The notes beneath the pieces were generated by a model, which ran no database searches, was not told the DNA's origin, and worked only from the letters and a program-made list of their open reading frames with translations. DNA of 64,000 bases, taken from NCBI RefSeq assembly GCF_035910975.1, contig NZ_JAMHWM010000026.1, positions 63,042 through 127,041 of the forward strand, in the 5' to 3' direction. A program made the translations under genes and the position numbers. The stretch comes from Sphingomonas sp. (GTDB lineage: Bacteria > Pseudomonadota > Alphaproteobacteria > Sphingomonadales > Sphingomonadaceae). Below, one piece after another: positions 1 through 64,000 of this stretch; position 1 is the first letter of the stretch; every line of letters begins with the position of its first letter.

Positions 1-1
1 C

Positions 2-604
2 ACCATGCGCGTGCGCGAGTTCGGCCAGGGCCGCCAGATCGTGGCGGAAACCGTTGCGATGCGACACCCATGCGACCGACAGCAGCCGGGTCCGGCGATC
101 GACGAGTGGCGCGAATTCCGCGACGCCGACCCGCCCGCTCCGGTTCTTCGCCACGCGCAATTCGATGCCGCGGGTCCGTTCAAGCTCACGATACAGGATG
201 AACTCGGTGTCATAGTGCAGGTCGTCGATCACGACGTTGTCGCCCGGCCGAAGTTCCAGGCCCGAAGCGATCAGGTTTTCGGCCTCGGCGGTCGAGAACA
301 GCAGGCCGACTTCATCGGCGTCGGCGCCGATCAGGGCGGCGAACTGCTTGCGGACCCTCTCGGTGGTGCCGAGCAGCATGCCGAGCGTCATCGGCGCCTC
401 GGCCTTGGCGCGCATGAAGCCCGCCGCCGCGTCCGCAACCTGGCGCGACACCGGCGCGATATAGGCCGAGTTCAGGAACGCCCGCCCGTTCGCGACGATC
501 GGGAAATCTTCGCGAACGGCGTCGAGCCGGATTGGCGGCGCCGCCGCCATGGCGCCCGCCCCCGCCGCGCCGAACAGGGCCGCGCGGCGGGTGAGGGAGG
601 TCAC
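2..604 (-). CDS. Class V PLP-dependent aminotransferase (cysteine desulfurase/selenocysteine lyase-like) with twin-arginine signal; runs off the window edge
   Basis: Not in the ORF track. Manual translation from GTG 604, which overlaps the TBDR stop (GTGA): MTSLTRRAALFGAAGAGAMAAAPPIRLDAVREDFPIVANGRAFLNSAYIAP...FSTAEAEN...VIDDLHY...LLSVAWVSHRNGFRHDL. This is typical of the AT-V fold N-terminus. Confidence 0.8.
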   Translation of the reverse strand, partial: MTSLTRRAALFGAAGAGAMAAAPPIRLDAVREDFPIVANGRAFLNSAYIAPVSRQVADAAAGFMRAKAEAPMTLGMLLGTTERVRKQFAALIGADADEVGLLFSTAEAENLIASGLELRPGDNVVIDDLHYDTEFILYRELERTRGIELRVAKNRSGRVGVAEFAPLVDRRTRLLSVAWVSHRNGFRHDLAALAELAHAHG

Positions 605-3600
605 AGGCGAACCTTGGCTCCGACGAAGAACTGGCGGCCGTTGATGTCGCCGAACGAACGGCTCGGGAAGGACGGTCCTTCGTCGAAGATGTTGTTCACA
701 CCCGCGCGAAAGGTGATGCGCGGCAGTTCATACTGAACCGACACGGTATGCCGGGTGTTGGCGGCAAGCACCGGGACCGGGTTGGTCTCGATCGTGTCGG
801 TGAACGACGCCTTCGACGCCGGCAGGTGATAGACCGAGTAGAACATGCGGAACGATCCGAGATGGTAGCGCGCATCAAAGCGCCAGCGCCACGCCGGCAC
901 CGCGATGGTGCCGTCCGACCGGCCGAGATTGAAGCCCGTGCTCGACTGCGCATAATAGTCGTTGTGGGTCGCCTCCACGCCGAATTCCAGCGTACCGACG
1001 TTCGCCTTGAACCAGTCGCTGAGCGGCATGCGATAGTTGAAGTTGTAGATTTCACCCCGATACAGCAGCGTCCCGGCGTTGAACGTCGTCGATGTACCCG
1101 TCGGGGTGAATCCCTGCGCGTCACGGGTGAACGTGTCGCACGCCGCGTTGGGATAGGGGGTGCTGTCGTAGCAGACGGCCATGAAGGTCGCGGGCGTGAA
1201 GGCCGAGAGACCGTCGCTCAGATCGAGCTGCAGGCGATCGGCCGTGAACGTCAGGCCCGGAATGAATTCGGGCTGGATCACCACGCCGAACGTCAGCGTG
1301 TTGGCAATCTCGTTGCGCAGGTTCGGGTTGCCGCGGTTGGTGACCGCCATGAAACCGGTGTTCTCGGCCGGGTTCTGGAACGTCGCCAGCCGCGCTTCCG
1401 CCGACGCACCGGCCGCCGCGCCACCGGTGTAGACGCCGTAGGTCGGATTCGCGGTGAACAGAGCGAGGCAGTTGGCGCGCCGGGTGGCGGGCGCAGGACC
1501 GCTCGCGATACGATCGGCGTCGCATGGATCGTTGCCCAGCGGCAGTCCCGAAACGCTGGCCGGGGCGAATTGCTGGGTCAGGCTCGGCGCGCGGAAGTTA
1601 CGGCTGCGCGACACGCGGAAGGTTATACCCAGGCCCGTGTCCCAGCGACCGCCGACGCCCCAGACCGTTTCCTTGCCCGCGATCGAATGATCGACGAAGC
1701 GCACCGATCCGGTCGCCTCCAGGCTCTTGACCAGCGGCAGGGTGAAGTCGCGGCCGACGAGCGGCAGCAGCAGCTCGCCGGAAAACTCGTTGGTCTTGTA
1801 TCCCTGCGACACCGGCAGGCTCGGCCCGCTGTTGAACACGATGCCCGCCTGCGCGGCCGGTGCCGGCGTGAAATCCACGGTTTCGCGGCGATGTTCATAG
1901 GCGATGCTGAACTTGGCCGTGCCGGCGGGCAGGCGGACGATGTCGCCGCCCAGAGTGGCGAGATAATTGTCCTGGACGTTCTTGAACGACGACCCGTCCA
2001 TGACCGTGATGTACGCCAGTGCCTCCGCGGAGGCCGGCGTGTTGCCGAACGGATTGATCGGACGGCATGCGGCATCGTCGTTGGTCGTGATCGCATCCGC
2101 GTTGATCGCGCAGACGATGGTGTTGCCGACCCGCGTCGCGTTCAGCGCGTTGCCGAAACGGTTGGCCCATTTGTCCGGGTTTTCCGAGAAGCCTTCGGTC
2201 TGCCCCCGACTGGCGGTCAAACTGTAGTAGAACTCGCGCTCGCCGGCCTTGAAATCGCCTTCGAACCCGACCAGCGCGCGCCACGTGTCGGTTTCGGCAT
2301 GCCGGTTGCGATTGGGCAGGATGTCGAAATAGCGCGACAGGAACAGGTTCCCGCCCGCCGCGAACGTCGGGCTTGCCGCATCGAGCGCGGTGATCGCCGC
2401 CGCGGTCAGGTACGGATTGGTGCGGTTGAAGGTCACCGCCTGCCCCTGGGACGCAGCCGACCCCGTCAGCGAGCGGGTGATGCCCTGGATGCCGTACGGA
2501 TCGTCCGCTTCCTGGCGAGCATAGACGAATTCGCCGACCAGCCGCACGCCCTCGGTAAGGTCGAAATGGCCGATGAGCGTACCGGAATAGCGCCGGACGC
2601 CAGCCTGCAATGTCGATAGCTCGCGCCAGTCGCGACCCTGCCCGCCGATCGCGGTCGAACTCGTCCCCTGGATCAGGCCCGGATCATAGGAGGTCACGCC
2701 TTGCCCGTCGGCGGAGAATTGGAGCGCCTGGCCGCCGCTGCGCAGCAGGGAGTTCGGGCTGTTGGCGGTCGAGGAAAAGATAACGCCCTGATTGTTGATC
2801 TGCCACATGCGCCCGCCCAGCACCCACATCGTCGGCGAGATGCCGTCGGTGGTGGAGACATTGGCCGGGTTGGGCACGTTGCGCGCCGACAGCGCGGTCA
2901 GCGGGCGATCGACCTCCAGCAGCGGATCGGTCTTCGAGAATTCCAGATTGACGGCGATATTGCCGCGCCCGCCGCCGAAATTCGTCCCCGCGGTCAACCG
3001 CGCGTAGGGCCGCCAATCGTCGCCGCGCGAACTGATCGAGTTCTGCAGATCGACTTCGATACCCTCGAAATCGTCGCGAAGGACATAGTTCACCACGCCG
3101 GCGATCGCGTCCGATCCATAGACTGCCGCACCGCCCGCCTGCACGACGTCCACCCGCCGGATCAGGCCGGAGGGGATGACGTTGGTATCGACGGTGCGGT
3201 CGCCCAGGCCGGAATCCGACGCAACCATGCGTCGCCCGTTGAGCAGTGTCAGGGTTCGACCGGCGCCCAGGCTGAACAGGTTGGGATAGGTTCTGCCGGC
3301 GCCCGCCGGAAACCCCGTCCCCTGCGACGTCGGGAACGATGGCGTGTTCGACGTCACCTCGTTCAGCATCTGGCCCACCTGGGTGAAGCCGCGTTCCTCG
3401 AGTTCCTGGCGGTCGAACACGCGCACCGGCGCGGCGGTGTCGGTATCGCTGCGACGGATTCGCGAACCGGTGACGACCACCTGGTCTTCCGTCGTTTCCT
3501 CGGTGCTGGCCCCGGCCGTCAGCGGAGCGGTCTGCGCCACAGCCGCGGTCGCGGCGCCCGCCGTCATCGCGGAGGTCTTCAGATAGTACATCCCGCTGGA

Positions 3601-3891
3601 CGTGCGGCTGGTCGACAGTCCGGTTCCCGACAGCAGCTGGCGCAGGCCGTCCTCCGCCGAATAGCGGCCGATCAGGGCCGGCGCGCGCTTGCCGGAGACG
3701 GCCCGCTCAGAGAATATGATCTGCTGGTTGGTCGCGCGGCCGAATGCTCTCAGAGCTCCGCCCAGATCCTGGGACGGAATGTCGAAGCGATATTGCTGCG
3801 GCGCCTGCGCCACCGCATCGGGAACAACCACCGCCACGGTCGCCACCATCGCAGCCGAAACCGCCAAACGAACCAGTCTGGAACCAACCAT
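601..3891 (-). CDS. TonB-dependent receptor with N-terminal STN signalling domain (TonB-dependent transducer)
   Basis: Signal peptide, then an STN-like segment (FDIPSQDLGGALRAFGRATNQQIIF), VVVTGSRI TonB-box region, plug motifs (RTLTLLNGRR, RVDVVQAGGAAVYGSDAIAGVVN) and C-terminal GRQFFVGAKVRL. Confidence 0.93.
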   Translation of the reverse strand: MVGSRLVRLAVSAAMVATVAVVVPDAVAQAPQQYRFDIPSQDLGGALRAFGRATNQQIIFSERAVSGKRAPALIGRYSAEDGLRQLLSGTGLSTSRTSSGMYYLKTSAMTAGAATAAVAQTAPLTAGASTEETTEDQVVVTGSRIRRSDTDTAAPVRVFDRQELEERGFTQVGQMLNEVTSNTPSFPTSQGTGFPAGAGRTYPNLFSLGAGRTLTLLNGRRMVASDSGLGDRTVDTNVIPSGLIRRVDVVQAGGAAVYGSDAIAGVVNYVLRDDFEGIEVDLQNSISSRGDDWRPYARLTAGTNFGGGRGNIAVNLEFSKTDPLLEVDRPLTALSARNVPNPANVSTTDGISPTMWVLGGRMWQINNQGVIFSSTANSPNSLLRSGGQALQFSADGQGVTSYDPGLIQGTSSTAIGGQGRDWRELSTLQAGVRRYSGTLIGHFDLTEGVRLVGEFVYARQEADDPYGIQGITRSLTGSAASQGQAVTFNRTNPYLTAAAITALDAASPTFAAGGNLFLSRYFDILPNRNRHAETDTWRALVGFEGDFKAGEREFYYSLTASRGQTEGFSENPDKWANRFGNALNATRVGNTIVCAINADAITTNDDAACRPINPFGNTPASAEALAYITVMDGSSFKNVQDNYLATLGGDIVRLPAGTAKFSIAYEHRRETVDFTPAPAAQAGIVFNSGPSLPVSQGYKTNEFSGELLLPLVGRDFTLPLVKSLEATGSVRFVDHSIAGKETVWGVGGRWDTGLGITFRVSRSRNFRAPSLTQQFAPASVSGLPLGNDPCDADRIASGPAPATRRANCLALFTANPTYGVYTGGAAAGASAEARLATFQNPAENTGFMAVTNRGNPNLRNEIANTLTFGVVIQPEFIPGLTFTADRLQLDLSDGLSAFTPATFMAVCYDSTPYPNAACDTFTRDAQGFTPTGTSTTFNAGTLLYRGEIYNFNYRMPLSDWFKANVGTLEFGVEATHNDYYAQSSTGFNLGRSDGTIAVPAWRWRFDARYHLGSFRMFYSVYHLPASKASFTDTIETNPVPVLAANTRHTVSVQYELPRITFRAGVNNIFDEGPSFPSRSFGDINGRQFFVGAKVRL

Positions 3892-4099
3892 CTGAAGCCC
3901 CCCTCAGCGCCGTCGCGGTTATCGCGTCTGGCCTGTCCAGTTCTACGCGCGATGCCGCGAAACCCGAAGGACGCAGCAACAAAATTGTTTCAATTGTTAC
4001 TTCTTGCTTCCTTGATTGCAAAAATGGGCCTCTGTTCGGTGGGAACATGCCCCTGCCGCGTATTGCTCCGGGCTGGGTAACTTCACAAAGGGTCGGAAC

Positions 4100-5761
4100 A
4101 TGAGGTTCGTGATCGCCGCTGCCGCGATATTGTCGGGCTCAACCCCGCTGTTCGCACAGGGCGACCAGGCGCCGCAGCTGTCGATAGCCTTGGCTCCCGG
4201 TGCGATCGATCAGGCGGCGGGGCGGGCCGATCTTGCGGTGGTACTCCGGCTGTCGGACGCACGCTTTGCCGCGGGCGACACGCTGTTCGTCCATCAGAAC
4301 ATGGCGCCGCGCATGTCCGGGCCTATCCGTATCGAAGGCCTGTCAGTCGTCGACAACGACGGCGCGGTGCCGATCACCGACGACGGTCAGACGGGGCAGC
4401 GCGGCTGGCGGGCCGGCCGGGCGATCTCCGGTGCGGTCACCGTCCGCTATCGCGTGGCGATCGACAATTCGACGGGCGGCATATTGTCCACCACCCCCCA
4501 CGTCGATGGAGCAGGGGTCTTCGGCGTCGGTAACATGCTGCTGCTGATCCCGCGACAGGATGGAAATTATCGCATCGCGCTCGACTGGGATCTGTCCGCC
4601 CTGCGGCGGGGTGCGACCGCCATCTCGACCTTCGGCGAAGGCGATCAGGCATTGCCGGCCGGCCCGCTTTCGCGCCTGACCTACGCAATGTTCATGGCGG
4701 GCGACGTCAAGCGCGTCCAGCACGATGCATTCGGCGTCTACTGGACCGGCGCCCCGCGCTTCGACATCGCGGCCGCCGCGACCTGGACCGGCGATCTCTA
4801 CGCCTGGATGAGCCGGTTCTTCGCCGACCCCTCACTGCCCCGTTACAGCGTGTTCCTGCGCGAGAACCCGTCGGCCCCCGGGAACGGCGTCGCCGCGCCC
4901 TACAGCTTCGTGCTGGGCTATGGCGCAGCGACCACGGCGGAAGGGATGAAGACGATCCTCGGCCACGAGATGACCCACAGCTGGACCGCCAACGACCTCG
5001 GCAAATGGTACAGCGAAGGCAACGCGGTCTATTATCAGTCCCGGCTGCCGTGGCTCGCCGGCATGATCTCGACCGACCGCTACCTGCGTGACATCAACCT
5101 GACGGCGGCGCGCTACTATACGAATGACGTGATCGCCGAGCCGGACGAGACGATCGTGCCGAGGTTCTGGAGCGACATGCGGTACAATGTGTTGCCGTAC
5201 GATCGCGGCGCGATCTATTTCGCGGTACTCGACGCGCGGATCCGCGCGGCATCGCGAGGCAGGCGATCGGTCGACGACCTGGTTCGCGCGATGGTAGACC
5301 GGCATCGCCGGAACCAGCCGATCGCGGCGGAGCACTGGCTGGACTTGCTGAAGCGCGAACTGGGCGCGGAGGGTCCGCAGCTACATCTGGCGATGATGCG
5401 CGGCGAGCGGCTGGTGCCGCCATCAGGTGCATATGGACCCTGTTTTCGCCGGGTCGCCGCGAAAATCCGCCGCTACGACTTGGGCTTCGGCGGGCCGGAG
5501 ATCGTCCGTCGTCAGATCGTCGAGAATCTCAGGTCTGACAGCGAGGCTGCCCGCTCCGGGCTGCTCGACGGCGACCGGGTCGACTATGCGAGCAGCACCG
5601 AAGGGGCTCAGCGCGATCCCGCGCAGACGATCACGATGAAGGTGATGCGGGGGGACAGGACGTTCGACGTGACCTATCTCCCACGGGGCAAGCCTGTCGA
5701 CGCCTATCAATGGGTCCGTGTGCCCGGCGTGCCCGATGCGCGCTGCCGGCTACTCACGTAA
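4100..5761 (+). CDS. Secreted M61-like (glycyl aminopeptidase family) zinc metallopeptidase with C-terminal PDZ-like domain
   Basis: Start moved to ATG 4100 (MRFVIAAAAIL, signal peptide). HExxH (LGHEMTHSW), downstream WYSEG and YDRGA motifs, and a C-terminal SEAARSGLLDGD PDZ-like segment. Confidence 0.8.
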   Translation: MRFVIAAAAILSGSTPLFAQGDQAPQLSIALAPGAIDQAAGRADLAVVLRLSDARFAAGDTLFVHQNMAPRMSGPIRIEGLSVVDNDGAVPITDDGQTGQRGWRAGRAISGAVTVRYRVAIDNSTGGILSTTPHVDGAGVFGVGNMLLLIPRQDGNYRIALDWDLSALRRGATAISTFGEGDQALPAGPLSRLTYAMFMAGDVKRVQHDAFGVYWTGAPRFDIAAAATWTGDLYAWMSRFFADPSLPRYSVFLRENPSAPGNGVAAPYSFVLGYGAATTAEGMKTILGHEMTHSWTANDLGKWYSEGNAVYYQSRLPWLAGMISTDRYLRDINLTAARYYTNDVIAEPDETIVPRFWSDMRYNVLPYDRGAIYFAVLDARIRAASRGRRSVDDLVRAMVDRHRRNQPIAAEHWLDLLKRELGAEGPQLHLAMMRGERLVPPSGAYGPCFRRVAAKIRRYDLGFGGPEIVRRQIVENLRSDSEAARSGLLDGDRVDYASSTEGAQRDPAQTITMKVMRGDRTFDVTYLPRGKPVDAYQWVRVPGVPDARCRLLT

Positions 5762-5880
5762 AAGGCGCGGCAAGCCAACCGACCCCGTCCGCCGCTGCCG
5801 CCAACCAAACGCAACGCCGGCGGCGCCGGTCTGACGGGTTTGGGGCGACGGTACGCGTCTTTCTTCGGCAGCGGGAGCGG

Positions 5881-7149
5881 TCAGCTACCCTTGCCAAATC
5901 TGCGATGAAAATCGTCAAGCTGGATCGTGAATTCGTCGCGCCCCAGAAAGGCCGCGTCCGTCAATTCGCCCTGGCCGTCCTGCACCTTGTACCATGAGGC
6001 ATATTCCGCGATTTCGGACGAGAATTTTCCATAGTGCGTAGAATAGGTACGCACGTCGATCCGGGGGCGATCGCCGTCGAGCCGGAACTTCAGCACGCGG
6101 AGCCATCCGTCGCCGGTGGCGCCTGTCGTGCCGGCGTCCTTCGCGGTCTGGCCCCGGCTCTGATAGTCGGCCATCATCTGGTAGACGCGATTGCCCGCGC
6201 GGTTCGTGTCGATGCTGAAGGCCTGGCCCGACACGTGCCCGCTCAGCACCAGGAAGATCTGGTCGTGGCGGCTGACGAAGTCGTTCCAGATGATCTCGGG
6301 ATCGCCGTCGCTCGGATCGAGTTTGCTGTTGAGCGGGTTGGACTTCATGTTTCTCCTGCCGTCACGCCCGAGATAGTCGTGGGTGGTGACGATCGTCGGC
6401 AGTCCGGGGTGGCGACGGATCACCTGGGCGGCCCAGGCCAGCGACGCGCGCGGTGCATGATATTGCAGGCCGATGTGCAGGAACCGGCACTGTCCCGCGG
6501 TGAACAACTGCGCGCTGTCGGCCCCGTCGTCGCGCGAATCGACGTACCATGGCTGGCCGGCAAAGAAGGATGACCTTGCGGAGAAGACCGATCCGAAACC
6601 CGTCAAGCCGCCGATATGCCGCACGCCGGCCCGGTCGAGATCGGGGCGCGGCGGGTGCGCGGGATCCGTCCATAGCGCGTCATAGTCGTGATTTCCCGCG
6701 ACCACGGAGAAGGGCAGCCTGCCCTCGATCAGCCGAAACGCCTGGGCGGCGGCGGGAATCTCGAAAGCCCTGGTGTGAACCTTGGGGGACATCGCGGTTT
6801 CCGACCCGCCATTGGGCATCCACTTGAAGCCGCGGGCCGCGTGGGCGGGGTCCATCCACTCGGAATAATGCTGCCATACGTCGCCGACATGGGTGGCGAA
6901 GACGATGTCCCCGCCGGAACTCCGGGCATTGCGGGCGATCCACCACATCTGGGTGTTCATCTGCTCGATCGCGTCAAAGGCGAAGCCGGACCATTTCTGA
7001 CGCCGGTAATCGACATAATTCTGGGTGTCGGGGATCATCGCCACGCTGAAATCGCCGCAATCTCCCTGTCGATATGTGGTTGCGTTCGCCGAAGCCGCGG
7101 CGGCCATCGCCACAAGCGACAGGGCTGTCTTCAAAGCTGCGCGCTTCAT
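5881..7149 (-). CDS. Secreted calcineurin-like metallophosphoesterase
   Basis: Sec signal (…AAASANA); metal-binding motifs PDTQ, VGDV, AGNHD, TTH and SGH. Confidence 0.8.
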   Translation of the reverse strand: MKRAALKTALSLVAMAAAASANATTYRQGDCGDFSVAMIPDTQNYVDYRRQKWSGFAFDAIEQMNTQMWWIARNARSSGGDIVFATHVGDVWQHYSEWMDPAHAARGFKWMPNGGSETAMSPKVHTRAFEIPAAAQAFRLIEGRLPFSVVAGNHDYDALWTDPAHPPRPDLDRAGVRHIGGLTGFGSVFSARSSFFAGQPWYVDSRDDGADSAQLFTAGQCRFLHIGLQYHAPRASLAWAAQVIRRHPGLPTIVTTHDYLGRDGRRNMKSNPLNSKLDPSDGDPEIIWNDFVSRHDQIFLVLSGHVSGQAFSIDTNRAGNRVYQMMADYQSRGQTAKDAGTTGATGDGWLRVLKFRLDGDRPRIDVRTYSTHYGKFSSEIAEYASWYKVQDGQGELTDAAFLGRDEFTIQLDDFHRRFGKGS

Positions 7150-7313
7150 CTTTGTCCATCTCCCTCCACGCGATTATCAGCCGGGTGACCCGGCACATCG
7201 ACATGCCCCACCCATCGGCGCAACGCGCCGCAACAATGCGCGCTGGCGGCGACGCGGAGCCCGCTCCCCCGCGCGTCTATCAATCCGGAACACCCCGTCC
7301 CCTGTCGAGCACG

Positions 7314-7347
7314 AGATCATAAAACAGTCATAAAATAGCGTTATTGT
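7314..7347 (+). promoter_or_regulatory. Pho-box-like tandem repeat plus -10 element
   Basis: AGATCAT-AAAA-CAGTCAT (11-bp period; consensus CTGTCAT-A(A/T)A(A/T)-CTGTCAY), followed after 10 bp by TATTGT. Confidence 0.6.
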
Positions 7348-7589
7348 AAAAGAAGGGCAAGGAGTTCGGTCGGCCTGGAAAGCGCCGGAATCGACATTAA
7401 AATCTGTGTCTTATCAATGCTATAATTATCTGCCGGATCGAGGATGGACGGAAGCATGAACATTAACGCTATTGACAATCCTATTCATTGGCGAGGAAGG
7501 AAGGGTCCAGGGCGGGCTGCCGTTCGCGTCGTTGCGGCGGGCGGCCAACCTTCAGGATCATTCGATTACGACAGCCAGGGAGAGGTTTC

Positions 7590-10463
7590 ATGAAGATGCG
7601 GGCACGCTTGCTCTTTGCGACGTCGGCGATCTCGATGCAGCTCGCGATGATTCCGGCGTCGGCCGCCCAGGGTGCGGCATCTCTTCCCGCAGAAGCTCTT
7701 GCCGGGTCCTCGCGGAACGGTGACGCGGCGATGCCGCAGGTCGCCGATGCAACGGCGCCCGACGGCCAGGGCGTTGCAGAACAGGATGTGATCGTCACCG
7801 GCACTCGCGTGATCCGCAAGGGCTATGACGCGCCTGTGCCGACGACGGTGCTGACGACCGACGATCTCAATCGGTCAGGAAATGCGAACCTGATCGATAC
7901 GCTGGAGGAGTTGCCGCAGATCAAGGGAGGCCTGGGCGTATCGACGGTTCCAGCCAGCGGCAATTATGTCGGCCAGACCAGCGTCGCCCTGCGCGGCCTG
8001 GGATCGATCCGTACGCTGGTGATGGTCGACGGCGAACGCATGATGCCGGGCTCGATCTACGGAATCACCAACATCAGCCTCATCCCGCAGTCGCTGGTCA
8101 AGCGCGTGGAGGTGGTGACGGGCGGCGCGTCGGCACAATGGGGCTCGGATGCGCTGGCCGGCGTGGTCAACCTCATCATGGATCATGATTTCGAGGGTGT
8201 CCGCGGCAGCCTGCAGGGCGGCATCTCGACCTACGGCGACAATGGCAATTATCGCGCGTCGCTGGCCTGGGGGCACCGCTTCGCCGACGACCGGGCGAGA
8301 ATCGCCCTGTCCTTCGAGATTGCCGAAAGCTCCGGCATCCCGGCCAATTCGCGTGACTGGCTGGGGGCGCAGTTCGTGTCCAACCCCAACGCCACGGCCG
8401 CGACCAAGAGCGTCAGCAATCCGCTCAATATCCTGTCGTCCAACGTGATGCTGTCCAACGCGACGTTCGGCGGCCTCATCACGGCCGGGCCCCTGAGGGG
8501 CACCGCGTTCGGGCCGAATGGCACCACCTACCAGTTCAACTACGGCACGCTGGTCAGCCCGACCCTGATGGTCGGCGGCGGCGAGGTGTCGCGCGCGGCG
8601 ATCGTCCGCGTCGCCGCGCCGCTCCAGCGCAAGGTCGGCTATGGTCACCTGTCCTACGATCTGTCCGATCGCGTCGAGGTCTATCTGCGCGGTCTCTACG
8701 CGCACACCGAAACGTCCGGCCCGCTGACGCTGCCCGCGAGCAACTACGACACCAATACGGTGAGGATCGACAACGCGTTCCTGCCCGCGTCGGTGCGGGC
8801 GCAGATGGCGGCGAACAACCTGTCGACAATCAGCGTCGTGCGCTTTTCCACCGACTATGCGATGAACGTCATGCGCTACCCGACCGACACCGGCCAGTTC
8901 GGTGGCGGCATCAACGGCAGCTTCGGCAGTGAAGGCTTCCTGCGCGACTGGCGATGGGACGCGCATTACAACTACGGCTGGACGAACAGCCCGATCCAGA
9001 CGTTCAACAACCTCAACAAGACGAATTACGCAAACGCGCTCGATTCCATCATCGTGAACGGCCAGCCGGTGTGCCGCAATGTCGATGCGCGCGCGGCGGG
9101 GTGTCGGCCGATCAACATCTTCGGGCTCGGCTCCCCCGCGACCACGCCGGACGCGCTCGCCTATGTGATGGGCACCTCGATCAAGACCTATTACATCGAT
9201 CGACACAATGCCGCCGCGACACTGAAGGGATCGCCCTTTTCCACCTGGGCGGGTCCGATCTCCTTCGCCGCCGGGGTGGAGTGGCGGCGCGACCGCGTGA
9301 ACATCACCGCCGATCCGATCGCGGTGGCGACCGGGTGGGGCGTCAGCAGCCAGTTGCCCTTCGGCGGTTCGGTGTCGGTGGTCGAGGGCTTTGCCGAAGC
9401 GGTCGTGCCGCTGATTTCGGGACAGAGCTGGACCAAGTCGCTGGATATCGCCGGCGCCGTGCGCCAGGCCCGTTACTCGACCTCGGGCGACACGCGCGTG
9501 TGGAAGGTGGGCGCGAGCTGGACCATCAACGATTCGATCCGCCTGCGCGCCAACCGCAGCCGCGACTTCCGCGGCCCCGCGCTGACGCAGCTGTTCCAGG
9601 CCGGCTCGTCGGCAAATTCGACGATCACCGATCCGCAGCTGAACCTGCAATATTCCATATATTCGCCCAACACCGGCAACCCCCTGCTCACCCCGGAAAT
9701 TTCCTACACCAATACTGCCGGGATCGTGCTGACCCCCAGTTTCCTGCCCGGATTGCGTCTGTCGGCGGACTGGTACGACATTCGTCTGAAAGGCCTGATC
9801 GTCAGCGCCAGTGCCCAGTTGACCATCGACAGCTGCTTCAACTTCAATACCGGCTGCGGGGTGATCGTGCGCGGCGCCGACGGGCGTATCACCCAGACGC
9901 CCGCCAGCTACATCAACCTGCAATCGGCCCGTACCAGCGGCGTGGATTTCGAAGCGGAGTATCGCACACCCCGGCACGACTGGGGCAGCCTGACCCTGCG
10001 GCTGATGGGAACCTATCTCGACACCGCCACCGGCCAGCGCCCCGCCGATCCGAAACCCACCCGCTATGACGGACTGATCAGCTACACCGGGGTTACCGAT
10101 GGCCTGTCCGGCGGCCCGAAGTGGCGGGTCACCGCGGGCGCGACGTGGGACAGCGGCCCCGCTTCGTTCAGCGTCACGCAGCGCTTCATCGGCGGCGGGC
10201 GGGTCGTCGGTTACGACTTCACACCGGCGGATTACGACGTGCTCACGGTCGATGGTCGGTCCTATACCGACCTCAGCCTGCAATACAGGATCGCGCCGGG
10301 AAGGCGGAAGGGGACGGCGACGGCATTCGTCGGCGTGCAGAACCTGTTCAATGTCGATCCGCCGATCACCGGCGCGGGCGGCATCGGCCAGGTGCCCACC
10401 GATGCGTCGGTCTATGACGTGATCGGCCGTCAGTTCGTCGCAGGGCTCAGGTTCAGCTATTGA
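7590..10463 (+). CDS. TonB-dependent receptor
   Basis: Start ATG 7590 after GGGAGAGG. DVIVTGTR, RTLVMVDGER, RVEVVTGGASAQWGSDALAGVVN; C-terminal GRQFVAGLRFSY. Confidence 0.93.
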   Translation: MKMRARLLFATSAISMQLAMIPASAAQGAASLPAEALAGSSRNGDAAMPQVADATAPDGQGVAEQDVIVTGTRVIRKGYDAPVPTTVLTTDDLNRSGNANLIDTLEELPQIKGGLGVSTVPASGNYVGQTSVALRGLGSIRTLVMVDGERMMPGSIYGITNISLIPQSLVKRVEVVTGGASAQWGSDALAGVVNLIMDHDFEGVRGSLQGGISTYGDNGNYRASLAWGHRFADDRARIALSFEIAESSGIPANSRDWLGAQFVSNPNATAATKSVSNPLNILSSNVMLSNATFGGLITAGPLRGTAFGPNGTTYQFNYGTLVSPTLMVGGGEVSRAAIVRVAAPLQRKVGYGHLSYDLSDRVEVYLRGLYAHTETSGPLTLPASNYDTNTVRIDNAFLPASVRAQMAANNLSTISVVRFSTDYAMNVMRYPTDTGQFGGGINGSFGSEGFLRDWRWDAHYNYGWTNSPIQTFNNLNKTNYANALDSIIVNGQPVCRNVDARAAGCRPINIFGLGSPATTPDALAYVMGTSIKTYYIDRHNAAATLKGSPFSTWAGPISFAAGVEWRRDRVNITADPIAVATGWGVSSQLPFGGSVSVVEGFAEAVVPLISGQSWTKSLDIAGAVRQARYSTSGDTRVWKVGASWTINDSIRLRANRSRDFRGPALTQLFQAGSSANSTITDPQLNLQYSIYSPNTGNPLLTPEISYTNTAGIVLTPSFLPGLRLSADWYDIRLKGLIVSASAQLTIDSCFNFNTGCGVIVRGADGRITQTPASYINLQSARTSGVDFEAEYRTPRHDWGSLTLRLMGTYLDTATGQRPADPKPTRYDGLISYTGVTDGLSGGPKWRVTAGATWDSGPASFSVTQRFIGGGRVVGYDFTPADYDVLTVDGRSYTDLSLQYRIAPGRRKGTATAFVGVQNLFNVDPPITGAGGIGQVPTDASVYDVIGRQFVAGLRFSY

Positions 10464-10501
10464 CGTGGACGGACCGCAGGCTCGGCCGGCCGGGCACGAG
10501 A

Positions 10502-10582
10502 TGACCCGCGGCCAGGCGGGTCACGCCTGGGAGGAAGGACCAGTCAGAGTGATGGTGCGACCCGTCTTGCGCGAGACGGGTC
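10502..10582. terminator. Two GC-rich hairpins between convergent TBDR genes
   Basis: TGACCCGC-GGCCAG-GCGGGTCA and GACCCGTCT-TGCGCG-AGACGGGTC; no clear U-tract. Confidence 0.35.
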
Positions 10583-10678
10583 CGCGACGATGCGGCCGCC
10601 CCTTTCAGGGCCACGCCTGACCAGCGATCAGGCACCATCGACCGTAACGGCCGAGGCGCCCGATCGCCGCGAGCGACA

Positions 10679-13027
10679 TCAGAAGCGTGCGTTGATGCTC
10701 ACCCAGTAGCTGCGCGCCCGGTCCTTGTTGTTGTAATGATCCTGGAAGCTCGGCGTCCAGGTTCCGTTGCCGTTGTTGACGAAGCTGGTGTCGTAGGCGG
10801 TGAAATCGCGATCGAGCAGATTGTTGACGCGGCCGCTGATCGAGAAATTCTCGGTGATCCTGTACTGCATGCCGAGGTTCACCACCTCGTAGCTGCTCCA
10901 GTAGAGCTGGTTGCCGTTGACGTCGACGCCGCGGTAGCGCTGCGAGCGGTGCTCGGCGGCGAGCTGGACCGACAGGCCGGAAAATGGCTCCCAGTTCACC
11001 GTCGCGTTGGCCATGTGCTTCGCCGTCTGGGTCAGCGGGAGGCCCTTCTGGGCTCCGGTCAGCTGTTCGCTGTCGGTATAGGTGTAGTTGGCGCGCAGCG
11101 ACAGTCCGCTGAATACCCCCAGGCGGCCGGCCAGTTCGGCGCCGCGGATGCGCGCCTCATCCACGTTGACCGGCACGCTGATGTTGCCGCCCAGGCCCAG
11201 GATTGCCCAGTAATCGCCCAGGTTGGCGCACGGCCGCACGAAGTTGGTTACCACGCACGGCCGCACGTTGGTGGTGGAGATCTTGTCCTTGAAGTCGTTC
11301 TGGAACAGCGTGACGTTGATCCCGCTGCGGGGCGTCGGGTTCCAGTAGACCGCGATCTCGCTGTTCACGCTGGTTTCCGGCTTCAGGTCGGGATTGCCGA
11401 TGAACGGACTGGTGCCCTGCCCGCCGAAACCGCGGATGCCGTCGTAGAGATCGGTGGTCTTCGGCGTCTTGTAGCCGGTGCTGACGCCGCCCTTGACGGT
11501 CAGCTTCGGCGAGATGTCGTACACCGCGTAGAGGCGCGGACTGAAATGCCCGCCGAACATGTCGTGCTCGTCGTAGCGCAGCCCGGCGGTGACTGTCAGC
11601 CCCTCGACCGGTGTCCAGTTGTCTTCGGCGAACAGCGACCAGATGCGGTGGGCCTGGACCGCCTGGATGCCGCCGACGCTGGCCTCCAGGCCGAACACGC
11701 CGTCCTCCAGGTCGCCGTCGATATACTGGCCGCCGATCACGAAATGATGCTTGCCGGCGAGATTCTCGACCGGAATGTCGACGCGCGCGTCGAGCGTGTA
11801 CTGGCGGCTTTCCAATGTGCGCAGCGGGCGCGGCAGGAAGGTCCGCTCGGCCATCGCCCGGCGCTCGGCGGTGGTCAGGCCGGCATATTGGCCGGTGCCG
11901 CTCCACATCTGTTGCAGCTGCTGCCGTTCCGCGACCGAAAAGGGCATGGTACGGCCCTTGTTGTTGGTCGCGACATAGGCGAGCGACAGGAAGCTGCGCG
12001 CAAAGCCCCAGTCGCCGTTATGGGTGGCCGACCAGTTGAACCTGTCGAAGACCTGATCCTCGGTATAGCCGACCTGCGGCTGGACGACCCCCCCGGTCGC
12101 GCGCCAGATGCTGGCGATGCCGTCGAGCGTGCCGAGCGGATATACCAGGGCGCCCGTCGTCGGGTTGGTGGTGGGCGTGTTGTCGTAAACCTGCCGCGAA
12201 TAGTCGATGTCGAATATCAGGCTGTGGCCATCGGCCGGCGTGAGGCTGATCGAGGCGCCGCCGCTGCGGTTGGTGTTGTCGACCGTCCGTCCGCCGCCGC
12301 CGAAGCCGAGCGCGCGGACGTGGGTAACACCGGCGGGATCAACCGACGGGCTGAAATCGGGCAGCGAGGCCATCCGCCGGTAGATCGAACCGCGCAGGCT
12401 GACGCCGAGCAGGCCCGGAATCACCGGCCCGCGCAGGCTGGCGTCGAACGTCATGTCGTCGCCGAAATCGCCGTCTTCCTGAAGAGTGCGGCCGAACGTC
12501 GCCGATCCGGCCCAGCGGTCGGCGACCTTCTTGGTGATGATGTTGATGACGCCGCCCAGCGCGTCGGCGCCGTAGAGCGTCGACGCGGGGCCGCGGATCA
12601 CTTCGATCCGTTCGATCGCGTCGAGCGGCGGGATGTGGTTGAACTGGTTGCCGCCGAAGCTGTTGGGATAGATGTCGCCGTGATTGTTCTGACGCCGCCC
12701 GTCGACCAGGATCAGCGTATAGTCCGATCCCATGCCGCGAATGCTGATCGTGCGCTGCCCGGTCTTGTCGGACGTTTCGCCGACATCGACGCCCTCGATA
12801 TCGCGCACCGCGTCGATCAGCGTCATGTAGGGCCGCTCGCGCAGCTCCTTTTCCGTCACCACGGTGATGCTGGCGGGCGCGTCGGTGATCTTCTGCTCGA
12901 AGCCCGCGGCGGTCACCACCACCTCGTTGCTCTGGGGGTCGCTTTCGGCGCGGGCGCTGGAAGCGCCGATGACGAGCGCGATGACCGACGCCGCGCTGAT
13001 GAGCGGCAGCCTGATGGACGATGACAT
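10679..13027 (-). CDS. CirA/IrgA/FepA-like TonB-dependent (probable siderophore) receptor
   Basis: VVVTAAGFEQKITDAPASITVV, GMGSDYTLILVDGRR, IERIEVIRGPASTLYGADALGGVINIITKK; C-terminal F. Confidence 0.9.
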   Translation of the reverse strand: MSSSIRLPLISAASVIALVIGASSARAESDPQSNEVVVTAAGFEQKITDAPASITVVTEKELRERPYMTLIDAVRDIEGVDVGETSDKTGQRTISIRGMGSDYTLILVDGRRQNNHGDIYPNSFGGNQFNHIPPLDAIERIEVIRGPASTLYGADALGGVINIITKKVADRWAGSATFGRTLQEDGDFGDDMTFDASLRGPVIPGLLGVSLRGSIYRRMASLPDFSPSVDPAGVTHVRALGFGGGGRTVDNTNRSGGASISLTPADGHSLIFDIDYSRQVYDNTPTTNPTTGALVYPLGTLDGIASIWRATGGVVQPQVGYTEDQVFDRFNWSATHNGDWGFARSFLSLAYVATNNKGRTMPFSVAERQQLQQMWSGTGQYAGLTTAERRAMAERTFLPRPLRTLESRQYTLDARVDIPVENLAGKHHFVIGGQYIDGDLEDGVFGLEASVGGIQAVQAHRIWSLFAEDNWTPVEGLTVTAGLRYDEHDMFGGHFSPRLYAVYDISPKLTVKGGVSTGYKTPKTTDLYDGIRGFGGQGTSPFIGNPDLKPETSVNSEIAVYWNPTPRSGINVTLFQNDFKDKISTTNVRPCVVTNFVRPCANLGDYWAILGLGGNISVPVNVDEARIRGAELAGRLGVFSGLSLRANYTYTDSEQLTGAQKGLPLTQTAKHMANATVNWEPFSGLSVQLAAEHRSQRYRGVDVNGNQLYWSSYEVVNLGMQYRITENFSISGRVNNLLDRDFTAYDTSFVNNGNGTWTPSFQDHYNNKDRARSYWVSINARF

Positions 13028-13097
13028 GGTGACCCCCGGTTCCGCCGGCCCGGCGCCGATCAGCGACGGACGGGCTCGATTTGCATAGTTCTGCTAA

Positions 13098-13112
13098 TGC
13101 AAGTAATTCGCA
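13098..13112. promoter_or_regulatory. Fur-type (alphaproteobacterial TGCGAnTnnnTCGCA-like) operator upstream of the CirA-like receptor
   Basis: TGCAAGTAATTCGCA, an imperfect 7-1-7 palindrome about 70 nt upstream of the receptor ATG. Confidence 0.55.
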
Positions 13113-13189
13113 TCAGCGCCGGGCGGCCATTGCGAACCCGATTGCCGGGTGTCAATTCCTGATCGGTCCGGCGGGGCGGGAGCAATAGT

Positions 13190-13960
13190 TTGTTACAAAC
13201 GGGCACCATCGACGACACCACCGCTTCGCCGGGCGAGGCCGCGCCGCGCCCCCGGCATATCGTGGTCGTGGAGGACGATCCCGGCCTTCGGGTCCTGCTC
13301 TGCCGGCTGCTTCGCGAATGCGGTTACGACGCCACCGGAGCGGCCGACGGAGACGAACTGGAAGAGGCGCTGCAACAGCGATCGATCGACCTGATCCTGC
13401 TGGACATCATGCTGCCGGGCCGGAGCGGACTGGAGCTGTGCCAGGCGATCCGCGAGCGCAGCCAGGTGCCGATCGTCATCATCAGCGCGCGGGGCCAGGA
13501 ATCCGACCGGGTCGCCGGCCTCGATCTCGGCGCCGACGACTATATCGCCAAGCCGTTCGGCCGGTCCGAGGTGCTGGCGCGGGTGCGCGCCGTCCTGCGC
13601 CGGGCCGAGAAGGCGCATATGCCCCTCGACGTGCCGGCGCCCGAACGCTTCGTCTTCGCTGGCTGGATCTATCATCCGCGCCGGCACGAACTGATCTCCC
13701 CCACCGGCGTCGAGGTCGAGCTGACCGCTGCGGAGCATGACCTGCTGCTGAGCCTGCTGCGCAACGCCCAGCGCATGATCGGCCGCGAGCGCCTGCTCGA
13801 GATGTCGCGCTCGCGGCTCGGCCAATCCTCGGATCGCAGCATCGACGTGCTGGTCAGCCGCCTGCGCCGCAAGATGGGCGACGGCCGCCGCGCCCGCCCG
13901 CTGATCCGCACGGTGCGCGGCGTCGGATACATGTTCGCCGCCGACGTCGAACTGCGATGA
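13190..13960 (+). CDS. OmpR-family response regulator
   Basis: VVEDD, LILLDIMLPG and YIAKPF receiver motifs; winged helix ending IRTVRGVGY; TTG start with GGGAG RBS. Confidence 0.93.
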   Translation: MLQTGTIDDTTASPGEAAPRPRHIVVVEDDPGLRVLLCRLLRECGYDATGAADGDELEEALQQRSIDLILLDIMLPGRSGLELCQAIRERSQVPIVIISARGQESDRVAGLDLGADDYIAKPFGRSEVLARVRAVLRRAEKAHMPLDVPAPERFVFAGWIYHPRRHELISPTGVEVELTAAEHDLLLSLLRNAQRMIGRERLLEMSRSRLGQSSDRSIDVLVSRLRRKMGDGRRARPLIRTVRGVGYMFAADVELR

Positions 13961-15345
13961 GGTTCGCGATGCTGCCGCCACGGGGGATGACGGCGCGGCT
14001 TGCGCTGGTGCTGGTGGTGGCGCTGGCGATCGAGTTTTCCGGCAATGTCCTGCTGGGGCGCCTTCTGGAGCGCGAGGCGGTATCGGAACAGAAGTTCCGC
14101 GCGATCGCCGCTCAGCTCGCTACCGCCGGAGAAGTGGCGGCGGATGTCGATCGGTCGGGGCGATCGAGGTTGATGGCGGACATGGCGATCGACGGACTGC
14201 GGCTGAACTGGGTTTCGCGCACGGTGATCGTCGATACAGCGGTGACCTCTCCGCAACTGGGCCAGGTCCATGCCCGGTTGGGCCAGGCCGCGCCGGGGTT
14301 GCGCGGGCGCGACCTGCGCCTGAGCGTGGTGCCCCTGGCCGACGGGCGCCGCGACCTTATCGGCGCGCTTCGCCTGGCCGATGGCAGCTTCGTCACCTTC
14401 CGCGTCCATCCGTTCCTCAACCCACCGCCCTCGCAGGCGCTCGTCACCGTGCTTCACCTTCTCCTGCTGGCGAGCGTGCTCGGCATCGCGCTGGCGATGC
14501 TCCATGCGCTGGTCCGGCCGCTGGGGAATCTCGCCCGCGCGGCCGACGCGACGGGCAGGGGCATGCGGGCGGAGATGCCGCTCGACGGACCGAGCGAGGT
14601 GCGGCGCGTCGCGACGGCGTTTCGGGACATGCAATCGCGACTGCTGGGGATGATGGAGGACCATGCCACGGCGCTGGTCGCGGTGTCGCACGATCTGCGC
14701 ACCCCGATCCAGCGCGCGCGGCTGCGCGCCGTCGCGATCGAGGACTCGGACCTGCGCGATGCGATCGTCGCCGACCTTGCCGACATGGAGAAATTCGTCG
14801 GGTCGGTCACCGCCTTCATCCAGAGCGGCGCGCGCGAGGAAGCGCGGCCAGTCGATCTGGCGGCGATGGCGATGACACTGGTCGACGACGCGGCCGATGC
14901 CGGCTTCCTGGTCGAGTATGACGGGCCGGATACGCTTCCGGTCGTGCTGAAGCCGCTCGCGATGAAACGGGCCTTGGCGAACCTGTTGCAGAATGCCTGC
15001 CGCCACGCCCGCCGGATACGGGTCAGCGTGGAGGCGGGGCCGCCGGTCGCGGTGCGAGTCGAGGATGACGGGCCGGGTATTCCGACGGATCGCCGCGAAG
15101 AGGCGTTCCTGCCGTTCCGGCGGCTGGATCCCGAGCGCGGCGGAGATGGCACGGGCCTGGGATTGGCGATCGTCAGGAATGCGGCGGCCAGCATGGGTGC
15201 GAGCGTGACCCTGGAGGACAGCCCGATGGGAGGGTTGGCGGCCAGGATCGATTTGCTGCCATGCAAGTCGCTGTCGACCAGCCCGGAACACGCTCCATAT
15301 CCCGTCGTTCAGAGCGCCAGCCGCCCTCCGCCGACCGGCGCGTAA
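13957..15345 (+). CDS. Sensor histidine kinase (HAMP-HisKA-HATPase)
   Basis: Two TM segments, VSHDLRTP H-box, NLLQNA, EDDGPGI and GTGLGL; ATGA overlap with the regulator. Confidence 0.93.
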   Translation: MRFAMLPPRGMTARLALVLVVALAIEFSGNVLLGRLLEREAVSEQKFRAIAAQLATAGEVAADVDRSGRSRLMADMAIDGLRLNWVSRTVIVDTAVTSPQLGQVHARLGQAAPGLRGRDLRLSVVPLADGRRDLIGALRLADGSFVTFRVHPFLNPPPSQALVTVLHLLLLASVLGIALAMLHALVRPLGNLARAADATGRGMRAEMPLDGPSEVRRVATAFRDMQSRLLGMMEDHATALVAVSHDLRTPIQRARLRAVAIEDSDLRDAIVADLADMEKFVGSVTAFIQSGAREEARPVDLAAMAMTLVDDAADAGFLVEYDGPDTLPVVLKPLAMKRALANLLQNACRHARRIRVSVEAGPPVAVRVEDDGPGIPTDRREEAFLPFRRLDPERGGDGTGLGLAIVRNAAASMGASVTLEDSPMGGLAARIDLLPCKSLSTSPEHAPYPVVQSASRPPPTGA

Positions 15346-15552
15346 CCGCGGACGCGACCCGTCGACTGGCCGAGGCCGTCCTCGAAAAGTTGCGCTTTGG
15401 CGACCCCCCTGCGTCAGGGCTACGCCCGCCGATCTATCGCCAAGGGGGGTACCCAACGTCATTATCATCGCCGGGCCGATCAAGCCGCTCGCGAGCATCG
15501 CGAACGACGGCCCCGAACAGTCAGCACAATGGTGCCTTCTTCTGATCGGGAG

Positions 15553-15639
15553 TGGTGCGGTCGAGAAGACTCGAACTTCCACGGGCTTTCGCCCACAACG
15601 ACCTCAACGTTGCGCGTCTACCAGTTCCGCCACGACCGC
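15553..15639 (-). tRNA. tRNA-Leu(GAG), 87 nt with encoded CCA
   Basis: Reverse complement GCGGTCGTGGCGGAACTGGTAGACGCGCAACGTTGAGGTCGTTG…GAAGTTCGAGTCTTCTCGACCGCACCA; anticodon GAG; long variable arm. Confidence 0.97.
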
Positions 15640-15686
15640 ACGTGAAACCCCAACCGACGGACGCCGGAGGCTGGTAAGGCGAGCGC

Positions 15687-15714
15687 CCCTAGCAAAGCCC
15701 GGCGGGCGTTGCAA
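15687..15714 (-). promoter_or_regulatory. Sigma70-like promoter of tRNA-Leu
   Basis: TTGCAA-16 nt-CTAGGG followed by a GC-rich discriminator; same architecture as the rpmI promoter. Confidence 0.45.
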
Positions 15715-15738
15715 TGGCGCTTCGCCGATCGGGCCCGA

Positions 15739-16518
15739 TCAGCCCTCGATCCCCTTGGCGAAGCTCAGGACGAGCAGCTTCGAACTGGCCGGCACATCGA
15801 CGCGCCCGCTGTTGAATTCCAGCGTCTCGCCCGCGCCCAGGCGGCGCTGGCGCGGGGTGACGTTCCAGTTGTAGACGCGGCGTCCCTGGGCATCGCGCAG
15901 CTCGACGCGGATATCGGGCACCCGCTGGACGCTGCCCGTCGGGTTGACGATCTTGCCGCTGACCGCGAACAGTTCGTTGCCGGTGCCCATGTCGCGGCGG
16001 TTGATCGCCTTGTCCGTGAAGCGCAGCGGGGTTTCCGCCTCCCCGATCGGCAGGCCCAGCTGCGCGGCGATGCCCGGCGCACCCGAATAGAGGATAGCGC
16101 CCGCGCCCAGCAGCATCGACAGCCCCGCGACCATCGCCGCCGCCGTCCAGCGCTTCGCCGGGTTGCGGCGCGGCTTGAACATCGGACGGTGCGCGAAGGG
16201 ATCGAAGCCGGGCGCGAGCACCGCGTCATCGACGAAGGTGCGCACCGGCGCGGCGCGCTGCGGCACGGGCTGTTCGGAAACCGGCGTCGGGCGCGGTTCG
16301 GCCCGCTGGGGTGCCGCTTCCGCTGCGGCCGCCGGGGCGGCGGGCGTCTCCGGCGGCGTCGCCGCGTCGATCCGCTCGCGGGCCGACAGGTCAAGCAGCG
16401 CCGGCGGCTGGAACCAGCTGTGGCGGCAATTGGCGCAGCGCACCGTCCGCCCGTCGGCGCCGATCGCGCTGTCGGGGACCATGTAACGCGATCCGCACTG
16501 GGTACATTCGAGGATCAT
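15739..16518 (-). CDS. MJ0042-type zinc-ribbon / DUF3426 membrane protein
   Basis: True start ATG 16518: MILECTQCGSRYMVPDSAIGADGRTVRCANCRHSW (CxxC…CxxC), Pro/Ala linker, TM helix and C-terminal domain. The upstream part of the tracked ORF is an ftsE shadow. Confidence 0.85.
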   Translation of the reverse strand: MILECTQCGSRYMVPDSAIGADGRTVRCANCRHSWFQPPALLDLSARERIDAATPPETPAAPAAAAEAAPQRAEPRPTPVSEQPVPQRAAPVRTFVDDAVLAPGFDPFAHRPMFKPRRNPAKRWTAAAMVAGLSMLLGAGAILYSGAPGIAAQLGLPIGEAETPLRFTDKAINRRDMGTGNELFAVSGKIVNPTGSVQRVPDIRVELRDAQGRRVYNWNVTPRQRRLGAGETLEFNSGRVDVPASSKLLVLSFAKGIEG

Positions 16519-16619
16519 CGCCTGTTCGATTCCTCTGCTTGACGCCCCGCCGGGGACATACTCGATCCGATCGAATCTTAAGCATTTCCGCGAGTCGCGG
16601 GCAAGAGTCGTCCACCGGC

Positions 16620-16628
16620 TTATCCACA
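16620..16628 (+). promoter_or_regulatory. Consensus DnaA box upstream of ftsE
   Basis: TTATCCACA, a perfect match, about 50 nt upstream of the ftsE ATG. Confidence 0.5.
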
Positions 16629-16677
16629 GTTTCATCCCCCGCTTGAGCGGGACAGGGCGCTGTGCGATGCCGGGCCG

Positions 16678-17385
16678 ATGGCGAACATCGTCCAGTTCGA
16701 GAATGTCGGCCTGCGCTACGGGACCGGGGCGGAGACGCTGGTGGACGTCAGCTTCTCGCTGGCGGGGGGCGCCTTCTACTTCCTGACCGGGCCAAGCGGC
16801 GCCGGCAAGACGTCGCTGCTCAAGCTCCTCTACCTCGCGCAGCGGCCGACGCGCGGGATCATCCGGCTGTTCGGCGAGGATGCCGTGATGATGCCGCGCG
16901 ATCGCCTGCCCGGCTTCCGCCGCCGCATCGGCGTGGTGTTCCAGGACTTTCGCCTGATCCCCCATTTGTCGGCGGCGGACAACATCGCGCTCCCCCTGCG
17001 CGTCGCCGGCGTGCCCGAGGCCGACATCGAGACGCCGGTGCGCGAGATGCTGGCCTGGGTCGGCCTGAGCGACCGGGCGAACGCCCGCCCGCCGACGCTG
17101 TCGGGCGGCGAGCAGCAGCGGATCGCCATCGCCCGCGCCGTCATCGCCCGGCCCGAGATGCTGGTCGCCGACGAACCGACCGGCAACGTCGATCCCGACA
17201 TGGCCGAACGGCTGCTTCACCTGTTCGACGGGCTCAACCGGCTGGGCACCACCGTGGTCGTCGCGACGCACGATTTCCAGATGCTGTCGCGGATCAAGGG
17301 CGCACACATGATGCGGATCGAGGGCGGACGGCTGGTCGATCCGACGGGGTCGCTCCGCTTCCCGCCGGGAGCGCGCGGCGCATGA
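16678..17385 (+). CDS. ftsE: Cell division ATP-binding protein FtsE
   Basis: GPSGAGKTS Walker A, LSGGEQQR, VADEPTGNVD and VVATHD. Confidence 0.93.
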   Translation: MANIVQFENVGLRYGTGAETLVDVSFSLAGGAFYFLTGPSGAGKTSLLKLLYLAQRPTRGIIRLFGEDAVMMPRDRLPGFRRRIGVVFQDFRLIPHLSAADNIALPLRVAGVPEADIETPVREMLAWVGLSDRANARPPTLSGGEQQRIAIARAVIARPEMLVADEPTGNVDPDMAERLLHLFDGLNRLGTTVVVATHDFQMLSRIKGAHMMRIEGGRLVDPTGSLRFPPGARGA

Positions 17386-18254
17386 GCGGAAGGGTGCGGA
17401 ACGGCGGTCCGCTCGGCGCGGCGCGCGGCGGCGCGCGCGCGATGGGATCTGTGATGGCGGTGATGCTGTTTCTCACCGTGCTCGCCGCCGCGCTGGGCCT
17501 CGCGACGCTGGCGGCGGTCGCCGGGCTCGACCGCCAGCTCGCCGGGCAGATGACGGTTCAGCTGCTCGACGCCGACGATGCCGCCGTGCAGCGCACCGTC
17601 GACGCTATCCGCGTCCTGCCGGAGGTGCGGGCCGTCCGCGCGGTGCCGCGTGCCGAACTCGCCGAACTGGTGCGGCCGTGGCTGGGCGACGCCGGGCTGG
17701 ACGCCGACCTGCCGATGCCGGCGATGATCGACGTGACTCTGGCGAGCGGCAGCAACGATACCGCCGACGCGGCGGCGACGGCGATCACGCGGATCGCGCC
17801 GGCCGCGCGAGTGGATCGCAGCGCGCGGTGGCTGGCGCCAGTACGCAGCTTCATCGTCTCGCTCGCCTGGCTGGCGGGCGGAATCGTGCTGCTGATGGCG
17901 CTCGCCACCTCGGCCGTCGTGCTGCTCGCCGCGCGCGCCGGGCTGGACATCCACCGCGACACCATCGACGTACTGCACATGCTGGGATCGACCGACGTCC
18001 AGATCTCGCGCCTGTTCCAGCGCCGTATCGCACTCGACACCCTGGTCGGCGGCACGATCGGCACCGTGCTGGCGATGACTGCGGTGCTGGCGGTCGGCAC
18101 GCGCGTCGCCGCGATCGATTCGGTGCTGGTCGGGGGTCTGACACTGTCGCCGGGGGCGTGGGCGATCCTTGCCGCGCTGCCGATCGCCTTCGCGCTGCTC
18201 GCGACGATCGCCGCGCGGTTCGCGATCCTGCGCGCGCTGAGGCGGACGCTGTGA
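17382..18254 (+). CDS. ftsX: Cell division permease FtsX
   Basis: ATGA overlap with ftsE; MAVMLFLTVLA TM, DLPMPAMIDV loop, IDVLHMLGSTD…ISRLFQRR and further TMs. Confidence 0.85.
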   Translation: MSGRVRNGGPLGAARGGARAMGSVMAVMLFLTVLAAALGLATLAAVAGLDRQLAGQMTVQLLDADDAAVQRTVDAIRVLPEVRAVRAVPRAELAELVRPWLGDAGLDADLPMPAMIDVTLASGSNDTADAAATAITRIAPAARVDRSARWLAPVRSFIVSLAWLAGGIVLLMALATSAVVLLAARAGLDIHRDTIDVLHMLGSTDVQISRLFQRRIALDTLVGGTIGTVLAMTAVLAVGTRVAAIDSVLVGGLTLSPGAWAILAALPIAFALLATIAARFAILRALRRTL

Positions 18255-18787
18255 GGATCGCGCGCCTGCTCTCGCTCGCAGCACTTGCCTATCTGCTGGG
18301 CTTCGCGGTGTTCATGCTGTCGGTCGGCAGCCCGGCCGAACCGGCCAGGACCGACGCCATCGTCGTGCTGACCGGCGGTGCGGGCCGGATCCATCGCGGG
18401 CTGGTGCTGATGGACGGCGGCTATGCGAAGCGCATGCTGATCTCTGGCGCGGATTCGACCGTGCGGCCGGTCGAGCTGGCCGCCGAGTACAATGTCCCGC
18501 CCCGCATCTTCGCCTGCTGCATCGATCTGGGCTATGAGGCGGTCGATACGCGATCGAACGCCGAGGAAACCGCGCGCTGGCTGCGCACCCGCGGCTATCG
18601 CACCGTCCGGCTCGTCACCGCCGACTGGCACATGCCGCGCGCGCGGCTGGAGCTGGCGGCGGTCGCGGACGGCGACGTCGAGGTGACGGGCGACGCGGTG
18701 GCGACCAACCCGCGGTTCGGCATGCTGGTGCGCGAGTACAACAAATATCTGGTCCGCCGCGTCGCGCTGCTGGTCGGCTATCGATGA
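18251..18787 (+). CDS. YdcF/DUF218 family protein
   Basis: GTG 18251 overlapping the ftsX stop; DAIVVLTGG, TRSNAEE, LVTADWHMPRA and REYNKY. Confidence 0.85.
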   Translation: MRIARLLSLAALAYLLGFAVFMLSVGSPAEPARTDAIVVLTGGAGRIHRGLVLMDGGYAKRMLISGADSTVRPVELAAEYNVPPRIFACCIDLGYEAVDTRSNAEETARWLRTRGYRTVRLVTADWHMPRARLELAAVADGDVEVTGDAVATNPRFGMLVREYNKYLVRRVALLVGYR

Positions 18788-19515
18788 GCGCGCGGCTTCG
18801 GACCTGGCTGTTCAACCTCGTCTTCTTCGGCGGATCGGTGCCCTATGTGCTGGCGACACCGCTGCTGGCGGCGCTGGGCAGCGGTCCGCTGCGCTACTGG
18901 GTGCGCGCGTGGACCCGCTACCATCGCCGCTGCGCGCGCCTGATCCTCGGCATCCGCGTGGTCGCCTCGGGCACGATTCCCGCGGGACCCGCGCTCTATC
19001 CAGCCAAGCACCAGGCGATGTTCGAGACGTTCGAACTGGTCGCACTGCTCGACGCGCCGGTCGTGGTGATGAAACGCGAGCTCGCCCGTATACCGATGTG
19101 GGGCTGGGCGGCGCAGCGCTACGGCATGATCGTGGTCGACCGCGAGGGATCGGCGGCGGCGCTGCGGGGCTTGATGCGCGCAGCGGCGGCGGCGAAGGCT
19201 GAAGGCCGCTCGGTCGTGATCTTTCCCGAAGGCACCCGCGTGCCGCCGGGCGAGGCGCCACCGCTCAAGCCCGGCTTCTCCGGCCTCTACCGCGCGCTCG
19301 GCCTGCCCGTCGTGCCGATCGCGCTCGACAGCGGCACGGCCTGGCCAAAGCACGGCGTCAAACGGCCCGACACACCGATCCGCTTCGCCTTCCAGCCGGC
19401 GATCGAGACTGGCCTGCCGCGCCGCGAGATCGAGGCACGCGTATACGCCGCGATCAACGCGCTTGAGCCATCCCAGTCCAGCGATCGTCATTCCCGCGAA
19501 GACGGGACTCCATAG
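18784..19515 (+). CDS. plsC: 1-acyl-sn-glycerol-3-phosphate acyltransferase
   Basis: KHQAMFE (HX4D/E), FPEGTR and VPIALDSG; conserved position after ftsX-ydcF. Confidence 0.85.
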   Translation: MSARLRTWLFNLVFFGGSVPYVLATPLLAALGSGPLRYWVRAWTRYHRRCARLILGIRVVASGTIPAGPALYPAKHQAMFETFELVALLDAPVVVMKRELARIPMWGWAAQRYGMIVVDREGSAAALRGLMRAAAAAKAEGRSVVIFPEGTRVPPGEAPPLKPGFSGLYRALGLPVVPIALDSGTAWPKHGVKRPDTPIRFAFQPAIETGLPRREIEARVYAAINALEPSQSSDRHSREDGTP

Positions 19516-19581
19516 CCGCCGGACAGGCGGCTCTTCTCGATGGCGCGGCCGCAATTGATCCCCGCCCGCGCGGGGATGTCG
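19486..19581. repeat. REP/REPIN-like element, family B (CCCGC-N4-GCGGG arms), degenerate
   Basis: CGTCATTCCCGCGAAGACGGGACTCCA … GATCCCCGCCCGCGCGGGGATGTCG inverted arms; overlaps the plsC 3' end. Confidence 0.7.
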
Positions 19582-19594
19582 CCAGCAGGAAAGA

Positions 19595-20503
19595 TCAGTG
19601 GTCCGACCGGCCGAAGTCGGGCCGGGCGTCGTCCTGGCCCTGTTCGATGATCGAACGGCGGATCGCGCGGGTCTTGGTGAAGCTGTCGAACAGCGCATCG
19701 CCCTTGCCCCAGCGGATCGCGCGCTGCAGTTCCGACAGATCCTCGGAGAAGCGCTGGAGCATGTCGAGCACCGCCTCGCGGTTGGAGAGGAACACGTCGC
19801 GCCACATCGTCGGGTCCGACGCGGCGATGCGGGTGAAATCCCGGAAACCCCCGGCCGAATATTTGATGACCTCGGAAGAGGTGACTTCCTCCAGATCGCT
19901 GGCGGTGCCGACGATCGTATAGGCGATCAGGTGCGGCAGGTGGCTGGTCACCGCCAACACGCGATCGTGATGGTCGGGCGCCATGATTTCGATGTCCGCG
20001 CCCAGCCGCCGCCAGAACTCGCACAGCCGCTCGACCGCCAGCGGATCGGCGCCCTCGGGCGGAGTGACGATGCACCAGCGCTTTTGGAACAGCGCGGCGA
20101 AGCCCGCATCAGGCCCGCTGCGCTCGGTGCCGGCCACCGGGTGCGCGGGAACGATCGTCGCGCCGGGCAACGCTGCGGTCAACGCCTCGACCACGCTCGC
20201 CTTGCACGATCCGACATCGCTGACGATCGCGTCGGCGGGCAGGTCGGCGGCGATCTCGGCCGCCACCGCGCCCATCGCGCCGACCGGCACGCACAGGATC
20301 ACCAGATCGGCGTCGATCACCGCCGCGCCCGCCGTGTCCGCGACATCGTCGACCAACCCCAGCGCGCGCGCCGTCTCGCGCACCTCGGGATCGGCGTCGT
20401 GGCCGGCAAGCGCGACCGATGGCATGCTTTCGCGCACCCCGCGCGCGATCGACGAGCCGATCAGTCCCAGCCCGATGACGCACACGCGCGCGAACGGCAG
20501 CAT
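19595..20503 (-). CDS. tyrA: Prephenate/arogenate dehydrogenase
   Basis: Start ATG 20503 coupled to the hisC stop; VIGLGLIGSS, DVGSCK, HPVAGTE, HDRVLAVTSHLPH and FRDFTRIAASDP. Confidence 0.92.
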   Translation of the reverse strand: MLPFARVCVIGLGLIGSSIARGVRESMPSVALAGHDADPEVRETARALGLVDDVADTAGAAVIDADLVILCVPVGAMGAVAAEIAADLPADAIVSDVGSCKASVVEALTAALPGATIVPAHPVAGTERSGPDAGFAALFQKRWCIVTPPEGADPLAVERLCEFWRRLGADIEIMAPDHHDRVLAVTSHLPHLIAYTIVGTASDLEEVTSSEVIKYSAGGFRDFTRIAASDPTMWRDVFLSNREAVLDMLQRFSEDLSELQRAIRWGKGDALFDSFTKTRAIRRSIIEQGQDDARPDFGRSDH

Positions 20504-21600
20504 CAGGCGCTCGTCAGCGCCCTGAGCGCGGCGATGACGCCGCGCGTCTCCTCCTCGGTACCCACGGTGATGCGCAGGCCGTGGGGCAGGCCCTGTCCCG
20601 GCAGCCAGCGGACGATATAGCCCGCGTCCATCAACCCCTTGTACGCGGTCTCCGCGGTCAGCGCGCCTTCGAACACGACCAGCACGAAATTGGCCTGGCT
20701 GGGGATCGCGCGCAGCCCGGCGTTGCCGAGCTTGCCGATCTCGTCGGCGAACCATGCGCGCCACGTCGCATTGTGCTGGCGGGCATGGGCGACGAAATCG
20801 GTATCGCCCAGCGCCGCGATCGCCGCCGCCGTCCCGGCGATGGTGATCGAGAAGGGCAGGCGGATGCGGTGCATCGCCTCGATGATCGCGGGGTGGGCAT
20901 AGCCCCAGCCGATCCGCTCGGCGGCGAGGCCGTACATCTTGGAAAAGGTCCGCGTGACCAGCACGTTGGGCGCGCTTTTCGCCAGCGCCATACCGCCATC
21001 GTCCTTGGCATCGCCCTCGATATATTCGGCATAGGCGTGATCGAGCACCAGCAGGATGTCGCCGCGCAAGCCCGCGTGCAGCCGGGCGATCTCCGCGCGG
21101 CTTTCGTAAGTGCCGGTCGGGTTGTTCGGATTGGCGACGAAGACGATCCGGGTACGGTCGGTGACGGCGGCCAGGATCGCATCGACATCGGTCGCATAAT
21201 CGCGGTCGGGGGCGATCACCGGCGTCGCGCCGACACGCCGTGTCGCGATCTCGTACACCGCGAAACCGTATCTGACGTAGATCACCTCGTCACCCGGCCC
21301 GGCGAAGGCGCCGGCGGCCAGGTGCAGCACCTCGTCCGATCCGTTGCCGTAGATGATCCGCGCGGGATCGAGCCCGTGCTTCGCCGCCAGCGCATCGCGC
21401 AGCTCGGTCGCGCTCGCATCGGGATAGCGTTCGAGCCGTCCGGCGGCGGCGGCGAATGCCGCGCGCGCCGCGTCGCTCGTACCTAGCGGATTCTCGTTCG
21501 ACGACAGCTTGGCGACCTGGCGTCCGTCGTCGGTCGTGCTGCGGCCGGGAATATAGGGAGCAATCCCCATGATCCAGGGCTTGGGTGCGGGTCCGGTCAT
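20503..21600 (-). CDS. hisC: Histidinol-phosphate aminotransferase
   Basis: [28 protein letters not shown] and [16 protein letters not shown]. Confidence 0.95.
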
Positions 21601-21680
21601 GGCTGCAAGCGCCTACGCGCGTGGCCATCGCCTTGGCAAGCGCGCGGCGCTATGGAGCCTGCCAAGGGGGACTATCGACA

Positions 21681-23249
21681 ATGCGTGGACCGACGGCGGT
21701 GTGGCAGGCACTGGAGGCGGCGCGGCAGGCCAATCTGCGCGACGCGGGGGTGGAGTTGCCGGTGGCGGGCGACGCCGGCTGGACCCGCCGGCGCCTGATC
21801 GCGAGCCTCGCCGCGCTGGGCGCGACGGCTGCCCTGCCCCGTCAGGCGCGCGCGCAAGGCGCCGCCGGGCCGGTCGCGATCATCGGCGGCGGCATCGCCG
21901 GGCTGACCGCGCTGCACCACCTGACGAAGGCGGGCGTGGAGGCGCGGCTGTTCGAGGCGCGTACGCGCGTCGGCGGGCGCATCCTGACCGTCCGCGCGCC
22001 CGGCACGCCAGTGTTCGAAATGGGCGGCCAGCTGGTCAACAGCGAGCACGAGGACATGCACGCGCTAACCCGCGAGTTCGGCATCGCGCTGATCGATCGC
22101 AAGACGGGGCCACATCGCACGATGGTGCTCGACGGCCGCGCCGAAGTGTCGCGCGAACGGATGATCGCCGGCCTGCGGCCGATCGCCGCGCAGATCGACG
22201 CCGATTCGGTGCGCCTCGACAAGGATTATGCGACCGTCGCCGCCGAAATCGACCGCATGTCGTTCGCCGGATATCTCGACCTCTATGCGCCGCTGATCCG
22301 CGATCCGTGGGTGCGCCGCCTGCTCGAGGCGACCGCGCGCACCGAATATGGCGTCGAGCCGGCCAATGCGTCCGCGCTCGAACTCGTCTTCAACCTGCCG
22401 GCGGTCGACGGACGCCGCTTCGACGTGCTCAGCCGCAGCGACGAGCGCTTCCAGATCGCGGGGGGATCGAGCAGCCTGGTCGAGGCGATGGCGAAGCGCC
22501 ACGCCGCGCGCATCGTCACCTATCGCCGGCTGACCCGCGTCGATCCGCGCGGGGCCGGCGTGCGCCTAACCTTCTCCAACGCCGAGACGTTCGACGCCGC
22601 CGCCGTGATCGTCACCACGCCCGCCTCGATCATGAGCCGGGTCGATTATCGCGTGCCCCTGCCCGATCTGTGGCGCCGCTTCATCGCCGAGGTCGGGCTG
22701 GGGGTGAACGGCAAGGTGCTTGCAGCCATGACGGCGCGGCCGTGGGAGCAACCGATCGGACGCGGCGGCGAGATCTGGCAGACCGATCCCGCGCAGGGCG
22801 TGTCGCTCGGCTGGGACAGCGGGGTACGCCCGGCCAGCGGCGCCGGCAGCGTGTGGACCTGGTTCACCGGCGGCAAGGACGTGCACGCCGCCGACGCGGC
22901 CGAACCCCGCGCGCTCGCCCGTCGCTTCGCGCAGATGGCAGAGGGTAGCGTGCCGGGCATGACCGCAGCCACCGGCCCGGTCGTCCGCCGTACCAATTGG
23001 CACGACGAACCCTTCACGCGCGGCGCCTACGTCAATTTCCGCCCCGGCCAGCTCACCCGCTTCGCGCCTTTGATCTGGACCGAGACCAACGGGATCGCTT
23101 CCGTCCCCGTCCCCGCCGGGCCCGTGGTGTTCGCCGGCGAGCATCTGTCCGACGCCTATCCCGGCTACATGAACGGCGGTGCGCAGACCGGCCGCCTCGC
23201 TGCGCAGGCGATCATCGCGGCTCGGGCACCGGCGAGACGGCGGGGATGA
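21681..23249 (+). CDS. Flavin monoamine oxidase family FAD-dependent oxidoreductase with twin-arginine motif
   Basis: Start ATG 21681; TRRRLIASL Tat-like motif, IIGGGIAGL, EARTRVGGRI and FAGEH…GYMNGG. Confidence 0.85.
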   Translation: MRGPTAVWQALEAARQANLRDAGVELPVAGDAGWTRRRLIASLAALGATAALPRQARAQGAAGPVAIIGGGIAGLTALHHLTKAGVEARLFEARTRVGGRILTVRAPGTPVFEMGGQLVNSEHEDMHALTREFGIALIDRKTGPHRTMVLDGRAEVSRERMIAGLRPIAAQIDADSVRLDKDYATVAAEIDRMSFAGYLDLYAPLIRDPWVRRLLEATARTEYGVEPANASALELVFNLPAVDGRRFDVLSRSDERFQIAGGSSSLVEAMAKRHAARIVTYRRLTRVDPRGAGVRLTFSNAETFDAAAVIVTTPASIMSRVDYRVPLPDLWRRFIAEVGLGVNGKVLAAMTARPWEQPIGRGGEIWQTDPAQGVSLGWDSGVRPASGAGSVWTWFTGGKDVHAADAAEPRALARRFAQMAEGSVPGMTAATGPVVRRTNWHDEPFTRGAYVNFRPGQLTRFAPLIWTETNGIASVPVPAGPVVFAGEHLSDAYPGYMNGGAQTGRLAAQAIIAARAPARRRG

Positions 23250-23391
23250 TGTGCGGGCGGCCGTGGTTTGCGCCAGGCAAACCACGGACTCGCCACGTCG
23301 GGCAGCGGGACGGCACCGCCGTCCAGCCTGACGGCGTGGCGTTGAAAGCGCATGCTTGCCGCACGTCCCCGCACCCCCTAACGGCCCGACC

Positions 23392-24501
23392 ATGACCGAC
23401 GCGCGCTTCGGACTGGACCGTACCGCCACGCTCGGCGCGCTCGCGCTCGACGGCGGCGGCACGCTCGCGGCGGTGGAAGTCGCCTATGAGACCTATGGCA
23501 CCCTCGCGCCGGACGCGTCGAACGCGATCCTGATCTGCCATGCGCTGACCGGCGACCAGCATGTCGCCTCCACCCACCCGCGCACCGGCAAGCCCGGCTG
23601 GTGGGCGCGGATGGTCGGCCCCGGCAAGCCGATCGACACCGACCGCTGGTGCGTGGTCGCCAGCAACGTGATCGGCAGTTGCCTGGGTTCGTCCGGCCCG
23701 GCGAGCGGCGATCCCGCCACCGGCCGCCCCTATGCGATGGCGTTCCCGGTCATAACCATCCGTGACATGGTGCGCGCGCAGGCGATGCTGCTCGACCACC
23801 TCGGCATCGGAACGCTGGCGGCCGTGGTCGGCGGATCGATGGGCGGCATGCAGGCGCTGAGCTGGGCGGCGACGTTCCCGGATCGCGTCCGCGCCTGCGT
23901 CACGCTGGCGTCGGCCGCGCGACATTCGGCGCAGAACATCGCGTTCCATGAGGTCGGGCGCCAGGCGATCATGGCCGACCCCAACTGGGCGAACGGCAAT
24001 TACTATGACGGCGCGGCGCCCACCGCTGGCCTGGCAGTCGCGCGGATGGCGGCGCACATCACCTATCTGTCCGAAGCCGGGCTGACCGCCAAGTTCGGCC
24101 GCAAGCTCCAGGCGCGTGACACGAAGACGTTCGGCTTCGACGCCGATTTCCAGGTCGAAAGCTATCTGCGCCACCAGGGACTGGCCTTCACCGACCGGTT
24201 TGACGCCAATTCCTACCTCTACATCACCCGCGCGCTCGACTATTTCGATCTGGCGGAGGAACATGGCGGGCATCTCGCGCGCGCCTTCGCCGGCTCGCGG
24301 ACGCGCTTCTGCCTGGTCAGCTTCGACACCGACTGGCTCTATCCGACGTCCGAATCGCGCGGCATCGTCCACGCGCTCAACGCCGCCGGCGCACCGGCCA
24401 GCTTCGTGGAACTGAAATCACCGTTCGGACACGACGCCTTCCTGCTCGATTCGCCCGAACTCGACAGGGTGATGGCGGGGTTCCTGGGGGCGGCGGCGTG
24501 A
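23392..24501 (+). CDS. metX: Homoserine O-acyltransferase (MetX family)
   Basis: [14 protein letters not shown] nucleophile elbow, FDANSY and GHDAFLL; start moved to ATG 23392. Confidence 0.93.
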
Positions 24502-25085
24502 TCCTGCGCCCCGATCTCGCGATCATCGCCGCGAACGTCGCGCACGGATCGCGCGTGCTCGATGTCGGGTGTGGCGACGGCGCGCTGATGGCGGCGCTGA
24601 TCGCCGACCGGGGATGCGACGCGCGCGGGCTGGAGCTGAACGCCGGTGACGTGACCACCGCGCTGGGCCGCGGCCTGTCGGTGATGCAGGGCGATGCCGA
24701 CACCGACCTGGCCGACTATCCGCCGCAGGCGTTCGACTATGCCATCCTCAGCCAGACGCTGCAGACGACGATGCGGCCCGATATCGTGCTGGGCGAACTG
24801 CTCCGCATCGGGCGGCGCGCCTTCGTCAGCTTTCCCAATTTCGCGCACTGGCGGGTGCGCGCGTCGCTGCTGTGGGGCGGGCGGATGCCGGTGACGACCC
24901 TGTTGCCGCTGGCGTGGTACGAAACGCCCAATATCCACCACGTCACGATCGACGATTTCCGCGCCTATGTGCGCGACAGCGGGATCACGGTGGAGGGCGC
25001 CTGGTTCCTCAACCGCGGCCGCCCGACGACCGCGGCGGCGGCGAACTTCCGCGCCGAACATGCGGTGTTCCTGCTGCGGCGGTGA
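24498..25085 (+). CDS. metW: Methionine biosynthesis protein MetW
   Basis: [23 protein letters not shown] and ETPNIH; follows metX. Confidence 0.93.
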
Positions 25086-25104
25086 CACGTCACCGTTGTG
25101 AAAT

Positions 25105-25740
25105 CTACCGCCCGATCCCCCGCCGCAGCAGCTCGGCGACGGTATCGGCGACGTCGCCCGGCGCGGCATCCTCGTCCCACACGCCGTAGCGCAGGCCCAG
25201 GAACACGTTCATCCCCATCACCGCCCAGGCGTGGACCTCGCCCACACCGTCGCGCAGATCGCCGCGCGCCGCCGCCGCCTCCAGCCGCTGGCGGATGCGG
25301 CCGGCGGTGGTCGCGTAATGCGCGCGGAAGCTGTCGGGATCGACGAACTCCGCCTCGTCGATGATGCGGTAGATTTCCTTGTGCGCCCGCACGAAGCCGA
25401 TGAACTGTTCGAGGCCGGCGCGCTCGGCCGCGATGCCGTCGCCCGCCGCCCGGATCGCCGGGGCGACGTGATCGCGTACCTGCCCCGACATGTGGCGGAC
25501 GAGCGCGCGGAACACCGCGTCCTTCGAATCGAAATAAGTGTAGAAGCTGCCCAGCGCGACGCCGGCGCGTCGGGTGATGTCGCTGATCGACGCTTCGTGG
25601 AAACCACGCTCGCCGAATTCCTTCGCCGCCGCGTCAAGAATCGCCTGCTGGGTACGCCGGCCGCGTTCGGTGCGCGGCGCCTTCGCCTCGCTGCCCGCGT
25701 CGATAGCCACTGTTGCCGCCGGAACACGTCCGCCCGCCAT
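25105..25740 (-). CDS. TetR/AcrR family regulator
   Basis: ILDAAAKEFGERGFHEASISDITRRAGVALGSFYTYF helix-turn-helix; start at ATG 25740. Confidence 0.92.
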   Translation of the reverse strand: MAGGRVPAATVAIDAGSEAKAPRTERGRRTQQAILDAAAKEFGERGFHEASISDITRRAGVALGSFYTYFDSKDAVFRALVRHMSGQVRDHVAPAIRAAGDGIAAERAGLEQFIGFVRAHKEIYRIIDEAEFVDPDSFRAHYATTAGRIRQRLEAAAARGDLRDGVGEVHAWAVMGMNVFLGLRYGVWDEDAAPGDVADTVAELLRRGIGR

Positions 25741-25762
25741 CTCGTCACCCCCTCGATTTCCC

Positions 25763-25784
25763 AAGTTGAAACCTGGTTCACCTT
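25763..25784. promoter_or_regulatory. Candidate TetR operator
   Basis: AAGTTGAAACCTGGTTCACCTT, an imperfect 22-bp palindrome between the divergent tetR and TBDR genes. Confidence 0.45.
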
Positions 25785-25853
25785 TCAGTATAGCGGCTTT
25801 CGACCACGCACAACCCCGCGTCTGACGGCGGGGGATGCCAGGGGAGGGAAGCC

Positions 25854-28193
25854 ATGATCCGCACCGTTCGTTCCACTCGCATGTTCCTCGCGCTCGGCGC
25901 CAGCGTCGCCGCGCTTGCCTCCGCCGCGCCGGCCGCCGCGCAGGACGCCGCCCCCGCAGCGGCGACGGAAGCCGCCGAGAATTCGGGCGACATCATCGTC
26001 ACCGCGCGCCGCCGCGAGGAATCGCTGCTGAACGTGCCGATCGCGGTCACCGCCTTCTCGGGCGCGCAGCTTGAGGCGTCGGGGGCGATCGACGTCACCG
26101 ATATCGCGGCCGTCACTCCCAACGTGACGCTGGAGGTGTCGCGCGGCACCAATTCGACGCTCAGCGCCTTCATCCGCGGCGTCGGCCAGCAGGATCCGGT
26201 CGCGGGCTTCGAGGCCGGCGTCGGCATCTACCTCGACGACGTCTACCTCAATCGTCCGCAGGCCGCCGTGCTCGACATCTACGACGTCGAGCGGATCGAG
26301 GTGCTGCGCGGGCCGCAGGGCACGCTCTATGGCCGCAACACGATCGGCGGCGCCGTCAAATACGTCACCCGCCGGCTGGGCGACGATCCCAAGCTCTATG
26401 TGCGCGGCACCTACGGCAGCTACAACCAGGCCGACGGCGTGATCTCGGGCTCGGTCCCGATCGGTGACGGCACGGTGAAGATCGGCGCGGCGGTCGCGCG
26501 CCTGACCCGCGAGGGCTTCGGCAAGAACCTGACGACGGGCGACGAGAACTACAACAAGGACATCTGGGCCGCGCGCGGCACGCTGCAGGTCGAGCCGTCG
26601 TCGTCGGCGTTCTTCCGCCTGTCCGGCGACTATACGATGGACAAGTCGAACCCGCGCGGCGGCCACCGCCTGATCGCGGGGCTGGCCAGCAACATACCGG
26701 TGCTGGCCAAGGTCTATGACACGCGCGGCGGCCTGCGCGATCCCGAGCAGAAGGTGGAGGCCTATGGCGGGTCGTTCTTCGCGGAGTTGAAGCCCGCCGA
26801 CTGGCTGACGTTCCGGTCGATCACCGGCTATCGCAAGGACGATTCGGGCACCCCGATCGATTTCGACGCGCTGCCCGCGGTCGATGTCGACGTGCCCGCC
26901 TTCTACAACAACAAGCAGTTTTCGCAGGAAGCGCAGCTGCTGGTCGATAGCGGCGGCTTCTCCGGCCTGCTCGGCCTCTACTATCTCGATGCCAAGGCGC
27001 GCACCGTGTTCGACGTGCGCCTGCCCGGCGGCGTCACCGCGCTGACCTTCGGCAACGTGGAGACCGACACGGTCGCGATCTTCGGCGACTTCACCTATGA
27101 TCTGTCGCCGATGTTCTCGGCGTCGGTCGGCGGTCGCTACACCTGGGACAGCCGCCAGTCGTCGATCCTGCGGCGTACTTATCTGGGCGGCGGATCGCCG
27201 TTCTTCGGCGGCGCCGGCACGCTGTTCGCCACCACGTCCGACTTCACCGGCTCGGCCAACTTCTCGAAGTTCACCCCGCGCGGATCGATCAGCTTCAAGC
27301 CCAGCCCGGATCACACGCTCTATGCGAGCTATTCGAAGGGCTTCAAGGGCGGCGGCTTCGATCCGCGCGGCCAGTCGACCGCGTGCCGCACCCCGGCCGG
27401 CGCGGTGTGCACCTCGGCGGAGATCTACGACTTCCTGTCGTTCGATCCGGAAACGGTCGACAGCTATGAAGTCGGCTACAAGGCGGCGCTGTTCGACCGC
27501 CGCCTGACCTTCGCGCTCGCCGGCTTCCACGCCAAGTACAAGGACGTGCAGGTGCCCGGATCGATCGGCACCACGGTGGCCGGCCAGCAGACCTTCATCG
27601 GCATCACCACCAACGCCGGCGCCGCGCGCATCAACGGCTTCGAGGCGGAGGTCAATGCGACGCTCGCCCGCGGCCTCGCCGCCGACAGCGACCGGCTGAC
27701 CCTGTCGGGTACCGCCGGCTATCTCGACGCGAAATACACGACGTACATCGATTCGCGCGGCATCAACGTCGCCAGCCGCCGCAAATTCCAGAACACGCCC
27801 GACTGGACGGCAAGCGGCACGCTCGCCTATTCGTCGCCGGTCGGCGACAGCGGATCGGTCGATATGTCGACCACCCTGTCCTATCGCGGCGACTCGCAGC
27901 AGTTCGAACTCGCCATCCCCCAGCTCGACCAGCCCGCCTATGCGCTGTGGGACGCCAATCTGGTGTGGAGCATCAACGACACATTCTCGCTGGGCGTCCA
28001 CGGCCGTAACCTTACCGACAAGCGTTACGTGGTGTCGGGCTACAACTTCCTGCGCCAGAACCCCGACACCGGCCAGTTCGTCCTGGCGAACGGCCAGCCG
28101 GGCCTCAGCTCGACGCTGGGCGCCGAGGGTGTCCTGACCGCCTATTACGGCAACCCGCGCCAGGTGTTCGCCACCTTCACCGCGCGCTTCTGA
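25854..28193 (+). CDS. TonB-dependent receptor
   Basis: DIIVTARRREE, GIYLDDVY, VERIEVLRGPQGTLYGRNTIGGA; C-terminal TARF. Confidence 0.95.
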   Translation: MIRTVRSTRMFLALGASVAALASAAPAAAQDAAPAAATEAAENSGDIIVTARRREESLLNVPIAVTAFSGAQLEASGAIDVTDIAAVTPNVTLEVSRGTNSTLSAFIRGVGQQDPVAGFEAGVGIYLDDVYLNRPQAAVLDIYDVERIEVLRGPQGTLYGRNTIGGAVKYVTRRLGDDPKLYVRGTYGSYNQADGVISGSVPIGDGTVKIGAAVARLTREGFGKNLTTGDENYNKDIWAARGTLQVEPSSSAFFRLSGDYTMDKSNPRGGHRLIAGLASNIPVLAKVYDTRGGLRDPEQKVEAYGGSFFAELKPADWLTFRSITGYRKDDSGTPIDFDALPAVDVDVPAFYNNKQFSQEAQLLVDSGGFSGLLGLYYLDAKARTVFDVRLPGGVTALTFGNVETDTVAIFGDFTYDLSPMFSASVGGRYTWDSRQSSILRRTYLGGGSPFFGGAGTLFATTSDFTGSANFSKFTPRGSISFKPSPDHTLYASYSKGFKGGGFDPRGQSTACRTPAGAVCTSAEIYDFLSFDPETVDSYEVGYKAALFDRRLTFALAGFHAKYKDVQVPGSIGTTVAGQQTFIGITTNAGAARINGFEAEVNATLARGLAADSDRLTLSGTAGYLDAKYTTYIDSRGINVASRRKFQNTPDWTASGTLAYSSPVGDSGSVDMSTTLSYRGDSQQFELAIPQLDQPAYALWDANLVWSINDTFSLGVHGRNLTDKRYVVSGYNFLRQNPDTGQFVLANGQPGLSSTLGAEGVLTAYYGNPRQVFATFTARF

Positions 28194-28218
28194 TCCGCTC
28201 GTCGCAGCGGTAAACGGG

Positions 28219-28257
28219 GGAAGGGCCGGGCTTTCGTTTGACGAAGGTCCGGCCCTT
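28219..28257 (+). terminator. Hairpin after the TBDR
   Basis: AAGGGCCGGGCTTTCG-TTTGA-CGAAGGTCCGGCCCTT. Confidence 0.45.
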
Positions 28258-28280
28258 GCCGCATCAAGGCCGGAGCCCAC

Positions 28281-28319
28281 CCGGTTCGCCCTGAGCTTGT
28301 CGAAGGGCTGCCCGAACGG
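28281..28319. repeat. REP-like element, family A, internally deleted copy
   Basis: CCGGTTCGCCCTGAGCTTGTCGAAGGGC…CGAACGG: one arm plus the terminal end. Confidence 0.7.
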
Positions 28320-28344
28320 TCAGGGGCCGGGGGAGAGAGACACG

Positions 28345-29622
28345 ATGACCAGCGTCACGCACACGCCGCCCAGCCGGCGCTACGCCAACACCGTGCTGGC
28401 GATGCTGTTCATCGTCTACACCTTCAACTTCCTCGACCGGCAGATCCTCGGCATCCTCGTTCAGCCGATCAAGGCCGACCTGGGGCTGACCGACACCCAG
28501 CTCGGCGCACTGGGTGGCATCGCCTTCGCCCTCCTCTATTCGACGCTCGCAATTCCCCTCGCGATCGTCGCGGATCGCACCAGCCGCAGCTGGGTCATCA
28601 CCATCTCGCTGACCGTCTGGAGCGGGTTCACCGCGCTGTGCGGCCTCGCCACCGGCTTCTGGAGCCTGTTCCTCGCGCGGCTGGGCGTCGGCGTGGGAGA
28701 GGCGGGCGGCGTCGCCCCCTCCTACGCGATGATCGCCGATTATTTCCCGCCGGAACGCCGGGCGCGTGCGCTCGCCATCTACTCGATGGGCATTCCGATC
28801 GGGCTGGCGATGGGCGCGATCCTGGGCGGCTGGATCGCCGCGACGGTCGACTGGCGCACCGCCTTCATCGTCGTCGGCATCGCCGGCATCCTCGTCGCAC
28901 CGATCTTTCGCCTGGTGGTGAAGGAGCCGCTGCGCGGCGGCGCCGATCCGTCCGGCCCCGCCCCCAAGGTCGCGGTGCCCGTCTCCGCCGTCTTCCCGAT
29001 CCTGGCGAAGAAGCCCAGCTTCTGGCTGATGGCCTTCGCCGCGGCGTTCAGCTCGATGTGCGGCTACGGCCTCGCCTTCTGGTCACCGTCGCTGCTGATC
29101 CGCAGCTTCGGGTTCGACCTGTGGGGCGCGTCGCTGTTCTTCGGCTCGCTGCTGCTGGTCGGCGGCACGCTGGGCGTGTTCGCCGGCGGCTGGTTCGCCG
29201 ACAAGCTCGGCGGGCGCGATCGGGGCAATTACGCGAAGCTGCCGGCGATCGCCTGGCTCGTCACGCTGCCGCTGTTCGCCGCGGGTTTCTGGAGCAGTTC
29301 GCCGTGGGTCGCCTGGGCGTTCCTCGTCATCCCCAACGGCCTCAACATCCTGTGGCTGGGGCCGGTCACCACCGCGGTCCAGAACCTGGTGCCGCCGCAG
29401 ATGCGCGCGACGGCATCGGCGTGCTTCCTGTTCATCAACAACCTGATCGGGCTGGGCGCGGGCAGCTGGGTGATGGGCGCGATGTCGGATGGGATGACCG
29501 CGCAGTTCGGCAACGAATCGCTGCGCTACTCGCTGATCGCGGCGACCAGTTTCTATCTGGTCGCGGCGGTGCTGATGTTCGCGGCGGTGAAGCATCTACG
29601 GAAGGACTGGGTGGAGGCGTAA
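28345..29622 (+). CDS. Spinster-like MFS transporter
   Basis: YTFNFLDRQILGIL, GVGVGEAGG and DYFPPERRARA; about 12 TM; start ATG 28345. Confidence 0.9.
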   Translation: MTSVTHTPPSRRYANTVLAMLFIVYTFNFLDRQILGILVQPIKADLGLTDTQLGALGGIAFALLYSTLAIPLAIVADRTSRSWVITISLTVWSGFTALCGLATGFWSLFLARLGVGVGEAGGVAPSYAMIADYFPPERRARALAIYSMGIPIGLAMGAILGGWIAATVDWRTAFIVVGIAGILVAPIFRLVVKEPLRGGADPSGPAPKVAVPVSAVFPILAKKPSFWLMAFAAAFSSMCGYGLAFWSPSLLIRSFGFDLWGASLFFGSLLLVGGTLGVFAGGWFADKLGGRDRGNYAKLPAIAWLVTLPLFAAGFWSSSPWVAWAFLVIPNGLNILWLGPVTTAVQNLVPPQMRATASACFLFINNLIGLGAGSWVMGAMSDGMTAQFGNESLRYSLIAATSFYLVAAVLMFAAVKHLRKDWVEA

Positions 29623-29670
29623 TCGCCACGCCGTCAGACGGGGCCGCTTCGCGCCCCCGCTGGCCGCCCG

Positions 29671-31140
<1,470 letters not shown>

Positions 31141-31160
31141 GTCTTGCCTTGATTGCACAC

Positions 31161-31253
31161 CGTCATCCCCGCACGCGGGAATCAATTCTGGCTGAACCGG
31201 CGAGGGTCGCGACGGCTGGGTGAGGTCAACCCCGCCTACGCGGGAATGGCATG
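31161..31253. repeat. REP/REPIN-like element, family B, degenerate
   Basis: CGTCATCCCCGCACGCGGGAATC … ACCCCGCCTACGCGGGAATGGCATG. Confidence 0.65.
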
Positions 31254-31278
31254 CGGGGAAAGGGTCGGCCCGCCGGCA

Positions 31279-31686
31279 TCACTCCGGCGGCGCGACCTGC
31301 CCCAGCCGCCAGTCGTTCCCATCGAAGATGTCGCGCAGATAGCTGCCCGCGTGGTCATATTCGATCGCGGTCCCGGCCGGACAACCCAACAGCGGCAGAT
31401 GATGCCGCAACAGGTCGCGCGTCGCGCCGACGTTCTGCGTGTCGATGTCCACCCCGCAATATTCGATCTCGCGATGACCGCTCGCATCCAGGTCACTTAG
31501 CCCCGTTCCGCCCCCGCTGACGCAACCGAGTCCCGCCAGCCGCAATTCGGCATCGAGCGGGTCTTCGTAAGTGGCGCCACGCGCTTCGGGATCGATCGGC
31601 GCGGGGATGCGGACATAGACGAGGTGATCCGCGCCAGCGGCCGGCGGCGGGGGCGGACTTCCGAACAGTTTCCACAGCCAGTTCAC
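31279..31686 (-). CDS. Hypothetical protein, 135 aa
   Basis: GTG 31686 just after the pheT stop: MNWLWKLFGSPPPPPA…YEDPLDAELRLAGLGCVSGGGT…YCGVDID; globular composition. Confidence 0.7.
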   Translation of the reverse strand: MNWLWKLFGSPPPPPAAGADHLVYVRIPAPIDPEARGATYEDPLDAELRLAGLGCVSGGGTGLSDLDASGHREIEYCGVDIDTQNVGATRDLLRHHLPLLGCPAGTAIEYDHAGSYLRDIFDGNDWRLGQVAPPE

Positions 31687-31709
31687 GAGCCCAGTCCCGC
31701 CACCGATCT

Positions 31710-34130
31710 CTATCCCCGCAAAACCGCGCCCAGCTTCGCCGCCGCCGCCACCACCTTGTCGGCGATGCCCTTCAATTCCTCGTCGGTGAAGCTCTTCGCT
31801 CCGGGCTGGAGCGTCACTTCGACGGCCAGGCTGGTCTGGTCTTCCTTCACGAAGCGGTCGAACAGGCGGGCATCGACGATCGCCGCCTTGTCCGCGCCCC
31901 TGATCGCGCGAACGAGGTCGCCCGCCTTCAGTTCCGCCGGCACCAGGAAGGCGAAGTCGCGCGTCACCGCCTGCAGTGCGGGCGGCGTATAGGCCGGGCG
32001 CATGAAACCCTGCTGCCCACGCTTGGCCGGAATTGCGTCGAGATAGAGTTCGACCGCCGCGACATCGCCCGACAGGTCGAACGCGCGCACGGTCGACGGA
32101 TGGAGGATACCGAACGCCGCCAGCACCGTCTTCGGTCCCAGCCGTAGTGTCGCCGACTGGCCGGGGTGCCAGACCTCGCCCGCCTCGCCCATCACCTGGA
32201 GGTTGCCGACGGGCGCGCCGGCGGCCTCGAGCAGCGCGAGCGCCTCCGCCTTGACGTCGAACGCGTCGAAGCCCCGCGCCTTGCCCTGCGCCCAGCCGCG
32301 CGGTCGCGCGTCGCCGGCCAGCACCACGCCCAGCGTCAGGCGCTCTCCGTCCGCCAGATAGCGCCGGCCGATCTCGAACAGCCGGATGCTGTCCGCACCG
32401 CGCTTCGCGTTGCGCTCGGCCGCCGCGAGCAGGCCGGGCAGCAGCGAGGTGCGCATGACCTTCATGTCCTCGCTGATCGGGTTGGCGAGCGTCCATGCGC
32501 CGCCGCCGAACGCTGCCGCCTCGGTTTCGCTGATGAAGCTCCACGTCACCGCCTCGGCCAGGCCGCGCGCGGCGGCGGTGCGGCGAAGCTTGCGCTCCAG
32601 CAACTGAACCGGCGTCGCGGTCGGCCGGGCGACGCCGGGCGCGCGCGGCAGCGGCATCGAGGGCACCTTGTCCAGCCCTTCTATACGGATCACTTCCTCG
32701 ACCAGATCCTCCGGCCCGTCGATGTCGCGCCGCCACGTCGGCACGGTCACGCGGAAGGCGTCGAATGCGGCCTCCACCTCCACCGGATCGCCGTTGGCGT
32801 CGAGCGGCGCGACCGTGAAGCCAAGGCTCTCCAGGATCGCCTGCTGCCGCGCCGGCGCCACCGCCAGCCCGCCCAGCGTCTCGGCCAGCGTCGGGTCATA
32901 GCCCAGGATGCGCCGCTCGTTCGGCGCACTGCCTGCGCGGGTGATTCCGCTCGCCGTCCCGCCGCAATGATCGAGCACCAGCCCGGTCGCGATGGCCAAC
33001 CCGTCCTCCAGGAACGCCGGATCGACCCCCCGCTCAAACCGCTGGCGCGCGTCGCTGGTCAGCGCCAGCTTCTGCCCGGTCCGCGCGATCGCCTCGGGCG
33101 TGAAATAGGCGCATTCGATCAGCACATCGATGGTCGTGTCGGACACGCCCGAATCCTCGCCGCCCATGATGCCGCCGATATCGTGCACCTGGGCGTCATC
33201 GGCGATGACGGTCATTCCCTCGGCCAGCGTGTAGGTCTTGCCGTTAAGCGCCAGCACCTGCTCGTCCGCCTTCGCCCTGCGCGCGACGAGCGGTCCAGCC
33301 AGCTTCGCGCGGTCGTAGACGTGGAGCGGCCGCCCGAGATCGACCGACACGAAATTGGTGATGTCGACCAGTACCGAGATCGGCTTCTGCCCGATCGCGG
33401 TCAGGTAACGCCGCATCCATTCGGGCGATGAACCGTTCACGACGCCCGACACCGCCTGTGCGTAGAAGGCTGGGCAGCCTTCGGGATCGTCGATCCGCAC
33501 GTCGGGGCCGGCGCCTTCGCCCGCGATCGGCGCGATCGCGTCGCGGCGATAGACCTCCGCCAGCGGCCTGAGCGTGCCCAGTCCGGCCGCCGCCAGATCG
33601 CGCGCGATGCCGCGCACGCCCATGCAGTCCTGCCGGTTGGGCGTGATCGCCACGTCGAACACCGGATCGCTCAGCCCGACATAGTCGGGATAGGCGGTGC
33701 CGACGGGTGCATCGCCGGGCAGTTCGATGATCCCTTCATGCCCTTCGCCGATCTGAAGCTCGCGCGCCGAACACATCATCCCGCGCGATTCGACGCCGCG
33801 GATCGCCGCGACCTTCAGCGTGATGTCGGCGCCCGGCACATAGGCGCCCGGCGGGCCGAACACGCCGACCAGCCCGGCGCGTGCATTGGGCGCGCCGCAC
33901 ACCACCTGCACGGGTCCGTCGCCGGCATCGACCGACAGCACCTGAAGCTTGTCTGCCTGCGGGTGCCGTTCGGCCGACAGCACCTTCGCGACGCGGAACG
34001 CGCCCAGCGCCACGCCGGGATTTTCGATGCCTTCGACTTCCAGACCGATGCGGGTCAGCGCCTCGGCAACCTGATCGACGGTCGCGTCCGTCTCGAGATG
34101 CTCCTTGAGCCAGCTCAGCGTGAACTTCAT
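31710..34130 (-). CDS. pheT: Phenylalanine-tRNA ligase beta subunit
   Basis: MKFTLSWLK at ATG 34130 (ATGA overlap with pheS), [22 protein letters not shown] and TRDFAF. Confidence 0.97.
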
Positions 34131-35200
34131 GCCCCGACTCCTCCCGACAGCGTGGGCACGTCGAGCGCGGAGAAGCCGTAATGGCGCAGCCAGCGCAGGT
34201 CGCCGTCGAAGAAGGCGCGCAAATCGTCCATCCCGTATTTGAGCATCGCGAGGCGATCGACCCCGGTGCCGAACGCGAAGCCCTGCCATTCATCGGGGTC
34301 GAGCCCGGCGGCGGCGATCACGCGGCGGTGAACCATCCCGCTGCCCAGCACCTCCATCCAGCCTTCGGACCCGCCGATGACACGCTTTCCGTTGACGACG
34401 CTGTAGCCGACATCGACCTCCGCCGACGGTTCGGTGAAGGGGAAATAGCTGGGCCGCAGGCGCAGCACGATGTCGTCGCGCTCGAAGAACGCCTTCAGGA
34501 ACGTCTCCAGCGTCCACTTAAGGTGGCCCATGGTGATGCCCTTGTCGATCACCAGCCCCTCGATCTGGTGGAACATCGGTGTGTGGGTGGCGTCCGAATC
34601 CGAACGATAGACGCGGCCCGGCGCGATGATGCGGATCGGCGGCTTCTGCGCCATCATCGTGCGGATCTGCACAGGACTCGTATGGGTCCGCAGAACCATC
34701 GGCCGCTCATGTTCGCCGGCAAGATAGAAGGTATCGTGCATCGCACGCGCCGGGTGTGTCTCCGGGATATTGAGCGCGGTGAAGTTATGCCAGTCGTCCT
34801 CGATCTCCGGACCCGTCGCCACCGCGAAGCCGAGGTCGGCGAAGATTTCCGCCAGCTCGTCCATCACCTGGCTGACGGGATGCACCCCGCCCGGCGCGGG
34901 CGGATCGACCGGCAGCGTCATGTCGAGCGTCTCGCTCGCCAGCCGCGTGTCGAGCACGTCGCGCTCCATCCCTGCCTTTCGGGTGGCGATCGCGTCGGTC
35001 ACCGCCTCGCGCAGCGCATGGATGCGCGGGCCGGTCGCCTGCCGCTCCTCGGGCGACATGCCGCCCAGCGTCTTGAGCAGCCCGGTGACCGCCCCCTGCT
35101 TGCCCAGCGCATGCACGCGTACGGCATCCAGCGCATCGAGGCTGCCGGCGGCATCGACCGATGCGAGCAGGTCGGTGCGGAGTTGGTCGAGATCGGTCAT
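34127..35200 (-). CDS. pheS: Phenylalanine-tRNA ligase alpha subunit
   Basis: [30 protein letters not shown] and YFPFTEPS. Confidence 0.98.
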
Positions 35201-35211
35201 TCGTCAAATTT

Positions 35212-35295
35212 CCGTTCGCCCAGAGCGTGTCGAAGGGCTGCCCTTCTTCGCTCGGTTGGAAAGTGCAGGGCTTCGACAAGCTCAGCCCGAACCGG
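35212..35295. repeat. REP/REPIN-like element, family A
   Basis: CCGTTCGCCCAGAGCGTGTCGAAGGGC … GGGCTTCGACAAGCTCAGCCCGAACCGG. Confidence 0.85.
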
Positions 35296-35329
35296 GTTCG
35301 GCGGCTTGCGATAGCTTCCCCGCTCGCTA

Positions 35330-35372
35330 ACGAAAAGGGCGCCGGCGGTTACCCGCCAACGCCCCTGGTTTC
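35330..35372 (-). terminator. Rho-independent terminator after rplT
   Basis: Minus strand GGGGCGTTGGCGGGTAACCGCCGGCGCCC followed by TTTTCGTT. Confidence 0.6.
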
Positions 35373-35439
35373 GTCGCTACAGTGCGATCGGGCCGCCACG
35401 TCGTCGAACGTGGCGAAGCCTGAATCAGCTGACGCTAAC

Positions 35440-35808
35440 TCAGGCCGCCTGTGCCGGCAACGCCGCCTTCGCCTGCGCGACGATGGCGCTAAACGCCTCG
35501 CCTTCGTGCATCGCGATGTCGGCCAGCACCTTCCGGTCGAGTTCGATGCCGGCGAGCTTCAGCCCGTGCATGAACTGCGAATAGGTCAGGCCTTCGGCGC
35601 GGACGCCGGCGTTGATGCGCTGGATCCACAGGCCGCGGAACGTGCGCTTCTTAACCTTGCGGTCGCGATAAGCGTACTGGCCGGCCTTTTCGACGGCCTG
35701 GCGCGCGACGCGGATCGTGTTCTTGCGACGGCCGCGATAGCCCTTCGCCTGATCCAGAATCCGCTTGTGCTTCAGCTTCGTGGTCGTGCCACGTTTCACT
35801 CGTGCCAT
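35440..35808 (-). CDS. rplT: 50S ribosomal protein L20
   Basis: MARVKRG…[10 protein letters not shown]…LWIQRINA…[10 protein letters not shown]. Confidence 0.99.
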
Positions 35809-35823
35809 GTCTCAGGGCCTCCC

Positions 35824-36027
35824 TTAGCGCAGGCCGTACGGCGCCCACTGGCGCACGTGCGCCACGTCGGCGTCGGCGAGCACGGACGTGCCCCGGTTCT
35901 GGCGGATGTACTTCGCGTTGTGCGAGATCAGGCGGTGGCGCTTGCCCGCGACACCGTGCTTGACCTTGCCGGTGGCGGTGAACTTGAAGCGCTTCTTCAC
36001 CCCACTCTTGGTCTTGAGCTTGGGCAT
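35824..36027 (-). CDS. rpmI: 50S ribosomal protein L35
   Basis: [23 protein letters not shown] from ATG 36027. Confidence 0.98.
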
Positions 36028-36118
36028 TTTCGTCCTTTCACATCGGGCGATTTTCGAACAGCCTTGGCAGCCCACACTGGCCAGGCGGTTCCGTTATGCA
36101 AATCGCGGAAGTGGGCGC

Positions 36119-36146
36119 CCCTAGCGAACCCCCCGCGCAAATGCAA
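36119..36146 (-). promoter_or_regulatory. Sigma70-like promoter of rpmI-rplT
   Basis: TTGCAT-16 nt-CTAGGG followed by a GC-rich discriminator. Confidence 0.45.
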
Positions 36147-36195
36147 CCACGCGGGGCGGGAACCAGCGGGGCGGCCGGCACATTGACGCCGTTCC

Positions 36196-38301
36196 ATGCC
36201 CGACACGACCGCGCCTCCGCCACCACACCTGCCGATTCGCACCCCGCTGGCGGTCGCGGTGTCGGTGCTGGCGACGATCCTCGGTCTGGCGGTGCTCACC
36301 TGGGGCGTGCTCTACGTCACCAAGGGGCGGTTCCTGCGCCCCAGCTTCGAATCGGTCGCCGGCACGCTGACCGATCGCCAGGTCCGCGTCGACGGCGACT
36401 TCCAGCTCTACTTCGATCCCTTCGACCTGAAATTCGTCGCGGAACGCATCTCGGTCTCCAACCCCGGCTGGGCTAGCCGGCCCAACCTGTTCGCGGCCGA
36501 TTCGGTCCACACCCGCATCCGGCCCCTGTCGCTGGTCTTTGGCCGCTATCACGCGCGTTTCCTCGATCTCAGGAACGCCGCGATCGATCTCGAATGGAAT
36601 GAAGATCGCCGCAACACCTGGACGTTCGGCGAGAGGAAGGGCGATCCCGTCGAACTGCCGATCATCGATCGAGCGGTGCTTGCCGGCACCACGCTGCGCT
36701 ACCGCGACCCGCAGTTGCGCCTGCTGGCCGACCTGAAATTCCAGACGGTGCGTTCGGACGGCAACCGGATCGCCGATGCGGTGCGCTTTGCCGGAAACGG
36801 GGCGGTGCGCGACACGCCGTTCACCGTCACCGGCGCGCTGCTGTCGCCCAACGACACCGCGGGCGGCGGGCGCAACCAGCTACGGCTCGCCGCCCGCGCG
36901 GCGGGCAACGACATCACCGTCGCCGGCACGCTGCCCAGCCTTGCCGACATCGAGAATGTCCCGCTCAGGACGACGGCGCGCGGCGCTAACCTGGCGACGC
37001 TGCTCGGCATCATCGGCGTCGTCCTGCCCGATACCCGCGATTACCGCGCATCCGCCAATCTGGTGAAATCGGGCGACGTCTACACCTTCACCGGCCTGCA
37101 GGGGCGATTCGGCAACAGCGACCTCGCCGGCAAGTTCGCCGCCGACGCGAGCGGCGACCGGCTGCTGATGACGGCGGACCTCGCGACCCGCGCGCTCGAC
37201 ATCGTCGATGCCGCGCCGTTCATCGGCTACAACCCCGATACCGTGGCGGCGAAGGGCGCGGTCGCCGCCGCTGCCGAAACCGGCGCGGGACCGGCCCGCG
37301 TGCTGCCGGATGCCACGTTCCCCGTCGAATCAATGCAGGTGTTCGACGCGAAGGTGAAATGGACGATCCGTGACGTCCGGTCGAGGAGCGTGCCGATCTC
37401 CAGCGTCGACCTGACGCTCGATCTCGATCGCGGGCGGTTGGAACTGTCGCCGTTCAGCTTCGCGATGGCGCGCGGCAACGTCGCGTCGGACCTGGTGTTC
37501 GACACCCGCCAGCGCCCCACCGCCGCCAGCTACGACATCCGCCTCGCGCCGACCCCGCTCGGCACACTCCTGGCGGGCTGGGGCGTCGAACAGTCGGGCA
37601 CCTCGGGCATGGTCAAGGGCCGCATCCGGCTGGAGGGGCGCGGCGACACGATCCACGAGACGCTGGCAAGTTCGGCCGGGCGCATCGCCTTCGTCCTGCC
37701 CAAGGGGACGTTCTGGACCCGCAACGTCCAGCTTTCCGAACTCGATCTCGGCACCTTCGCGCAGAAGATGTTCGAGGGGAAGCTGAAGGAACCGGTACGG
37801 ATAAACTGCGGCCTGATCGGGTTCACCGTGCGTCGCGGGATCGCGGCGGCCGACCCGATCCTGATCGATACGAGCAAGAGCGTGATGCTCGGGCGCGGCG
37901 GGTTTTCGTTCCGCAACGAAACGCTCGACCTCGCCTTCCGCGCTGATTCCAAGAAGTTCAGCCTGTTCGCCGGCCAGTCGCCGGTCGGGGTGAACGGCAC
38001 CTTCGCGGCGCCCGGCGTCAATGTCATCAGCCCCGAACTGCTCGGCCGTGCCGGTGCCGGCCTGGGCCTTGCCGCCGTCGCCTCGCCGCTGGCGGGCGTG
38101 CTCGCCTTCGTCGATATCGGTGACGCCAAGGCGGCGGATTGCGGCCCCGTGCTCACCGGCGCCCGCGCCGCGGCACAGCGCACCGCCGGCGGCAAGCCGC
38201 GCGACGACGTCGGACGCGGAACTACCGCCACGTCGGAGGACGGGTCACGCTCCAAGGGCGAGCGGAAGGAACAGCGCAAGAAGTTTCTCGGCATCTTCTG
38301 A
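36196..38301 (+). CDS. AsmA-family protein
   Basis: N-terminal TM anchor, long beta-rich repeat-like body, GNSDLAG and INCGLIGF…LIDT AsmA C-terminal motif. Confidence 0.85.
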   Translation: MPDTTAPPPPHLPIRTPLAVAVSVLATILGLAVLTWGVLYVTKGRFLRPSFESVAGTLTDRQVRVDGDFQLYFDPFDLKFVAERISVSNPGWASRPNLFAADSVHTRIRPLSLVFGRYHARFLDLRNAAIDLEWNEDRRNTWTFGERKGDPVELPIIDRAVLAGTTLRYRDPQLRLLADLKFQTVRSDGNRIADAVRFAGNGAVRDTPFTVTGALLSPNDTAGGGRNQLRLAARAAGNDITVAGTLPSLADIENVPLRTTARGANLATLLGIIGVVLPDTRDYRASANLVKSGDVYTFTGLQGRFGNSDLAGKFAADASGDRLLMTADLATRALDIVDAAPFIGYNPDTVAAKGAVAAAAETGAGPARVLPDATFPVESMQVFDAKVKWTIRDVRSRSVPISSVDLTLDLDRGRLELSPFSFAMARGNVASDLVFDTRQRPTAASYDIRLAPTPLGTLLAGWGVEQSGTSGMVKGRIRLEGRGDTIHETLASSAGRIAFVLPKGTFWTRNVQLSELDLGTFAQKMFEGKLKEPVRINCGLIGFTVRRGIAAADPILIDTSKSVMLGRGGFSFRNETLDLAFRADSKKFSLFAGQSPVGVNGTFAAPGVNVISPELLGRAGAGLGLAAVASPLAGVLAFVDIGDAKAADCGPVLTGARAAAQRTAGGKPRDDVGRGTTATSEDGSRSKGERKEQRKKFLGIF

Positions 38302-38363
38302 TCGCGGCGCCCATCCGTCGGGCCCGGCTTCCCGACTCACCCCGCGCGGCGTACAGACGGACC

Positions 38364-39257
38364 GTGCCCGCGCTGCCCAACCCCGTGACGCTCGCCATCC
38401 CTGCCTTCGTGCTCCTGGTGATGGCGGAGATGGTCGTCGCGCGCTTCCGCGATCGCAGCCGTTTCTGCCCGCGCGACACGCTGACCTCGCTCGCGCTCGG
38501 GCTCGGCAGCACCATCGCGGGCGTGCTGTCGGCGGGCCTCGTCTTCGCGCTCGCCGTCTGGATCCACCAGTATCGGCTGTTCGACATCGGCTGGGCGTGG
38601 TGGGCGTTCGTGCTCGCCTTCGTCCTCGACGATCTTGCCTATTACTGGTTCCACCGGACGGCGCACCGCGTGCGCTGGTTCTGGGCGAGCCACGTCGTCC
38701 ACCATTCCAGCCAGCACTATAACCTGTCGACCGCGCTGCGGCAGACGTGGACCGGCTTCGTCAGCCTCGCCTTCCTGTTCCGCCTGCCCCTGTTCCTGAT
38801 CGGCTTTCCGCCGGCCATGGTCTTCTTCGTGGCCGGGCTGAACCTCGTGTACCAGTTCTGGATCCACACGGAGACGGTGGGTCGCATGCCACGCTGGGTC
38901 GAGGCGGTGATGAACACGCCGTCGCACCACCGCGTGCACCACGCAACCAACCCGCGCTATCTCGACCGCAACTATGCCGGGGTATTTATCGTGTGGGACC
39001 GGATGTTCGGCACCTACACGCCCGAGGTCGACGAGGAGCGCCCCCGCTACGGTATCGTCCGCAACCTCGGCAGCTTCAACCTGATCTGGGCGGCGTTCCA
39101 CGAATGGATCGGCATCGCCAAGGACGTATGGGCGGCGCCCTGGGGATCGAAGCTCGGCTATGTCTGGCGCGAACCCGGCTGGAGCCACGACGGCAGCCGC
39201 GAGACATCGGATGTCATCCGGGAAAAGTGGGAGGCGTCCAGAACCCGTTCGGGCTGA
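38364..39257 (+). CDS. Sterol desaturase/fatty acid hydroxylase superfamily protein (AGMO-like)
   Basis: His boxes YYWFHRTAH, HVVHHSS, WIHTE and HHRVHH; RNYAGVFIVWDRMFGT; GTG start 38364. Confidence 0.88.
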   Translation: MPALPNPVTLAIPAFVLLVMAEMVVARFRDRSRFCPRDTLTSLALGLGSTIAGVLSAGLVFALAVWIHQYRLFDIGWAWWAFVLAFVLDDLAYYWFHRTAHRVRWFWASHVVHHSSQHYNLSTALRQTWTGFVSLAFLFRLPLFLIGFPPAMVFFVAGLNLVYQFWIHTETVGRMPRWVEAVMNTPSHHRVHHATNPRYLDRNYAGVFIVWDRMFGTYTPEVDEERPRYGIVRNLGSFNLIWAAFHEWIGIAKDVWAAPWGSKLGYVWREPGWSHDGSRETSDVIREKWEASRTRSG

Positions 39258-39341
39258 GCCTGTCGAAGCCCTGTCCTTTTCTTCGGCTCACAGCTTGCGG
39301 CGCGAAGAGGGGCAGCCCTTCGACAGACTCAGGGCAAACGG
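39245..39341. repeat. REP/REPIN-like element, family A
   Basis: CCGTTCGGGCTGAGCCTGTCGAAGCCC … GCCCTTCGACAGACTCAGGGCAAACGG; contains the desaturase stop codon. Confidence 0.85.
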
Positions 39342-39349
39342 CGTAGGGC

Positions 39350-39652
39350 TCACTTCAGCAGCTTCGGCCCCTCGCGGCCCAGCACGTCCCTGATCTTGCC
39401 CGCGAACATCGCCAGGAACGGCGGCAGTTCGACCTTCAGGTGAACCTTGTCCTCCAGCACGTCGAGCGTGGTCGCCGCGCGCTGGCCCATCGCGGCAACG
39501 GTGAAGTGCAGCCGGTCGCCGTCCCAGCGATGCTCGGTCACCTTGCCGCCGGGGATATAGCTCTCCAGCCTGCCGATGCCCCCGGCGATCCGCGCCTTTG
39601 CCGCCTCGCGTCCCAGACTGTGGGCGATGTCGAGTTCGACGGGATCGGTCAT
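39350..39652 (-). CDS. Polyhydroxyalkanoic acid system protein family (PHA_gran_rgn-like)
   Basis: IAHSLGREAAKARI…WDGDRLHFTV…LEDKVHLKVELPPFL; 100 aa. Confidence 0.75.
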   Translation of the reverse strand: MTDPVELDIAHSLGREAAKARIAGGIGRLESYIPGGKVTEHRWDGDRLHFTVAAMGQRAATTLDVLEDKVHLKVELPPFLAMFAGKIRDVLGREGPKLLK

Positions 39653-40083
39653 CAGGCGGCCTTTTCGGTTGCGAACAGCATCGAATCATCGGCGAACGCC
39701 TTGAATTCAAGCGCGTTCCCCGACGGATCGCGAAAGAACATCGTCGCCTGCTCGCCCGGCTCGCCCCTGAAACGGATATAGGGCGCGATGCCGAACATCG
39801 TGCCGGCCGCCGTCAGCCGGTCGGCCAGCGACTGCCAGTCCGCCATCGTCAGCACGATGCCGAAATGCGGTACCGGCACATGGTGCCCGTCGACCGCGTT
39901 CTCAACCGCGACCGGCTGCGCCGCCGGATCGAGATGCGTGACGATCTGGTGGCCGTAGAAGTCGAAATCGATCCACTGGTCCGAAGACCGCCCCTCCGCA
40001 CATCCCATCACGCGCCCGTAGAAGTCCCGCGCGGCGGCGAGATCGTGGACCGGAAAGGCGAGGTGGAAGGGGCGCAGCGTCAT
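39652..40083 (-). CDS. VOC/glyoxalase family protein
   Basis: [24 protein letters not shown] and [10 protein letters not shown]; start ATG 40083. Confidence 0.88.
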
Positions 40084-40148
40084 GCCCGCCTGATACACCG
40101 GCGACAGGGCTGGTGACAATCGATCGTCGCCGACCCATAGCGCATGCG

Positions 40149-41696
40149 ATGCGTTTCGTGCTTCCCATCCTGCTCGGCGCCATCGCCGCCACCGGGTTCG
40201 CCCCGCTGGAACTGGTGCCGCTGACGATCGTCGCGGTCGCGCTGTGGCTGCGGCTGGTGCACGATGCGCCCGACCTGAAACGCGCGCTGCTCGCCGGCTG
40301 GCTGTTCGGCGTGGGCCATTTCACGGTCAACAACAACTGGATCCAGCACGCCTTCGACTATCAGGACAAGATGCCGCCGGTGCTGGGATATGGCGCGGTC
40401 GTCGGCCTGGCGTTCTACCTCGCCGTCTATCCCGCGATCGCCGCCGGGCTGCTCTGGCGCCTCGCGAGTCCGCGCAGCCGCGGCGACCGGATCACCCGGC
40501 CCGGCCTCGCCTTCGCGCTGGTCGCGGGCGCCGCATGGATCGCGGGCGAATGGCTGCGCTCGACACTATTCACCGGCTATGCCTGGAACCCGCTCTCGGT
40601 CACCTGGGTGCCGGTGCAGCCGATCGCCGGCCTCGCCGCCTGGATCGGCACCTATGCGCTGTCGGGCCTGACGGTCGCGGCCGCCGCGCTGCTGCTGCTC
40701 GTGCCGCGCCGCCCGCTGCCGCTCATCCTCGCGAGCCTCGCGGTGATCGCGCCGGTGCCGCTGGCCATGATGAGCTACCGCACCGCGCCGCCGACCGTCG
40801 CCGCCGATGCGCCGCGCCTTCGCGTCGTCCAGCCCAACATCGACCAGGTCGTCGATGTGACGCCCGCGCACGGCCGCCACGTGCTGCTGACGCTCGCGGG
40901 GCTGTCGGGCACGCCCGGCTCCGCACCGCGCCTGCTGCTGTGGCCCGAAGGCGCGGTCGATCCCTATCTGGAGGACGGCTATCCGCCCTATGCCTACTGG
41001 CGCGGCTCGCCGGTCGCGACGCGCGGCGTGATCGCCCGGCTGCTCGGCCCGCGCGATGCCGCGCTGGTCGGCGGCACCGCGCTGATGTTCGACAAGGACG
41101 GCGTGATCGATGAAGCCGGCAATTCGATCTTCGTCGTCCGCCCTAACGCACGCCTCGCCGGCCGTTACGACAAGGCGCATCTGGTGCCTTATGGCGAGTA
41201 TCTGCCGATGCGCACGATCCTCGAACCGCTCGGCCTGTCGCGACTGGTGGCGGGCGAGATAGATTTCGCCGACGGCCCCGGCCCGCGCTCGCTCCCTGTC
41301 GCGCCGTTCGGCGATATCGGCATGCAGGTCTGTTACGAAATCATCTTCTCCGGCCAGGTGGTCGATCCGGCGAAGCGCCCGGCGCTGATCTTCAACCCGT
41401 CGAACGATGCCTGGTTCGGCAGCTGGGGTCCGCCCCAGCATCTGGCGCAGGCTCGGATGCGCGCGATCGAGGAAGGGCTGCCGGTAGCCCGCTCGACGCC
41501 CAACGGCATCTCGGCGGTGATCGGCGCCGACGGCCGGCTGGTCGCCACCGTGCCCCGCCACACGGCCGGCGCAATCGAGGTGCCTTTGCCGCCCGCCGCT
41601 CCGCCGACTCTGTTCTCGCGGATCGGCAACTGGGCGGCGGCGATCGTCGCGCTGCTGCTGCTCGCCGGCGCGCTAGTGGTCCGCCGGCGGCGTTGA
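40149..41696 (+). CDS. lnt: Apolipoprotein N-acyltransferase
   Basis: Multiple TMs, [31 protein letters not shown] and SNDAWFG. Confidence 0.95.
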
Positions 41697-41722
41697 CGCG
41701 AGAGGACCGCGCGCCTAGGGGC

Positions 41723-41744
41723 GATATAAGGAAAGCTTTATATC
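41723..41744. promoter_or_regulatory. Palindromic operator upstream of metK (SahR-type)
   Basis: GATATAAGGAAAGCTTTATATC, i.e. ATATAA(A/G)G-N4-CTTTATAT; AT-rich in a GC-rich context. Confidence 0.65.
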
Positions 41745-41798
41745 GAAGGGCATGGCAACGGCCCTATGCTTTCCCTCGCCCCATTCTCGAGGAAAACC

Positions 41799-43013
<1,215 letters not shown>

Positions 43014-43037
43014 CGGCGGCTTGCGTTTGGCGTTTTC

Positions 43038-43069
43038 GGCGGCGTCCGCCCAGCGGGGCGGACGCCGCC
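43038..43069. terminator. Strong hairpin between the convergent metK and gdhA genes
   Basis: GGCGGCGTCCGCCC-AGCG-GGGCGGACGCCGCC, 14-bp stem. Confidence 0.6.
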
Positions 43070-43075
43070 TGCCGC

Positions 43076-44422
<1,347 letters not shown>

Positions 44423-44640
44423 GGCTCCCGACGAACTTTCGCCGGGTTCCTGCGGAAAAAAGGCATCTGGCGCCAGAAAATTTCGCTAGCCGCCTAGCAT
44501 CAGGAAATTTCTCTGCGCGCGCCATCGTCGGGTGGGCAAGCGCGGGACGCCCCGGACGGACGAGACGATGCGCCGCCGTAACAACCAGCGAGGCGCCCGG
44601 CGGTTGCGGCGACGCGAACGCGGGCCTATCGGCGCTCGCC

Positions 44641-45321
44641 ATGGTCGATCCCGCCAGCCACCGCCAACTCTATGGCCGCCGCGCCGGCCACAAGCTGCGC
44701 GCCGGTCAGGCCGAGCTTCTCGAGGACCTGTTGCCGCGCGTGTCGGTGCCCGACAGCGGCGCCCTCGACGCGACGACGCTGTTCGGTCGCGACGTTCCGC
44801 TCGAGTTCGAGATCGGCTTCGGCGCAGGCGAGCACCTGGCGGGGCAGGCGGCGATGCGGCCGGGCCACGGCTTCATCGGCTGCGAGCCGTTCCTGAACGG
44901 CGTGGTCGGCGCGCTTCTGCACATCCGCAACGAGCGCCTCGACAACGTCCGCCTGCACATGGGCAATGCGATCGATGTGCTCGACCGGCTGCCCGATGCC
45001 AGCCTCGACCGGCTGTACCTGCTCCACCCCGATCCCTGGCCCAAGCCGCGCCATGCCAAGCGCCGCATGGTCAACGACGGTCCGCTCGATCTGATCGCCG
45101 CCAAGCTCAAGCCCGGCGCCGAGTTCCGGCTGGGCACCGACGATCCGACCTATTGTGCCCACGCCATGATGGTGATGAACCGCCGCCGGGATTTCCTGTG
45201 GCAGGCGCGCGAGGCGTCGGACTTCCTGACCCGCCCCGCCGACTGGCCCGAAACCCGCTACGAACGCAAGGCGCGACGCAAGGGGCATGAGGTCTGGTAT
45301 TTCAGGTATATCCGGCGCTGA
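44641..45321 (+). CDS. trmB: tRNA (guanine-N7)-methyltransferase
   Basis: EIGFGAGEH, GCEPFLNG, LLHPDPWPKPRHAKRR, GTDDP and TRYERKA. Confidence 0.95.
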   Translation: MVDPASHRQLYGRRAGHKLRAGQAELLEDLLPRVSVPDSGALDATTLFGRDVPLEFEIGFGAGEHLAGQAAMRPGHGFIGCEPFLNGVVGALLHIRNERLDNVRLHMGNAIDVLDRLPDASLDRLYLLHPDPWPKPRHAKRRMVNDGPLDLIAAKLKPGAEFRLGTDDPTYCAHAMMVMNRRRDFLWQAREASDFLTRPADWPETRYERKARRKGHEVWYFRYIRR

Positions 45322-45468
45322 TCCGGGCGCTGGTCTTCCTGCGAAATTGCTCGCCGCGACCGGACGCTCGCCCGGGTGATGACCGGGGGCGACTCCGCCC
45401 CGCATGCCGCCCGAACTTTTCCCGATTCGACGCTTTCATGGCGCGAGCGATCGGCTAGGGTCGTCGCA

Positions 45469-46416
45469 ATGGCGGAAGATATCGCGATCTCGGGAGAGCG
45501 GACCGGGCACCGGCTGGCGTCGAACTCCGCGCGCCGCGCGCTCGACATCCTGGGCGATCGCTGGACGCTGATGATCCTCTATCTCGCGTTCACGCGGGTG
45601 CGGCGGTTCGACGAGTTCCAGGCGCGCATCGGCCTGGCACGCAGCCTGCTGACCGACCGCCTGCGGCGGCTGGAGGCGAGCGGGGTGCTGCGTCGCCAGC
45701 GCTATCAGGAACGCCCCCCGCGCGACGAATATCGCCTCACCGAAATGGGCACCGACCTGTTCGGCGCGGCGCTGATGATCATCCGCTGGGAAAAGCGCTG
45801 GTTTCCCGATCCCCAGGTCGGCGCGCACCGCATCCGCCACAATTGTGGGCGCGAATTCACCCCCGAACTGCGCTGCGCCTGCTGTGGCGAGCAGGTCGCC
45901 GCCCGCGACGTGTCGGCGGCCGACGGCCCCGGCGCCGGGCTGGAGCCCCCCGCCCGGCCGCGCGCGCAGCGCCGCTCGACCGTCGAACGCGGCGAACTCG
46001 CGCCTGAGGAAAAGATGCTCGAACGCGCGATCGAGGTGCTCGGCGATCGCTGGACCGCGCAGACGATCGCCTCCGCCTTCACCGGCAAGCGCCGCTTCAA
46101 CGCGCTGCAGGCCGAGCTCGGCGTTGCGCCCAACATCCTGTCGGAACGCCTCGCGCGGCTGGTCGATCTCGGCGTGCTCGACCGCCGCCGCTATCAGGAG
46201 CGGCCCGAGCGGTTCGAATATGCGTTGACGCCCGAGGGGCTCGACCTGTTCCCGCTGATCCTCGAGTTGATCCGCTGGGGCGATCGCTGGCTGGCGGGCA
46301 CGGCGGGGCCGCCGCAGATCATCACCCACCGCCCCTGCGGAAACCGGCTGGAGCCCCGGATCACCTGCGACCAGTGCGGTGAGGCGGTGACGGTGCTGTC
46401 GACCCGTTTCGACTAG
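45469..46416 (+). CDS. Tandem-duplicated HxlR-family winged-helix regulator
   Basis: Two units (LDILGDRWT…RRFDEF…L..RLRRLE; IEVLGDRWT…RRFNAL…LSERLARLV), each followed by H..C…CxxC; ATG 45469. Confidence 0.88.
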   Translation: MAEDIAISGERTGHRLASNSARRALDILGDRWTLMILYLAFTRVRRFDEFQARIGLARSLLTDRLRRLEASGVLRRQRYQERPPRDEYRLTEMGTDLFGAALMIIRWEKRWFPDPQVGAHRIRHNCGREFTPELRCACCGEQVAARDVSAADGPGAGLEPPARPRAQRRSTVERGELAPEEKMLERAIEVLGDRWTAQTIASAFTGKRRFNALQAELGVAPNILSERLARLVDLGVLDRRRYQERPERFEYALTPEGLDLFPLILELIRWGDRWLAGTAGPPQIITHRPCGNRLEPRITCDQCGEAVTVLSTRFD

Positions 46417-46428
46417 GTCCGGCAAGGT

Positions 46429-46842
46429 TCAGCCAGAGAGCGCCGCCAGCCATGCCGGCGCCGAATCGCCGCCGCGCAGCCGCTCCATCCGCCGGGTATC
46501 GATATAGTCGCGCCACGCGGCGATCAGCTCGCCGCGAAACTCGATCACCGCGGCATAGGGCATCGCCACCACGGTGCCGTCGGTGCGGGTATAGGCGTCC
46601 ACGCCTTCCGCAAACAACCGGTCGCCGCTTTCGGCATGGTGCAGGATGCGCCAGCGCGTTTCCGCCATGTCGCCGCGCAGCTGCTCCAGGAAGGCACGCA
46701 CCGCCGCCTTGCCCATCAGCGGTGGAAACGCGCCGACCGCCACGTGCCAGACCACATCGTCGGCCATGCCGGCGAGCGCGCCGTCGATGTCCCCCGCATT
46801 CCACGCCGCGATCACCGCCGCGAAGCGATCGGCGTGGCTCAA
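46429..46842 (-). CDS. NTF2/SnoaL-fold protein, limonene-1,2-epoxide hydrolase-like
   Basis: AWNAGD…DDVVWH…FAEGVD…IAAWRDYID. Confidence 0.75.
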   Translation of the reverse strand: MSHADRFAAVIAAWNAGDIDGALAGMADDVVWHVAVGAFPPLMGKAAVRAFLEQLRGDMAETRWRILHHAESGDRLFAEGVDAYTRTDGTVVAMPYAAVIEFRGELIAAWRDYIDTRRMERLRGGDSAPAWLAALSG

Positions 46843-48533
46843 CCGATCATCTCCAGCACCTGTTCGCGCAGGTGACGGCGCGACACCTTGTTCATCGCGT
46901 TGCGCGGGAGGGCATCGACCGTGACCAGCTGTTCGGGCAGCTTGAACCGCGCTAGTCCCTGCTCCTCCAGCCAGCCGGCGATATCACCCAGCGCCGGGGC
47001 GGCACCATCGACCGGAACCACCGCCGCGCACATCCGCTCGCCCAGCCGCTCGTCAGGCACACCGACCACGGCGGCTTCCCTGACCATCGGATGGCCGGCG
47101 AGCAGGTCGTCGATCTCGGCGGGCGAGATGTTCACGCCGCCGCGCACGATGATGTCCTTGCAGCGCCCGACGAAGCGGTAGAAGCGGGGCGTCTCGCCCT
47201 CACCCGCGATCTCGAACAGGTCACCGGTGCGATAATAGCCCTGCGCGTCGAACGCGTTCGCGGTCGTCCCAGGGTTGTTCCAATATCCGCCGAACGTCGC
47301 CGCACCCTGGAACCGCAGCTCGCCGGGCCGGCCGGGTTCGGTGATGTCCTCCTCGCTGTCGAGATCGACCAGCCGGGTCGAGATCATCGCGTTCGATCGG
47401 CTGTCCGGCCAGTCGATCCCCTCGACGCCCATGCGCGGAAAATAGCGCGCGCGATCGTGATGGTCGGGCACCTGCCGGGCGTCGCTGAACAGCGATGCGC
47501 CCTCGTTCGACCCGTAGATGTTGCACACCTCGATCCCGTGGTCCTTCGCAAACCCCTCGATCATCCACGGGCTGAGCGGCGCCGATCCCGATCCGATCGC
47601 CCGCAGCGACGACAGGTCGCACGCGTCCATCAGCCCTGGCGTCTTGAGCAGCGCGTTGAGGATCGCCGGCGCGGCGATCGTGTAGTTCACCCGTTCGGCG
47701 GCGATCTGCGCCAGATAGACCTTCAGGTCGAACGGGTGGTGCAGCACCAATGTGCCGCGGTGCATCAGCCACGGCGTCACCAGCCCGAACGACCCGATGT
47801 TGACCAGCGGGAAGGGGTTGAGCAGCACCTCGCCCTCGCGGATGTCGGCAGCCTCCGCCACCATCTCGCCGTTGACGATCCAGTGGTTCATGTCGCGCGG
47901 CACGCCCTTCGGCCGCGCCTCGGTGCCCGACGTCCAGAAGATCGTGAACACCTCAGCCGGCCGGATCGGCCGGGCATCGTGATAGGCGGCGGCCTCGACC
48001 GGGTCCGCGCTCGCGATGCGCGCGTCGAAATCGATCGTACCGTCGGGCGCGCCGCCGCCGTGGATCAGGACATGCTCGACCCCCGTCGCCAGCGCCATCG
48101 CGGCGTGATCGTGCCCGGCGAAGCGCGCCAGCGTGACGATTGCCCTGGGCTTCACCGTATCGACGACATAGCCCAGTTCGTGCGCGCGATACGGCATCAC
48201 CACCGGCGAGATGACGACCCCGATCCGCGAACAGGCCAGCGCCAGCACCACCGTCTCGCTGATGTTGGGCAGCTGGTAGGTCAGGACATCGTCCTTCCCA
48301 AGCCCGATGCCGAGCAGCGCGGCGGCGACGCGATCGACTTCCTCGCCCAGTTCGCCCCAGGTGAAGCGCCGCACCGCGCCGCCGTCCAGTTCGGCGCGGT
48401 TCATCGGATCGACCAGCGCCAGCCGTTCGGGCACCTCGCCCCGGTTGCGCTGCATCCAGTCGTCGAGCGTCAGGTCGCCCCACCAGCCCCGGGCGGTGAA
48501 GTCGTCGATCCGCGCCTGCGGGGTCAGTTGCAC
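46839..48533 (-). CDS. Class I adenylate-forming enzyme (acyl/aryl-CoA ligase)
   Basis: WTSGTEARPKG, YGSNEG, YYRTGDL, GRCKDIIVRGG and LPRNAMNK. Confidence 0.9.
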   Translation of the reverse strand: MQLTPQARIDDFTARGWWGDLTLDDWMQRNRGEVPERLALVDPMNRAELDGGAVRRFTWGELGEEVDRVAAALLGIGLGKDDVLTYQLPNISETVVLALACSRIGVVISPVVMPYRAHELGYVVDTVKPRAIVTLARFAGHDHAAMALATGVEHVLIHGGGAPDGTIDFDARIASADPVEAAAYHDARPIRPAEVFTIFWTSGTEARPKGVPRDMNHWIVNGEMVAEAADIREGEVLLNPFPLVNIGSFGLVTPWLMHRGTLVLHHPFDLKVYLAQIAAERVNYTIAAPAILNALLKTPGLMDACDLSSLRAIGSGSAPLSPWMIEGFAKDHGIEVCNIYGSNEGASLFSDARQVPDHHDRARYFPRMGVEGIDWPDSRSNAMISTRLVDLDSEEDITEPGRPGELRFQGAATFGGYWNNPGTTANAFDAQGYYRTGDLFEIAGEGETPRFYRFVGRCKDIIVRGGVNISPAEIDDLLAGHPMVREAAVVGVPDERLGERMCAAVVPVDGAAPALGDIAGWLEEQGLARFKLPEQLVTVDALPRNAMNKVSRRHLREQVLEMIG

Positions 48534-48565
48534 TCTACCTCTCCATCCTCATCAGGTCCCCAACC

Positions 48566-48643
48566 CCGTTCGTGCTGAGCTTGTCGAAGCACCGTCCTTG
48601 TTCGAGAGGACGTGCGGCCCTTCGACAAGCGCGGGCCGAACGG
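48566..48643. repeat. REP/REPIN-like element, family A
   Basis: CCGTTCGTGCTGAGCTTGTCGAAGCAC … GCCCTTCGACAAGCGCGGGCCGAACGG. Confidence 0.85.
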
Positions 48644-48656
48644 GAGAAGGGACGTC

Positions 48657-49454
48657 TCACGCCCGCTTGGGCGGCCACGGTACGAAACCGCTGGTCCGTG
48701 CGATATAGTCGGCATAGCCCGGCTTGGTCTTGCGCATGCGGAATTCCAGCGTCGGCGCGCCCGACCATTTCATCAGAGTCCAGGTCAGCAGCACCGGCCC
48801 CGGCAGCGCAAGCCAGCCGAGCGGGGTTTCCGCACCGATCAGGAACAGCCCCCACCACACACAGGCGTCGCCGAAGTAGTTGGGGTGCCGGGTATAGCGC
48901 CACAGACCCGTCGACAGCACCTGCCCCGCGTTCGCCGGGTTCTTGCGGAAAACGGTCAGCTGCCAGTCGCCGATGCTTTCGAAGATGATGCCGAACACCG
49001 CCAGCGCGGCACCAACGTAGGCAAGCGTGCCCAGCGCGACCGGCTCCGCCTGGATCTGCCCCAGCATCACCGGCAGCGCGACGATGAACTGCAGCGGCGC
49101 CTGGGTGGCGAACACCAGCCAGAACGACGCCCTGGCATAGCCCCAGCCGCGCTTGTCCTGCGCCTTCTCCATCATCCGCACATAGCGCCGGTCGGGGCCG
49201 TGATCGCGCCACCGCCAGAACAGATATCCGCCCAGCCGGATCGCCCAGATCGCGCAGATCACGGTCAGCAGCCAGCGCCGGTCGGTCGCCACCTCCATCT
49301 GCGCGAAGGTCGCGATCGCCAGCACCATCATGCCCAGCGCCCACCAGGCATCCACCATCGTCACGTCGCGGATCGACGCGCAGATCGCCCACATCATCGT
49401 GAAAGCGATGACGACGGTCACCGCGTCGATCGCCAGGATTCTAATGACGTCCAT
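48657..49454 (-). CDS. DUF1295 / steroid 5-alpha-reductase-like membrane protein
   Basis: True start ATG 49454; VDAWWALG, DRRY, ESIGDWQL and GLWRYTRHPNYFGD. Confidence 0.88.
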   Translation of the reverse strand: MDVIRILAIDAVTVVIAFTMMWAICASIRDVTMVDAWWALGMMVLAIATFAQMEVATDRRWLLTVICAIWAIRLGGYLFWRWRDHGPDRRYVRMMEKAQDKRGWGYARASFWLVFATQAPLQFIVALPVMLGQIQAEPVALGTLAYVGAALAVFGIIFESIGDWQLTVFRKNPANAGQVLSTGLWRYTRHPNYFGDACVWWGLFLIGAETPLGWLALPGPVLLTWTLMKWSGAPTLEFRMRKTKPGYADYIARTSGFVPWPPKRA

Positions 49455-49467
49455 ATTCCCTCCCCCG

Positions 49468-49545
49468 GTGCTCCCGCGCAGGCGGGAGCCTAGAGCCACA
49501 CAGGACAGCATTTGCGGCCCTGGGCTCCCGCCTGCGCGGGAGCAC
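49468..49545. repeat. REP/REPIN-like element, family B, intact
   Basis: GTGCTCCCGCGCAGGCGGGAGCCTAG … CTGGGCTCCCGCCTGCGCGGGAGCAC, near-perfect inverted arms. Confidence 0.88.
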
Positions 49546-49558
49546 GGCGGTATGTCGA

Positions 49559-50323
49559 TCAACGCCCCGTGCTGATCGTCTCCATGTCCAGCATCCGTGC
49601 CAGCGCGCGTTCCTGCGCCTTGGGATCACGCGCCTTGTGGGCGCGGACCTCGATAGCCATGCGGTCGGTGTCGATCTCGTCGGTGCCGCGCTTGATCGCC
49701 GACAGGCCGATCTTCGCGATGTCAGCCGGCGTTTCCTTGGCGCCGGCGACGTGCGCGGCCATCCGCGTATCGACCGAACCGACGATCAGCGCCGACACGC
49801 TCGTCCCCTGTTTCGCCAGTTCGGCGCGGATCGATGTGCTCGCCGCGCGCGCCGCGAACTTCGACGGGCTGTATCCGCCCATCGCCGGCACCGCGACGAC
49901 GCCGCCCGATGACAGGATGTTGACGATCGCCCCGCCGCCATTGGCCTTCAGCGCAGGCGCGAAGGCGCGGCACATGCCGAGCAGGCCGAAGTAGTTGACC
50001 TCCATCTCCTCGCGCGCGGCGTCCATCGTCTCGGCGCCGATCAACCGCTGGTTGAGGAACGCGCCGGCATTGTTGACGACGATGGTGACATCGGTCGCCG
50101 CCTTCGCGGCCGCGGCGATCTGGTCGGGCCTGGCGACGTCGAGCGTCAACGCGACGACCTTCCCCTGTCCCTCCTCGACCAGATGCTGCGCGTTCGCCGG
50201 ATCGCGGCTGCCGACATAGACCTTCGCCGCACCACCCGCGATCAGCGCGCGGACGAACGCCTCGCCGATCCCGCGATTGCCCCCGGTGACGATCGCCACC
50301 GATCCCTCGATAGGCGTCGCCAC
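49559..50323 (-). CDS. Short-chain dehydrogenase/reductase
   Basis: TGGNRGIG, NNAG and YSPSK. Confidence 0.92.
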   Translation of the reverse strand: MATPIEGSVAIVTGGNRGIGEAFVRALIAGGAAKVYVGSRDPANAQHLVEEGQGKVVALTLDVARPDQIAAAAKAATDVTIVVNNAGAFLNQRLIGAETMDAAREEMEVNYFGLLGMCRAFAPALKANGGGAIVNILSSGGVVAVPAMGGYSPSKFAARAASTSIRAELAKQGTSVSALIVGSVDTRMAAHVAGAKETPADIAKIGLSAIKRGTDEIDTDRMAIEVRAHKARDPKAQERALARMLDMETISTGR

Positions 50324-50324
50324 G

Positions 50325-50858
50325 TCAGGCCGCCCGCGAACTGTACAGCACGTCGGCCGGATGCTTGGCGCCGCGCACCAGCTCGGTGCCGTCGGGGAAC
50401 ATCATCCCCCGGCCCCAGCTTTCGGCGAACGGCATCTCGTGGTTCCATTCCCACGCCAGCCGGCGGTGCGCGATCTTCCACTGGCCGTCGCGGCGCTCGA
50501 ACCGGTCGATCGCGCGGGCCAGCGTCAGCGTGTCGAATTTCTCGCCGCCCTTCTCCTTCATCCGCGCAAAGGCCAGGATGTAATGCTCGGCGTGGGCGAC
50601 GTCGCCGTCCAGTTCGATGACGATATTGGTCGCCAGGTGGTTCATGATCCCGCCCCTGGGCAGCATCTTCGCCATCAACGCCACATAGTCGCTGGCGGGT
50701 CCGTTGTAGACGCCGCCGTGATCCTCGATCGCGTCGGGGTGATAGGCATCGGCGATCAGCGCGATCTCCGCCCGGTCGGCGCCGCGCAGGTACAGGTTGA
50801 TGACGTCGGTGATCGCCTGCTTGTCCAGCAGCGCCTGGATTTCGGGCGGAAGGCTCAT
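50325..50858 (-). CDS. SnoaL_4/NTF2-like protein (LinA/BaiE dehydratase-like)
   Basis: ITDVINLYLRGADR, YHPDAIEDHG, NHLATN and DRFERRDGQWKIAHRR; ATG 50858. Confidence 0.8.
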   Translation of the reverse strand: MSLPPEIQALLDKQAITDVINLYLRGADRAEIALIADAYHPDAIEDHGGVYNGPASDYVALMAKMLPRGGIMNHLATNIVIELDGDVAHAEHYILAFARMKEKGGEKFDTLTLARAIDRFERRDGQWKIAHRRLAWEWNHEMPFAESWGRGMMFPDGTELVRGAKHPADVLYSSRAA

Positions 50859-50869
50859 CGATTTTCCTC

Positions 50870-52651
50870 TCAAAGAACGATGACGTCGGCGTCGGGCGCG
50901 TCGGCGTACAGCCGCTCGACGTCGCCAGAACGGCGGGCGATGACCGCGCGGCGGTTGATCGTGCCCTTGTCGGACATTTCATGCGCATTGGCCGATGGCG
51001 GTTCATCGAGGAGCAGCGCGCGGGATATCCTCGACGATCCGCCGTGCTGGCCCGCGTTGAACGCGCGCAGCCCGGCCTCGATATCCGCGCGCCCCGCGCC
51101 GCCGACGGTCCACAGCATCAGCGTCAGGTACGGCCGGTTCTCATCGCACAGCACGACATCGCGGACATGCGGCGCCAGGGCCTTGAGCAACTGGTCGCGC
51201 AGCGCCCCGCCATAGACCCACGCGCCGCTCGACAGCTTGAATTCCTCCGCCGCACGCCCGGCGAAAGCCAGTCCCGCCTCGGGCCGCGCATCGTCATGGA
51301 ACACCGCCATGTCGCCGGTGCGATAAAAGCCCTCGTCGTCGAACGCCTGGGCGGTCTTCTCAGGCTCGTCGAGGTAGCCGCGGGTAACGTTCGGCCCCTT
51401 CGCGCGCACCTCGTAACGGTCGCCCGCCGGCACCAGCTTCACCACCGCGCCCGGCGCGGGCAGGCCGATGCCCACCCGGTCGCTCTCGAAATAGATCGCC
51501 ATGAACGCCGACACCGTCTCGGTCGAACCATAGCCGGACGTCAGCGTGATACGGTGCCCGGTTTCCGCCACCGCGCACGCCTGCAGCCTGTCGTAGGTCG
51601 GCTGGCTCAAACCCGCGCCGCCATAGAGCATCAGCACCAGCCGCGAGAAGAAATTGCGGCGCAACACCGCATCCTGCTCCAGCGCCTCGACCAGCATCGT
51701 GTAGCCGAGCGGCACATTGTTGAAATAGCGCACCGGCACGTCGCGCAGGTTGCGGATCGATTCCTCGAACAGGCCGGGCACCGGCTTGCCGTCGTCGATG
51801 TACAGCGTGCCGCCTTCGGTCAGCGTGGTGCGCAGCACGAACGCGCCGGCCGCATGATGCCACGGCAGCCAGTCGAGCATCGTGTCGTGCCACCCGGCCG
51901 CCTCGCCGATCATCTGGCGGCACTGGATCGAATTGGCGCCCAGGTTGGCGAAGCTGATCTCGACCATCTTGGGCAGGCCGGTCGATCCCGACGTCAGCAT
52001 ATAGGCAGCGATGTCGTCCGGGCGGATCGCGTCGATCGCCACCTGCACCGCACCGGTCGGCACCGCCGCGTAGAGATCGCCAAGCGCCGTGGCCGGGCTG
52101 GGCGAGGCGGCGGGATCTGCGGTGACGAGGATCGCATCGCCCAGGTCGAGCGCCGCGAGCGCCGGTGCCAGCTTCGCCGTGTTTTCCGCGACGACGATGC
52201 CCGGCTTCACCTTGGCGATCACATGCGCCAGCCGGCCGTAATCGCCGCCCAGCGCGCCATAGGCCGAACTGACCGGACACACCGGCAGCCCCGCCGCCCA
52301 GGCCGCGAAGGTCAGGGCAGCGAACGCCGGCGTATTGTCGGCGATCAGCAGCAACGGTCGATCGGCCGGCGCGTGATCGAGCAGCCACTGCGTCGCCGCG
52401 TCGATCCGCCCCTTCAATTCACGATAGCTAAGCGTCGCCCAGCCATCGCGCCCGGCCTCGCGCCACGCCAGCGCGACCTTGTCGCCCTGCTGGCCCACAC
52501 TGTCGGCCAGCGCGCGGGGCAGGTTCGCGTCGAAATCGCCGATCGGCACGTTGCTGCGCAGCAGGATCGTGCCGTCGTCGCGCCGTTCGACATCCAGATC
52601 GACCGGCAACAGCTTCGCTTCGCGGAACGGGGGAAGTGCGCCCTCGGTCAT
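50870..52651 (-). CDS. Feruloyl-CoA-synthetase-like acyl-CoA ligase
   Basis: ERRDDGTILLRS N-terminus, LTSGSTGLPK, WLPWHH, GYGSTET, AEEFKLSSGAWV and EMSDKGTINRRAV; ATG 52651. Confidence 0.85.
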   Translation of the reverse strand: MTEGALPPFREAKLLPVDLDVERRDDGTILLRSNVPIGDFDANLPRALADSVGQQGDKVALAWREAGRDGWATLSYRELKGRIDAATQWLLDHAPADRPLLLIADNTPAFAALTFAAWAAGLPVCPVSSAYGALGGDYGRLAHVIAKVKPGIVVAENTAKLAPALAALDLGDAILVTADPAASPSPATALGDLYAAVPTGAVQVAIDAIRPDDIAAYMLTSGSTGLPKMVEISFANLGANSIQCRQMIGEAAGWHDTMLDWLPWHHAAGAFVLRTTLTEGGTLYIDDGKPVPGLFEESIRNLRDVPVRYFNNVPLGYTMLVEALEQDAVLRRNFFSRLVLMLYGGAGLSQPTYDRLQACAVAETGHRITLTSGYGSTETVSAFMAIYFESDRVGIGLPAPGAVVKLVPAGDRYEVRAKGPNVTRGYLDEPEKTAQAFDDEGFYRTGDMAVFHDDARPEAGLAFAGRAAEEFKLSSGAWVYGGALRDQLLKALAPHVRDVVLCDENRPYLTLMLWTVGGAGRADIEAGLRAFNAGQHGGSSRISRALLLDEPPSANAHEMSDKGTINRRAVIARRSGDVERLYADAPDADVIVL

Positions 52652-52653
52652 CG

Positions 52654-53160
52654 TCAGACGGCCGGACGGTCCAGCATCGCGTCGACGGTCGCCCGCACAC
52701 CCTTGCCGGCGATCTGTTCCTCCTGCAGCCGGCCTTCGAAATATTCGCGCCAGTGGCGGATCTTGCCGCCTTCGTAATTCAGGATGCCGCAATAGGGGAT
52801 GGCGACGCGGGTGCCGTCGATCGTGTCGAATTCGTCGACACCCTCCATCCACACCGTGTCGCCCACCTGCGCCACGTCGAACAGCCGCCAGCGGTTGTTC
52901 TTCAGCCGGCCCTTCATCGCCTCCAGCGTCTTGGCCATCTGCGCCTTGCCCTGGATCGGCGGCTTCAGCCCGCCCGAATTGTTCCAGGTCACATCGTCGT
53001 GCAGTTCGGCGAGCACGCCGTCCGCATCGGCGCGATGCCAGCTTTCGATCACGCGCTTCAGGCTGGCGATATGGTCGGCCATGTTTCTCTCCTTCGCTAG
53101 TGCCGGATAGGTGACGGCGACAGCCATCCCCCCGATCAGTATCGTCCTGCGATCGATCAC
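52654..53160 (-). CDS. NTF2/limonene-epoxide-hydrolase-like protein with optional Tat leader
   Basis: GTG 53160 overlapping the thiolase stop (MIDRRTILIGG…ALA), internal ATG 53082 with a strong RBS; WMEGVD…HWREYFE. Confidence 0.75.
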   Translation of the reverse strand: MIDRRTILIGGMAVAVTYPALAKERNMADHIASLKRVIESWHRADADGVLAELHDDVTWNNSGGLKPPIQGKAQMAKTLEAMKGRLKNNRWRLFDVAQVGDTVWMEGVDEFDTIDGTRVAIPYCGILNYEGGKIRHWREYFEGRLQEEQIAGKGVRATVDAMLDRPAV

Positions 53161-54368
53161 CGCTGCACCACCAGACTGACCGTGGTCGTGGTCGATCCGC
53201 CGATGTTGAGCGTCTGGACGGTCCGCGCCCCTTCGACCTGATAGTCGCCGGCGGTGCCCGTCACCTGCTTGAACGCGTCGAGTGCCATGCGCACGCCGGT
53301 GGCGCCGACTGGATGGCCGCAACCGATCAGCCCGCCCGATGCGTTTATCGGATTGGCGCCGCCGATCGCGATCGACCCGTCCTCGACGCGTTTCCACGCC
53401 TCGCCCGGCGCGGCGAGGCCGAGGTGCTCGATCGCCATATATTCGGTCATGCTGAAACAGTCGTGGACCTCATAGGCGTCAACCCGGTCCACCCCGGCGC
53501 GCGCGCGCGCTTCGTCCGCCGCGCGCTTGACCTGCGGAAAGACATAGCCCGACGGGTCGCGCGCATCGAGCTTGCGCCGCGCCGCGATCGGCGCGGAGCG
53601 ATGCCCCCAGCCGGCGATGCGCGGCAGGCTGGCGACATCGATCCCGCGTTCTTCGGCATAACGCTTCGCCCGGTCGGCGCTGGCGAGGAAGATCACGCTG
53701 GCGCCGTCGGTCACCTGGCCGCAATCGGTCTTGCGCACGCGGCCCTCGACGATCGGATTGGCTTCGGGATCGTCGGTGAAGCTCGCCGCGCCGAACTGCC
53801 AACCGCGGGTCTGCGCGTTGGGATTGCGGCGACCGTTGGCGAAATTGATCTCGGAAATGCGCGACAGATGGCGCGGATCGATGCCGAAACGCCTGTCATA
53901 CTCCTCGGTCAGGTCGGAAAAGGCGCGCGGCCAGACATAGGTGGCGTCGCCGAATTCATGCCCGGTCCATGCCGCCGCGCCCAGATGCTGCGCAGCAATC
54001 AGGCCCGGCACGTTGCGCATCTGCTCCATGCCCACAACGCAGGCGAGGTCGTAGCGCCCCGCCTCGATCTCCGCCGTCGCCGCCAGGATCGCGACCGATC
54101 CGCTGGCGCAAGCGGCCTCGTGGCGGCTGGTCGGCAGGCCGTCGAAATCCGGGTGGACCAGCCCGAAGAAACCGCCGAGCAGCCCCTGTCCGGCGAACAG
54201 TTCGGCGACGAAATTGCCGACATGGCCGGTCTCGACCTCCCTCGCGTCCAGCTTTGTCGCGTCGAGCCCGGCCTCGACCGTCTCGGCAAAGGCATCGGCC
54301 AGGTCGACGCCGCGGCGCGACCAGTTGTCCGCGAAATCGCTCTGCCAGCCGCCGAGGATATAGGTCAC
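53157..54368 (-). CDS. SCP2-type (SCP-x-like) thiolase / acetyl-CoA acetyltransferase
   Basis: HEAACASGS, VHDCF, GHPVGATG and LNIGGS. Confidence 0.88.
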   Translation of the reverse strand: MTYILGGWQSDFADNWSRRGVDLADAFAETVEAGLDATKLDAREVETGHVGNFVAELFAGQGLLGGFFGLVHPDFDGLPTSRHEAACASGSVAILAATAEIEAGRYDLACVVGMEQMRNVPGLIAAQHLGAAAWTGHEFGDATYVWPRAFSDLTEEYDRRFGIDPRHLSRISEINFANGRRNPNAQTRGWQFGAASFTDDPEANPIVEGRVRKTDCGQVTDGASVIFLASADRAKRYAEERGIDVASLPRIAGWGHRSAPIAARRKLDARDPSGYVFPQVKRAADEARARAGVDRVDAYEVHDCFSMTEYMAIEHLGLAAPGEAWKRVEDGSIAIGGANPINASGGLIGCGHPVGATGVRMALDAFKQVTGTAGDYQVEGARTVQTLNIGGSTTTTVSLVVQR

Positions 54369-54400
54369 CGGGCCTCTCCGATTCGTGCTGACGCAAAGTC

Positions 54401-54417
54401 AGTCTGATTAAGCAAGC
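54401..54417 (-). promoter_or_regulatory. Cluster operator motif, copy 1
   Basis: Minus strand GCTTGCTTAATCAGACT, between the MFS stop and the thiolase start. Confidence 0.65.
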
Positions 54418-55788
54418 TTATGTCGGGATAGCGCCGGGGTCAACCGGGTTCGCCGCCGCCAACGCGCTCACCGCGCGGCCGAACGGGCGGATCGACAGCA
54501 ACACCATCGTCCCCGCGATCGGGCCCAGTATCACCGTCGCCAGCGCGATCGCCGGCCCCAGCGCTGCAGGATCGCCAAGCACATGTTCGGTGATGAGCGC
54601 GACGCTGACCGGGCCGATCGTCAGCCCGACCAGCCCCAGCACGAAATAATAGAGCGCCGCCGTGCGGCCGCGCAGGTCGCCCGGCGCCGCCTCGCACAAT
54701 GCCGCGACCGCGATCCCGCCCGACGCGGTGAAGGCGACCATGCCCGGTGCAAGGATGTAGAGCGCGGTCCAGCCGTCTGGCGCGAGGCATGCGGCGATCA
54801 GCAGCGGGGTGACCAGCAGGATCGACAGCCCGGTCACCTTCAGGCTCGCCGCCTGCACGCCGCGCATCGCCAGCCGCGACGCCAGCCACCCGGCGCCGGC
54901 CAGTCCGAATCCACCGAACACCATCACGACGAAGCCGTAGCGCAGCCCCACCTCGCCCGCCGTCCAGCCGAACGCACGAATGAAATAGGCCGGCATCCAG
55001 CTCAGCACGCCGTAGATCAGCACGCAGTAGCAGGCCATGCCGCCCAGGTGCAGGACATGGAATCCGCGATGCCGGCGGATGTGGGCGATCAGCCCGCTGC
55101 CGCCCGTTTCCTGACGCACCGCCGCCTCGCGCCGCGCCGGCTCCGTGACGAAGGCGAGCAGCACGACGACGATCAGCCCGCCCAGCCCGACGATCACGAA
55201 CGTCGCCTGCCACGGCGCGAGCAGGCCGACGATCGGCAGTTTCAGCCCCTGTGTCTTCGAAATCGCCTGGATCGCGGCACCGCCCAGCATCAGCGCGAGG
55301 CCCGCGCCGATCGACGACGCCATCGAATAGACGCTGATCGGAAACGCGCGCTTCTCCGGCGGGAAGCTGTCGCCGATCATGCTGATCGCGGCGGGCGACA
55401 ATGTCGCCTCGCCCGCGCCCACGCCCATCCGCGCGACGAATATCTGCCAGAAGTTCGACGACAGCCCGCATGCTGCCGTCGCCAGGCACCAGAAGGTGAC
55501 GCCGCCGGCGATCACCTTCTTGCGCGATACGCGATCGACCAGCCAGCCGAGCGGCATGCCCATCGCGATGTAGAACAGCCCGAACGCCAGCCCCTGCAGC
55601 AGCGCGATCTGCGTATCGCTCAGCCCCAGGTCGGCCTTGATCGGATCGATCAGCAGGCTCAGGATCGTGCGGTCGACGAAGCTGACGGTGTAGCCCAGCG
55701 TCAGCACCGCCACCGTGAGCCAGCTGCGCGCCGGGGACGGCCAGCCGCCCGTCACGCCCGCCGACGGTGCCGTCGCCCCGGCCATCAC
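54418..55788 (-). CDS. Spinster-like MFS transporter
   Basis: YTVSFVDRTILSLL, GVGAGEATLSPAA and DSFPPEKRA. Confidence 0.9.
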   Translation of the reverse strand: MMAGATAPSAGVTGGWPSPARSWLTVAVLTLGYTVSFVDRTILSLLIDPIKADLGLSDTQIALLQGLAFGLFYIAMGMPLGWLVDRVSRKKVIAGGVTFWCLATAACGLSSNFWQIFVARMGVGAGEATLSPAAISMIGDSFPPEKRAFPISVYSMASSIGAGLALMLGGAAIQAISKTQGLKLPIVGLLAPWQATFVIVGLGGLIVVVLLAFVTEPARREAAVRQETGGSGLIAHIRRHRGFHVLHLGGMACYCVLIYGVLSWMPAYFIRAFGWTAGEVGLRYGFVVMVFGGFGLAGAGWLASRLAMRGVQAASLKVTGLSILLVTPLLIAACLAPDGWTALYILAPGMVAFTASGGIAVAALCEAAPGDLRGRTAALYYFVLGLVGLTIGPVSVALITEHVLGDPAALGPAIALATVILGPIAGTMVLLSIRPFGRAVSALAAANPVDPGAIPT

Positions 55789-56198
55789 CGCGTTGCTGAA
55801 TCGAAGTCCTGCACCACGCCCATCTCGCTCAGCAGATGGTGGCGGTCATAATATTCGCGCCAGACCTTGATCTTGTCGCCCTCGAACTCGAGCGCGCCGC
55901 ACACAGGCGCGGCACCGGGCTTGCCGTTGCACACGAAGGTGTCGAGCCGCTCCATGTACAGCGTCCCGTTGATGACGCCCATGTTGCGAACCTGCAGGTC
56001 GATCGACGAGGCAAGCGCGCCGAGCCCGGAAATCCGTTTGTGGATCGCATCGCGGCCGACGATCGGGTCGATCATCATCGAATGCAGCACGGCATCCTCG
56101 GTCATCAGCGCGGCGGCGGCGTCCCAGTCCATCGCGTTCCACGCCGTGATCATCTCGTGACCGACCTCGATCTTGCGTGCGTCGGATGCCTCGCTCAT
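55785..56198 (-). CDS. Limonene-1,2-epoxide hydrolase family protein
   Basis: MERLD and VWREYYD reproduce the R-x-D…D catalytic arrangement of LEH. Confidence 0.8.
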   Translation of the reverse strand: MSEASDARKIEVGHEMITAWNAMDWDAAAALMTEDAVLHSMMIDPIVGRDAIHKRISGLGALASSIDLQVRNMGVINGTLYMERLDTFVCNGKPGAAPVCGALEFEGDKIKVWREYYDRHHLLSEMGVVQDFDSATR

Positions 56199-56216
56199 CG
56201 CCTGTCTCTCCAGTTA

Positions 56217-56233
56217 AGTCGTTTTATGCAAGT
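56217..56233 (-). promoter_or_regulatory. Cluster operator motif, copy 2
   Basis: Minus strand ACTTGCATAAAACGACT, downstream of TTGACA (56263-56258). Confidence 0.7.
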
Positions 56234-56363
56234 GAAGGTGCCGCAGCGGACCGGCCGTGTCAACGCCGACCCAGTCCGGCCTGTCACCGACCACCCGTCG
56301 CACCTAATCCGGCGGGTTGCGGACGCTCTTGACAAGGATCAACTCCGGGCAGATGTTCGTGCC

Positions 56364-56380
56364 GCTTGCTTAAAGCGACT
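56364..56380 (+). promoter_or_regulatory. Cluster operator motif, copy 3
   Basis: GCTTGCTTAAAGCGACT, downstream of TTGACA (56329-56334). Confidence 0.7.
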
Positions 56381-56427
56381 GAGTTCGACCGCCCGATACG
56401 GGGCGGCGACGACCAGGAGAGGATCTG

Positions 56428-58653
56428 ATGGCCGCACGTCCGTTCACCGCCGTTTCGTGTCTCGCGATCGCCGCCGCCTTCGCCGCGCCCGCCGCCGCCC
56501 AGTCGGCTCCACCGCCGGCGCAGCAGGAGGCTGACGGTCCGCAGGTCGCCGACGTCGTCGTCACCGCGCGCAAGCGCGAGGAAAGCCTGCAGGACGTGCC
56601 GATCGCGGTGACCGCCTACTCGGGCGACGCGATCCGCGACGCGCAGATCGTCGATCTTTCCGCCATTGCCGGCCGCACCCCCAGCTTCACCTTCCAGAAA
56701 CAGGGGTCGATCGAGCAGGAGGCATTCATCCGCGGCGTCGGCACCGTCCGCCTGACCAGCGCCACCGCCGACCCGTCCGTCGGCCTGTTCATCAACGAGG
56801 TCTATATCGGCCGCCGCGGTGCCGCGACGCCCCCGATATTCGATCTCGAGCGGGTCGAGGTGCTTCGCGGTCCGCAGGGCACGATCTTCGGCAAGAACGT
56901 GGTCGGCGGCGCGGTCAGCCTCATCACCGGCGCGCCGCGCTTCGAATTCGGCGGCGCGGCCTATATCGCCGCCGGCAATTACGGCACCGTCCAGTCGGAA
57001 GCCCATGTGACGGGCGCGCTCAGCGACACCGTCGCCGCGCGCATCGCCTTCGCCACCGACCGCCACGACGGCTACAGCCGCAACATCGTCAACGGCCAGG
57101 AACTGGAGGACACCAACGGCTATGCCGGACGCCTGTCCTTCCTGGTCAACGCCTCCGATCGCCTGACGCTCAACTTCGTCGGCGACGTCAGCCACGATTC
57201 GGGCGGCGGCCAGGCCCGCCACGCAGTCGATGACCCGACCCGCGCGGGCGTCGGAGCCATCGCGGCGGCGAACCTGTCCAGCGATCCGCGCACCACCTTC
57301 ACACCGTATGAGCAGTTCCAGCGCCGCACGACCTACGGCTTCTCCGCGCGGGCCGACTATGACTTCGGCGGCGCGACGCTCACCTATCTCGGCGCGCTGC
57401 GCGGCGGCGATTCGGGACAGCGCTTCAGCCAGGCCGGCGCCGGCGCACCGCCGTCGCTGACCGATTCGGTGCTCACCCAGTTCGAGAAATACACCGGCGT
57501 CACGCAGGAACTGCGCATCGCCTCCGATCCCGCCAAGCAGCTCCGCTGGCTGCTCGGCCTCTACTATCTGCGCGAGGAAACCGATCGCAGCTCGGAAAAC
57601 GCCGCGCGTTCGGCCCTGCCCGGCGGCCCCGGCGGCACCCGCGACAGCCTCGACGGCGTGAACAACTTCACCCAGAACGGCGTGGCATCCAACTATGCCG
57701 CGTTCGGTGAAGTCGAATATGAATTCATGCCCGGGCTGACCGCGTCGCTCGGCGCGCGCTACACCATCGACAACAAGGTGACGGACGCGTCCGCCACGAT
57801 CATCAGCTTCGGCATGCCCGGCGACATCCTGTCACCCGCGCCGCTGCGCACACCGTACAACATCTCGGTCGAGAACACCTGGCGCGAGCTGACCCCGCGC
57901 GCCGCGCTCGAATGGAAGGCGTCGGACAATGTCCTCGTCTACGCATCCGCGGCGAAGGGCTTCAAGGGCGGCGGCTGGCAGGCTGCGACCCCCGATCCGG
58001 TCACCGCGGCGCGGCCGTTCAACCCGGAAACCGCGTGGAACTATGAAATCGGCATCAAGAGCGACCTGTTCGATCGCCGTGTCCGCCTGAACCTCGCGGC
58101 CTTCCGCCTCGACTTCAACGACCTCCAGGTCGAACAGCTCGACGACGTGCTGCTGACCACCGTCGTAACCAACGCCGCCAGCGCGAAGATCCAGGGTATC
58201 GAGGGCGAGGTCTCGCTCGCCGTTACCGAGGGCTTCACCCTGTCCGGCTCCGGCTCGATCCTCGACGCCAAGTACAAGCTCTATGTCGATCCCCGCCGCA
58301 ACATCACCTACACCGGCAACTCGCTACCGCGCACGCCAGACTATCAATTCTCGGTCGCGGCGGACCTGAAGCAGCCCATCGGCGGCGATCTGGAGCTGAT
58401 GGCGAACGCCAGCTACACCTATCAGGACACATTCTTCTACGGCCCCGACAACACCAATTTCGAGCCTGGCTACGGCCTGCTCGACGCGCGGCTCGGCATC
58501 GGCAAAATCGGCGGCCGCTGGGCGGTGTCGCTTTGGGGCAAGAACCTGACCAACCGTTTGTACCGTACCAGCGTGATCCCGTTCCTGGGCGACGAATCCT
58601 CGCTCTACGGCGCCCCACGCACCTACGGCGTCCGTCTCTCGTCGAAATTCTGA
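56428..58653 (+). CDS. TonB-dependent receptor
   Basis: DVVVTARKREESLQDVP, LERVEVLRGPQGTIFGKN; C-terminal YGAPRTYGVRLSSKF. Confidence 0.95.
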   Translation: MAARPFTAVSCLAIAAAFAAPAAAQSAPPPAQQEADGPQVADVVVTARKREESLQDVPIAVTAYSGDAIRDAQIVDLSAIAGRTPSFTFQKQGSIEQEAFIRGVGTVRLTSATADPSVGLFINEVYIGRRGAATPPIFDLERVEVLRGPQGTIFGKNVVGGAVSLITGAPRFEFGGAAYIAAGNYGTVQSEAHVTGALSDTVAARIAFATDRHDGYSRNIVNGQELEDTNGYAGRLSFLVNASDRLTLNFVGDVSHDSGGGQARHAVDDPTRAGVGAIAAANLSSDPRTTFTPYEQFQRRTTYGFSARADYDFGGATLTYLGALRGGDSGQRFSQAGAGAPPSLTDSVLTQFEKYTGVTQELRIASDPAKQLRWLLGLYYLREETDRSSENAARSALPGGPGGTRDSLDGVNNFTQNGVASNYAAFGEVEYEFMPGLTASLGARYTIDNKVTDASATIISFGMPGDILSPAPLRTPYNISVENTWRELTPRAALEWKASDNVLVYASAAKGFKGGGWQAATPDPVTAARPFNPETAWNYEIGIKSDLFDRRVRLNLAAFRLDFNDLQVEQLDDVLLTTVVTNAASAKIQGIEGEVSLAVTEGFTLSGSGSILDAKYKLYVDPRRNITYTGNSLPRTPDYQFSVAADLKQPIGGDLELMANASYTYQDTFFYGPDNTNFEPGYGLLDARLGIGKIGGRWAVSLWGKNLTNRLYRTSVIPFLGDESSLYGAPRTYGVRLSSKF

Positions 58654-58704
58654 GGCCAAAGGGGGCGTGTGACTGGCCGGTGCGGGAGATCGCTCCGGCC
58701 AGTC

Positions 58705-58721
58705 ACTTGCATTACGAGACT
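58705..58721 (+). promoter_or_regulatory. Cluster operator motif, copy 4
   Basis: ACTTGCATTACGAGACT, about 45 nt upstream of the dioxygenase start. Confidence 0.65.
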
Positions 58722-58765
58722 ATCTGGTCTAGGCCAGTAATCAGGCGCAATCCGAAAGACATGTC

Positions 58766-60238
58766 GTGATGAAGGTCGAACGTCTCCCCCCCGTCGTCAC
58801 CAGCCTGAAACCCGGCAACCATCCCTATCTCAACGGCGCCTGGACCCCGCTGCACGAGGAGGTGGACGCCGAGGATCTGGAGGTGATCGCCGGCGCGATT
58901 CCGGCCGACATCGACGGCGTCTACATCCGCAACACCGAAAACCAGGTGCACCAGCCGCTGGGGCGCCATCACCCCTTCGACGGCGACGCGATGATCCACC
59001 AGATCGCGTTCCGGGACGGCAAGGCCAGCTACCGCAACCGCTTCGTCCGCACCCGCTGTTTCGAGGCGGAGCAGGAGGCCGGCCGCTCGCTATGGGGTGG
59101 TCTCGCCGATCCGCCGGGCACCTCGGTCCGTCCCGGCTACGGCGCGCATGGCAGCCTCAAGGACAATGCCTCGACCGACGTCGTCGTCCATGCCGGCAAG
59201 CTCTATTCGACCTTCTACCAGTGCGGCGAGGCCTATACGCTCGACCCGCTGACGCTCGACGATCTCGGCATCGCGCCATGGGCGCCGATCGACGGCGTGT
59301 CGGCACATTGCAAGGTGGACGAGGCGACCGGCGAGCTGCTGTTCTTCAACTATTCGAAGCACGCGCCGTACATGCATTACGGCGTGGTCGATGCCTCGGG
59401 CAAGCGCACCACCTACATGCCGATCCCGCTGCCGGGCCCGCGGTTACCGCACGACATGGCGTTTTCGGAACGCTTCTCGATCCTCAACGACCTGCCGGTG
59501 TTCTGGGATCCGGGCCTGCTGGAGCGCGGCGTCCACGCGGTGCGCTTCTTCCGCGACATTCCCTCGCGTTTCGCCATCGTACCGCGCCACGGCGGCGACG
59601 TCCGCTGGTTCGATGCCGCGCCCTGCTACATCCTCCATTTCCTCAACGCCTATGAGGATGGCGACGAGCTGGTGCTCGACGGCTATTTCCAGGAAGACCC
59701 CACCCCGCCGCCGCTCCACGGCTCGGTCGAGGGCCATGAACACATGATGGCCTATCTCGACATGCACAGTTTCAAGAGCCGCCTGCATCGCTGGCGCTTC
59801 GACCTGAAGACCGGCGCGACGCGCGAGGAGCGGCTGTACGACGGCATCGTCGAATTCGGCATGATGAACGCGCGCTACGCCGGAAAGCCTTATCGCTACG
59901 CCTATTCGGTCACGTCGAAGCCCGGCTGGTTCCTGTTCGACGGCTTCGTCAAGCACGACCTGGAAACGGGCGAGGCGCAGACGATCAAGCTGGAGCCCGG
60001 CCGCTACGCCAGCGAAGCCCCATTCGCCCCGCGGGTCAACGCCTCGTCGGAGGATGACGGCTATCTCGTCAGCTTCGTGATCGACGAAAATCGCGGCACG
60101 TCCGAATGCATATTGATCGACTGCAAGGATTTCGCCGCCGGTCCGGTGTGCCGAATCGCACTGCCGCACAAGATCTCCAGCGGCACGCACTCGGTCTGGG
60201 CCGATCGCGCCTTCATCGAGGGCGGGCGCGCCGCCTGA
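58766..60238 (+). CDS. Carotenoid cleavage oxygenase (RPE65/CCO/LSD) family dioxygenase
   Basis: HPFDGDAMIH, RNRFVRT, four Fe-ligand His (SAHCKVD, LPHDM, ILHFLN, GTHSVW) and SEAPFAPR…EDDGYL. Confidence 0.93.
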   Translation: MMKVERLPPVVTSLKPGNHPYLNGAWTPLHEEVDAEDLEVIAGAIPADIDGVYIRNTENQVHQPLGRHHPFDGDAMIHQIAFRDGKASYRNRFVRTRCFEAEQEAGRSLWGGLADPPGTSVRPGYGAHGSLKDNASTDVVVHAGKLYSTFYQCGEAYTLDPLTLDDLGIAPWAPIDGVSAHCKVDEATGELLFFNYSKHAPYMHYGVVDASGKRTTYMPIPLPGPRLPHDMAFSERFSILNDLPVFWDPGLLERGVHAVRFFRDIPSRFAIVPRHGGDVRWFDAAPCYILHFLNAYEDGDELVLDGYFQEDPTPPPLHGSVEGHEHMMAYLDMHSFKSRLHRWRFDLKTGATREERLYDGIVEFGMMNARYAGKPYRYAYSVTSKPGWFLFDGFVKHDLETGEAQTIKLEPGRYASEAPFAPRVNASSEDDGYLVSFVIDENRGTSECILIDCKDFAAGPVCRIALPHKISSGTHSVWADRAFIEGGRAA

Positions 60239-60239
60239 C

Positions 60240-61289
60240 ATGGCCGTGCGGGTGATCCAGTGGGCGACGGGCGCGATGGGACGGACGTCGCTCCGGCGGA
60301 TCATCGACCATCCCGACCTCAAACTCGTTGGCGTCTACGTCTATTCCGCCGACAAGGCCGGGCGCGATGCCGGCGATCTGGCGAAGCGTCCGGCGACCGG
60401 CGTGATCGCCACCGACGATATCGAAGCGATCCTCGCCCTCGACGCCGATGTGGTGATGCATATGCCGCGCATCACCCTGCCCTATGATGCGATGAACGCC
60501 GATGTCGCGCGGCTGCTCGCCTCGGGCAAGAACGTCATCTCGACCGCCGGCTTCCACTATCCGCCCGCCCATGCTGCGCATTATGCTGCGCCGCTCGCCG
60601 CAGCATGCGTGGCCGGCGACAGCACGCTCGCCGGGCTGGGCGTCAATCCCGGCACGATCGTCGAGCGGCTGACGCTCGCCGCGACCGGGCTGTGCGCGGA
60701 CCTCGCACATGTCGATATCCGCGAGACGGTCGATGCCTCGTCGATGGCGTCGAAGGAATTCGTGTTCGGCCTGATGGGGTTCGGGGCCGATCCCGCGACC
60801 GACGACATCACCGACGGCCCGCTTGCCGCGCTCTATACCGCGCTGTTCTCCGAAGTCCTGCACCTCGCCGCTGCCGGCCTCGACGATCCGGTCGTGGGGA
60901 TCGCGCCACGCCACGAAATCACCGCCGCGCCGCGCGATATCAACCTGCCCGCCGGGATCATCCCGGAAGGCACCGTCGCCGCGACGCGCTGGCGCTGGAC
61001 GGCGACGCTGGCGAGCGGCATCTCTCTGACGCTATCGATCCTGTGGACCGCCGATCCCGCGCTTCATCCCGAGGACGGGCGCGGCCACTGGACGATCGAC
61101 ATCACCGGCCGGCCCAACATCCGCCTGACCGTCGCGATCGACGAAGGCGATCCGGCGGCAGCCCCCGCCCGCGCGCTGACCGACGCCACCGTCGCGGTCG
61201 CCATCGCCGGCATCCCGGCGGTGGTTGCCGCCCCGCCCGGCTTCTTCGCCTATCCCGCACCGCCCGCCTTCCGCCGGCGGCTGGGGTGA
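60240..61289 (+). CDS. NAD(P)-dependent oxidoreductase, DapB/2,4-diaminopentanoate dehydrogenase-like
   Basis: VIQWATGAMG Rossmann variant, KAGRDAG, LLASGKNVIST, GVNPG and IPAVVAAPPG. Confidence 0.78.
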   Translation: MAVRVIQWATGAMGRTSLRRIIDHPDLKLVGVYVYSADKAGRDAGDLAKRPATGVIATDDIEAILALDADVVMHMPRITLPYDAMNADVARLLASGKNVISTAGFHYPPAHAAHYAAPLAAACVAGDSTLAGLGVNPGTIVERLTLAATGLCADLAHVDIRETVDASSMASKEFVFGLMGFGADPATDDITDGPLAALYTALFSEVLHLAAAGLDDPVVGIAPRHEITAAPRDINLPAGIIPEGTVAATRWRWTATLASGISLTLSILWTADPALHPEDGRGHWTIDITGRPNIRLTVAIDEGDPAAAPARALTDATVAVAIAGIPAVVAAPPGFFAYPAPPAFRRRLG

Positions 61290-61461
61290 CGGCAGGGGTT
61301 CAGAAGTTGGATTTCGACTGGCAGCGTCGTCGTCCGATGGCATCTGAATCTTTCCCGCTCCCCGGCGCGCGGCGCGCCTTGCCCACGCCGATAGCCGGCG
61401 GGGCGAAGCCGGATCGATCGCGCGCGTTGCCCCTACCCTCGTCAACTTCGGACCTGCGATC

Positions 61462-62610
61462 ATGACCGTCTACATCCGCGACGCGCTGCGCACCCCGCGC
61501 GGAAAGGCCCGGCCCGACGGTGGGCTTGCGCAGCATATGCCGCAGGACCTCGTCGCGGCGCTGATCGACGCGCTGGAGGATCGCGCGCCCGGCGCCCGCG
61601 CCACCGACAGCCTGATGCTCGGCTGCGTCGGCCAGGTCGGCGCGCAGGGCGGCAACATCGCGGTGGTCTCGAAGCTCGCCGCCGGCCTGCCGGATGGCGC
61701 CGCCGCGCAGACGATCAACGCCTATTGCGCCAGCGGCCTCGTCGCGGTCGGCCAGGCGGCCGCGCTGATAGAGAGCGGCACGATCGACACCGCGCTGGCC
61801 GGGGGTGTGGAGATGATGTCGCACGTCGGCTTCATGGCCGACAAGGCTGCCTTCTACACCGACCGTAATCTGCCCCGCGCCGCGCAGTTCATCCCCGTAG
61901 CGGTCGCCGCCGATCGCCTTGCGACGCGCGAGGGCATCGATCGCGCGGCGATGGATCGCGCGGCCGAGATCTCGCAAGCCCGCGCGCTTGCCGCCGAAGC
62001 CGATCCGGCGCTGACGAAATCGCGCATTGTAGTGGGCGACCTTTCCCGAGAGGAAAACCCGCGCGCGGGCATGACGCTCGACAGGCTTGCCGCATTGCCC
62101 GCCGCCTTCGCCGATCTCGCCACCGCCTATACCGACGTACTGGGCGACGAGGCGATCACCTATACGCACAGCATCGCCCACGCCCCGCCGATGTGCGACG
62201 GCGCCGGCCTTGCCGCGCTCACCCGCGATCCCGCCGGCGCCCGCGCGCGCATCATCGCCTATGCCGAAGTCGGCGGGGACGCATCCGCCTCGCTCACCGC
62301 CGGCTTCGCCGCGATGGACCGGGTGCTGGGCCGCGCCAGCCTGACCCTCGCCGATATCGACCGTATCGAGTTCATGGAGGCGTTCGCTGTCGTCATCGCG
62401 AAGTTCCTGCGCGACCGCGATGTCGACCCCGCGCGCGTCAACATATCGGGCGGCCATCTCGCCAAGGGGCATCCGATGGGCGCGACCGGGGCGATCCTGC
62501 TATCCACCCTGCTCGACACGCTCGACGCCGCCGAAGGGCGTTACGGCATGGTCGTCGTCACCGGCGCGTCGGGAGTAGGCGCGGCGATGATCGTCGAGCG
62601 CTGCGCATGA
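61462..62610 (+). CDS. Thiolase-family protein with atypical active site
   Basis: DALRTPRGK, NAYCASG, DGA and GHPMGATG; the C-terminal CxGGG motif is replaced by TGASG. Confidence 0.85.
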   Translation: MTVYIRDALRTPRGKARPDGGLAQHMPQDLVAALIDALEDRAPGARATDSLMLGCVGQVGAQGGNIAVVSKLAAGLPDGAAAQTINAYCASGLVAVGQAAALIESGTIDTALAGGVEMMSHVGFMADKAAFYTDRNLPRAAQFIPVAVAADRLATREGIDRAAMDRAAEISQARALAAEADPALTKSRIVVGDLSREENPRAGMTLDRLAALPAAFADLATAYTDVLGDEAITYTHSIAHAPPMCDGAGLAALTRDPAGARARIIAYAEVGGDASASLTAGFAAMDRVLGRASLTLADIDRIEFMEAFAVVIAKFLRDRDVDPARVNISGGHLAKGHPMGATGAILLSTLLDTLDAAEGRYGMVVVTGASGVGAAMIVERCA

Positions 62611-63509
62611 TACCGTCGCTGCGTATGCCGGTCGTCGCCGCGCCGATGTTCCTGGTGACCGGACCCGACCTGGTCATCGCGGCGAGCAACGCCGGCATCC
62701 TCGGGGCCTTCCCGACCAGCAACTGCCGGACCGCGGAGGAGCTCGACAGCTGGATGGCGCGTATCGCCGGCGCGGTCGGCGATCGGCCGTGGGCGGCGAA
62801 CCTCATCACCCATTCGACCAACCCGCGCCTTGCCGATGATCTCGCGCTGGTCGCCAAATATCGTCCGCCGCTCGTCATCACCGCACTCGGCAGCCCCGTG
62901 CCGGTAATCGATACGGTCCATGCCTATGGCGGCACCGTGCTGGCCGACGTCGTCGATCTGAAGCTTGCCCGCAAGGCGCTGGCCGCCGGCGCCGACGGCC
63001 TCGCCTGCGTCAGCCACGGCGCCGGCGGCCACACCGGCAGCCTTTCGCCGCTCGCCTTCGTGTCGGCGGTACGGCAGTTCCATGCCGGCCCGCTCGCGGT
63101 GGGCGGCGGGATCGCCGACGGCGCCGGTGTCGCCGCCGCGATCGCGGCGGGCGCCGACCTCGTCTACATGGGCACCCGTTTCATCGCCGCGACCGAGAGC
63201 CTTGCCGCGCCGGGCTACAAGGCGATGCTGGCCGAGGCGACGATCGCGGACATCGTCGTCAGCGCCGCCCCCACCGGCACGCCCGCGTCGTGGCTGCGCC
63301 CCAGCCTCGCCGCCGCCGGCTACGCCGACGACGCCCCAGCCGGTGCCCGCAACTATGGCGCGCCCGACGAAGCCGTGAAACGCTGGCGCGACATCTGGGC
63401 CGCGGGGCAGGGCGTCCACGCCACCACCGCCGAACAGCCGGTCGCCGAGATCGTCGCCGAGCTCGAAACGGGCTTCCGCGCAGCCCAGGCCCGGCTGGCG
63501 CGTTTCTAG
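62607..63509 (+). CDS. Nitronate monooxygenase / FabK-like FMN oxidoreductase
   Basis: ATG 62607 (ATGA overlap); VVAAPMFLV, GAGGHTG, GGGIADG, VYMGTRFIAATES and DIWAAGQGV. Confidence 0.88.
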   Translation: MIPSLRMPVVAAPMFLVTGPDLVIAASNAGILGAFPTSNCRTAEELDSWMARIAGAVGDRPWAANLITHSTNPRLADDLALVAKYRPPLVITALGSPVPVIDTVHAYGGTVLADVVDLKLARKALAAGADGLACVSHGAGGHTGSLSPLAFVSAVRQFHAGPLAVGGGIADGAGVAAAIAAGADLVYMGTRFIAATESLAAPGYKAMLAEATIADIVVSAAPTGTPASWLRPSLAAAGYADDAPAGARNYGAPDEAVKRWRDIWAAGQGVHATTAEQPVAEIVAELETGFRAAQARLARF

Positions 63510-63916
63510 AGGAGCGCGAGGTCGCTAAGCCGGCCGATCAGGGCAGCCGGCATCGCCCCGACACCCTCGGCGCCGCCACCGAGATCGACCGGCGCATCGG
63601 CGTCTTCCAGATAGCGCCACCCCTGGTGGGCCCGCTTGCGGCGCGGCTCGACGACGATCAGTTCGCGGCCCAACTCGATCGCCACGCGCCCGCCCTCCGC
63701 CTCGCCGAAGCCGATGATCGGCGACCGCGCGACCAACTGGTGCTTGATGATCCAGTAGAGCGATCCGCCGGGCACGATTTCGCCGTGCCGCTTGGGCAGG
63801 TAGCGCGTGGTGAGCAGCAGGCCGCTGCCCTGTTCGGCGCGCAGCCGCGCCCGCTCCTCCAGCGACGCCAGGCTGTCGTGCCCGAAGGCGACCTTGGTCA
63901 GATGGAGCGGCACCAC
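63506..63916 (-). CDS. DUF1489 family protein
   Basis: LHLTKVAFG, TRYLPKR, GGSLYWIIK and AHQGWRYL. Confidence 0.88.
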   Translation of the reverse strand: MVPLHLTKVAFGHDSLASLEERARLRAEQGSGLLLTTRYLPKRHGEIVPGGSLYWIIKHQLVARSPIIGFGEAEGGRVAIELGRELIVVEPRRKRAHQGWRYLEDADAPVDLGGGAEGVGAMPAALIGRLSDLALL

Positions 63917-63944
63917 GGCGATGTGGGGAGTGCAGCGGCCCCGC

Positions 63945-63998
63945 TCAACCCACCAGCCCGCTCACCACCGCAAGGCCAAGGAAAGCGAGGAACCCCAT
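63945..63998 (-). CDS. C-terminal fragment of a membrane protein that enters from the right edge
   Basis: …MGFLAFLGLAVVSGLVG* hydrophobic tail; too short to assign. Confidence 0.5.
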   Translation of the reverse strand: MGFLAFLGLAVVSGLVG

Positions 63999-64000
63999 CG

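Follow-up and report, generated by a model that had tools for sequence, protein, structure and literature searches.

A conserved 16-gene cluster around a four-histidine CCO-family oxygenase in Sphingomonas sp., probably involved in degradation of an imported unsaturated acid

The 16-gene set described here is a real functional unit, kept together in many freshwater and soil bacteria. Probably, it is one co-regulated catabolic unit of four or more transcription units sharing a directional 16-bp element, and it probably degrades an imported unsaturated acid. The likeliest substrate class, an apocarotenoid-type, methyl-branched isoprenoid polyene acid, possibly with a ring epoxide, is suggested at somewhat less than even confidence, and the explanation as a whole, that is, the co-regulated catabolic unit together with the mechanism proposed below and an apocarotenoid-type substrate, is likewise put forward tentatively. 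Among the NCBIfam models and in the literature, nothing matching the gene set was found, be it a described pathway, an equivalog model, or a paper, in agreement with the first-pass annotation, which knew of no characterised pathway of this composition. Every specific equivalog match of the cluster enzymes is below its NCBIfam cut-off, PDB identities reach about 30% at best, and no enzyme is close to a characterised one.

The window, that is, the whole analysed stretch of 64,000 nucleotides of contig NZ_JAMHWM010000026.1 from Sphingomonas sp., originates from an activated-sludge metagenome. GC3 frame analysis and Pfam scans confirm the tightly packed set of about 18 kb with the domain content listed in the first-pass annotation, namely, 16 genes at 45469-63509 (Table 1). 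The boundaries are right, since the cluster is flanked by housekeeping genes, namely, lnt, metK, gdhA, and trmB before it and DUF1489 after it. The claimed frequent translational coupling is seen in four four-base start/stop overlaps (46839-46842, 50870-50873, 55785-55788, 62607-62610) and three one- or two-base intergenic gaps (50323/50325, 52651/52654, 60238/60240). The imperfect inverted repeat between the AMP1 and DUF1295 genes possibly acts as a terminator or represents a REP-like element.

Table 1. Genes, repeats and motif copies of the cluster.
Feature	Position	Strand	Support or location
Tandem HxlR regulator	45469-46416	+	Pfam HxlR 142 bits, two stretches; ORF open from 45376
NTF2_A, LEH-family	46429-46842	-	Pfam SnoaL_2 67.8 bits; LEH 36 bits vs cut-off 24
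AMP1, acyl-CoA ligase 1, medium-chain/alicyclic type	46839-48533	-	Pfam AMP-binding + AMP-binding_C
Long imperfect inverted repeat, AMP1/DUF1295 intergenic	48556-48653	.	Two 39-nt arms, 74% complementary
DUF1295 membrane protein	48657-49454	-	Pfam DUF1295 230 bits
SDR	49559-50323	-	Pfam adh_short 119 bits; NCBIfam PRK08264.1-4 311 bits vs cut-off 279
NTF2_B, SnoaL_4 protein	50325-50873	-	Pfam SnoaL_4 83 bits
AMP2, acyl-CoA ligase 2, Fcs-like	50870-52651	-	NCBIfam PRK12582 637 bits vs cut-off 777; start refined
NTF2_C, LEH/SnoaL_2	52654-53082	-	Pfam LEH 44.5 bits; AAGGAG ahead of ATG at 53082
SCP2-type thiolase	53157-54368	-	Pfam Thiolase_C_1; NCBIfam PRK06289 620 bits vs cut-off 375
Regulon motif copy	54401-54416	+	33 bp upstream of SCP2-type thiolase start
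MFS transporter, anion:cation symporter type	54418-55788	-	Pfam MFS_1 156 bits; best NCBIfam match TIGR00893
NTF2_D, LEH/SnoaL_2	55785-56198	-	PDB LEH 5aif 54 bits, E 1e-13
Regulon motif, exact copy	56217-56232	+	19 bp upstream of NTF2_D
Regulon motif, exact copy	56365-56380	-	48 bp upstream of TBDR gene
TonB-dependent outer-membrane receptor (TBDR)	56428-58653	+	Pfam Plug + beta-barrel
Hairpin, 16-nt stem, TBDR/CCO intergenic	58669-58706	.	Inverted repeat
Regulon motif copy	58706-58721	-	45 bp upstream of CCO gene
RPE65/CCO, four-His oxygenase	58766-60238	+	Pfam RPE65 418 bits
DapB_N-like NAD(P) oxidoreductase	60240-61289	+	Pfam DapB_N 30 bits
Thiolase	61462-62610	+	Pfam Thiolase_N + Thiolase_C
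NMO/FabK-like FMN enzyme	62607-63509	+	Pfam NMO; ATGA overlap with thiolase gene

The CCO orthogroup has members in 568 or more species genomes, with identities of 69-89%. Among the 51 related CCO-centred loci with full flanks (the larger set comprises 80 loci), 41 (80%) have a DUF1295 and/or SCP2-type thiolase gene beside the CCO gene, and 19 (37%) retain at least eight of the 15 partner families; in the reverse direction, CCO is found near three out of three independently chosen DUF1295 orthologues. The first-pass annotation would have been refuted by lack of co-conservation, and this refutation fails because the genes form one co-conserved unit. Conserved loci occur in Sphingomonadales, Caulobacterales, Rhizomicrobium, Niveispirillum, and some Betaproteobacteria, and their invariant common core consists of CCO, DUF1295 and the SCP2-type thiolase. 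Sphingomonas rustica, Parasphingorhabdus flavimaris, and Caulobacter henricii are examples of carriers available in culture. In Caulobacter and other genomes this core occurs in a minimal form free of transporters, with or without HxlR; the TBDR-fed system named in the first-pass annotation exists in a subset of genomes only, the receptor not being part of the invariant core. NTF2_D is usually divergent from the CCO or TBDR gene, and the DapB-like gene, retained in 14 of the 80 loci, is among the less conserved members. Versions of the cluster in Brevundimonas add genes for acyl-CoA dehydrogenase, thioesterase, aldehyde dehydrogenase, and further ligases and thiolases.

A directional 16-bp motif, CTTGCnTnAnnnGACT, precedes four transcription units in the window. 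Its four copies, compared to 0.36 expected, are all intergenic within the cluster and identically oriented relative to the downstream gene. Upstream of CCO the motif was found in 27 of the 80 loci, across orders, while about 0.004 would be expected per locus; the distance to the CCO start is 36-99 bp (at most 60 bp in 24 out of 27), and a single orientation is kept in 25 out of 27. In other loci, it also occurs upstream of DUF1295, TBDR/NTF2_D, and DapB/AMP1. The sharing of the motif suggests that the cluster genes are co-regulated, and we infer that the element is a candidate target of the adjacent tandem HxlR-type regulator. The latter has two winged-helix domains, each followed by a His/Cys3 motif invariant in 28 orthologues (H155, C157, C167, C170 and H318, C321, C331, C334, numbered by the 346-aa ORF starting at 45376).

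The CCO protein has all four iron-binding histidines of the four-His site claimed for it (H181, H229, H291, H475). Plant CCD1 is its nearest relative of solved structure both by sequence (30% identity, PDB search) and by fold (AF2 model, Foldseek). Two of the three second-sphere glutamates are kept, and the first aligns with the invariant Gln152. Scores on the NCBIfam models are far below the cut-offs, being 229 bits vs 675 for apo-carotenoid 13,14-dioxygenase, and 219 and 185 bits vs 800 and 650 for the two LSD equivalogs. All characterised enzymes that cleave stilbenes or styrenes bind the 4-hydroxyl by the Tyr101/Lys134 pair (PMC8191317); in the alignment of the CCO orthogroup, these positions are the invariant Leu113/Tyr151. 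Because of this replacement, CCO is not regarded as a lignostilbene dioxygenase, and a lignin stilbenoid, one of the substrates considered in the first-pass annotation, is disfavoured. The orthogroup itself is uncharacterised and, by family, predicted to be a double-bond-cleaving oxygenase.

As to the multiple NTF2/LEH-fold enzymes of the first-pass annotation, NTF2_A, NTF2_C, and NTF2_D are genuine members of the limonene-epoxide-hydrolase family by sequence, a profile built from the three matching the solved LEH 5aif (PDB) with 91.8 bits (E 3e-25). The three proteins retain Asp101 and the WR(D/E)Y motif of the LEH catalytic set but not Tyr53/Asn55, and one of the three retains Arg99; NTF2_D has Arg99, Asp101, and Glu in the position of Asp132. 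With the catalytic set partly lost, epoxide hydrolysis by these proteins is only plausible. NTF2_B likely belongs to the dehydratase/LinA-like branch, with weak PDB matches to Rv3472 and LinA. No diarylpropane-lyase-like protein was seen among the PDB matches listed for the NTF2 proteins (the best 60 of 114 for the profile), and the PDB set may hold no LdpA-type entry.

Further enzymes were assigned by family. The best NCBIfam matches of AMP1 are PRK06187 (293 bits) and cyclohexanecarboxylate-CoA ligase (286 bits), both under the cut-offs. The model of the DUF1295 protein (AF2, pLDDT 91.5) has delta14-sterol reductase 4quv as the top Foldseek match, followed by SRD5A2, PbSRD5A, and ICMT, which points to a sterol/steroid C=C-reductase fold. 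The SCP2-type thiolase, closest in PDB to the trypanosomatid SCP2-thiolase 4bi9, has the full catalytic set (Cys nucleophile, HDCF and GHP motifs); the thiolase at 61462-62610 is devoid of the C-terminal acid/base cysteine, its sequence ending in ...VVVTGASGVGAAM. The DapB_N-like protein (NCBIfam Ord 86 bits vs cut-off 400, weak PDB matches to AmDH and DapB entries) can be placed in the amine-dehydrogenase/DapB superfamily, and the NMO/FabK-like flavoenzyme, closest in PDB to FabK 5gvj (105 bits), is a probable enoyl-thioester reductase. No equivalog model reaches its cut-off on the TBDR. The MFS transporter is of the anion:cation symporter type and therefore suggests a moderately sized carboxylate, and not a bulky neutral lipid (e.g., a C40 xanthophyll); the first-pass annotation had inferred a bulky lipid.

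The gene content agrees with import and CoA-dependent breakdown around a C=C-cleaving oxygenase, and in this sense the earlier interpretation is partly supported. We propose a mechanism of five steps, deduced from protein family for steps 1 and 3-5, and from residue patterns for step 2. (1) The TBDR and the anion-type MFS would carry a carboxylated compound with conjugated C=C bonds to the cytoplasm. (2) There, the four-His oxygenase would split a C=C bond to yield carbonyl products, and the LEH-family NTF2 protein paired with CCO may prepare the substrate or process the product by epoxide opening, hydration/dehydration, or a double-bond shift. (3) The DUF1295 protein and the FabK-like flavoenzyme would saturate the leftover conjugated double bonds of the fragments. 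(4) The acid fragments would be activated by the two CoA ligases, the Fcs-like one suiting 2-enoic acids, and the other resembling ligases of alicyclic and medium-chain acids. (5) Finally, NTF2-type hydratases, the SDR, and the two thiolases would shorten the chain.

The explanation is favoured by what is established for related enzymes. The classical substrate of SCP2-type thiolases is 2-methyl-branched 3-ketoacyl-CoA, and an SCPx thiolase with enoyl reductases is the hallmark of beta-oxidation of branched isoprenoid acids. The substrate of LEH is a methyl-cyclohexane epoxide, resembling 5,6-epoxy-ionone rings. Counted against the explanation are, besides the low PDB identities and equivalog scores, the lack of aldehyde dehydrogenase, crotonase, and acyl-CoA dehydrogenase genes in the cluster of the window, and the minimal three-gene core of Caulobacter, hard to interpret as a complete pathway; the automatic label of AMP2 orthologues and the NTF2/CCO pairing of lignin-dimer pathways, both given below, leave some room for an aromatic substrate.

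It is unlikely that the substrate is instead a plant aromatic alkene acid, e.g., a dimer originating from lignin or hydroxycinnamates (diferulate, lignan, phenylcoumaran acids), with NTF2 enzymes generating or processing the alkene cleaved by CCO, as in the LdpA/PcfL and LSD pathways of Sphingobium SYK-6. Six lignin-dimer routes are described in which a CCO-family dioxygenase receives its substrate from an NTF2-family enzyme, and SYK-6 imports DDVA by a TBDR and MFS pair (PMC12997858); AMP2 orthologues bear the automatic JGI label "feruloyl-CoA synthase," a dicarboxylate would fit two CoA ligases, and the carriers belong to taxa known to degrade aromatics. However, the replaced 4-hydroxyl-binding pair, the low LSD scores, and the PDB matches listed for the NTF2 proteins speak against it, and genes for O-demethylase, vanillin/vanillate conversion, or ring cleavage do not recur in the 80 loci.

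Other conjugated or epoxidised lipids, such as algal or cutin oxylipins or epoxy fatty acids, carboxylic acids of the aryl-polyene or another polyene type, or beta-amino polyene acids (e.g., microcystin Adda), are improbable substrates. They would be in line with the three LEH-family proteins, with the CoA ligases, thiolases, and enoyl reductases, with carriers characteristic of lakes, sludge, and communities associated with algae, and with the DapB-like protein of the amine-dehydrogenase/2,4-diaminopentanoate-dehydrogenase superfamily, encoded directly upstream of a thiolase gene; the DapB-like gene is less conserved, however, and mlr and lipoxygenase genes do not recur near the loci. To our knowledge, cleavage by CCO-family enzymes is limited to conjugated alkenes of the carotenoid or stilbene type, and we know of none acting on isolated fatty-acid double bonds.

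Even less probably, the core is a stress or turnover module and not a nutrient pathway, an electrophile-sensing HxlR regulon that clears oxidised carotenoids or membrane lipids of the cell itself and detoxifies the unsaturated aldehydes so formed. Regulators of the HxlR family usually respond to aldehydes, quinones, or oxidants, and the invariant His/Cys3 motifs, the transporter-free cores, and DUF1295 genes reportedly mentioned in work on the singlet-oxygen response would fit. At the same time, full versions hold the TBDR and MFS importer inside the motif-controlled unit, two CoA ligases and two thiolases indicate carbon assimilation, and some carriers, e.g., Caulobacter vibrioides, presumably make no carotenoids. 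Chance juxtaposition of unrelated metabolic genes, each family being common in sphingomonad genomes, is hardly conceivable and is refuted by co-conservation across orders despite rearrangement, the reverse synteny, and the directional motif common to four units.

The apocarotenoid-type catabolic cluster proposed here can be compared with four known systems. With the lignin-dimer stilbene pathways of SYK-6 and Novosphingobium aromaticivorans (LdpA/PcfL and LSD; DdvT/DdvK import) it shares the pairing of an NTF2-superfamily protein with a CCO-family dioxygenase, SDRs, acid import by TBDR and MFS, and sphingomonad hosts; it differs in the CCO residues and LSD scores given above, in LEH-family instead of diarylpropane-lyase-type NTF2 proteins (among the PDB matches listed), in the additional two CoA ligases, two thiolases, DUF1295 and FabK-like enzyme, and in the lack of aromatic funnelling genes.

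Carotenoid and apocarotenoid oxygenases (plant CCD1; NACOX1, SaCCO, MtCCO; Synechocystis ACO) have the same fold and four-His iron site, and the second-sphere motifs EF(G/P) and SE(A/P)xF are conserved; the nearest solved structure is that of Osmanthus CCD1, and the LSD Tyr/Lys positions are Ile/Ser in plant CCD1. Nevertheless, identity is low (24% to ACO), the 13,14-dioxygenase score is below the cut-off, Gln152 replaces the first second-sphere Glu, and we know of none of these enzymes inside a CoA-dependent catabolic operon.

In Rhodococcus erythropolis DCL14, limonene is degraded by way of LimA (limonene-1,2-epoxide hydrolase), a diol dehydrogenase, a CoA ligase, and beta-oxidation. Like the cluster, this route combines a protein of the LEH family, a dehydrogenase of the SDR type, and a CoA ligase with thiolytic breakdown, its substrate being a methyl-branched alicyclic terpenoid. 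In contrast, the cluster, whose oxygenase is CCO, has no monooxygenase or Baeyer-Villiger enzyme and keeps the LEH catalytic set only in part.

Finally, compared to the breakdown of branched and alicyclic acyl-CoA (SCPx, pristanic acid; FadD3, IpdC, IpdF of steroid rings C/D), the cluster is devoid of Ksh, Kst, Hsa, and IpdAB genes; the likenesses, family-level only and under equivalog cut-offs, are the SCP2-type thiolase, the NMO-family enoyl-CoA reductase, a FadD3/cyclohexanecarboxylate-like ligase, and an SDR.

Since the G+C content of the window is 64-72%, the raw ORF lists were crowded with shadow frames; genes were called by third-position GC content (GC3), which picks one frame per stretch, and Pfam confirmed every picked frame. 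According to this analysis, the cluster comprises 16 genes: regulatory and import genes (a tandem HxlR regulator, an MFS transporter, and a TonB-dependent receptor, TBDR), four genes for NTF2-fold proteins (LEH/SnoaL_2-type NTF2_A, NTF2_C, and NTF2_D, and SnoaL_4-type NTF2_B), CoA enzymes (two AMP-binding CoA ligases, AMP1 and AMP2, an SCP2-type thiolase, and a second thiolase), and redox genes (an RPE65/carotenoid-cleavage-oxygenase-family oxygenase, CCO; DUF1295; an SDR; a DapB_N-like oxidoreductase; and an NMO-family flavoenzyme). The starts of AMP2, NTF2_C, and NMO were refined from orthologue comparison and start-codon context. The genes are densely packed, with 4-base overlaps in four gene pairs and 1-2 base spacing in three more. 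The left flank contains only housekeeping genes (lnt, metK, gdhA, trmB), and a DUF1489 gene follows on the right. Thus, the first-pass annotation, which had delimited the cluster and listed its genes by reading the DNA, was correct in coordinates, inventory, and the observation of the cluster as such.

A scan of positions 44000-64000 against Rfam yielded neither a riboswitch nor any other family, the promoter scan found no sigma-70 consensus, and terminator-like sites were not enriched. An imperfect inverted repeat occupies the sole sizeable gap of the minus-strand gene row, at AMP1/DUF1295. The window was detected only in DNA runs from activated sludge and drinking water, and a search with a Caulobacter locus gave no usable RNA runs.

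Elsewhere in the window, the flavin amine-oxidase-family gene was considered as a marker of a carotenoid biosynthesis cluster and rejected, its neighbours being housekeeping genes; neither this gene nor the one for a fatty-acid-hydroxylase-family protein has an apparent link to the cluster. A second import module is also unrelated to it. Three further TonB-dependent receptors lie within positions 601-15345, with two large ORFs among them and a two-component pair after them.

Positions of genes and other features in the window
Feature	Position	Strand	Remark
TonB-dependent receptor	601-3891		STN signalling domain
Large ORF	4016-5761		No Pfam match
Large ORF	5881-7149		No Pfam match
TonB-dependent receptor	7488-10463		
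TonB-dependent receptor	10679-13027		
OmpR-type response regulator and histidine kinase	13190-15345		
Flavin amine-oxidase-family protein	21585-23249		554 aa
TetR regulator	25105-25764	-	Second import module (25105-29622); divergent from its TBDR
TonB-dependent receptor	25854-28193	+	Second import module
MFS transporter	28297-29622	+	Second import module
Fatty-acid-hydroxylase-family protein	38139-39257		372 aa; adjoins AsmA-family gene
Cluster	45469-63509		
Tandem HxlR regulator	45469-46416		
Imperfect inverted repeat	48556-48653		39-nt arms, 74% complementary
AMP2	Start 52651		Refined start
NTF2_C	Start 53082		Refined start; AAGGAG in front
Divergent intergenic region	56199-56427		
Hairpin	58669-58706		16-nt stem, 94% complementary
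CCO	58766-60238	+	
NMO	Start 62607		Refined start; ATGA overlap with stop of preceding thiolase
Motif copy	33 bp upstream of SCP2-thiolase gene		
Motif copy	19 bp upstream of NTF2_D		
Motif copy	48 bp upstream of TBDR gene		
Motif copy	45 bp upstream of CCO gene		

More than 5000 relatives of CCO are found at E <= 1e-30, and a scan of one genome per species confirmed at least 568; the best 120 (72-89% identity) bear a single name in every source, "carotenoid oxygenase family protein." In order to assess synteny, 80 CCO loci with 10-kb flanks from Sphingomonas, Sphingopyxis, Parasphingorhabdus, Glacieibacterium, Caulobacter, Phenylobacterium, Brevundimonas, Algimonas, Rhizomicrobium, Niveispirillum, Hydrogenophaga, and Acidovorax were searched by tblastn with the proteins of the window as queries, and partners were counted in the 51 loci of at least 19 kb. 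DUF1295 or the SCP2-thiolase is present at >=40% identity in 41 of these, at least eight of the 15 partner families in 19, and no partner family in nine. Gene order is collinear in close relatives (loci L001, L002, L004); the cluster is complete but reshuffled in Parasphingorhabdus, Algimonas, Glacieibacterium, S. colocasiae, and Hydrogenophaga, and Caulobacter and several Phenylobacterium genomes retain only CCO, DUF1295, and the SCP2-thiolase, often with the tandem HxlR gene. Brevundimonas versions gain an acyl-CoA dehydrogenase, a PaaI-type thioesterase, an aldehyde dehydrogenase, and more ligase and thiolase genes. Unsupervised ORF clustering of the 80 loci added one NTF2 paralogue, a second TBDR type, and an extra SDR, with no other recurrent family beyond these and the known partners. 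In the reverse test, starting from three DUF1295 orthologues picked solely for long contigs, CCO was within 6 kb in all three and the whole cluster was present in two. Thus, both the CCO loci and the reverse test demonstrate co-conservation, the absence of which the first-pass annotation had named as refuting its interpretation.

Some loci deserve separate mention. Phenylobacterium-type loci L018, L011, L017, L021, L024, and L073 carry two NTF2_D-type genes and an extra 128-aa NTF2 paralogue, hence the NTF2 repertoire grows with the cluster; L018 also has two tandem-HxlR genes. Metagenome contig L081 contains a compact operon in the order abhydrolase, two SDRs, NTF2 protein, SCP2-thiolase, an apparent SnoaL_2-DUF1295 fusion (10001-11176, protein P0189), and CCO; the fusion may be an assembly frameshift, as the contig has split genes.

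The CCO protein belongs to PF03055 (Pfam RPE65, 417.8 bits, cut-off 27), and its AF2 model (pLDDT 81.6) has the seven-bladed propeller fold of this family, matching CCD1, LsdA, and ACO. The fold search ranks Osmanthus CCD1 first (30% identity), followed by LsdA and PbLSD (27%), NOV1 (25%), and ACO (24%), all at TM ~0.8; among solved structures, the sequence search favours a plant carotenoid 9,10-dioxygenase (214 bits) over LsdA (172), VP14 (162), and ACO (145). In the alignment, the four His ligands H181, H229, H291, and H475 correspond to His167, His218, His282, and His472 of LsdA, and the second-sphere residues E363 and E417 are conserved. The first second-sphere Glu (Glu135 in LsdA, Glu also in plant CCD1) aligns with Gln152 throughout the orthogroup, which may be a real change in the tuning of the iron site or a local alignment shift; E155, three residues downstream, could stand in for it.

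In enzymes of the lignostilbene dioxygenase (LSD) type, Tyr101 and Lys134 form hydrogen bonds with the 4-hydroxyl of stilbenoid substrates (PMC8191317). According to both HMMER and MAFFT alignments, these positions are occupied by Leu113 and Tyr151 in CCO. Leu113, Tyr151, and Gln152 are invariant in nine orthologues aligned with LsdA; among 35 orthologues, Tyr151 and Gln152 are invariant and Leu113 is at least 90% conserved. All NCBIfam equivalogs score far under their cut-offs. Hence, a lignostilbene or stilbenoid dioxygenase (LSD, NOV1, CAO1, or Iem/ADO type) is rejected given the absent Tyr/Lys pair and low equivalog scores (NF053778, 219 bits vs 800; NF053780, 185 vs 650), as is an apo-carotenoid 13,14-dioxygenase (NF052295, 229 vs 675). 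Since the fold and His ligands are present, and the Tyr/Lys pair and equivalog scores are not, CCO is best placed as a superfamily member outside the LSD type and the characterised clades represented in NCBIfam and PDB. Two further bacterial CCOs with known activity are SaCCO (WP_011541991), acting on apo-8'-carotenal, and Cso2 of Caulobacter segnis (WP_013079514.1), acting on 4-vinylguaiacol and isoeugenol. The Cso2 accession is not among the 15 listed of 162 members of the 90% cluster of the C. segnis CC215 orthologue. SeNCED, with 59% similarity to Cso2, has LSD-like His numbering, and this type acts on 4-hydroxy aromatics, which suggests that Cso2 may be a different, LSD-like paralogue; the residues of the CCO orthogroup, as far as the alignment tells, do not suit such aromatics. 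No signal peptide is seen in the CCO sequence, and therefore the substrate must enter the cytoplasm.

Both thiolases had been described as atypical, a fair term for each. One is of the SCP2 type (NF004936, 620 bits, cut-off 375), with the Cys nucleophile (EAACASG), the HDCF loop (VHDCFS), and the His motif (GCGHPVGATG); its nearest relatives are trypanosomatid SCP2-thiolases (closest PDB entry 4bi9, 148 bits). The second retains the N-terminal Cys89 (YCASG) and His348 (KGHPMGATG), with TGASGVG in place of the C-terminal CxGGG, so that the acid/base Cys378 is absent; it falls below the TIGR01930 cut-off (227.6 bits vs 240.55). DUF1295 belongs to the Steroid_dh clan (Pfam, 230 bits). Foldseek matches its AF2 model (pLDDT 91.5) best with delta14-sterol reductase 4quv (probability 1.0, TMq 0.51), as well as with steroid 5-alpha-reductases 7bw1 and 7c83 (TMq 0.49-0.57) and the methyltransferase ICMT. 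Its invariant motif RHPNYFGD presumably resembles the sterol-reductase cofactor motif, and the model makes a C=C reductase likelier than a methyltransferase. For the NMO protein, the closest relatives are enoyl reductases of the FabK family (PDB 5gvj, 105 bits), a family-level likeness only, the FabK enoyl-ACP reductase equivalog being rejected (TIGR03151, 111.9 bits vs 453), and the DapB-like protein shows weak kinship to DapB and the amine dehydrogenases. AMP1 is similar to ligases of the medium-chain, cyclohexanecarboxylate, and FadD3 types; AMP2 matches PRK12582, and its orthologues are auto-labelled "feruloyl-CoA synthase" by JGI. The MFS transporter is of the anion:cation symporter type.

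NTF2_A, NTF2_C, and NTF2_D belong to the LEH family PF07858 (36, 44.5, and 39.9 bits, cut-off 24), and their joint profile matches solved LEH 5aif (91.8 bits) and also epoxide-opening MonB cyclases. The catalytic Asp101 of LEH is invariant in all three; Asp132 is Asp in NTF2_A and Glu in NTF2_C and NTF2_D, and Arg99 is retained in NTF2_D only, being Gly in the other two. The C-terminal motif WR(D/E)Y is retained. The water-positioning Tyr53/Asn55 are replaced in NTF2_D, the sole protein aligned with R. erythropolis LEH, and the corresponding stretch reads W-H-V in NTF2_A and W-N-N in NTF2_C. These residues make it plausible that an epoxide, alcohol, or enol undergoes acid/base chemistry. Thus, the initial assignment of multiple epoxide-hydrolase-fold enzymes holds at the family level for these three, while hydrolysis is unproven, the catalytic set being partly kept. 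NTF2_B is of the SnoaL_4 family, not LEH, with weak similarity to LinA and Rv3472. NTF2_D is the usual divergent neighbour of CCO or of the TBDR-CCO pair.

A directional 16-bp motif precedes four transcription units. The divergent intergenic region (see the table) contains two exact, mutually inverted copies of AGTCGYTTTAWGCAAG; with up to three mismatches allowed, the whole 64-kb window has four matches vs 0.36 expected, a number reached in none of 100 shuffles, and all four are intergenic and lie within the cluster. Read toward its downstream gene, every copy is CTTGCnTnAnnnGACT. The one-mismatch search in the 80 loci identified 61 sites (about 12 in shuffled loci). The motif occurs at most 150 bp upstream of the CCO start in 27 of the 80 loci (about 0.004 expected per locus), in the same orientation in 25 of these 27, at distances of 36-99 bp, not exceeding 60 bp in 24. 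It persists at CCO genes without any cluster neighbour, e.g., in C. segnis (locus L040), and is also found in front of DUF1295, TBDR/NTF2_D, and DapB/AMP1. Positions left free in the search pattern are informative as well, extending the motif to roughly TnAGTCTnKTTAYGCAAGTnA. A hairpin directly 3' of the TBDR gene abuts the motif copy of CCO, which suggests separate transcripts for the two genes or attenuation at this site.

The regulator has two HxlR winged-helix stretches (Pfam, 142 bits in total), an arrangement retained in 27 loci, each followed by H-x-C-(8-9 residues)-C-x-x-C, invariant in 28 orthologues; these His/Cys3 motifs are possible metal- or redox-sensing sites, two per chain. We know of no description of such a protein. 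It is the obvious candidate reader of the motif, and a fused pseudo-dimer would fit an asymmetric site; alternatively, the motif could be part of the promoter.

The conserved unit joins import across the outer and inner membranes with a cytoplasmic oxygenase that cleaves C=C bonds, reductases of the enoate/enone type, and enzymes for CoA activation and thiolysis. It is probably co-regulated, and we are largely confident that it represents a CCO-initiated CoA-dependent catabolic regulon. As we infer the order of steps and the substrate, import would be followed by C=C cleavage in the cytoplasm, enoate/enone-type reduction, CoA activation, and thiolysis. The organic-anion MFS transporter and two CoA ligases point to a carboxylate, and most versions lack an acyl-CoA dehydrogenase, which agrees with substrates supplied in 2-enoyl form. 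The SCP2-type thiolase and the two enoyl/enone reductases make up a set classically used on methyl-branched isoprenoid acids. Fragments with an ionone ring, 5,6-epoxides among them, would suit the likeness of AMP1 to alicyclic-acid ligases and the LEH-family proteins, and the plant carotenoid dioxygenase nearest to CCO cleaves carotenoids at the 9,10 bond. Taking all this into account, we favour an apocarotenoid-type acid as the substrate, tentatively and at somewhat less than even chances.

The main rival substrate would be an aromatic alkene acid derived from lignin or from hydroxycinnamates, given that the combination of NTF2 proteins, CCO, and TBDR/MFS is known for lignin-derived aromatics (PMC12997858); however, the Tyr/Lys pair is missing, the cluster has no aromatic funnelling genes, and its NTF2 proteins show no similarity to LdpA-type enzymes among the PDB matches listed, which makes this substrate unlikely. 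Slightly less likely still is another unsaturated or epoxidised lipid. The least probable of these is that the transporter-less core serves in stress or turnover. The first-pass interpretation is partly supported: the unit and its novelty stand, the absent Tyr/Lys pair disfavours the stilbenoid option, and neither the epoxide part nor the bulky-lipid part is proven.

Plants, algae, and cyanobacteria produce carotenoids and carotenoid cleavage products on a very large scale. To our knowledge, lignin stilbenes excepted, no bacterial pathway carries these or other CCO substrates to central metabolism. For carotenoid-type breakdown, the cluster is a concrete, widespread candidate with culturable carriers (e.g., Sphingomonas rustica HF-S3, S. 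colocasiae JCM 31229, Parasphingorhabdus flavimaris SW-151, and Caulobacter henricii). Its core of three genes is clear, a regulator is likely, and its defined motif is directly usable as a reporter for substrate screening. It would assign functions to DUF1295, a large uncharacterised CCO clade, and several LEH-family proteins; were the substrate aromatic, lignin-dimer routes would gain a CCO without canonical phenol-binding residues. A bolder proposal, which we consider rather doubtful, sees in the cluster the first bacterial regulon dedicated to the scavenging and mineralisation of carotenoid-derived or other polyene acids, spread over hundreds of lake, soil, and sludge Alphaproteobacteria. 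Its CCO would represent a new clade in which the second sphere of the iron is altered (Gln152), working with partners from the LEH family and a membrane enzyme of sterol-reductase fold; its switch would be a tandem HxlR sensor of a kind so far undescribed, which has two His/Cys3 sites and would read an asymmetric 16-bp operator.

We regard the cluster as one that serves the catabolism of an unsaturated natural product. The first-pass annotation knew of no characterised pathway with these genes, and no description of this gene set was found in NCBIfam, PDB, or the searchable literature, including that on abscisic acid and apocarotenoid catabolism. In its workings and logic, the cluster follows sphingomonad catabolic clusters already known; its novel elements are a constant triad of CCO, DUF1295, and the SCP2-thiolase, several partners from the LEH family, a tandem HxlR regulator together with its motif, and, in comparison with the characterised enzymes in NCBIfam and PDB, apparently the CCO clade.

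Follow-up and report, generated by a model that had tools for sequence, protein, structure and literature searches.

A carotenoid-cleavage-oxygenase and SCP2-type thiolase gene pair of a sphingomonad, orthologous to Rv0913c-Rv0914c, as the possible core of an uncharacterised catabolic module

Gene content and probable regulation of the cluster

The window (the whole 64-kb stretch of DNA that was analysed) carries a gene cluster of enzymes, transporters and a regulator, whose coordinates are collected with those of four intergenic motifs in Table 1. The open reading frames of the thiolase, the carotenoid-cleavage-oxygenase (CCO) family enzyme and the DapB-like oxidoreductase on which the initial annotation was built lie where it had placed them. 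The start of acyl-CoA ligase 2 is uncertain because its longest open reading frame overlaps the next gene, and the true start of the DUF1295 gene is probably further downstream than listed. The LEH/SnoaL_2-like protein that overlaps ligase 2 has an RR-type signal-like stretch at its N-terminus, beginning VIDRRTILIGGMAVAV. Downstream of the NMO gene, an MgtE-like transporter and an AAA ATPase (translations judged by eye) are seemingly foreign to the cluster.

Table 1. Genes and operator-like motifs of the cluster (window coordinates).
Feature	Position	Strand	Support
Tandem (two-domain) HxlR-family regulator	45376..46416	+	Pfam HxlR 142 bits, two stretches
NTF2-fold protein, SnoaL_2 / limonene-epoxide-hydrolase (LEH)-like	46429..46842	-	SnoaL_2 68 bits, LEH 36 bits
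Acyl-CoA ligase 1 (AMP-binding)	46839..48533	-	Pfam AMP-binding 187 bits
DUF1295 membrane protein, steroid-5-alpha-reductase-like	48657..49562	-	Pfam DUF1295 230 bits, residue 57 onward
Short-chain dehydrogenase/reductase (SDR)	49559..50323	-	Pfam adh_short 119 bits
SnoaL_4 NTF2-fold protein	50325..50873	-	Pfam SnoaL_4 83 bits
Acyl-CoA ligase 2 (AMP-binding)	50870..52852	-	Pfam AMP-binding 167 bits, from residue 117
LEH/SnoaL_2-like protein	52654..53160	-	SnoaL_2 48 bits, LEH 46 bits
SCP2-type thiolase, Rv0914c orthologue, 403 aa	53157..54368	-	Thiolase_N, Thiolase_C_1, NF004936
Operator-like motif CTTGCTTAATCAGACT, upstream of thiolase	54401..54416	-	Match to CTTGCWTWANNNGACT
MFS transporter	54418..55788	-	Pfam MFS_1 156 bits
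LEH/SnoaL_2-like protein	55785..56198	-	SnoaL_2 46 bits, LEH 40 bits
Operator-like motif CTTGCATAAAACGACT, divergent promoter region	56217..56232	-	Match to CTTGCWTWANNNGACT
Operator-like motif CTTGCTTAAAGCGACT, upstream of TonB-dependent receptor	56365..56380	+	Match to CTTGCWTWANNNGACT
TonB-dependent outer-membrane receptor	56428..58653	+	Pfam Plug, TonB_dep_Rec_b-barrel
Operator-like motif CTTGCATTACGAGACT, 45 nt upstream of CCO start	58706..58721	+	Match to CTTGCWTWANNNGACT
CCO family enzyme, Rv0913c orthologue, 490 aa	58766..60238	+	PF03055 418 bits
DapB_N / DAP_DH_C-type NAD(P) oxidoreductase, 349 aa	60240..61289	+	Pfam DapB_N 30 bits
Classical (type II-like) thiolase	61462..62610	+	Thiolase_N, Thiolase_C; TIGR01930 228 bits, cut-off 240
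NMO-family FMN oxidoreductase (FabK-like), final cluster gene	62607..63509	+	Pfam NMO 95 bits

All four matches to the 16-nt motif CTTGCWTWANNNGACT in the 64-kb window are intergenic and inside the cluster, with separate copies preceding the thiolase and the CCO; allowing one mismatch gave no further match in the window. A homologue of the tandem HxlR regulator stands beside the CCO and thiolase genes in most related loci, including those of most sphingomonads and of four Mycobacteriaceae, and the cluster is probably controlled by this regulator via the shared operator-like motif.

Relationship to M. tuberculosis proteins

Rv numbers were assigned from the order of the genes on L021 and L025, two contigs of the M. 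tuberculosis complex (accD3-like, echA6-like, ..., ctpE-like, ..., CCO, thiolase, PPE, PE, betP-like, TacAT, IS elements, Nramp, FMN_red, DAP_DH_C protein, SDR, pstS), which we take to be that of H37Rv Rv0904c-Rv0928. PMC8669151 and PMC11754781 are cited in support of this assignment. The window CCO (RPE65/CCO family), the sole CCO gene in the host genome, is 55% identical over 467 aa (526 bits) to the M. tuberculosis dioxygenase assigned Rv0913c, and the window thiolase is 52% identical over 408 aa (401 bits) to Rv0914c. With the two M. tuberculosis proteins as queries, the best hits in the host genome were exactly the window CCO and thiolase (thiolase, 385 bits; next match, 104 bits). Every motif quoted in the initial annotation was found, in the CCO (IRNTEN..HHPFDGD, LPGPRLPHDMAF and ISSGTHS) and in the thiolase (ILGGWQSDFA, RHEAACASGS, AAWTGHE and NPNAQTRGW), most of them unchanged in the M. 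tuberculosis proteins.

Across Mycobacteriaceae genomes, the window CCO matches the thiolase-adjacent CCO at 546-598 bits and other paralogues at ≤176 bits. It falls in a 47-member clade with 100% support that leaves Rv0654-like paralogues outside, and its iron-binding residues (His181, His229, His291 and His475) are invariant. The thiolase passes the NCBIfam equivalog NF004936/PRK06289 at 620 bits (cut-off 375), as does Rv0914c (739 bits); 42 orthologues all retain its Cys87, HDCF (302-305) and GHP (351-353). Its closest solved relatives are the trypanosomatid SLP structures (PDB 4bi9/3zbg, 141-148 bits), with the zebrafish type-1 thiolase (PDB 6hsj, 94 bits) more distant. It shares with these and with the mammalian SCPx thiolase domain the CxS nucleophile, HDCF in place of NEAF, and GHP, but it lacks the fused SCP2 domain and the DUF35 partner and has an equivalog family of its own. 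These fingerprints agree with the description of SCP2 thiolases in PMC3406046, according to which such enzymes take 2-methyl-branched substrates.

By reciprocal best hit, tree and adjacency, then, the CCO and thiolase are with near certainty the orthologues of Rv0913c and Rv0914c, the resemblance first noticed from their motifs, and their catalytic residues are identical. In M. tuberculosis the CCO start lies 1 nt from the thiolase stop codon, and the locus consists of this two-gene core: it has no HxlR regulator, no transporters or ligases and none of the NTF2-fold genes found in the window cluster; with uptake genes and regulator missing, the role there could differ. The other mycobacterial CCO paralogue, the characterised MtCCO (Rv0654) of this Pfam family, can split both carotenoids and apocarotenals in vitro, according to a study that describes Rv0913c only as a putative CCO (PMC5133782). 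Two Mycobacteriaceae genomes contain second CCO paralogues that share only about 30% identity with the window CCO, lie outside its clade and are on sequence taken to be Rv0654-like; the 10-kb stretches around these paralogues yielded no SCP2-type thiolase orthologue (at least 45% identity).

The initial annotation had also joined the DapB-like protein to a gene set conserved with Mycobacterium, as a member of the family of Rv0926c. Family membership stands in the broad sense (31% identity over 354 aa, 112 bits), and both proteins match the Ord model NF040740, each far under its cut-off (window protein, 86 bits; cut-off 400). Orthology with Rv0926c is excluded, since in one Mycobacterium genome two other paralogues (161 and 158 bits) outscored the true Rv0926c orthologue (117 bits); Mycobacteriaceae carry up to 15 paralogues per genome. 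The three genes might still be read as one conserved trio, given that the DapB-like gene starts 1 nt past the CCO stop, that its orthologues (at least 43% identity) always lie 0-18 kb from the CCO in eight of 151 Sphingomonadales genomes and also adjoin the cluster in Caulobacter sp. NIBR2454, and that Rv0926c is about 14 kb from Rv0913c in M. tuberculosis. However, those eight are 8/35 of the CCO-positive Sphingomonadales, and the last distance (12-35 kb in only three of seven Mycobacteriaceae with the pair) looks like genus-level synteny. Among Mycobacteriaceae with the pair, no family member was found in G296, nor any paralogue near the pair in G302, G273 and G288. With reciprocal best hits and distribution both against it, we regard a trio common to Mycobacterium as highly improbable, and the DapB-like protein appears instead to be an accessory cluster member and distant relative of Rv0926c. 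AmDH4 (6g1m, E about 1e-12) is among its closest solved relatives, and CfusAmDH (6iau, E about 2e-5) is a much weaker one. The window protein has the two-domain DapB_N + DAP_DH_C architecture of native amine dehydrogenases and 2,4-diaminopentanoate dehydrogenase (Ord), but the amine dehydrogenase catalytic glutamate (E102 in AmDH4, E108 in CfusAmDH; PMC9325545) aligns to Gly104 of the window protein.

Co-occurrence and linkage of the CCO and thiolase genes

The CCO and thiolase subfamilies co-occur far beyond chance in both Alphaproteobacteria and Actinomycetota (Table 2), as had been supposed. The Fisher p-values ignore the phylogenetic relatedness of the genomes. Detection of the thiolase was based on scoring 4-12 candidates per genome, so some of the CCO-positive genomes without a detected thiolase (7/19 actinobacterial and 6/35 sphingomonad) may hold one that was missed.

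Table 2. Genomes with the CCO and thiolase subfamilies in four samples.
Sample	Genomes	Both	CCO only	Thiolase only	Neither	Fisher p
Sphingomonadales	151	29	6	1	115	5e-24
Mycobacteriaceae	61	7	0	0	54	2e-9
Actinomycetota	401	12	7	0	382	2e-18
Alphaproteobacteria	251	5	2	1	243	2e-8

The two genes are ≤13 kb apart in 28 of the 29 Sphingomonadales that have both, and directly adjacent in about half of these; adjacency holds for 11/12 Actinomycetota pairs (the remaining one is 2.2 kb apart), and in a Bacteroidota MAG the thiolase (54% identity) lies directly upstream of the CCO. The pair thus travels together in at least three phyla (Pseudomonadota, Actinomycetota and Bacteroidota), in three arrangements (thiolase then CCO, CCO then thiolase, and divergent), and one genome, G418, holds two separate pairs. 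The distance matrices of the two proteins correlate with each other (Mantel r = 0.61; 0/2000 permutations reach this value).

The window pair is surrounded by the TonB receptor, the MFS transporter, two CoA ligases, the second thiolase, the SDR and the NMO enzyme, and this context recurs in Caulobacter, other sphingomonads, a Porticoccaceae-like genome and Mycobacteriaceae G296. Homologues of acyl-CoA ligase 1 (40-53% identity) and of the classical thiolase are frequent in related loci, those of the ligase extending to Mycobacteriaceae G296 and G288 and one gammaproteobacterial locus; NMO homologues in related loci are 46-67% identical (63% in G296). Minimal clusters comprise HxlR, CCO, thiolase and DUF1295, the last adjoining the pair.

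Linkage and co-occurrence together make functional coupling of the CCO and thiolase highly probable. It could be argued that the linkage is inherited or hitch-hiking synteny of genes in unrelated pathways, in that only one of the two genes is present in some genomes and the counts are not independent because many sampled genomes are related. Against this stand the varied gene order with adjacency across three phyla, near-perfect co-occurrence amid many other thiolases per genome, the operator-like motif ahead of both genes in the window and the duplicate pair of G418, and we give synteny without shared function very little credence.

A possible catabolic module and its alternatives

The cross-phylum pairing points to an undescribed lipid-breakdown pathway. 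On balance we slightly favour a reading in which an uncharacterised catabolic module, with the CCO and SCP2-type thiolase as its conserved core, is encoded both here and by Rv0914c-Rv0913c in M. tuberculosis. The catabolic role itself is probable; an isoprenoid or polyene lipid as substrate is our leading but tentative guess, perhaps a methyl-branched one such as a carotenoid or apocarotenoid. With Fe(II) and O2, the CCO would break a hydrophobic substrate at a C=C bond to give carbonyl fragments, one of which would be oxidised to an acid and converted to its CoA ester by the AMP-binding ligases. Conjugated double bonds might then be processed by the NMO-family FMN enzyme, the DUF1295 reductase-like protein or both, before thiolytic chain shortening by the SCP2-type and classical thiolases. 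The SCP2-type class accepts 2-methyl-branched 3-ketoacyl-CoAs, and the chain that it cleaves here would probably be methyl-branched. The sphingomonad extension would add uptake by the TonB-dependent receptor and MFS transporter, together with four NTF2-fold proteins (three LEH-like and one SnoaL_4-type), the SDR and the DapB-like oxidoreductase. Neither an acyl-CoA dehydrogenase nor an enoyl-CoA hydratase is encoded in the window cluster, which therefore falls short of a standard beta-oxidation cycle, and an aldehyde dehydrogenase gene is found only in some relatives' loci.

Two other roles were weighed against this catabolic module. The CCO might be a lignostilbene/stilbenoid-type dioxygenase like LsdA or NOV1, in a cluster for the breakdown of lignin-derived or plant phenolic dimers. 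Its host is a sphingomonad, as are those of LsdA, LSD4 and NOV1, whose C=C cleavage starts a catabolic pathway and whose fold and four-His iron site the window CCO shares; LsdA is its second-best PDB relative (172 bits), and the NCBIfam LSD (stilbene) and apocarotenoid models score so closely (219 and 229 bits) that they do not separate the two enzyme types. Both LSD models, however, fall far under their cut-offs (800 and 650), and the window CCO has Leu113 and Tyr151 where LSD has Tyr-101 and Lys-134, its catalytic residues for binding of the 4-hydroxyl group (PMC8191317), with Tyr/Lys at these columns in 0 of the 48-sequence CCO clade. The cluster has no aromatic ring-cleavage genes, and its thiolase and CoA-ligase context suits an aliphatic chain. 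Stilbenoid cleavage is accordingly quite improbable.

A biosynthetic or signalling role, with the thiolase working in the Claisen-condensation direction or the CCO yielding a bioactive apocarotenoid-like aldehyde sensed by HxlR, seems unlikely, if a little less so. Aldehydes and electrophiles are common signals for HxlR-family regulators, M. tuberculosis and several other mycobacteria have the two-gene core without transporters, and the minimal clusters add just HxlR and DUF1295 to it. No carotenoid or polyketide biosynthesis genes lie nearby, however, and in many lineages the pair is accompanied by a TonB receptor, MFS transporter and CoA ligases, as well as by another thiolase of degradative type; the characterised SCP2-type thiolases are all degradative (PMC3406046).

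Layout and operator motif of the window cluster

The SCP2-type thiolase, the carotenoid cleavage oxygenase family protein (CCO) and the DapB-like protein singled out by the initial annotation were each present as an ORF, within one cluster (see the table), and the genes past position 63509 look unrelated to it. The window covers positions 63042-127041 of contig C26. The host genome is 3.44 Mb with roughly 68% G+C, the window CCO is its sole RPE65/CCO-family gene, and the nearest named homologues of that protein are from Sphingomonas, Allosphingosinicella and Caulobacter. Neither an acyl-CoA dehydrogenase nor an enoyl-CoA hydratase was found in the window cluster.

Coordinates of the cluster, its focal genes, motif copies and repeats in the window
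Feature	Coordinates	Strand	Remarks
Cluster	45376-63509		18 kb; holds all three focal genes
Tandem HxlR regulator	45376-46416	+	two-domain; first in cluster order
Long operon		-	LEH-like, MFS, SCP2 thiolase, LEH-like, CoA ligase, SnoaL_4, SDR, DUF1295, CoA ligase, LEH-like
Inverted repeat	48556-48653		strong hairpin; 39-nt arms, 74% complementarity
Inverted repeat	49463-49550		strong hairpin; 38-nt arms, 87% complementarity
CoA ligase 2, longest ORF	50870-52852
LEH-like protein	52654-53160		3' of thiolase; its start overlaps the thiolase stop
SCP2-type thiolase	53157-54368	-
CTTGCWTWANNNGACT copy	54401-54416		just upstream of thiolase
CTTGCWTWANNNGACT copy	56217-56232		divergent promoter region
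CTTGCWTWANNNGACT copy	56365-56380		divergent promoter region
CTTGCWTWANNNGACT copy	58706-58721		45 nt upstream of CCO
Plus-strand operon		+	TonB-dependent receptor, CCO, DapB-like, classical thiolase, NMO-family FMN enzyme
CCO	58766-60238	+
DapB-like protein	60240-61289	+

The 16-nt operator-like motif CTTGCWTWANNNGACT was spotted by reading the intergenic regions, a generic repeat search being swamped by high-GC noise. Its pattern has exactly four matches in the 64-kb window, all intergenic within the cluster, and exact matches were also present in five of the related alphaproteobacterial loci scanned (L026, L032, L035, L043 and L075). It was absent from the Mycobacteriaceae loci searched, so there is no sign of an operator common to both phyla. 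Nearly every sphingomonad locus has a tandem HxlR beside the CCO and SCP2-type thiolase (hereafter the pair), as do four Mycobacteriaceae genomes (G287, G311, G296 and G288); none was found next to Rv0913c in M. tuberculosis or at the pair of the Actinomycetota MAG G251. CTTGCWTWANNNGACT is a candidate operator, probably that of the tandem HxlR.

Two gene starts in the long minus-strand operon are likely to differ from those of the longest ORFs. The two inverted repeats flank the DUF1295 gene, and the one at 49463-49550 lies inside the longest DUF1295 ORF, 5' of the Pfam match, which probably places the true start 3' of this hairpin. The longest ORF of the second CoA ligase overlaps the LEH-like gene by ~200 nt, and its start is therefore probably later. 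This LEH-like protein begins with VIDRRTILIGGMAVAVTYPALA, an N-terminus akin to a twin-arginine export signal.

Orthology with Rv0913c and Rv0914c

Rv numbers were assigned through gene order. Two M. tuberculosis complex loci (L021 and L025) carry, in succession, a carboxyltransferase, an enoyl-CoA hydratase, two beta-lactamase-fold proteins, a P-type ATPase, an antitoxin/toxin-like pair, a glyoxalase and small proteins, then the CCO and thiolase, followed by PPE, PE, a BCCT transporter, TacA/TacT, IS elements, a GGACT protein, Nramp, an FMN reductase, a DAP_DH_C protein (358 aa), an SDR and PstS. We take this order to be that of Rv0904c to Rv0928 in the H37Rv annotation, and the match identifies the CCO as Rv0913c, the thiolase as Rv0914c and the DAP_DH_C protein as Rv0926c. 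The product name of Rv0914c and the PPE14 neighbourhood of Rv0913c/Rv0914c agree with published accounts (PMC8669151, PMC11754781). In the MAG G251, a CCO shares 57% identity with that of the window, and the gene immediately upstream, on the same strand, encodes an SCP2-type thiolase (55-56% identical). A search with the G251 CCO identified this MAG as Mycobacterium (proteins of M. marinum and M. simiae matched at 88% identity) and also returned a 1775-member cluster, whose named members are a 502-aa M. tuberculosis dioxygenase or carotenoid oxygenase family protein.

The M. tuberculosis CCO shares its 90%-identity cluster with the neighbouring 412-aa thiolase, and the M. marinum CCO cluster likewise includes a 157-aa VOC protein with an adjacent GenBank accession number, which looks like a clustering artefact. 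An exact 20-mer of IS6110, the insertion sequence of M. tuberculosis, occurs on 0.5-1.8 kb contigs of unrelated bacteria, some with a stated coverage of 0.4-2x (Lentibacillus, Nitratireductor, Bacillus subtilis, several JCM Streptomyces and Metamycoplasma; loci L002, L004-L006, L008, L010, L012-L015 and L017-L019); these short contigs look like M. tuberculosis DNA contaminating public assemblies. The same 20-mer is present in four Actinomycetota MAGs, G251 among them.

The window CCO matches PF03055 (RPE65) at full length (417.8 bits, cut-off 27; residues 27-479 against profile positions 2-468 of 469), and its His181, His229, His291 and His475 align with the conserved histidines of a plant CCD and of LsdA. 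All 48 clade members and 4 outgroups compared keep these four iron-binding residues. Against Rv0913c it scored 526 bits (55% identity over 467 aa). When it was searched against Mycobacteriaceae genomes, the thiolase-adjacent CCO scored 546-598 bits and other CCO paralogues ≤176, and Rv0913c, searched against the whole window genome, returned the window CCO only (525 bits). In a maximum-likelihood tree built from 51 CCOs, one 47-row clade (SH-aLRT 100%) took in the window protein together with Rv0913c and every thiolase-linked CCO; outside it fell the second mycobacterial CCO paralogues (~30% identical), taken to be Rv0654-like, and two other alphaproteobacterial CCOs. The reciprocal best hits and this fully supported clade, free of Rv0654-like paralogues, bear out the initial annotation, which had likened the window CCO to Rv0913c. 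Within the clade, the Mycobacteriaceae (7 rows, support 100) and the main alphaproteobacterial group (99) are sisters, and deeper alphaproteobacterial branches fall outside both. This pattern is compatible with inter-phylum transfer; as the tree came from a quick search with limited outgroups, we claim no direction.

A lignostilbene dioxygenase (LSD) identity, which the initial annotation had named among the best hits that would overturn its reading, does not agree with these data. The window CCO failed both LSD models (NF053778, 219 bits against a cut-off of 800; NF053780, 186 bits against 650). In LSD, Tyr-101 and Lys-134 bind the 4-hydroxyl of the substrate (PMC8191317); the corresponding columns hold Leu113 and Tyr151 in the window CCO, the alignment near 113 being less certain than that near 151, and neither Tyr nor Lys was found at the respective LSD catalytic columns among the CCO clade members. 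The model for 8'-apo-carotenoid 13,14-cleaving dioxygenase (NF052295, cut-off 675) was failed as well, at 229 bits, with Rv0913c at 213. Since the four histidines are kept, the LSD Tyr/Lys pair is absent and the LSD and apocarotenoid-13,14 cut-offs are missed, the window CCO is a distinct subfamily, with O2-dependent alkene cleavage as its putative activity.

The resemblance of the thiolase to Rv0914c, likewise put forward in the initial annotation, held up as orthology in the genome searches. Both proteins pass the NF004936/PRK06289 equivalog (cut-off 375) with 619.8 bits for the window thiolase and 739.3 for Rv0914c, and they align at 401 bits (52% identity over 408 aa). Searched against the whole window genome, Rv0914c scored 385 bits with the window thiolase and 104 with the next thiolase. 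The window protein has a nucleophilic Cys87 (CxS, in AACASGS), HDCF at 302-305 replacing NEAF, and GHP at 351-353, none of which varies among 42 orthologues. HDCF is the signature of SCP2 thiolases, and the closest solved relatives of the window protein belong to this type. Judged by these motifs, it should be a working thiolase and not a Cys-less aldolase or thiolase-like protein. General thiolase fingerprints, and the acceptance of 2-methyl-branched substrates by SCP2 thiolases, have been described (PMC3406046).

Co-occurrence and linkage of the pair across phyla

Co-occurrence across phyla, which the initial annotation had made conditional on its proposed matches, was found in four genome samples. 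Among 151 Sphingomonadales genomes, 29 had both genes, 6 the CCO only, 1 (69% complete) the thiolase only and 115 neither (Fisher p 5e-24); for 61 Mycobacteriaceae the corresponding numbers were 7, 0, 0 and 54 (p 2e-9), for 401 Actinomycetota 12, 7, 0 and 382 (p 2e-18), and for 251 Alphaproteobacteria 5, 2, 1 and 243 (p 2e-8). These p-values ignore relatedness, and the thiolase counts may be low because only 4-12 candidates were scored per genome.

Linkage is stronger evidence than these counts, and coupling of the pair is tight in three phyla (Pseudomonadota, Actinomycetota and Bacteroidota). The two genes lie <13 kb apart in 28 of the 29 Sphingomonadales, about half of them directly adjacent, and are directly adjacent in 11 of the 12 Actinomycetota pairs. 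The thiolase precedes the CCO in most actinobacteria; sphingomonads have the CCO first or a divergent arrangement. One genome, G418, has two separate pairs. Pairwise distances of the CCOs and thiolases were correlated (Mantel r = 0.61, reached by 0 of 2000 permutations). Three further loci were reached via the nearest 50%-cluster representatives, mostly metagenome proteins: a Bacteroidota MAG in which the CCO (44% identity) directly follows the thiolase (54%); a Porticoccaceae-like locus with HxlR, CCO, classical thiolase, MFS, CoA ligase (43%), NMO (47%), SDR and aldehyde dehydrogenase; and a Myxococcota locus with the CCO and two enoyl-CoA hydratases, lacking the thiolase.

A tblastn matrix of 50 loci gave three recurring cluster formats: HxlR-CCO-thiolase-DUF1295; TonB receptor-NMO-CCO-CoA ligase-thiolase-classical thiolase; and the large format of the window, found nearly gene for gene in Caulobacter sp. 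NIBR2454. Genes for CoA ligases, an NMO-family enzyme and DUF1295 recur around the pair, as do those for uptake proteins and a second thiolase. A locus from a 3.5-Mb Mycobacteriaceae genome (L056, G296:C70:107000-126999) has CoA ligase, NMO (63% identical to that of the window), CCO and thiolase, from which a classical thiolase and a tandem HxlR diverge; this cluster is intermediate between the minimal pair of mycobacteria and the clusters of proteobacteria.

The DapB-like protein and a putative pathway

The initial annotation had placed the DapB-like protein in the family of Rv0926c, and this stands at the level of family; orthology does not. The protein has a DapB_N-type NAD(P) domain and is 31% identical to Rv0926c. 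Neither passes the 2,4-diaminopentanoate dehydrogenase (Ord) model NF040740 (86 bits for the window protein and 102 for Rv0926c, cut-off 400), and the window protein failed the DapB model TIGR00036 (33.7 bits, cut-off 122), matching by its N-terminal NAD(P) domain alone. Mycobacteriaceae have up to 15 paralogues of the family per genome, all ≤40% identical to the window protein. The Rv0926c orthologue of G251, recognized by 88% identity and by synteny with Rv0927c, mntH and Rv0923c, scored 117 bits against the window protein and was outscored by two other G251 paralogues (161 and 158 bits), so the reciprocal best hit failed; the reverse search with Rv0926c gave a single match at 102 bits, which is trivially unique. 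Orthologues (≥43% identity) were found in 8 of the 151 Sphingomonadales genomes, all 8 with the pair and 0-18 kb from the CCO; always near the CCO and in few genomes, the gene is a genuine, optional part of the alphaproteobacterial cluster.

The closest solved relatives of this protein include the native amine dehydrogenase AmDH4. The catalytic glutamate is E102 in AmDH4 and E108 in CfusAmDH (PMC9325545); in a pairwise HMMER alignment at low identity, the E102 column holds Gly104 (ISTAGFHYP) in the window protein, and Rv0926c likewise lacks the glutamate. Amine dehydrogenase activity on the carbonyl product of the CCO was therefore rejected as the default, and the window protein is best called an NAD(P) oxidoreductase.

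The cluster is probably an uncharacterised form of CCO-initiated catabolism and not a new type of system. A hydrophobic alkene would be taken up, in the window via the TonB-dependent receptor and MFS transporter, and split by the CCO into carbonyl fragments, of which one would be converted to an acid and then a CoA ester. The thiolases would shorten the chain, NMO and/or DUF1295 proteins would deal with conjugated double bonds, and the NTF2-fold proteins might serve as epoxide hydrolases, hydratases or isomerases. That the cluster encodes neither an acyl-CoA dehydrogenase nor an enoyl-CoA hydratase weakens this scheme. The combination of an alkene-cleaving oxygenase with a branch-tolerant thiolase makes a methyl-branched polyene or isoprenoid the leading substrate candidate; that it is such a compound, carotenoid- or apocarotenoid-like, is a guess, which we hold possible rather than probable. 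A wider, rather doubtful reading would make the Rv0914c-Rv0913c module an ancient pathway of two enzymes that has passed between phyla and serves to consume lipids of the carotenoid, retinoid or other polyene isoprenoid type: the CCO would open the chain and the SCP2-type thiolase free propionyl- or acetyl-CoA from a methyl-branched CoA ester, the stripped-down version of M. tuberculosis could act on host-derived lipids of that type, and sphingomonads and Caulobacter would run a full regulon with TonB uptake and HxlR control.

No published function for Rv0913c or Rv0914c was found in the literature searched, where the two appear only as a bare annotation, in a transcript change and among screen hits, nor was a description of a cluster of CCO, thiolase and TonB receptor. 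Members of the Alpha- and Gammaproteobacteria, the Actinomycetota and the Bacteroidota share the module, and Caulobacter and Sphingomonas, which are non-pathogenic, offer tractable models in which to seek the substrate of Rv0913c and Rv0914c. The hypothesis that an alkene is cleaved and a branched CoA ester then undergoes thiolysis can be tested biochemically; if the substrate is carotenoid-like, the pathway would be a first in bacteria for the complete breakdown of such compounds.

Among the long CCO homologues searched, no thiolase-CCO (Rosetta-stone) fusion was found, and N-terminal extensions were cNMP-binding domains or had no assignment. Two homologues 34-41% identical to the window CCO (P0141 and P0182) have two N-terminal cyclic-nucleotide-binding domains fused to them, a domain architecture that suggests cNMP-regulated alkene cleavage in some organisms. 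CCO orthologues at G434:C1:605462-606895 and G764:C1:703031-704482 are each interrupted by one in-frame stop (TAA and TGA, respectively) and may be recent pseudogenes or sequencing errors; the interrupted G434 gene directly adjoins an intact thiolase.

Follow-up and report, generated by a model that had tools for sequence, protein, structure and literature searches.

A 17-bp element recurs before four transcription units

To our knowledge, the physiological pathways and the regulation of bacterial carotenoid cleavage oxygenases are largely unknown, common as these enzymes are. The 64-kb stretch of DNA analysed here (hereafter the window), which comes from an activated-sludge metagenome with only DNA sequencing runs on record, raises the question of what controls one such enzyme, whose nearest match is the carotenoid 9,10-dioxygenase 9luz (E = 2.8e-62). 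A sequence-only reading had claimed that one 17-bp motif precedes four transcription units of its gene cluster. Upon re-reading the sequence, the positions and strands of all four 17-mers were confirmed, and exact matches to RCTTGCWTWANNNGACT number four in the 64 kb versus a mean of 0.00 in 100 dinucleotide shuffles. Each copy is, as claimed, upstream of and co-oriented with the next gene, lying 32 nt before the GTG of an SCPx-type thiolase, 18 nt before the ATG of an LEH-MFS unit, 47 nt before the ATG of a TonB-dependent receptor and 44 nt before the start of the carotenoid oxygenase (copies 1 to 4, respectively; Table 1). Copy 1 sits in the 49-bp gap past the MFS stop codon and has orthologues in several other loci (L001, L004, L006, L014, L015 and others), and copy 2, immediately 5' of a GGAGAG ribosome-binding site, is an invariant block in a nine-genome alignment. 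The families of the eight-gene unit behind copy 1 are found again in 17-56 of 68 loci.

Table 1. Features of the cluster, with positions in the window; bit scores are from the refined weight matrix.
Feature	Position	Strand	Detail
Candidate operator copy 1	54401-54417	-	GCTTGCTTAATCAGACT; 24.7 bits
Candidate operator copy 2	56217-56233	-	ACTTGCATAAAACGACT; 29.6 bits
Candidate operator copy 3	56364-56380	+	GCTTGCTTAAAGCGACT; 23.8 bits
Candidate operator copy 4	58705-58721	+	ACTTGCATTACGAGACT; 28.0 bits
Predicted thiolase-unit promoter	54415-54443	-	-35 TTGACC 54438-54443, 17-nt spacer, -10 TAAGCT 54415-54420
Predicted -35 TTGACA, LEH-MFS promoter	56258-56263	-	24 nt upstream of operator 2; TGTCAA block invariant
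Predicted -35 TTGACA, TonB-receptor promoter	56329-56334	+	29 nt upstream of operator 3; GTCTTGACAAG block invariant
Hairpin, 10-bp stem	58671-58704	+	GACTGGCCGG...CCGGCCAGTC; past receptor gene, abuts operator 4
Promoter-like stretch of the regulator	45426-45468	+	GCTTTCAT, TAGGGT 16 nt on, ATG 13 nt further
Tandem HxlR regulator, 315 aa	45469-46416	+	Pfam HxlR, two stretches
Eight-gene unit behind operator 1	46429-54368	-	Pfam
SCPx-thiolase	53157-54368	-	Pfam; operator 1 unit
LEH	about 52654-53100	-	Pfam; operator 1 unit
AMP-binding ligase	50870-52852	-	Pfam; operator 1 unit
SnoaL_4	50325-50873	-	Pfam; operator 1 unit
SDR	49559-50323	-	Pfam; operator 1 unit
DUF1295	48657-49562	-	Pfam; operator 1 unit
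Acyl-CoA synthetase	46839-48533	-	Pfam; operator 1 unit
SnoaL	46429-46842	-	Pfam; operator 1 unit
LEH-MFS unit behind operator 2	54418-56198	-	LEH 55785-56198, MFS transporter 54418-55788; Pfam
TonB-dependent receptor behind operator 3	56428-58653	+	Pfam
Unit behind operator 4	58766-63509	+	Pfam
Carotenoid cleavage oxygenase	58766-60238	+	Pfam; operator 4 unit
DapB_N-type oxidoreductase	60240-61289	+	Pfam; operator 4 unit
Thiolase	61462-62610	+	Pfam; operator 4 unit
NMO-type flavoenzyme	62607-63509	+	Pfam; operator 4 unit

The element is conserved at orthologous promoters and confined to loci with the regulator

At a cut-off of 18 bits or more, a refined weight matrix recovered 270 sites near 67 tandem-HxlR genes from Sphingomonadales, Caulobacterales, Hyphomonadaceae, and Rhodospirillaceae (1.14 Mb in all, about 20 kb per genome). 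It recovered no site near 12 single-domain relatives from these taxa (234 kb), nor any in 770 kb of shuffled sequence. Orthologous promoters from Sphingomonas to Phenylobacterium and Rhodospirillaceae retain the motif, although the gene order is rearranged, and in the sequence scanned it is confined to loci encoding the regulator. The families found downstream of the sites are chiefly the oxygenase (49), the TonB receptor (42), the SCPx-thiolase (34), DUF1295 (about 32), the DapB_N oxidoreductase (25), LEH (22), and SDR (15), with CoA ligases and SnoaL also repeatedly preceded by them. The sites lie 12-70 nt from start codons and, in Sphingomonadales and Caulobacterales, 222 are co-oriented with a gene versus 21 that are anti-oriented only; such near-universal co-orientation is not something that simple occlusion would require. 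In another lineage, represented by metagenome contigs, the site instead overlaps the predicted -10 in reverse orientation at enoyl-CoA hydratase promoters. From this comparative sequence evidence we conclude that the 17-bp motif is a functional cis-element. Its family consensus, t-n-ACTTGCATAAcaAGACT, drawn from 191 unique sites, is asymmetric: the halves, ACTTGCAT and AGACT, differ across these sites, among which the inverted repeat of about 16 bp typical of DUF24 operators is not found, and the earlier description of the motif as weakly palindromic finds no support.

Candidate operators overlap predicted core promoters

A strict scan for E. coli-type promoters returned none. The nine-genome footprint consists solely of two -35 boxes, the operators and a ribosome-binding site as invariant blocks. 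The boxes are the TTGACA hexamers upstream of copies 2 and 3, unchanged across nine sphingomonad genomes; the earlier reading had noted such a hexamer before two of the copies. The placement of the LEH-MFS -35 box would put operator 2 at about -1 to +16. At the thiolase unit, the predicted -10 includes the MFS stop codon and overlaps bases 1-3 of operator copy 1, and the TTGACN-17-TAnnCT geometry of this promoter recurs in the same five loci named above for copy 1. In other sphingomonads the TonB-receptor -35 lies within a weak third operator of opposite orientation, ACTTGCTTGTCAAGACT, of which the window has lost the left half; these third sites score 13-16 bits in L006, L008, and L014-L020. 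Bases 3-8 of operator 4 (TTGCAT) may act as a -35 for a -10-like TAGGCC at 58730-58735 (17-nt spacer), and the consensus of the oxygenase group is GTC[ACTTGCatAAcAAGACc]atg.TGcTAGG.t (n=46). Across the families, the candidate operator overlaps the predicted -35 and spacer at oxygenase, SDR, and DapB_N promoters, the predicted -10 at SCPx and DUF1295 promoters, and the predicted +1 at LEH genes. The repressor-like placement suggested by the sequence-only reading is plausible, and, since the sites overlap predicted -35, -10 or +1 elements, repression appears the likeliest mode of action. The hairpin that abuts operator 4 is terminator-like but lacks a T run; similar ones occur in L006, L014, and L015, and a terminator scan did not include it among its calls.

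The regulator is a two-module HxlR protein

The regulator matches the Pfam HxlR-like helix-turn-helix family PF01638 over two separate stretches (142.4 bits versus a cut-off of 20.8), and all its close homologues likewise carry PF01638 domains. In the alignments each module pairs a winged helix-turn-helix with a conserved H-x3-H-x-C ... C-x2-C hairpin after it, and a conserved GPGAG...RAQRRS links the two modules. The AF2 model of the two-module chain (pLDDT 87.7, pTM 0.85) shows the winged-helix fold in Foldseek comparisons (TMt 0.80 to PA1607, HypR, and YodB, and 0.76 to HxlR), and each half matches PA1607, HypR, and YodB. Whereas DUF24 proteins usually work as pairs of identical subunits, each about 100-150 aa long, the regulator is one 315-aa chain of two modules. 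At the N-terminal end of helix alpha1 the DUF24 family has a conserved Cys that senses redox changes or electrophiles (PMC3351151); this position is Asn19 in the clade of the window protein (90%), a Cys being found there only in the paralogous clade B, and the second module has no Cys at the equivalent position.

The promoter-like pattern before the regulator gene recurs in L001 and L004, and its spacing suggests that the transcript probably has a very short leader or none. The matrix finds no credible operator upstream of this gene, the top candidate scoring 3.1 bits; the weak variant formerly proposed at 45345-45361 stays below 8 bits, which is background level. As the regulator gene thus has no operator in the window, it is probably not autoregulated.

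Linking the element to the regulator

The earlier proposal of a regulon under the tandem HxlR, as the only regulator in the cluster, gains strong, if indirect, support from the conservation of the motif, its regulator-bound distribution and the co-variation of the recognition helix. The tandem HxlR is the sole conserved DNA-binding family in the 68 loci, and tandem HxlRs of just 35-42% identity on metagenome contigs still adjoin the motif. All 7 motif-linked regulators retain IAPNIL as their recognition helix; IPPYIL or LPTATV stands in its place in two tandem HxlRs, those of Cupriavidus necator pENH92 and Sphingopyxis granuli pRW412b, neither of whose clusters contains the ACTTGCATAA..AGACT motif. 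Further, a paralogous clade of the regulator goes together with an altered right half-site, GATAC or GTAC. These associations bear on the idea that some other factor, encoded elsewhere in the genomes, binds the motif and that the tandem HxlR has other targets, an idea to which the absence of a site at the window regulator's own gene and the scan width of about 20 kb per genome lend some room. We regard it as improbable, given that the regulator is accompanied by the motif in 67 loci spanning several alphaproteobacterial orders, that the loci have no second conserved DNA-binding family, that the helix varies with the presence of the motif and the half-site with the regulator clade, and that the site has the geometry of the DUF24 operator type. 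More improbable yet is that the motif is a core promoter element of an alternative sigma factor or a 5'-UTR RNA signal: its orientation and proximity to start codons would suit this, as would the resemblance of its left half to a -35 (CTTGCA) and of bases 6-11 to a -10 (CATAAN or TATAAT), but its position relative to the predicted boxes shifts from operon to operon rather than keeping a fixed spacing, it stands on the strand opposite the transcript at the enoyl-CoA hydratase promoters of the other lineage, sigma factor genes are not conserved in the loci, and an Rfam search at and around the four sites is negative even for E values up to 1.

A question apart is whether the tandem HxlR, while binding the motif, activates its targets or is a dual regulator. 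Both HxlR and HypR of B. subtilis are DUF24 activators of their own targets (PMC3351151), sites strictly co-oriented with their genes are more typical of factors touching RNA polymerase, and at the oxygenase, SDR, and DapB_N promoters the site falls on the predicted -35 region. Against this, at every promoter modelled the site is centred near -28 or further downstream, and not at -41 or -61; the LEH sites end 12-18 nt short of the start codon, leaving the ribosome-binding site between the two, which, together with the invariant TTGACA 23-24 nt upstream, indicates that the site covers the predicted +1; and the reversed site of the other lineage falls on a predicted -10. Activation or dual regulation is unlikely, if the least so of the three alternatives.

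Our preferred reading, to which we assign a probability of roughly 70%, is that the 17-bp element is the operator of the adjacent tandem HxlR, a pseudo-dimeric repressor of four carotenoid-breakdown-type units. A site that is asymmetric yet matches the operators of DUF24 homodimers in length and half-site spacing fits a single-chain pseudo-dimer, the pTM of the model being what suggests this geometry. The chain would fold as an intramolecular pseudo-dimer, one polypeptide per operator, with one module reading ACTTGCAT and the other AGAC(T). The four operators would lie on or just past the core promoters of the SCPx-thiolase+7, LEH-MFS, TonB-receptor, and oxygenase+3 units, which together would take up a carotenoid- or apocarotenoid-like substrate, cleave it oxidatively and degrade it in a CoA-dependent manner. 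In the uninduced state the regulator would most likely block RNA polymerase, and a substrate or intermediate of the pathway would free it from the DNA.

Such a regulon would tie the oxygenase to a gene set comprising an outer-membrane receptor, an MFS transporter, NTF2-like hydrolases/isomerases, two CoA ligases, thiolases, and reductases, and the regulator with its candidate operator would offer a genetic handle on the inducer and hence the substrate. Within the literature library searched, no paper dealt with this type of tandem regulator or with the motif. We tentatively suggest, at a little under even odds, that these proteins form a new class of single-chain pseudo-dimeric DUF24/HxlR regulators with His/Cys zinc-ribbon-like hairpins, each module recognizing its own half of an asymmetric 17-bp operator and the paralogs having diverged between AGAC and GATAC, which would control a conserved pathway by which several orders of Alphaproteobacteria, and bacteria beyond them, import the products of carotenoid cleavage and degrade them through CoA-dependent steps. 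As a natural single-chain counterpart of a dimeric winged-helix factor, with separable half-site specificities and natural paralog variants, the regulator would be useful both for studying the evolution of asymmetric DNA recognition in fused dimers and as a compact scaffold for biosensors.

Relationship to other DUF24 regulators

YodB, CatR, and QorR are DUF24 winged-helix local repressors whose operators overlap the target promoters (family background and PMC3351151). They repress genes for quinone and electrophile detoxification, and the window protein has the YodB-type fold in common with them (match to 5hs7, TM 0.80); yet they are thiol-switch homodimers acting on one or two detoxification genes, whereas the window regulator has a tandem architecture without the canonical sensing Cys and a multi-operon target of catabolic and uptake genes. 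HypR (YybR) of Bacillus subtilis, of the MarR/DUF24 (HxlR) group, likewise has the Pfam family and fold in common with the window halves (4a5n, TM 0.80), and its box, GTATCAAAATTGATAC (PMC3351151), equals the window-type site in length and half-site spacing (16-17 bp, same register), and it has GATAC at positions 12-16, precisely where the paralog variant sites ACTTGCATAACGATAC have it. In contrast to the two-module chain with its asymmetric site, HypR is a homodimer of 131-aa subunits on a perfect 7-2-7 inverted repeat; it senses oxidants via Cys14, the place taken by Asn in the window protein, and activates hypO. In the window protein, moreover, each module is followed by a His/Cys cluster. 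The long DUF24 proteins PA1607 (2f2e) and PA1374 (4gcv) of Pseudomonas aeruginosa are the top matches, in sequence and in structure, for each of the halves (E = 1.4e-18 and 2.6e-17; TM 0.80), a likeness that includes the C-terminal beta-hairpin extension, but they are single-module proteins and, in the alignment, their extension is without the Cys residues. The tandem HxlRs of pENH92 (43% identity) and pRW412b have both the two modules and the C-x2-C hairpins and adjoin genes for a carotenoid oxygenase, NMO, CoA ligase, thiolase, and MFS transporter; the Cupriavidus cluster has a repeat of its own, GGTTCATATnTTGAAGT.

Four sites in the window

The four 17-mers that the sequence-only reading had placed before four transcription units are all present (sites 1-4 in the table), and each is co-oriented with the next gene as it had described. 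The 64-kb window (68% G+C, from an activated-sludge metagenome) holds four exact matches to RCTTGCWTWANNNGACT, and 100 dinucleotide-preserving shuffles hold none; when up to three mismatches are allowed there are 12 matches versus 5.8 expected, the extra eight being at chance level. With the refined matrix described below, sites 1-4 are the only matches in the window above 14 bits. We consider a role of the motif as a functional cis-element nearly certain. Weaker matches at 13088, 36087, and 1306 (9-14 bits), located ahead of a further TonB receptor and of an rpmI-like gene, were treated as chance. The nearest match of the oxygenase behind site 4 is a carotenoid 9,10-dioxygenase (9luz, E=2.8e-62), with lignostilbene dioxygenases lying farther away. 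A search for RNA-seq runs of the window's source returned only DNA metagenome runs.

Features of the cluster and its surroundings (window coordinates)
Feature	Position	Strand	Remarks
Site 1	54401-54417	-	32 nt before GTG of SCPx-type thiolase; unit: SCPx-thiolase, LEH, AMP-binding ligase, SnoaL_4, SDR, DUF1295, acyl-CoA synthetase, SnoaL
Site 2	56217-56233	-	18 nt before ATG of LEH/SnoaL gene; unit: LEH, MFS transporter
Site 3	56364-56380	+	47 nt before TonB-dependent receptor (unit)
Site 4	58705-58721	+	44 nt before carotenoid cleavage oxygenase; unit: oxygenase, DapB_N-type oxidoreductase, thiolase, NMO-type flavoenzyme
Regulator (tandem HxlR)	45469-46416	+	two HxlR domains, Pfam 142 bits in two stretches
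DUF1295 gene (correct ORF)	48657-49562	-	
ORF without Pfam match	44532-45290	+	252 aa, immediately upstream of regulator
Region upstream of regulator with -35/-10-like pair	45426-45471		GCTTTCAT-N16-TAGGGT, ending 13 nt before ATG
Predicted -10 of thiolase unit	54415-54420		TAAGCT, includes TAA stop of upstream MFS gene
Predicted -10-like box after site 4	58730-58735		TAGGCC
Insertion between LEH and receptor	56266-56320		55 bp
Weak matrix match and separate inverted repeat	13082-13110	-	TTGCAT-N10-ATGCAA
Another TonB-dependent receptor	10679-13027		
OmpR-type response regulator	13190-13960		

The 191 unique sites give the consensus t-n-ACTTGCATAAcaAGACT; positions 2-4 and 15 do not vary, and 81% of the sites have a T two bases upstream. 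The earlier description of the motif as weakly palindromic is not borne out by these sites: their two halves differ, and the site is thus asymmetric. HypR, a DUF24 homodimer, has an operator, GTATCAAAATTGATAC (PMC3351151), of the same length and with the right half in the same register, and in variant sites of Caulobacterales, ACTTGCATAAC-GATAC, the GATAC falls at positions 12-16, precisely where the HypR box has it (PMC3351151).

Conservation with the tandem HxlR regulator

In Sphingomonas, Sphingopyxis, Phenylobacterium, and Caulobacteraceae, the homologues of the regulator all have two HxlR domains and a length of about 315 aa, with 60-84% identity. In their contigs the same enzyme and transporter families adjoin the regulator even where the gene order is rearranged, e.g., with the regulator after the NMO gene in S. 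hylomeconis or between DUF1295 and a SnoaL-oxygenase pair in Phenylobacterium. In the orthologous intergenic regions, which the sequence-only reading had named as one place to look, the motif was found at the corresponding promoters in all fetched homologue contigs. A regulator-alignment scan, with one genome per species, gave 79 further loci: 67 code for full-length tandem proteins (Sphingomonadales, Caulobacterales, Hyphomonadaceae, and Rhodospirillaceae). The remaining 12, from similar taxa, code for single-domain relatives with 45-50% identity and formed the control set. At a threshold of at least 18 bits, a matrix refined on 90 distinct 17-mers gives 270 matches in 1.14 Mb of tandem-HxlR loci, and none in either 234 kb of single-domain control loci or 770 kb of shuffled tandem loci.

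The genes downstream of these sites code for the oxygenase (49), TonB receptor (42), SCPx-thiolase (34), DUF1295 (about 32), and DapB_N oxidoreductase (25), and more rarely LEH (22), SDR (15), thiolase (9), CoA ligase (7), NMO (5), and the regulator itself (4). Clustering of all called ORFs in 68 loci recovered the regulator (64 loci), DUF1295 (56), oxygenase (48), LEH (42), receptor (42), SnoaL (41), SCPx (37), SDR (36), two ligases (35 and 34), and NMO (31), along with further thiolase, SnoaL, and SDR families; no second conserved DNA-binding family besides the regulator emerged from these clusters. A plasmid search returned no close relative of the window locus and two distant oxygenase clusters with a tandem HxlR and without the motif, which served as contrasts. 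At the position equivalent to the unassigned ORF upstream of the window's regulator, the locus L008 has a gene of 251 aa for which no Pfam family is recorded.

Covariation of regulator and motif

A link beyond co-location comes from paralogs. About 20 Caulobacterales loci have a second tandem HxlR gene, which in 19 of them belongs to a distinct clade (clade B; L021, L027, L029, L032, L036, L037, L040, L045, L049, L053, L055, L056, L062, L066, L067, L070, L072, L074, and L076), lying 0.2-5 kb into each locus. Sites with a TAC-type right half (GATAC or GTAC) are present in all 19 and precede a distinct subset of genes (ACS1 7/7, SDR2 12/15, DapB_N 13/25). In clade B the recognition helix of the first module has changed from ARS to LQT, the linker is also changed, and a Cys occupies the canonical sensing position. 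The variant sites ACTTKCATAAC-GATAC co-occur with clade B before the ACS1, second SDR, and DapB_N oxidoreductase genes, and together clade B and the variant sites suggest two nested sub-regulons.

In a metagenome scan for ACTTGCATAANNAGACT, in which 87 of 120 matches fall in low-G+C contigs and are mostly chance, so that only the high-G+C subset is informative, and not on regulon size, tandem HxlRs of only 35-42% identity directly adjoin at least one copy of the motif (e.g., two inverted copies before the tandem HxlR gene in L101, with copies also in L115 and L127). The scan also returned a recurrent enoyl-CoA hydratase promoter, whose predicted -10 box is overlapped by the motif in reverse orientation; a 37% identical tandem HxlR stands beside a CoA ligase in all three long contigs of this type. 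In the second module, 7/7 motif-linked regulators compared retain the recognition helix IAPNIL, apart from P/T/S variation; this helix is IPPYIL in the regulator of Cupriavidus pENH92 and LPTATV in that of S. granuli pRW412b, both of which adjoin oxygenase clusters lacking the motif. Specificity residues and presence of the motif thus vary together. We estimate a probability of about 0.8 that the tandem HxlR binds the motif.

Some related arrangements were seen in individual contigs. In pENH92 (L091, Cupriavidus necator) the tandem HxlR, 43% identical to the window's, is divergent from an NMO-ligase-hydrolase-oxygenase-porin operon, and the intergenic region holds two copies (5166-5190 and 5283-5303) of a different element, GGTTCATATnTTGAAGT, presumably the operator of this regulator itself. 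Soil-metagenome contigs of about 60-62% G+C (L094, L112, L124, L138, L151, L153, L159, L166, L180, L190, L193, L210, L106, L172, and L212) share a longer conserved block, ACTTGCATAAGTAGACT...GTCAAGC, which matches no Rfam family and whose opposite strand gives a predicted enoyl-CoA hydratase promoter, TTGACG-N17/18-TACTTA. The contig L207, with no detectable tandem HxlR, has four head-to-tail copies (..gcgtaaacagact ACTTGCATAAACAGACT acttgcgtaatcct acttgcgcaatccgac) at about 3795-3880, upstream of a TetR-like gene.

Placement relative to predicted promoters

Alignment of the sites by target family showed that their placement relative to the predicted promoter differs between families. Sites before oxygenase, SDR, and DapB_N genes have a -10-like box (TGcTAGGnT, GATGAT, or TAGGCT) 16-17 nt after their TTGCAT (bases 3-8), such that the site covers the predicted -35 box and the spacer; site 4 fits this pattern. 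In the predicted SCPx promoters of Caulobacterales, bases 6-11 of the site form TATAAT with CTTGGC 16 nt upstream, and in those of sphingomonads, including site 1, TTGACN-17-TAAGCT overlaps bases 1-3; in DUF1295 promoters a predicted TAACTT overlaps bases 1-4. For LEH sites, including site 2, the gap between the end of the site and the start codon is only 12-18 nt, and a TTGACA stands 23-24 nt upstream of the site, which therefore covers the predicted transcription start. In the LEH-receptor intergenic region, an alignment of nine sphingomonads retains only five invariant blocks, namely site 2, the core of site 3, the -35 boxes of LEH and of the receptor, and the ribosome-binding site. The window differs from the eight other sphingomonads here by its insertion; in those eight, a third, reversed, weak operator (ACTTGCTTGTCAAGACT) overlaps the receptor -35, and its left half is lost in the window. 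The predicted -35 of the thiolase unit lies inside the MFS coding sequence, the putative internal promoter being packed in a 49-bp gap.

All these placements are at or downstream of the predicted -35, where a repressor acts, and their variation among operons argues against the motif being itself a core promoter element. In Sphingomonadales and Caulobacterales, nearly all sites run in the direction of the gene (222 co-oriented, 21 anti-only, 16 inside genes, 14 neither); one possibility is that -35-like (CTTGCA) and -10-like (CATAAN) parts of the operator were recruited as promoter elements. The reverse-oriented hydratase promoters show that this orientation is not obligatory. A sigma-54 promoter (GG-N10-GC, checked by eye) was rejected, as site 3 is without the -24 GG. 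Rfam gave no match at the sites, and a strict E. coli-type promoter and terminator scan, uninformative for an alphaproteobacterium of 68% G+C, found no promoters.

The regulator and a proposed mechanism

In each half of the regulator, a DUF24 winged-helix module leads into a β-hairpin of the pattern H-x3-H-x-C-G-x9-C-x2-C or H-x2-C-G-x9-C-x2-C (residues 118-152 and 283-306), with H120, H124, C126, C136, and C139 in the first hairpin and H287, C290, C300, and C303 in the second invariant or near-invariant. These hairpins look zinc-ribbon-like; PA1607 has a homologous extension without the cysteines. An AF2 model (pLDDT 87.7, pTM 0.85) has low confidence only in residues 1-13 and the linker 167-173, and each half superposes on PA1607, HypR, and YodB with a TM of about 0.8; fold and structure comparison found no solved single-chain analogue. 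In the window regulator's clade (clade A), an Asn stands where DUF24 proteins have their canonical N-terminal sensing Cys, which makes a YodB- or HypR-type thiol switch unlikely, and a small-molecule inducer appears more plausible.

We propose that one regulator chain would sit as a pseudo-dimer on one asymmetric operator, a geometry judged by pTM and the per-half fold matches, that the four operators would bring it to the core promoter of each of the four units, and that a pathway metabolite would relieve repression. If the regulator does bind, it probably acts as a repressor. Local control of a catabolic cluster by a regulator whose operators lie at the cluster's promoters is of a known kind; new are the tandem arrangement of DUF24 modules with His/Cys hairpins in a single chain, an operator that is asymmetric, half-sites specific to each paralog, and the conserved, uncharacterized oxygenase-centered pathway that regulator and operator mark. 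A literature search on the regulator type, operator, half-sites, and cluster or pathway found no relevant paper.

The regulator's own upstream region

The weak variant at 45345-45361, which the sequence-only reading had noted upstream of the regulator, scores below 8 bits, i.e., background, and was rejected as an operator, as was the best candidate there (45426-45442; 3.1 bits, no right half-site). The -35/-10-like pair before the regulator recurs in the loci L001 and L004, and there is no ribosome-binding site between its TAGGGT and the ATG, which suggests a leaderless mRNA or one with a very short leader. Sites do precede the regulator in other lineages (15.9 bits in L008, 14.2 bits in L020, and 18-22 bits in Hyphomonadaceae loci), and the Phenylobacterium regulator appears to share a transcript with DUF1295, downstream of a strong site. 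Elsewhere in the window, a weak matrix match, ACTTGCATTAGCAGAAC (13.6 bits), is part of a separate inverted repeat that precedes another TonB-dependent receptor and is divergent from an OmpR-type response regulator; this repeat is probably the site of a different regulator.
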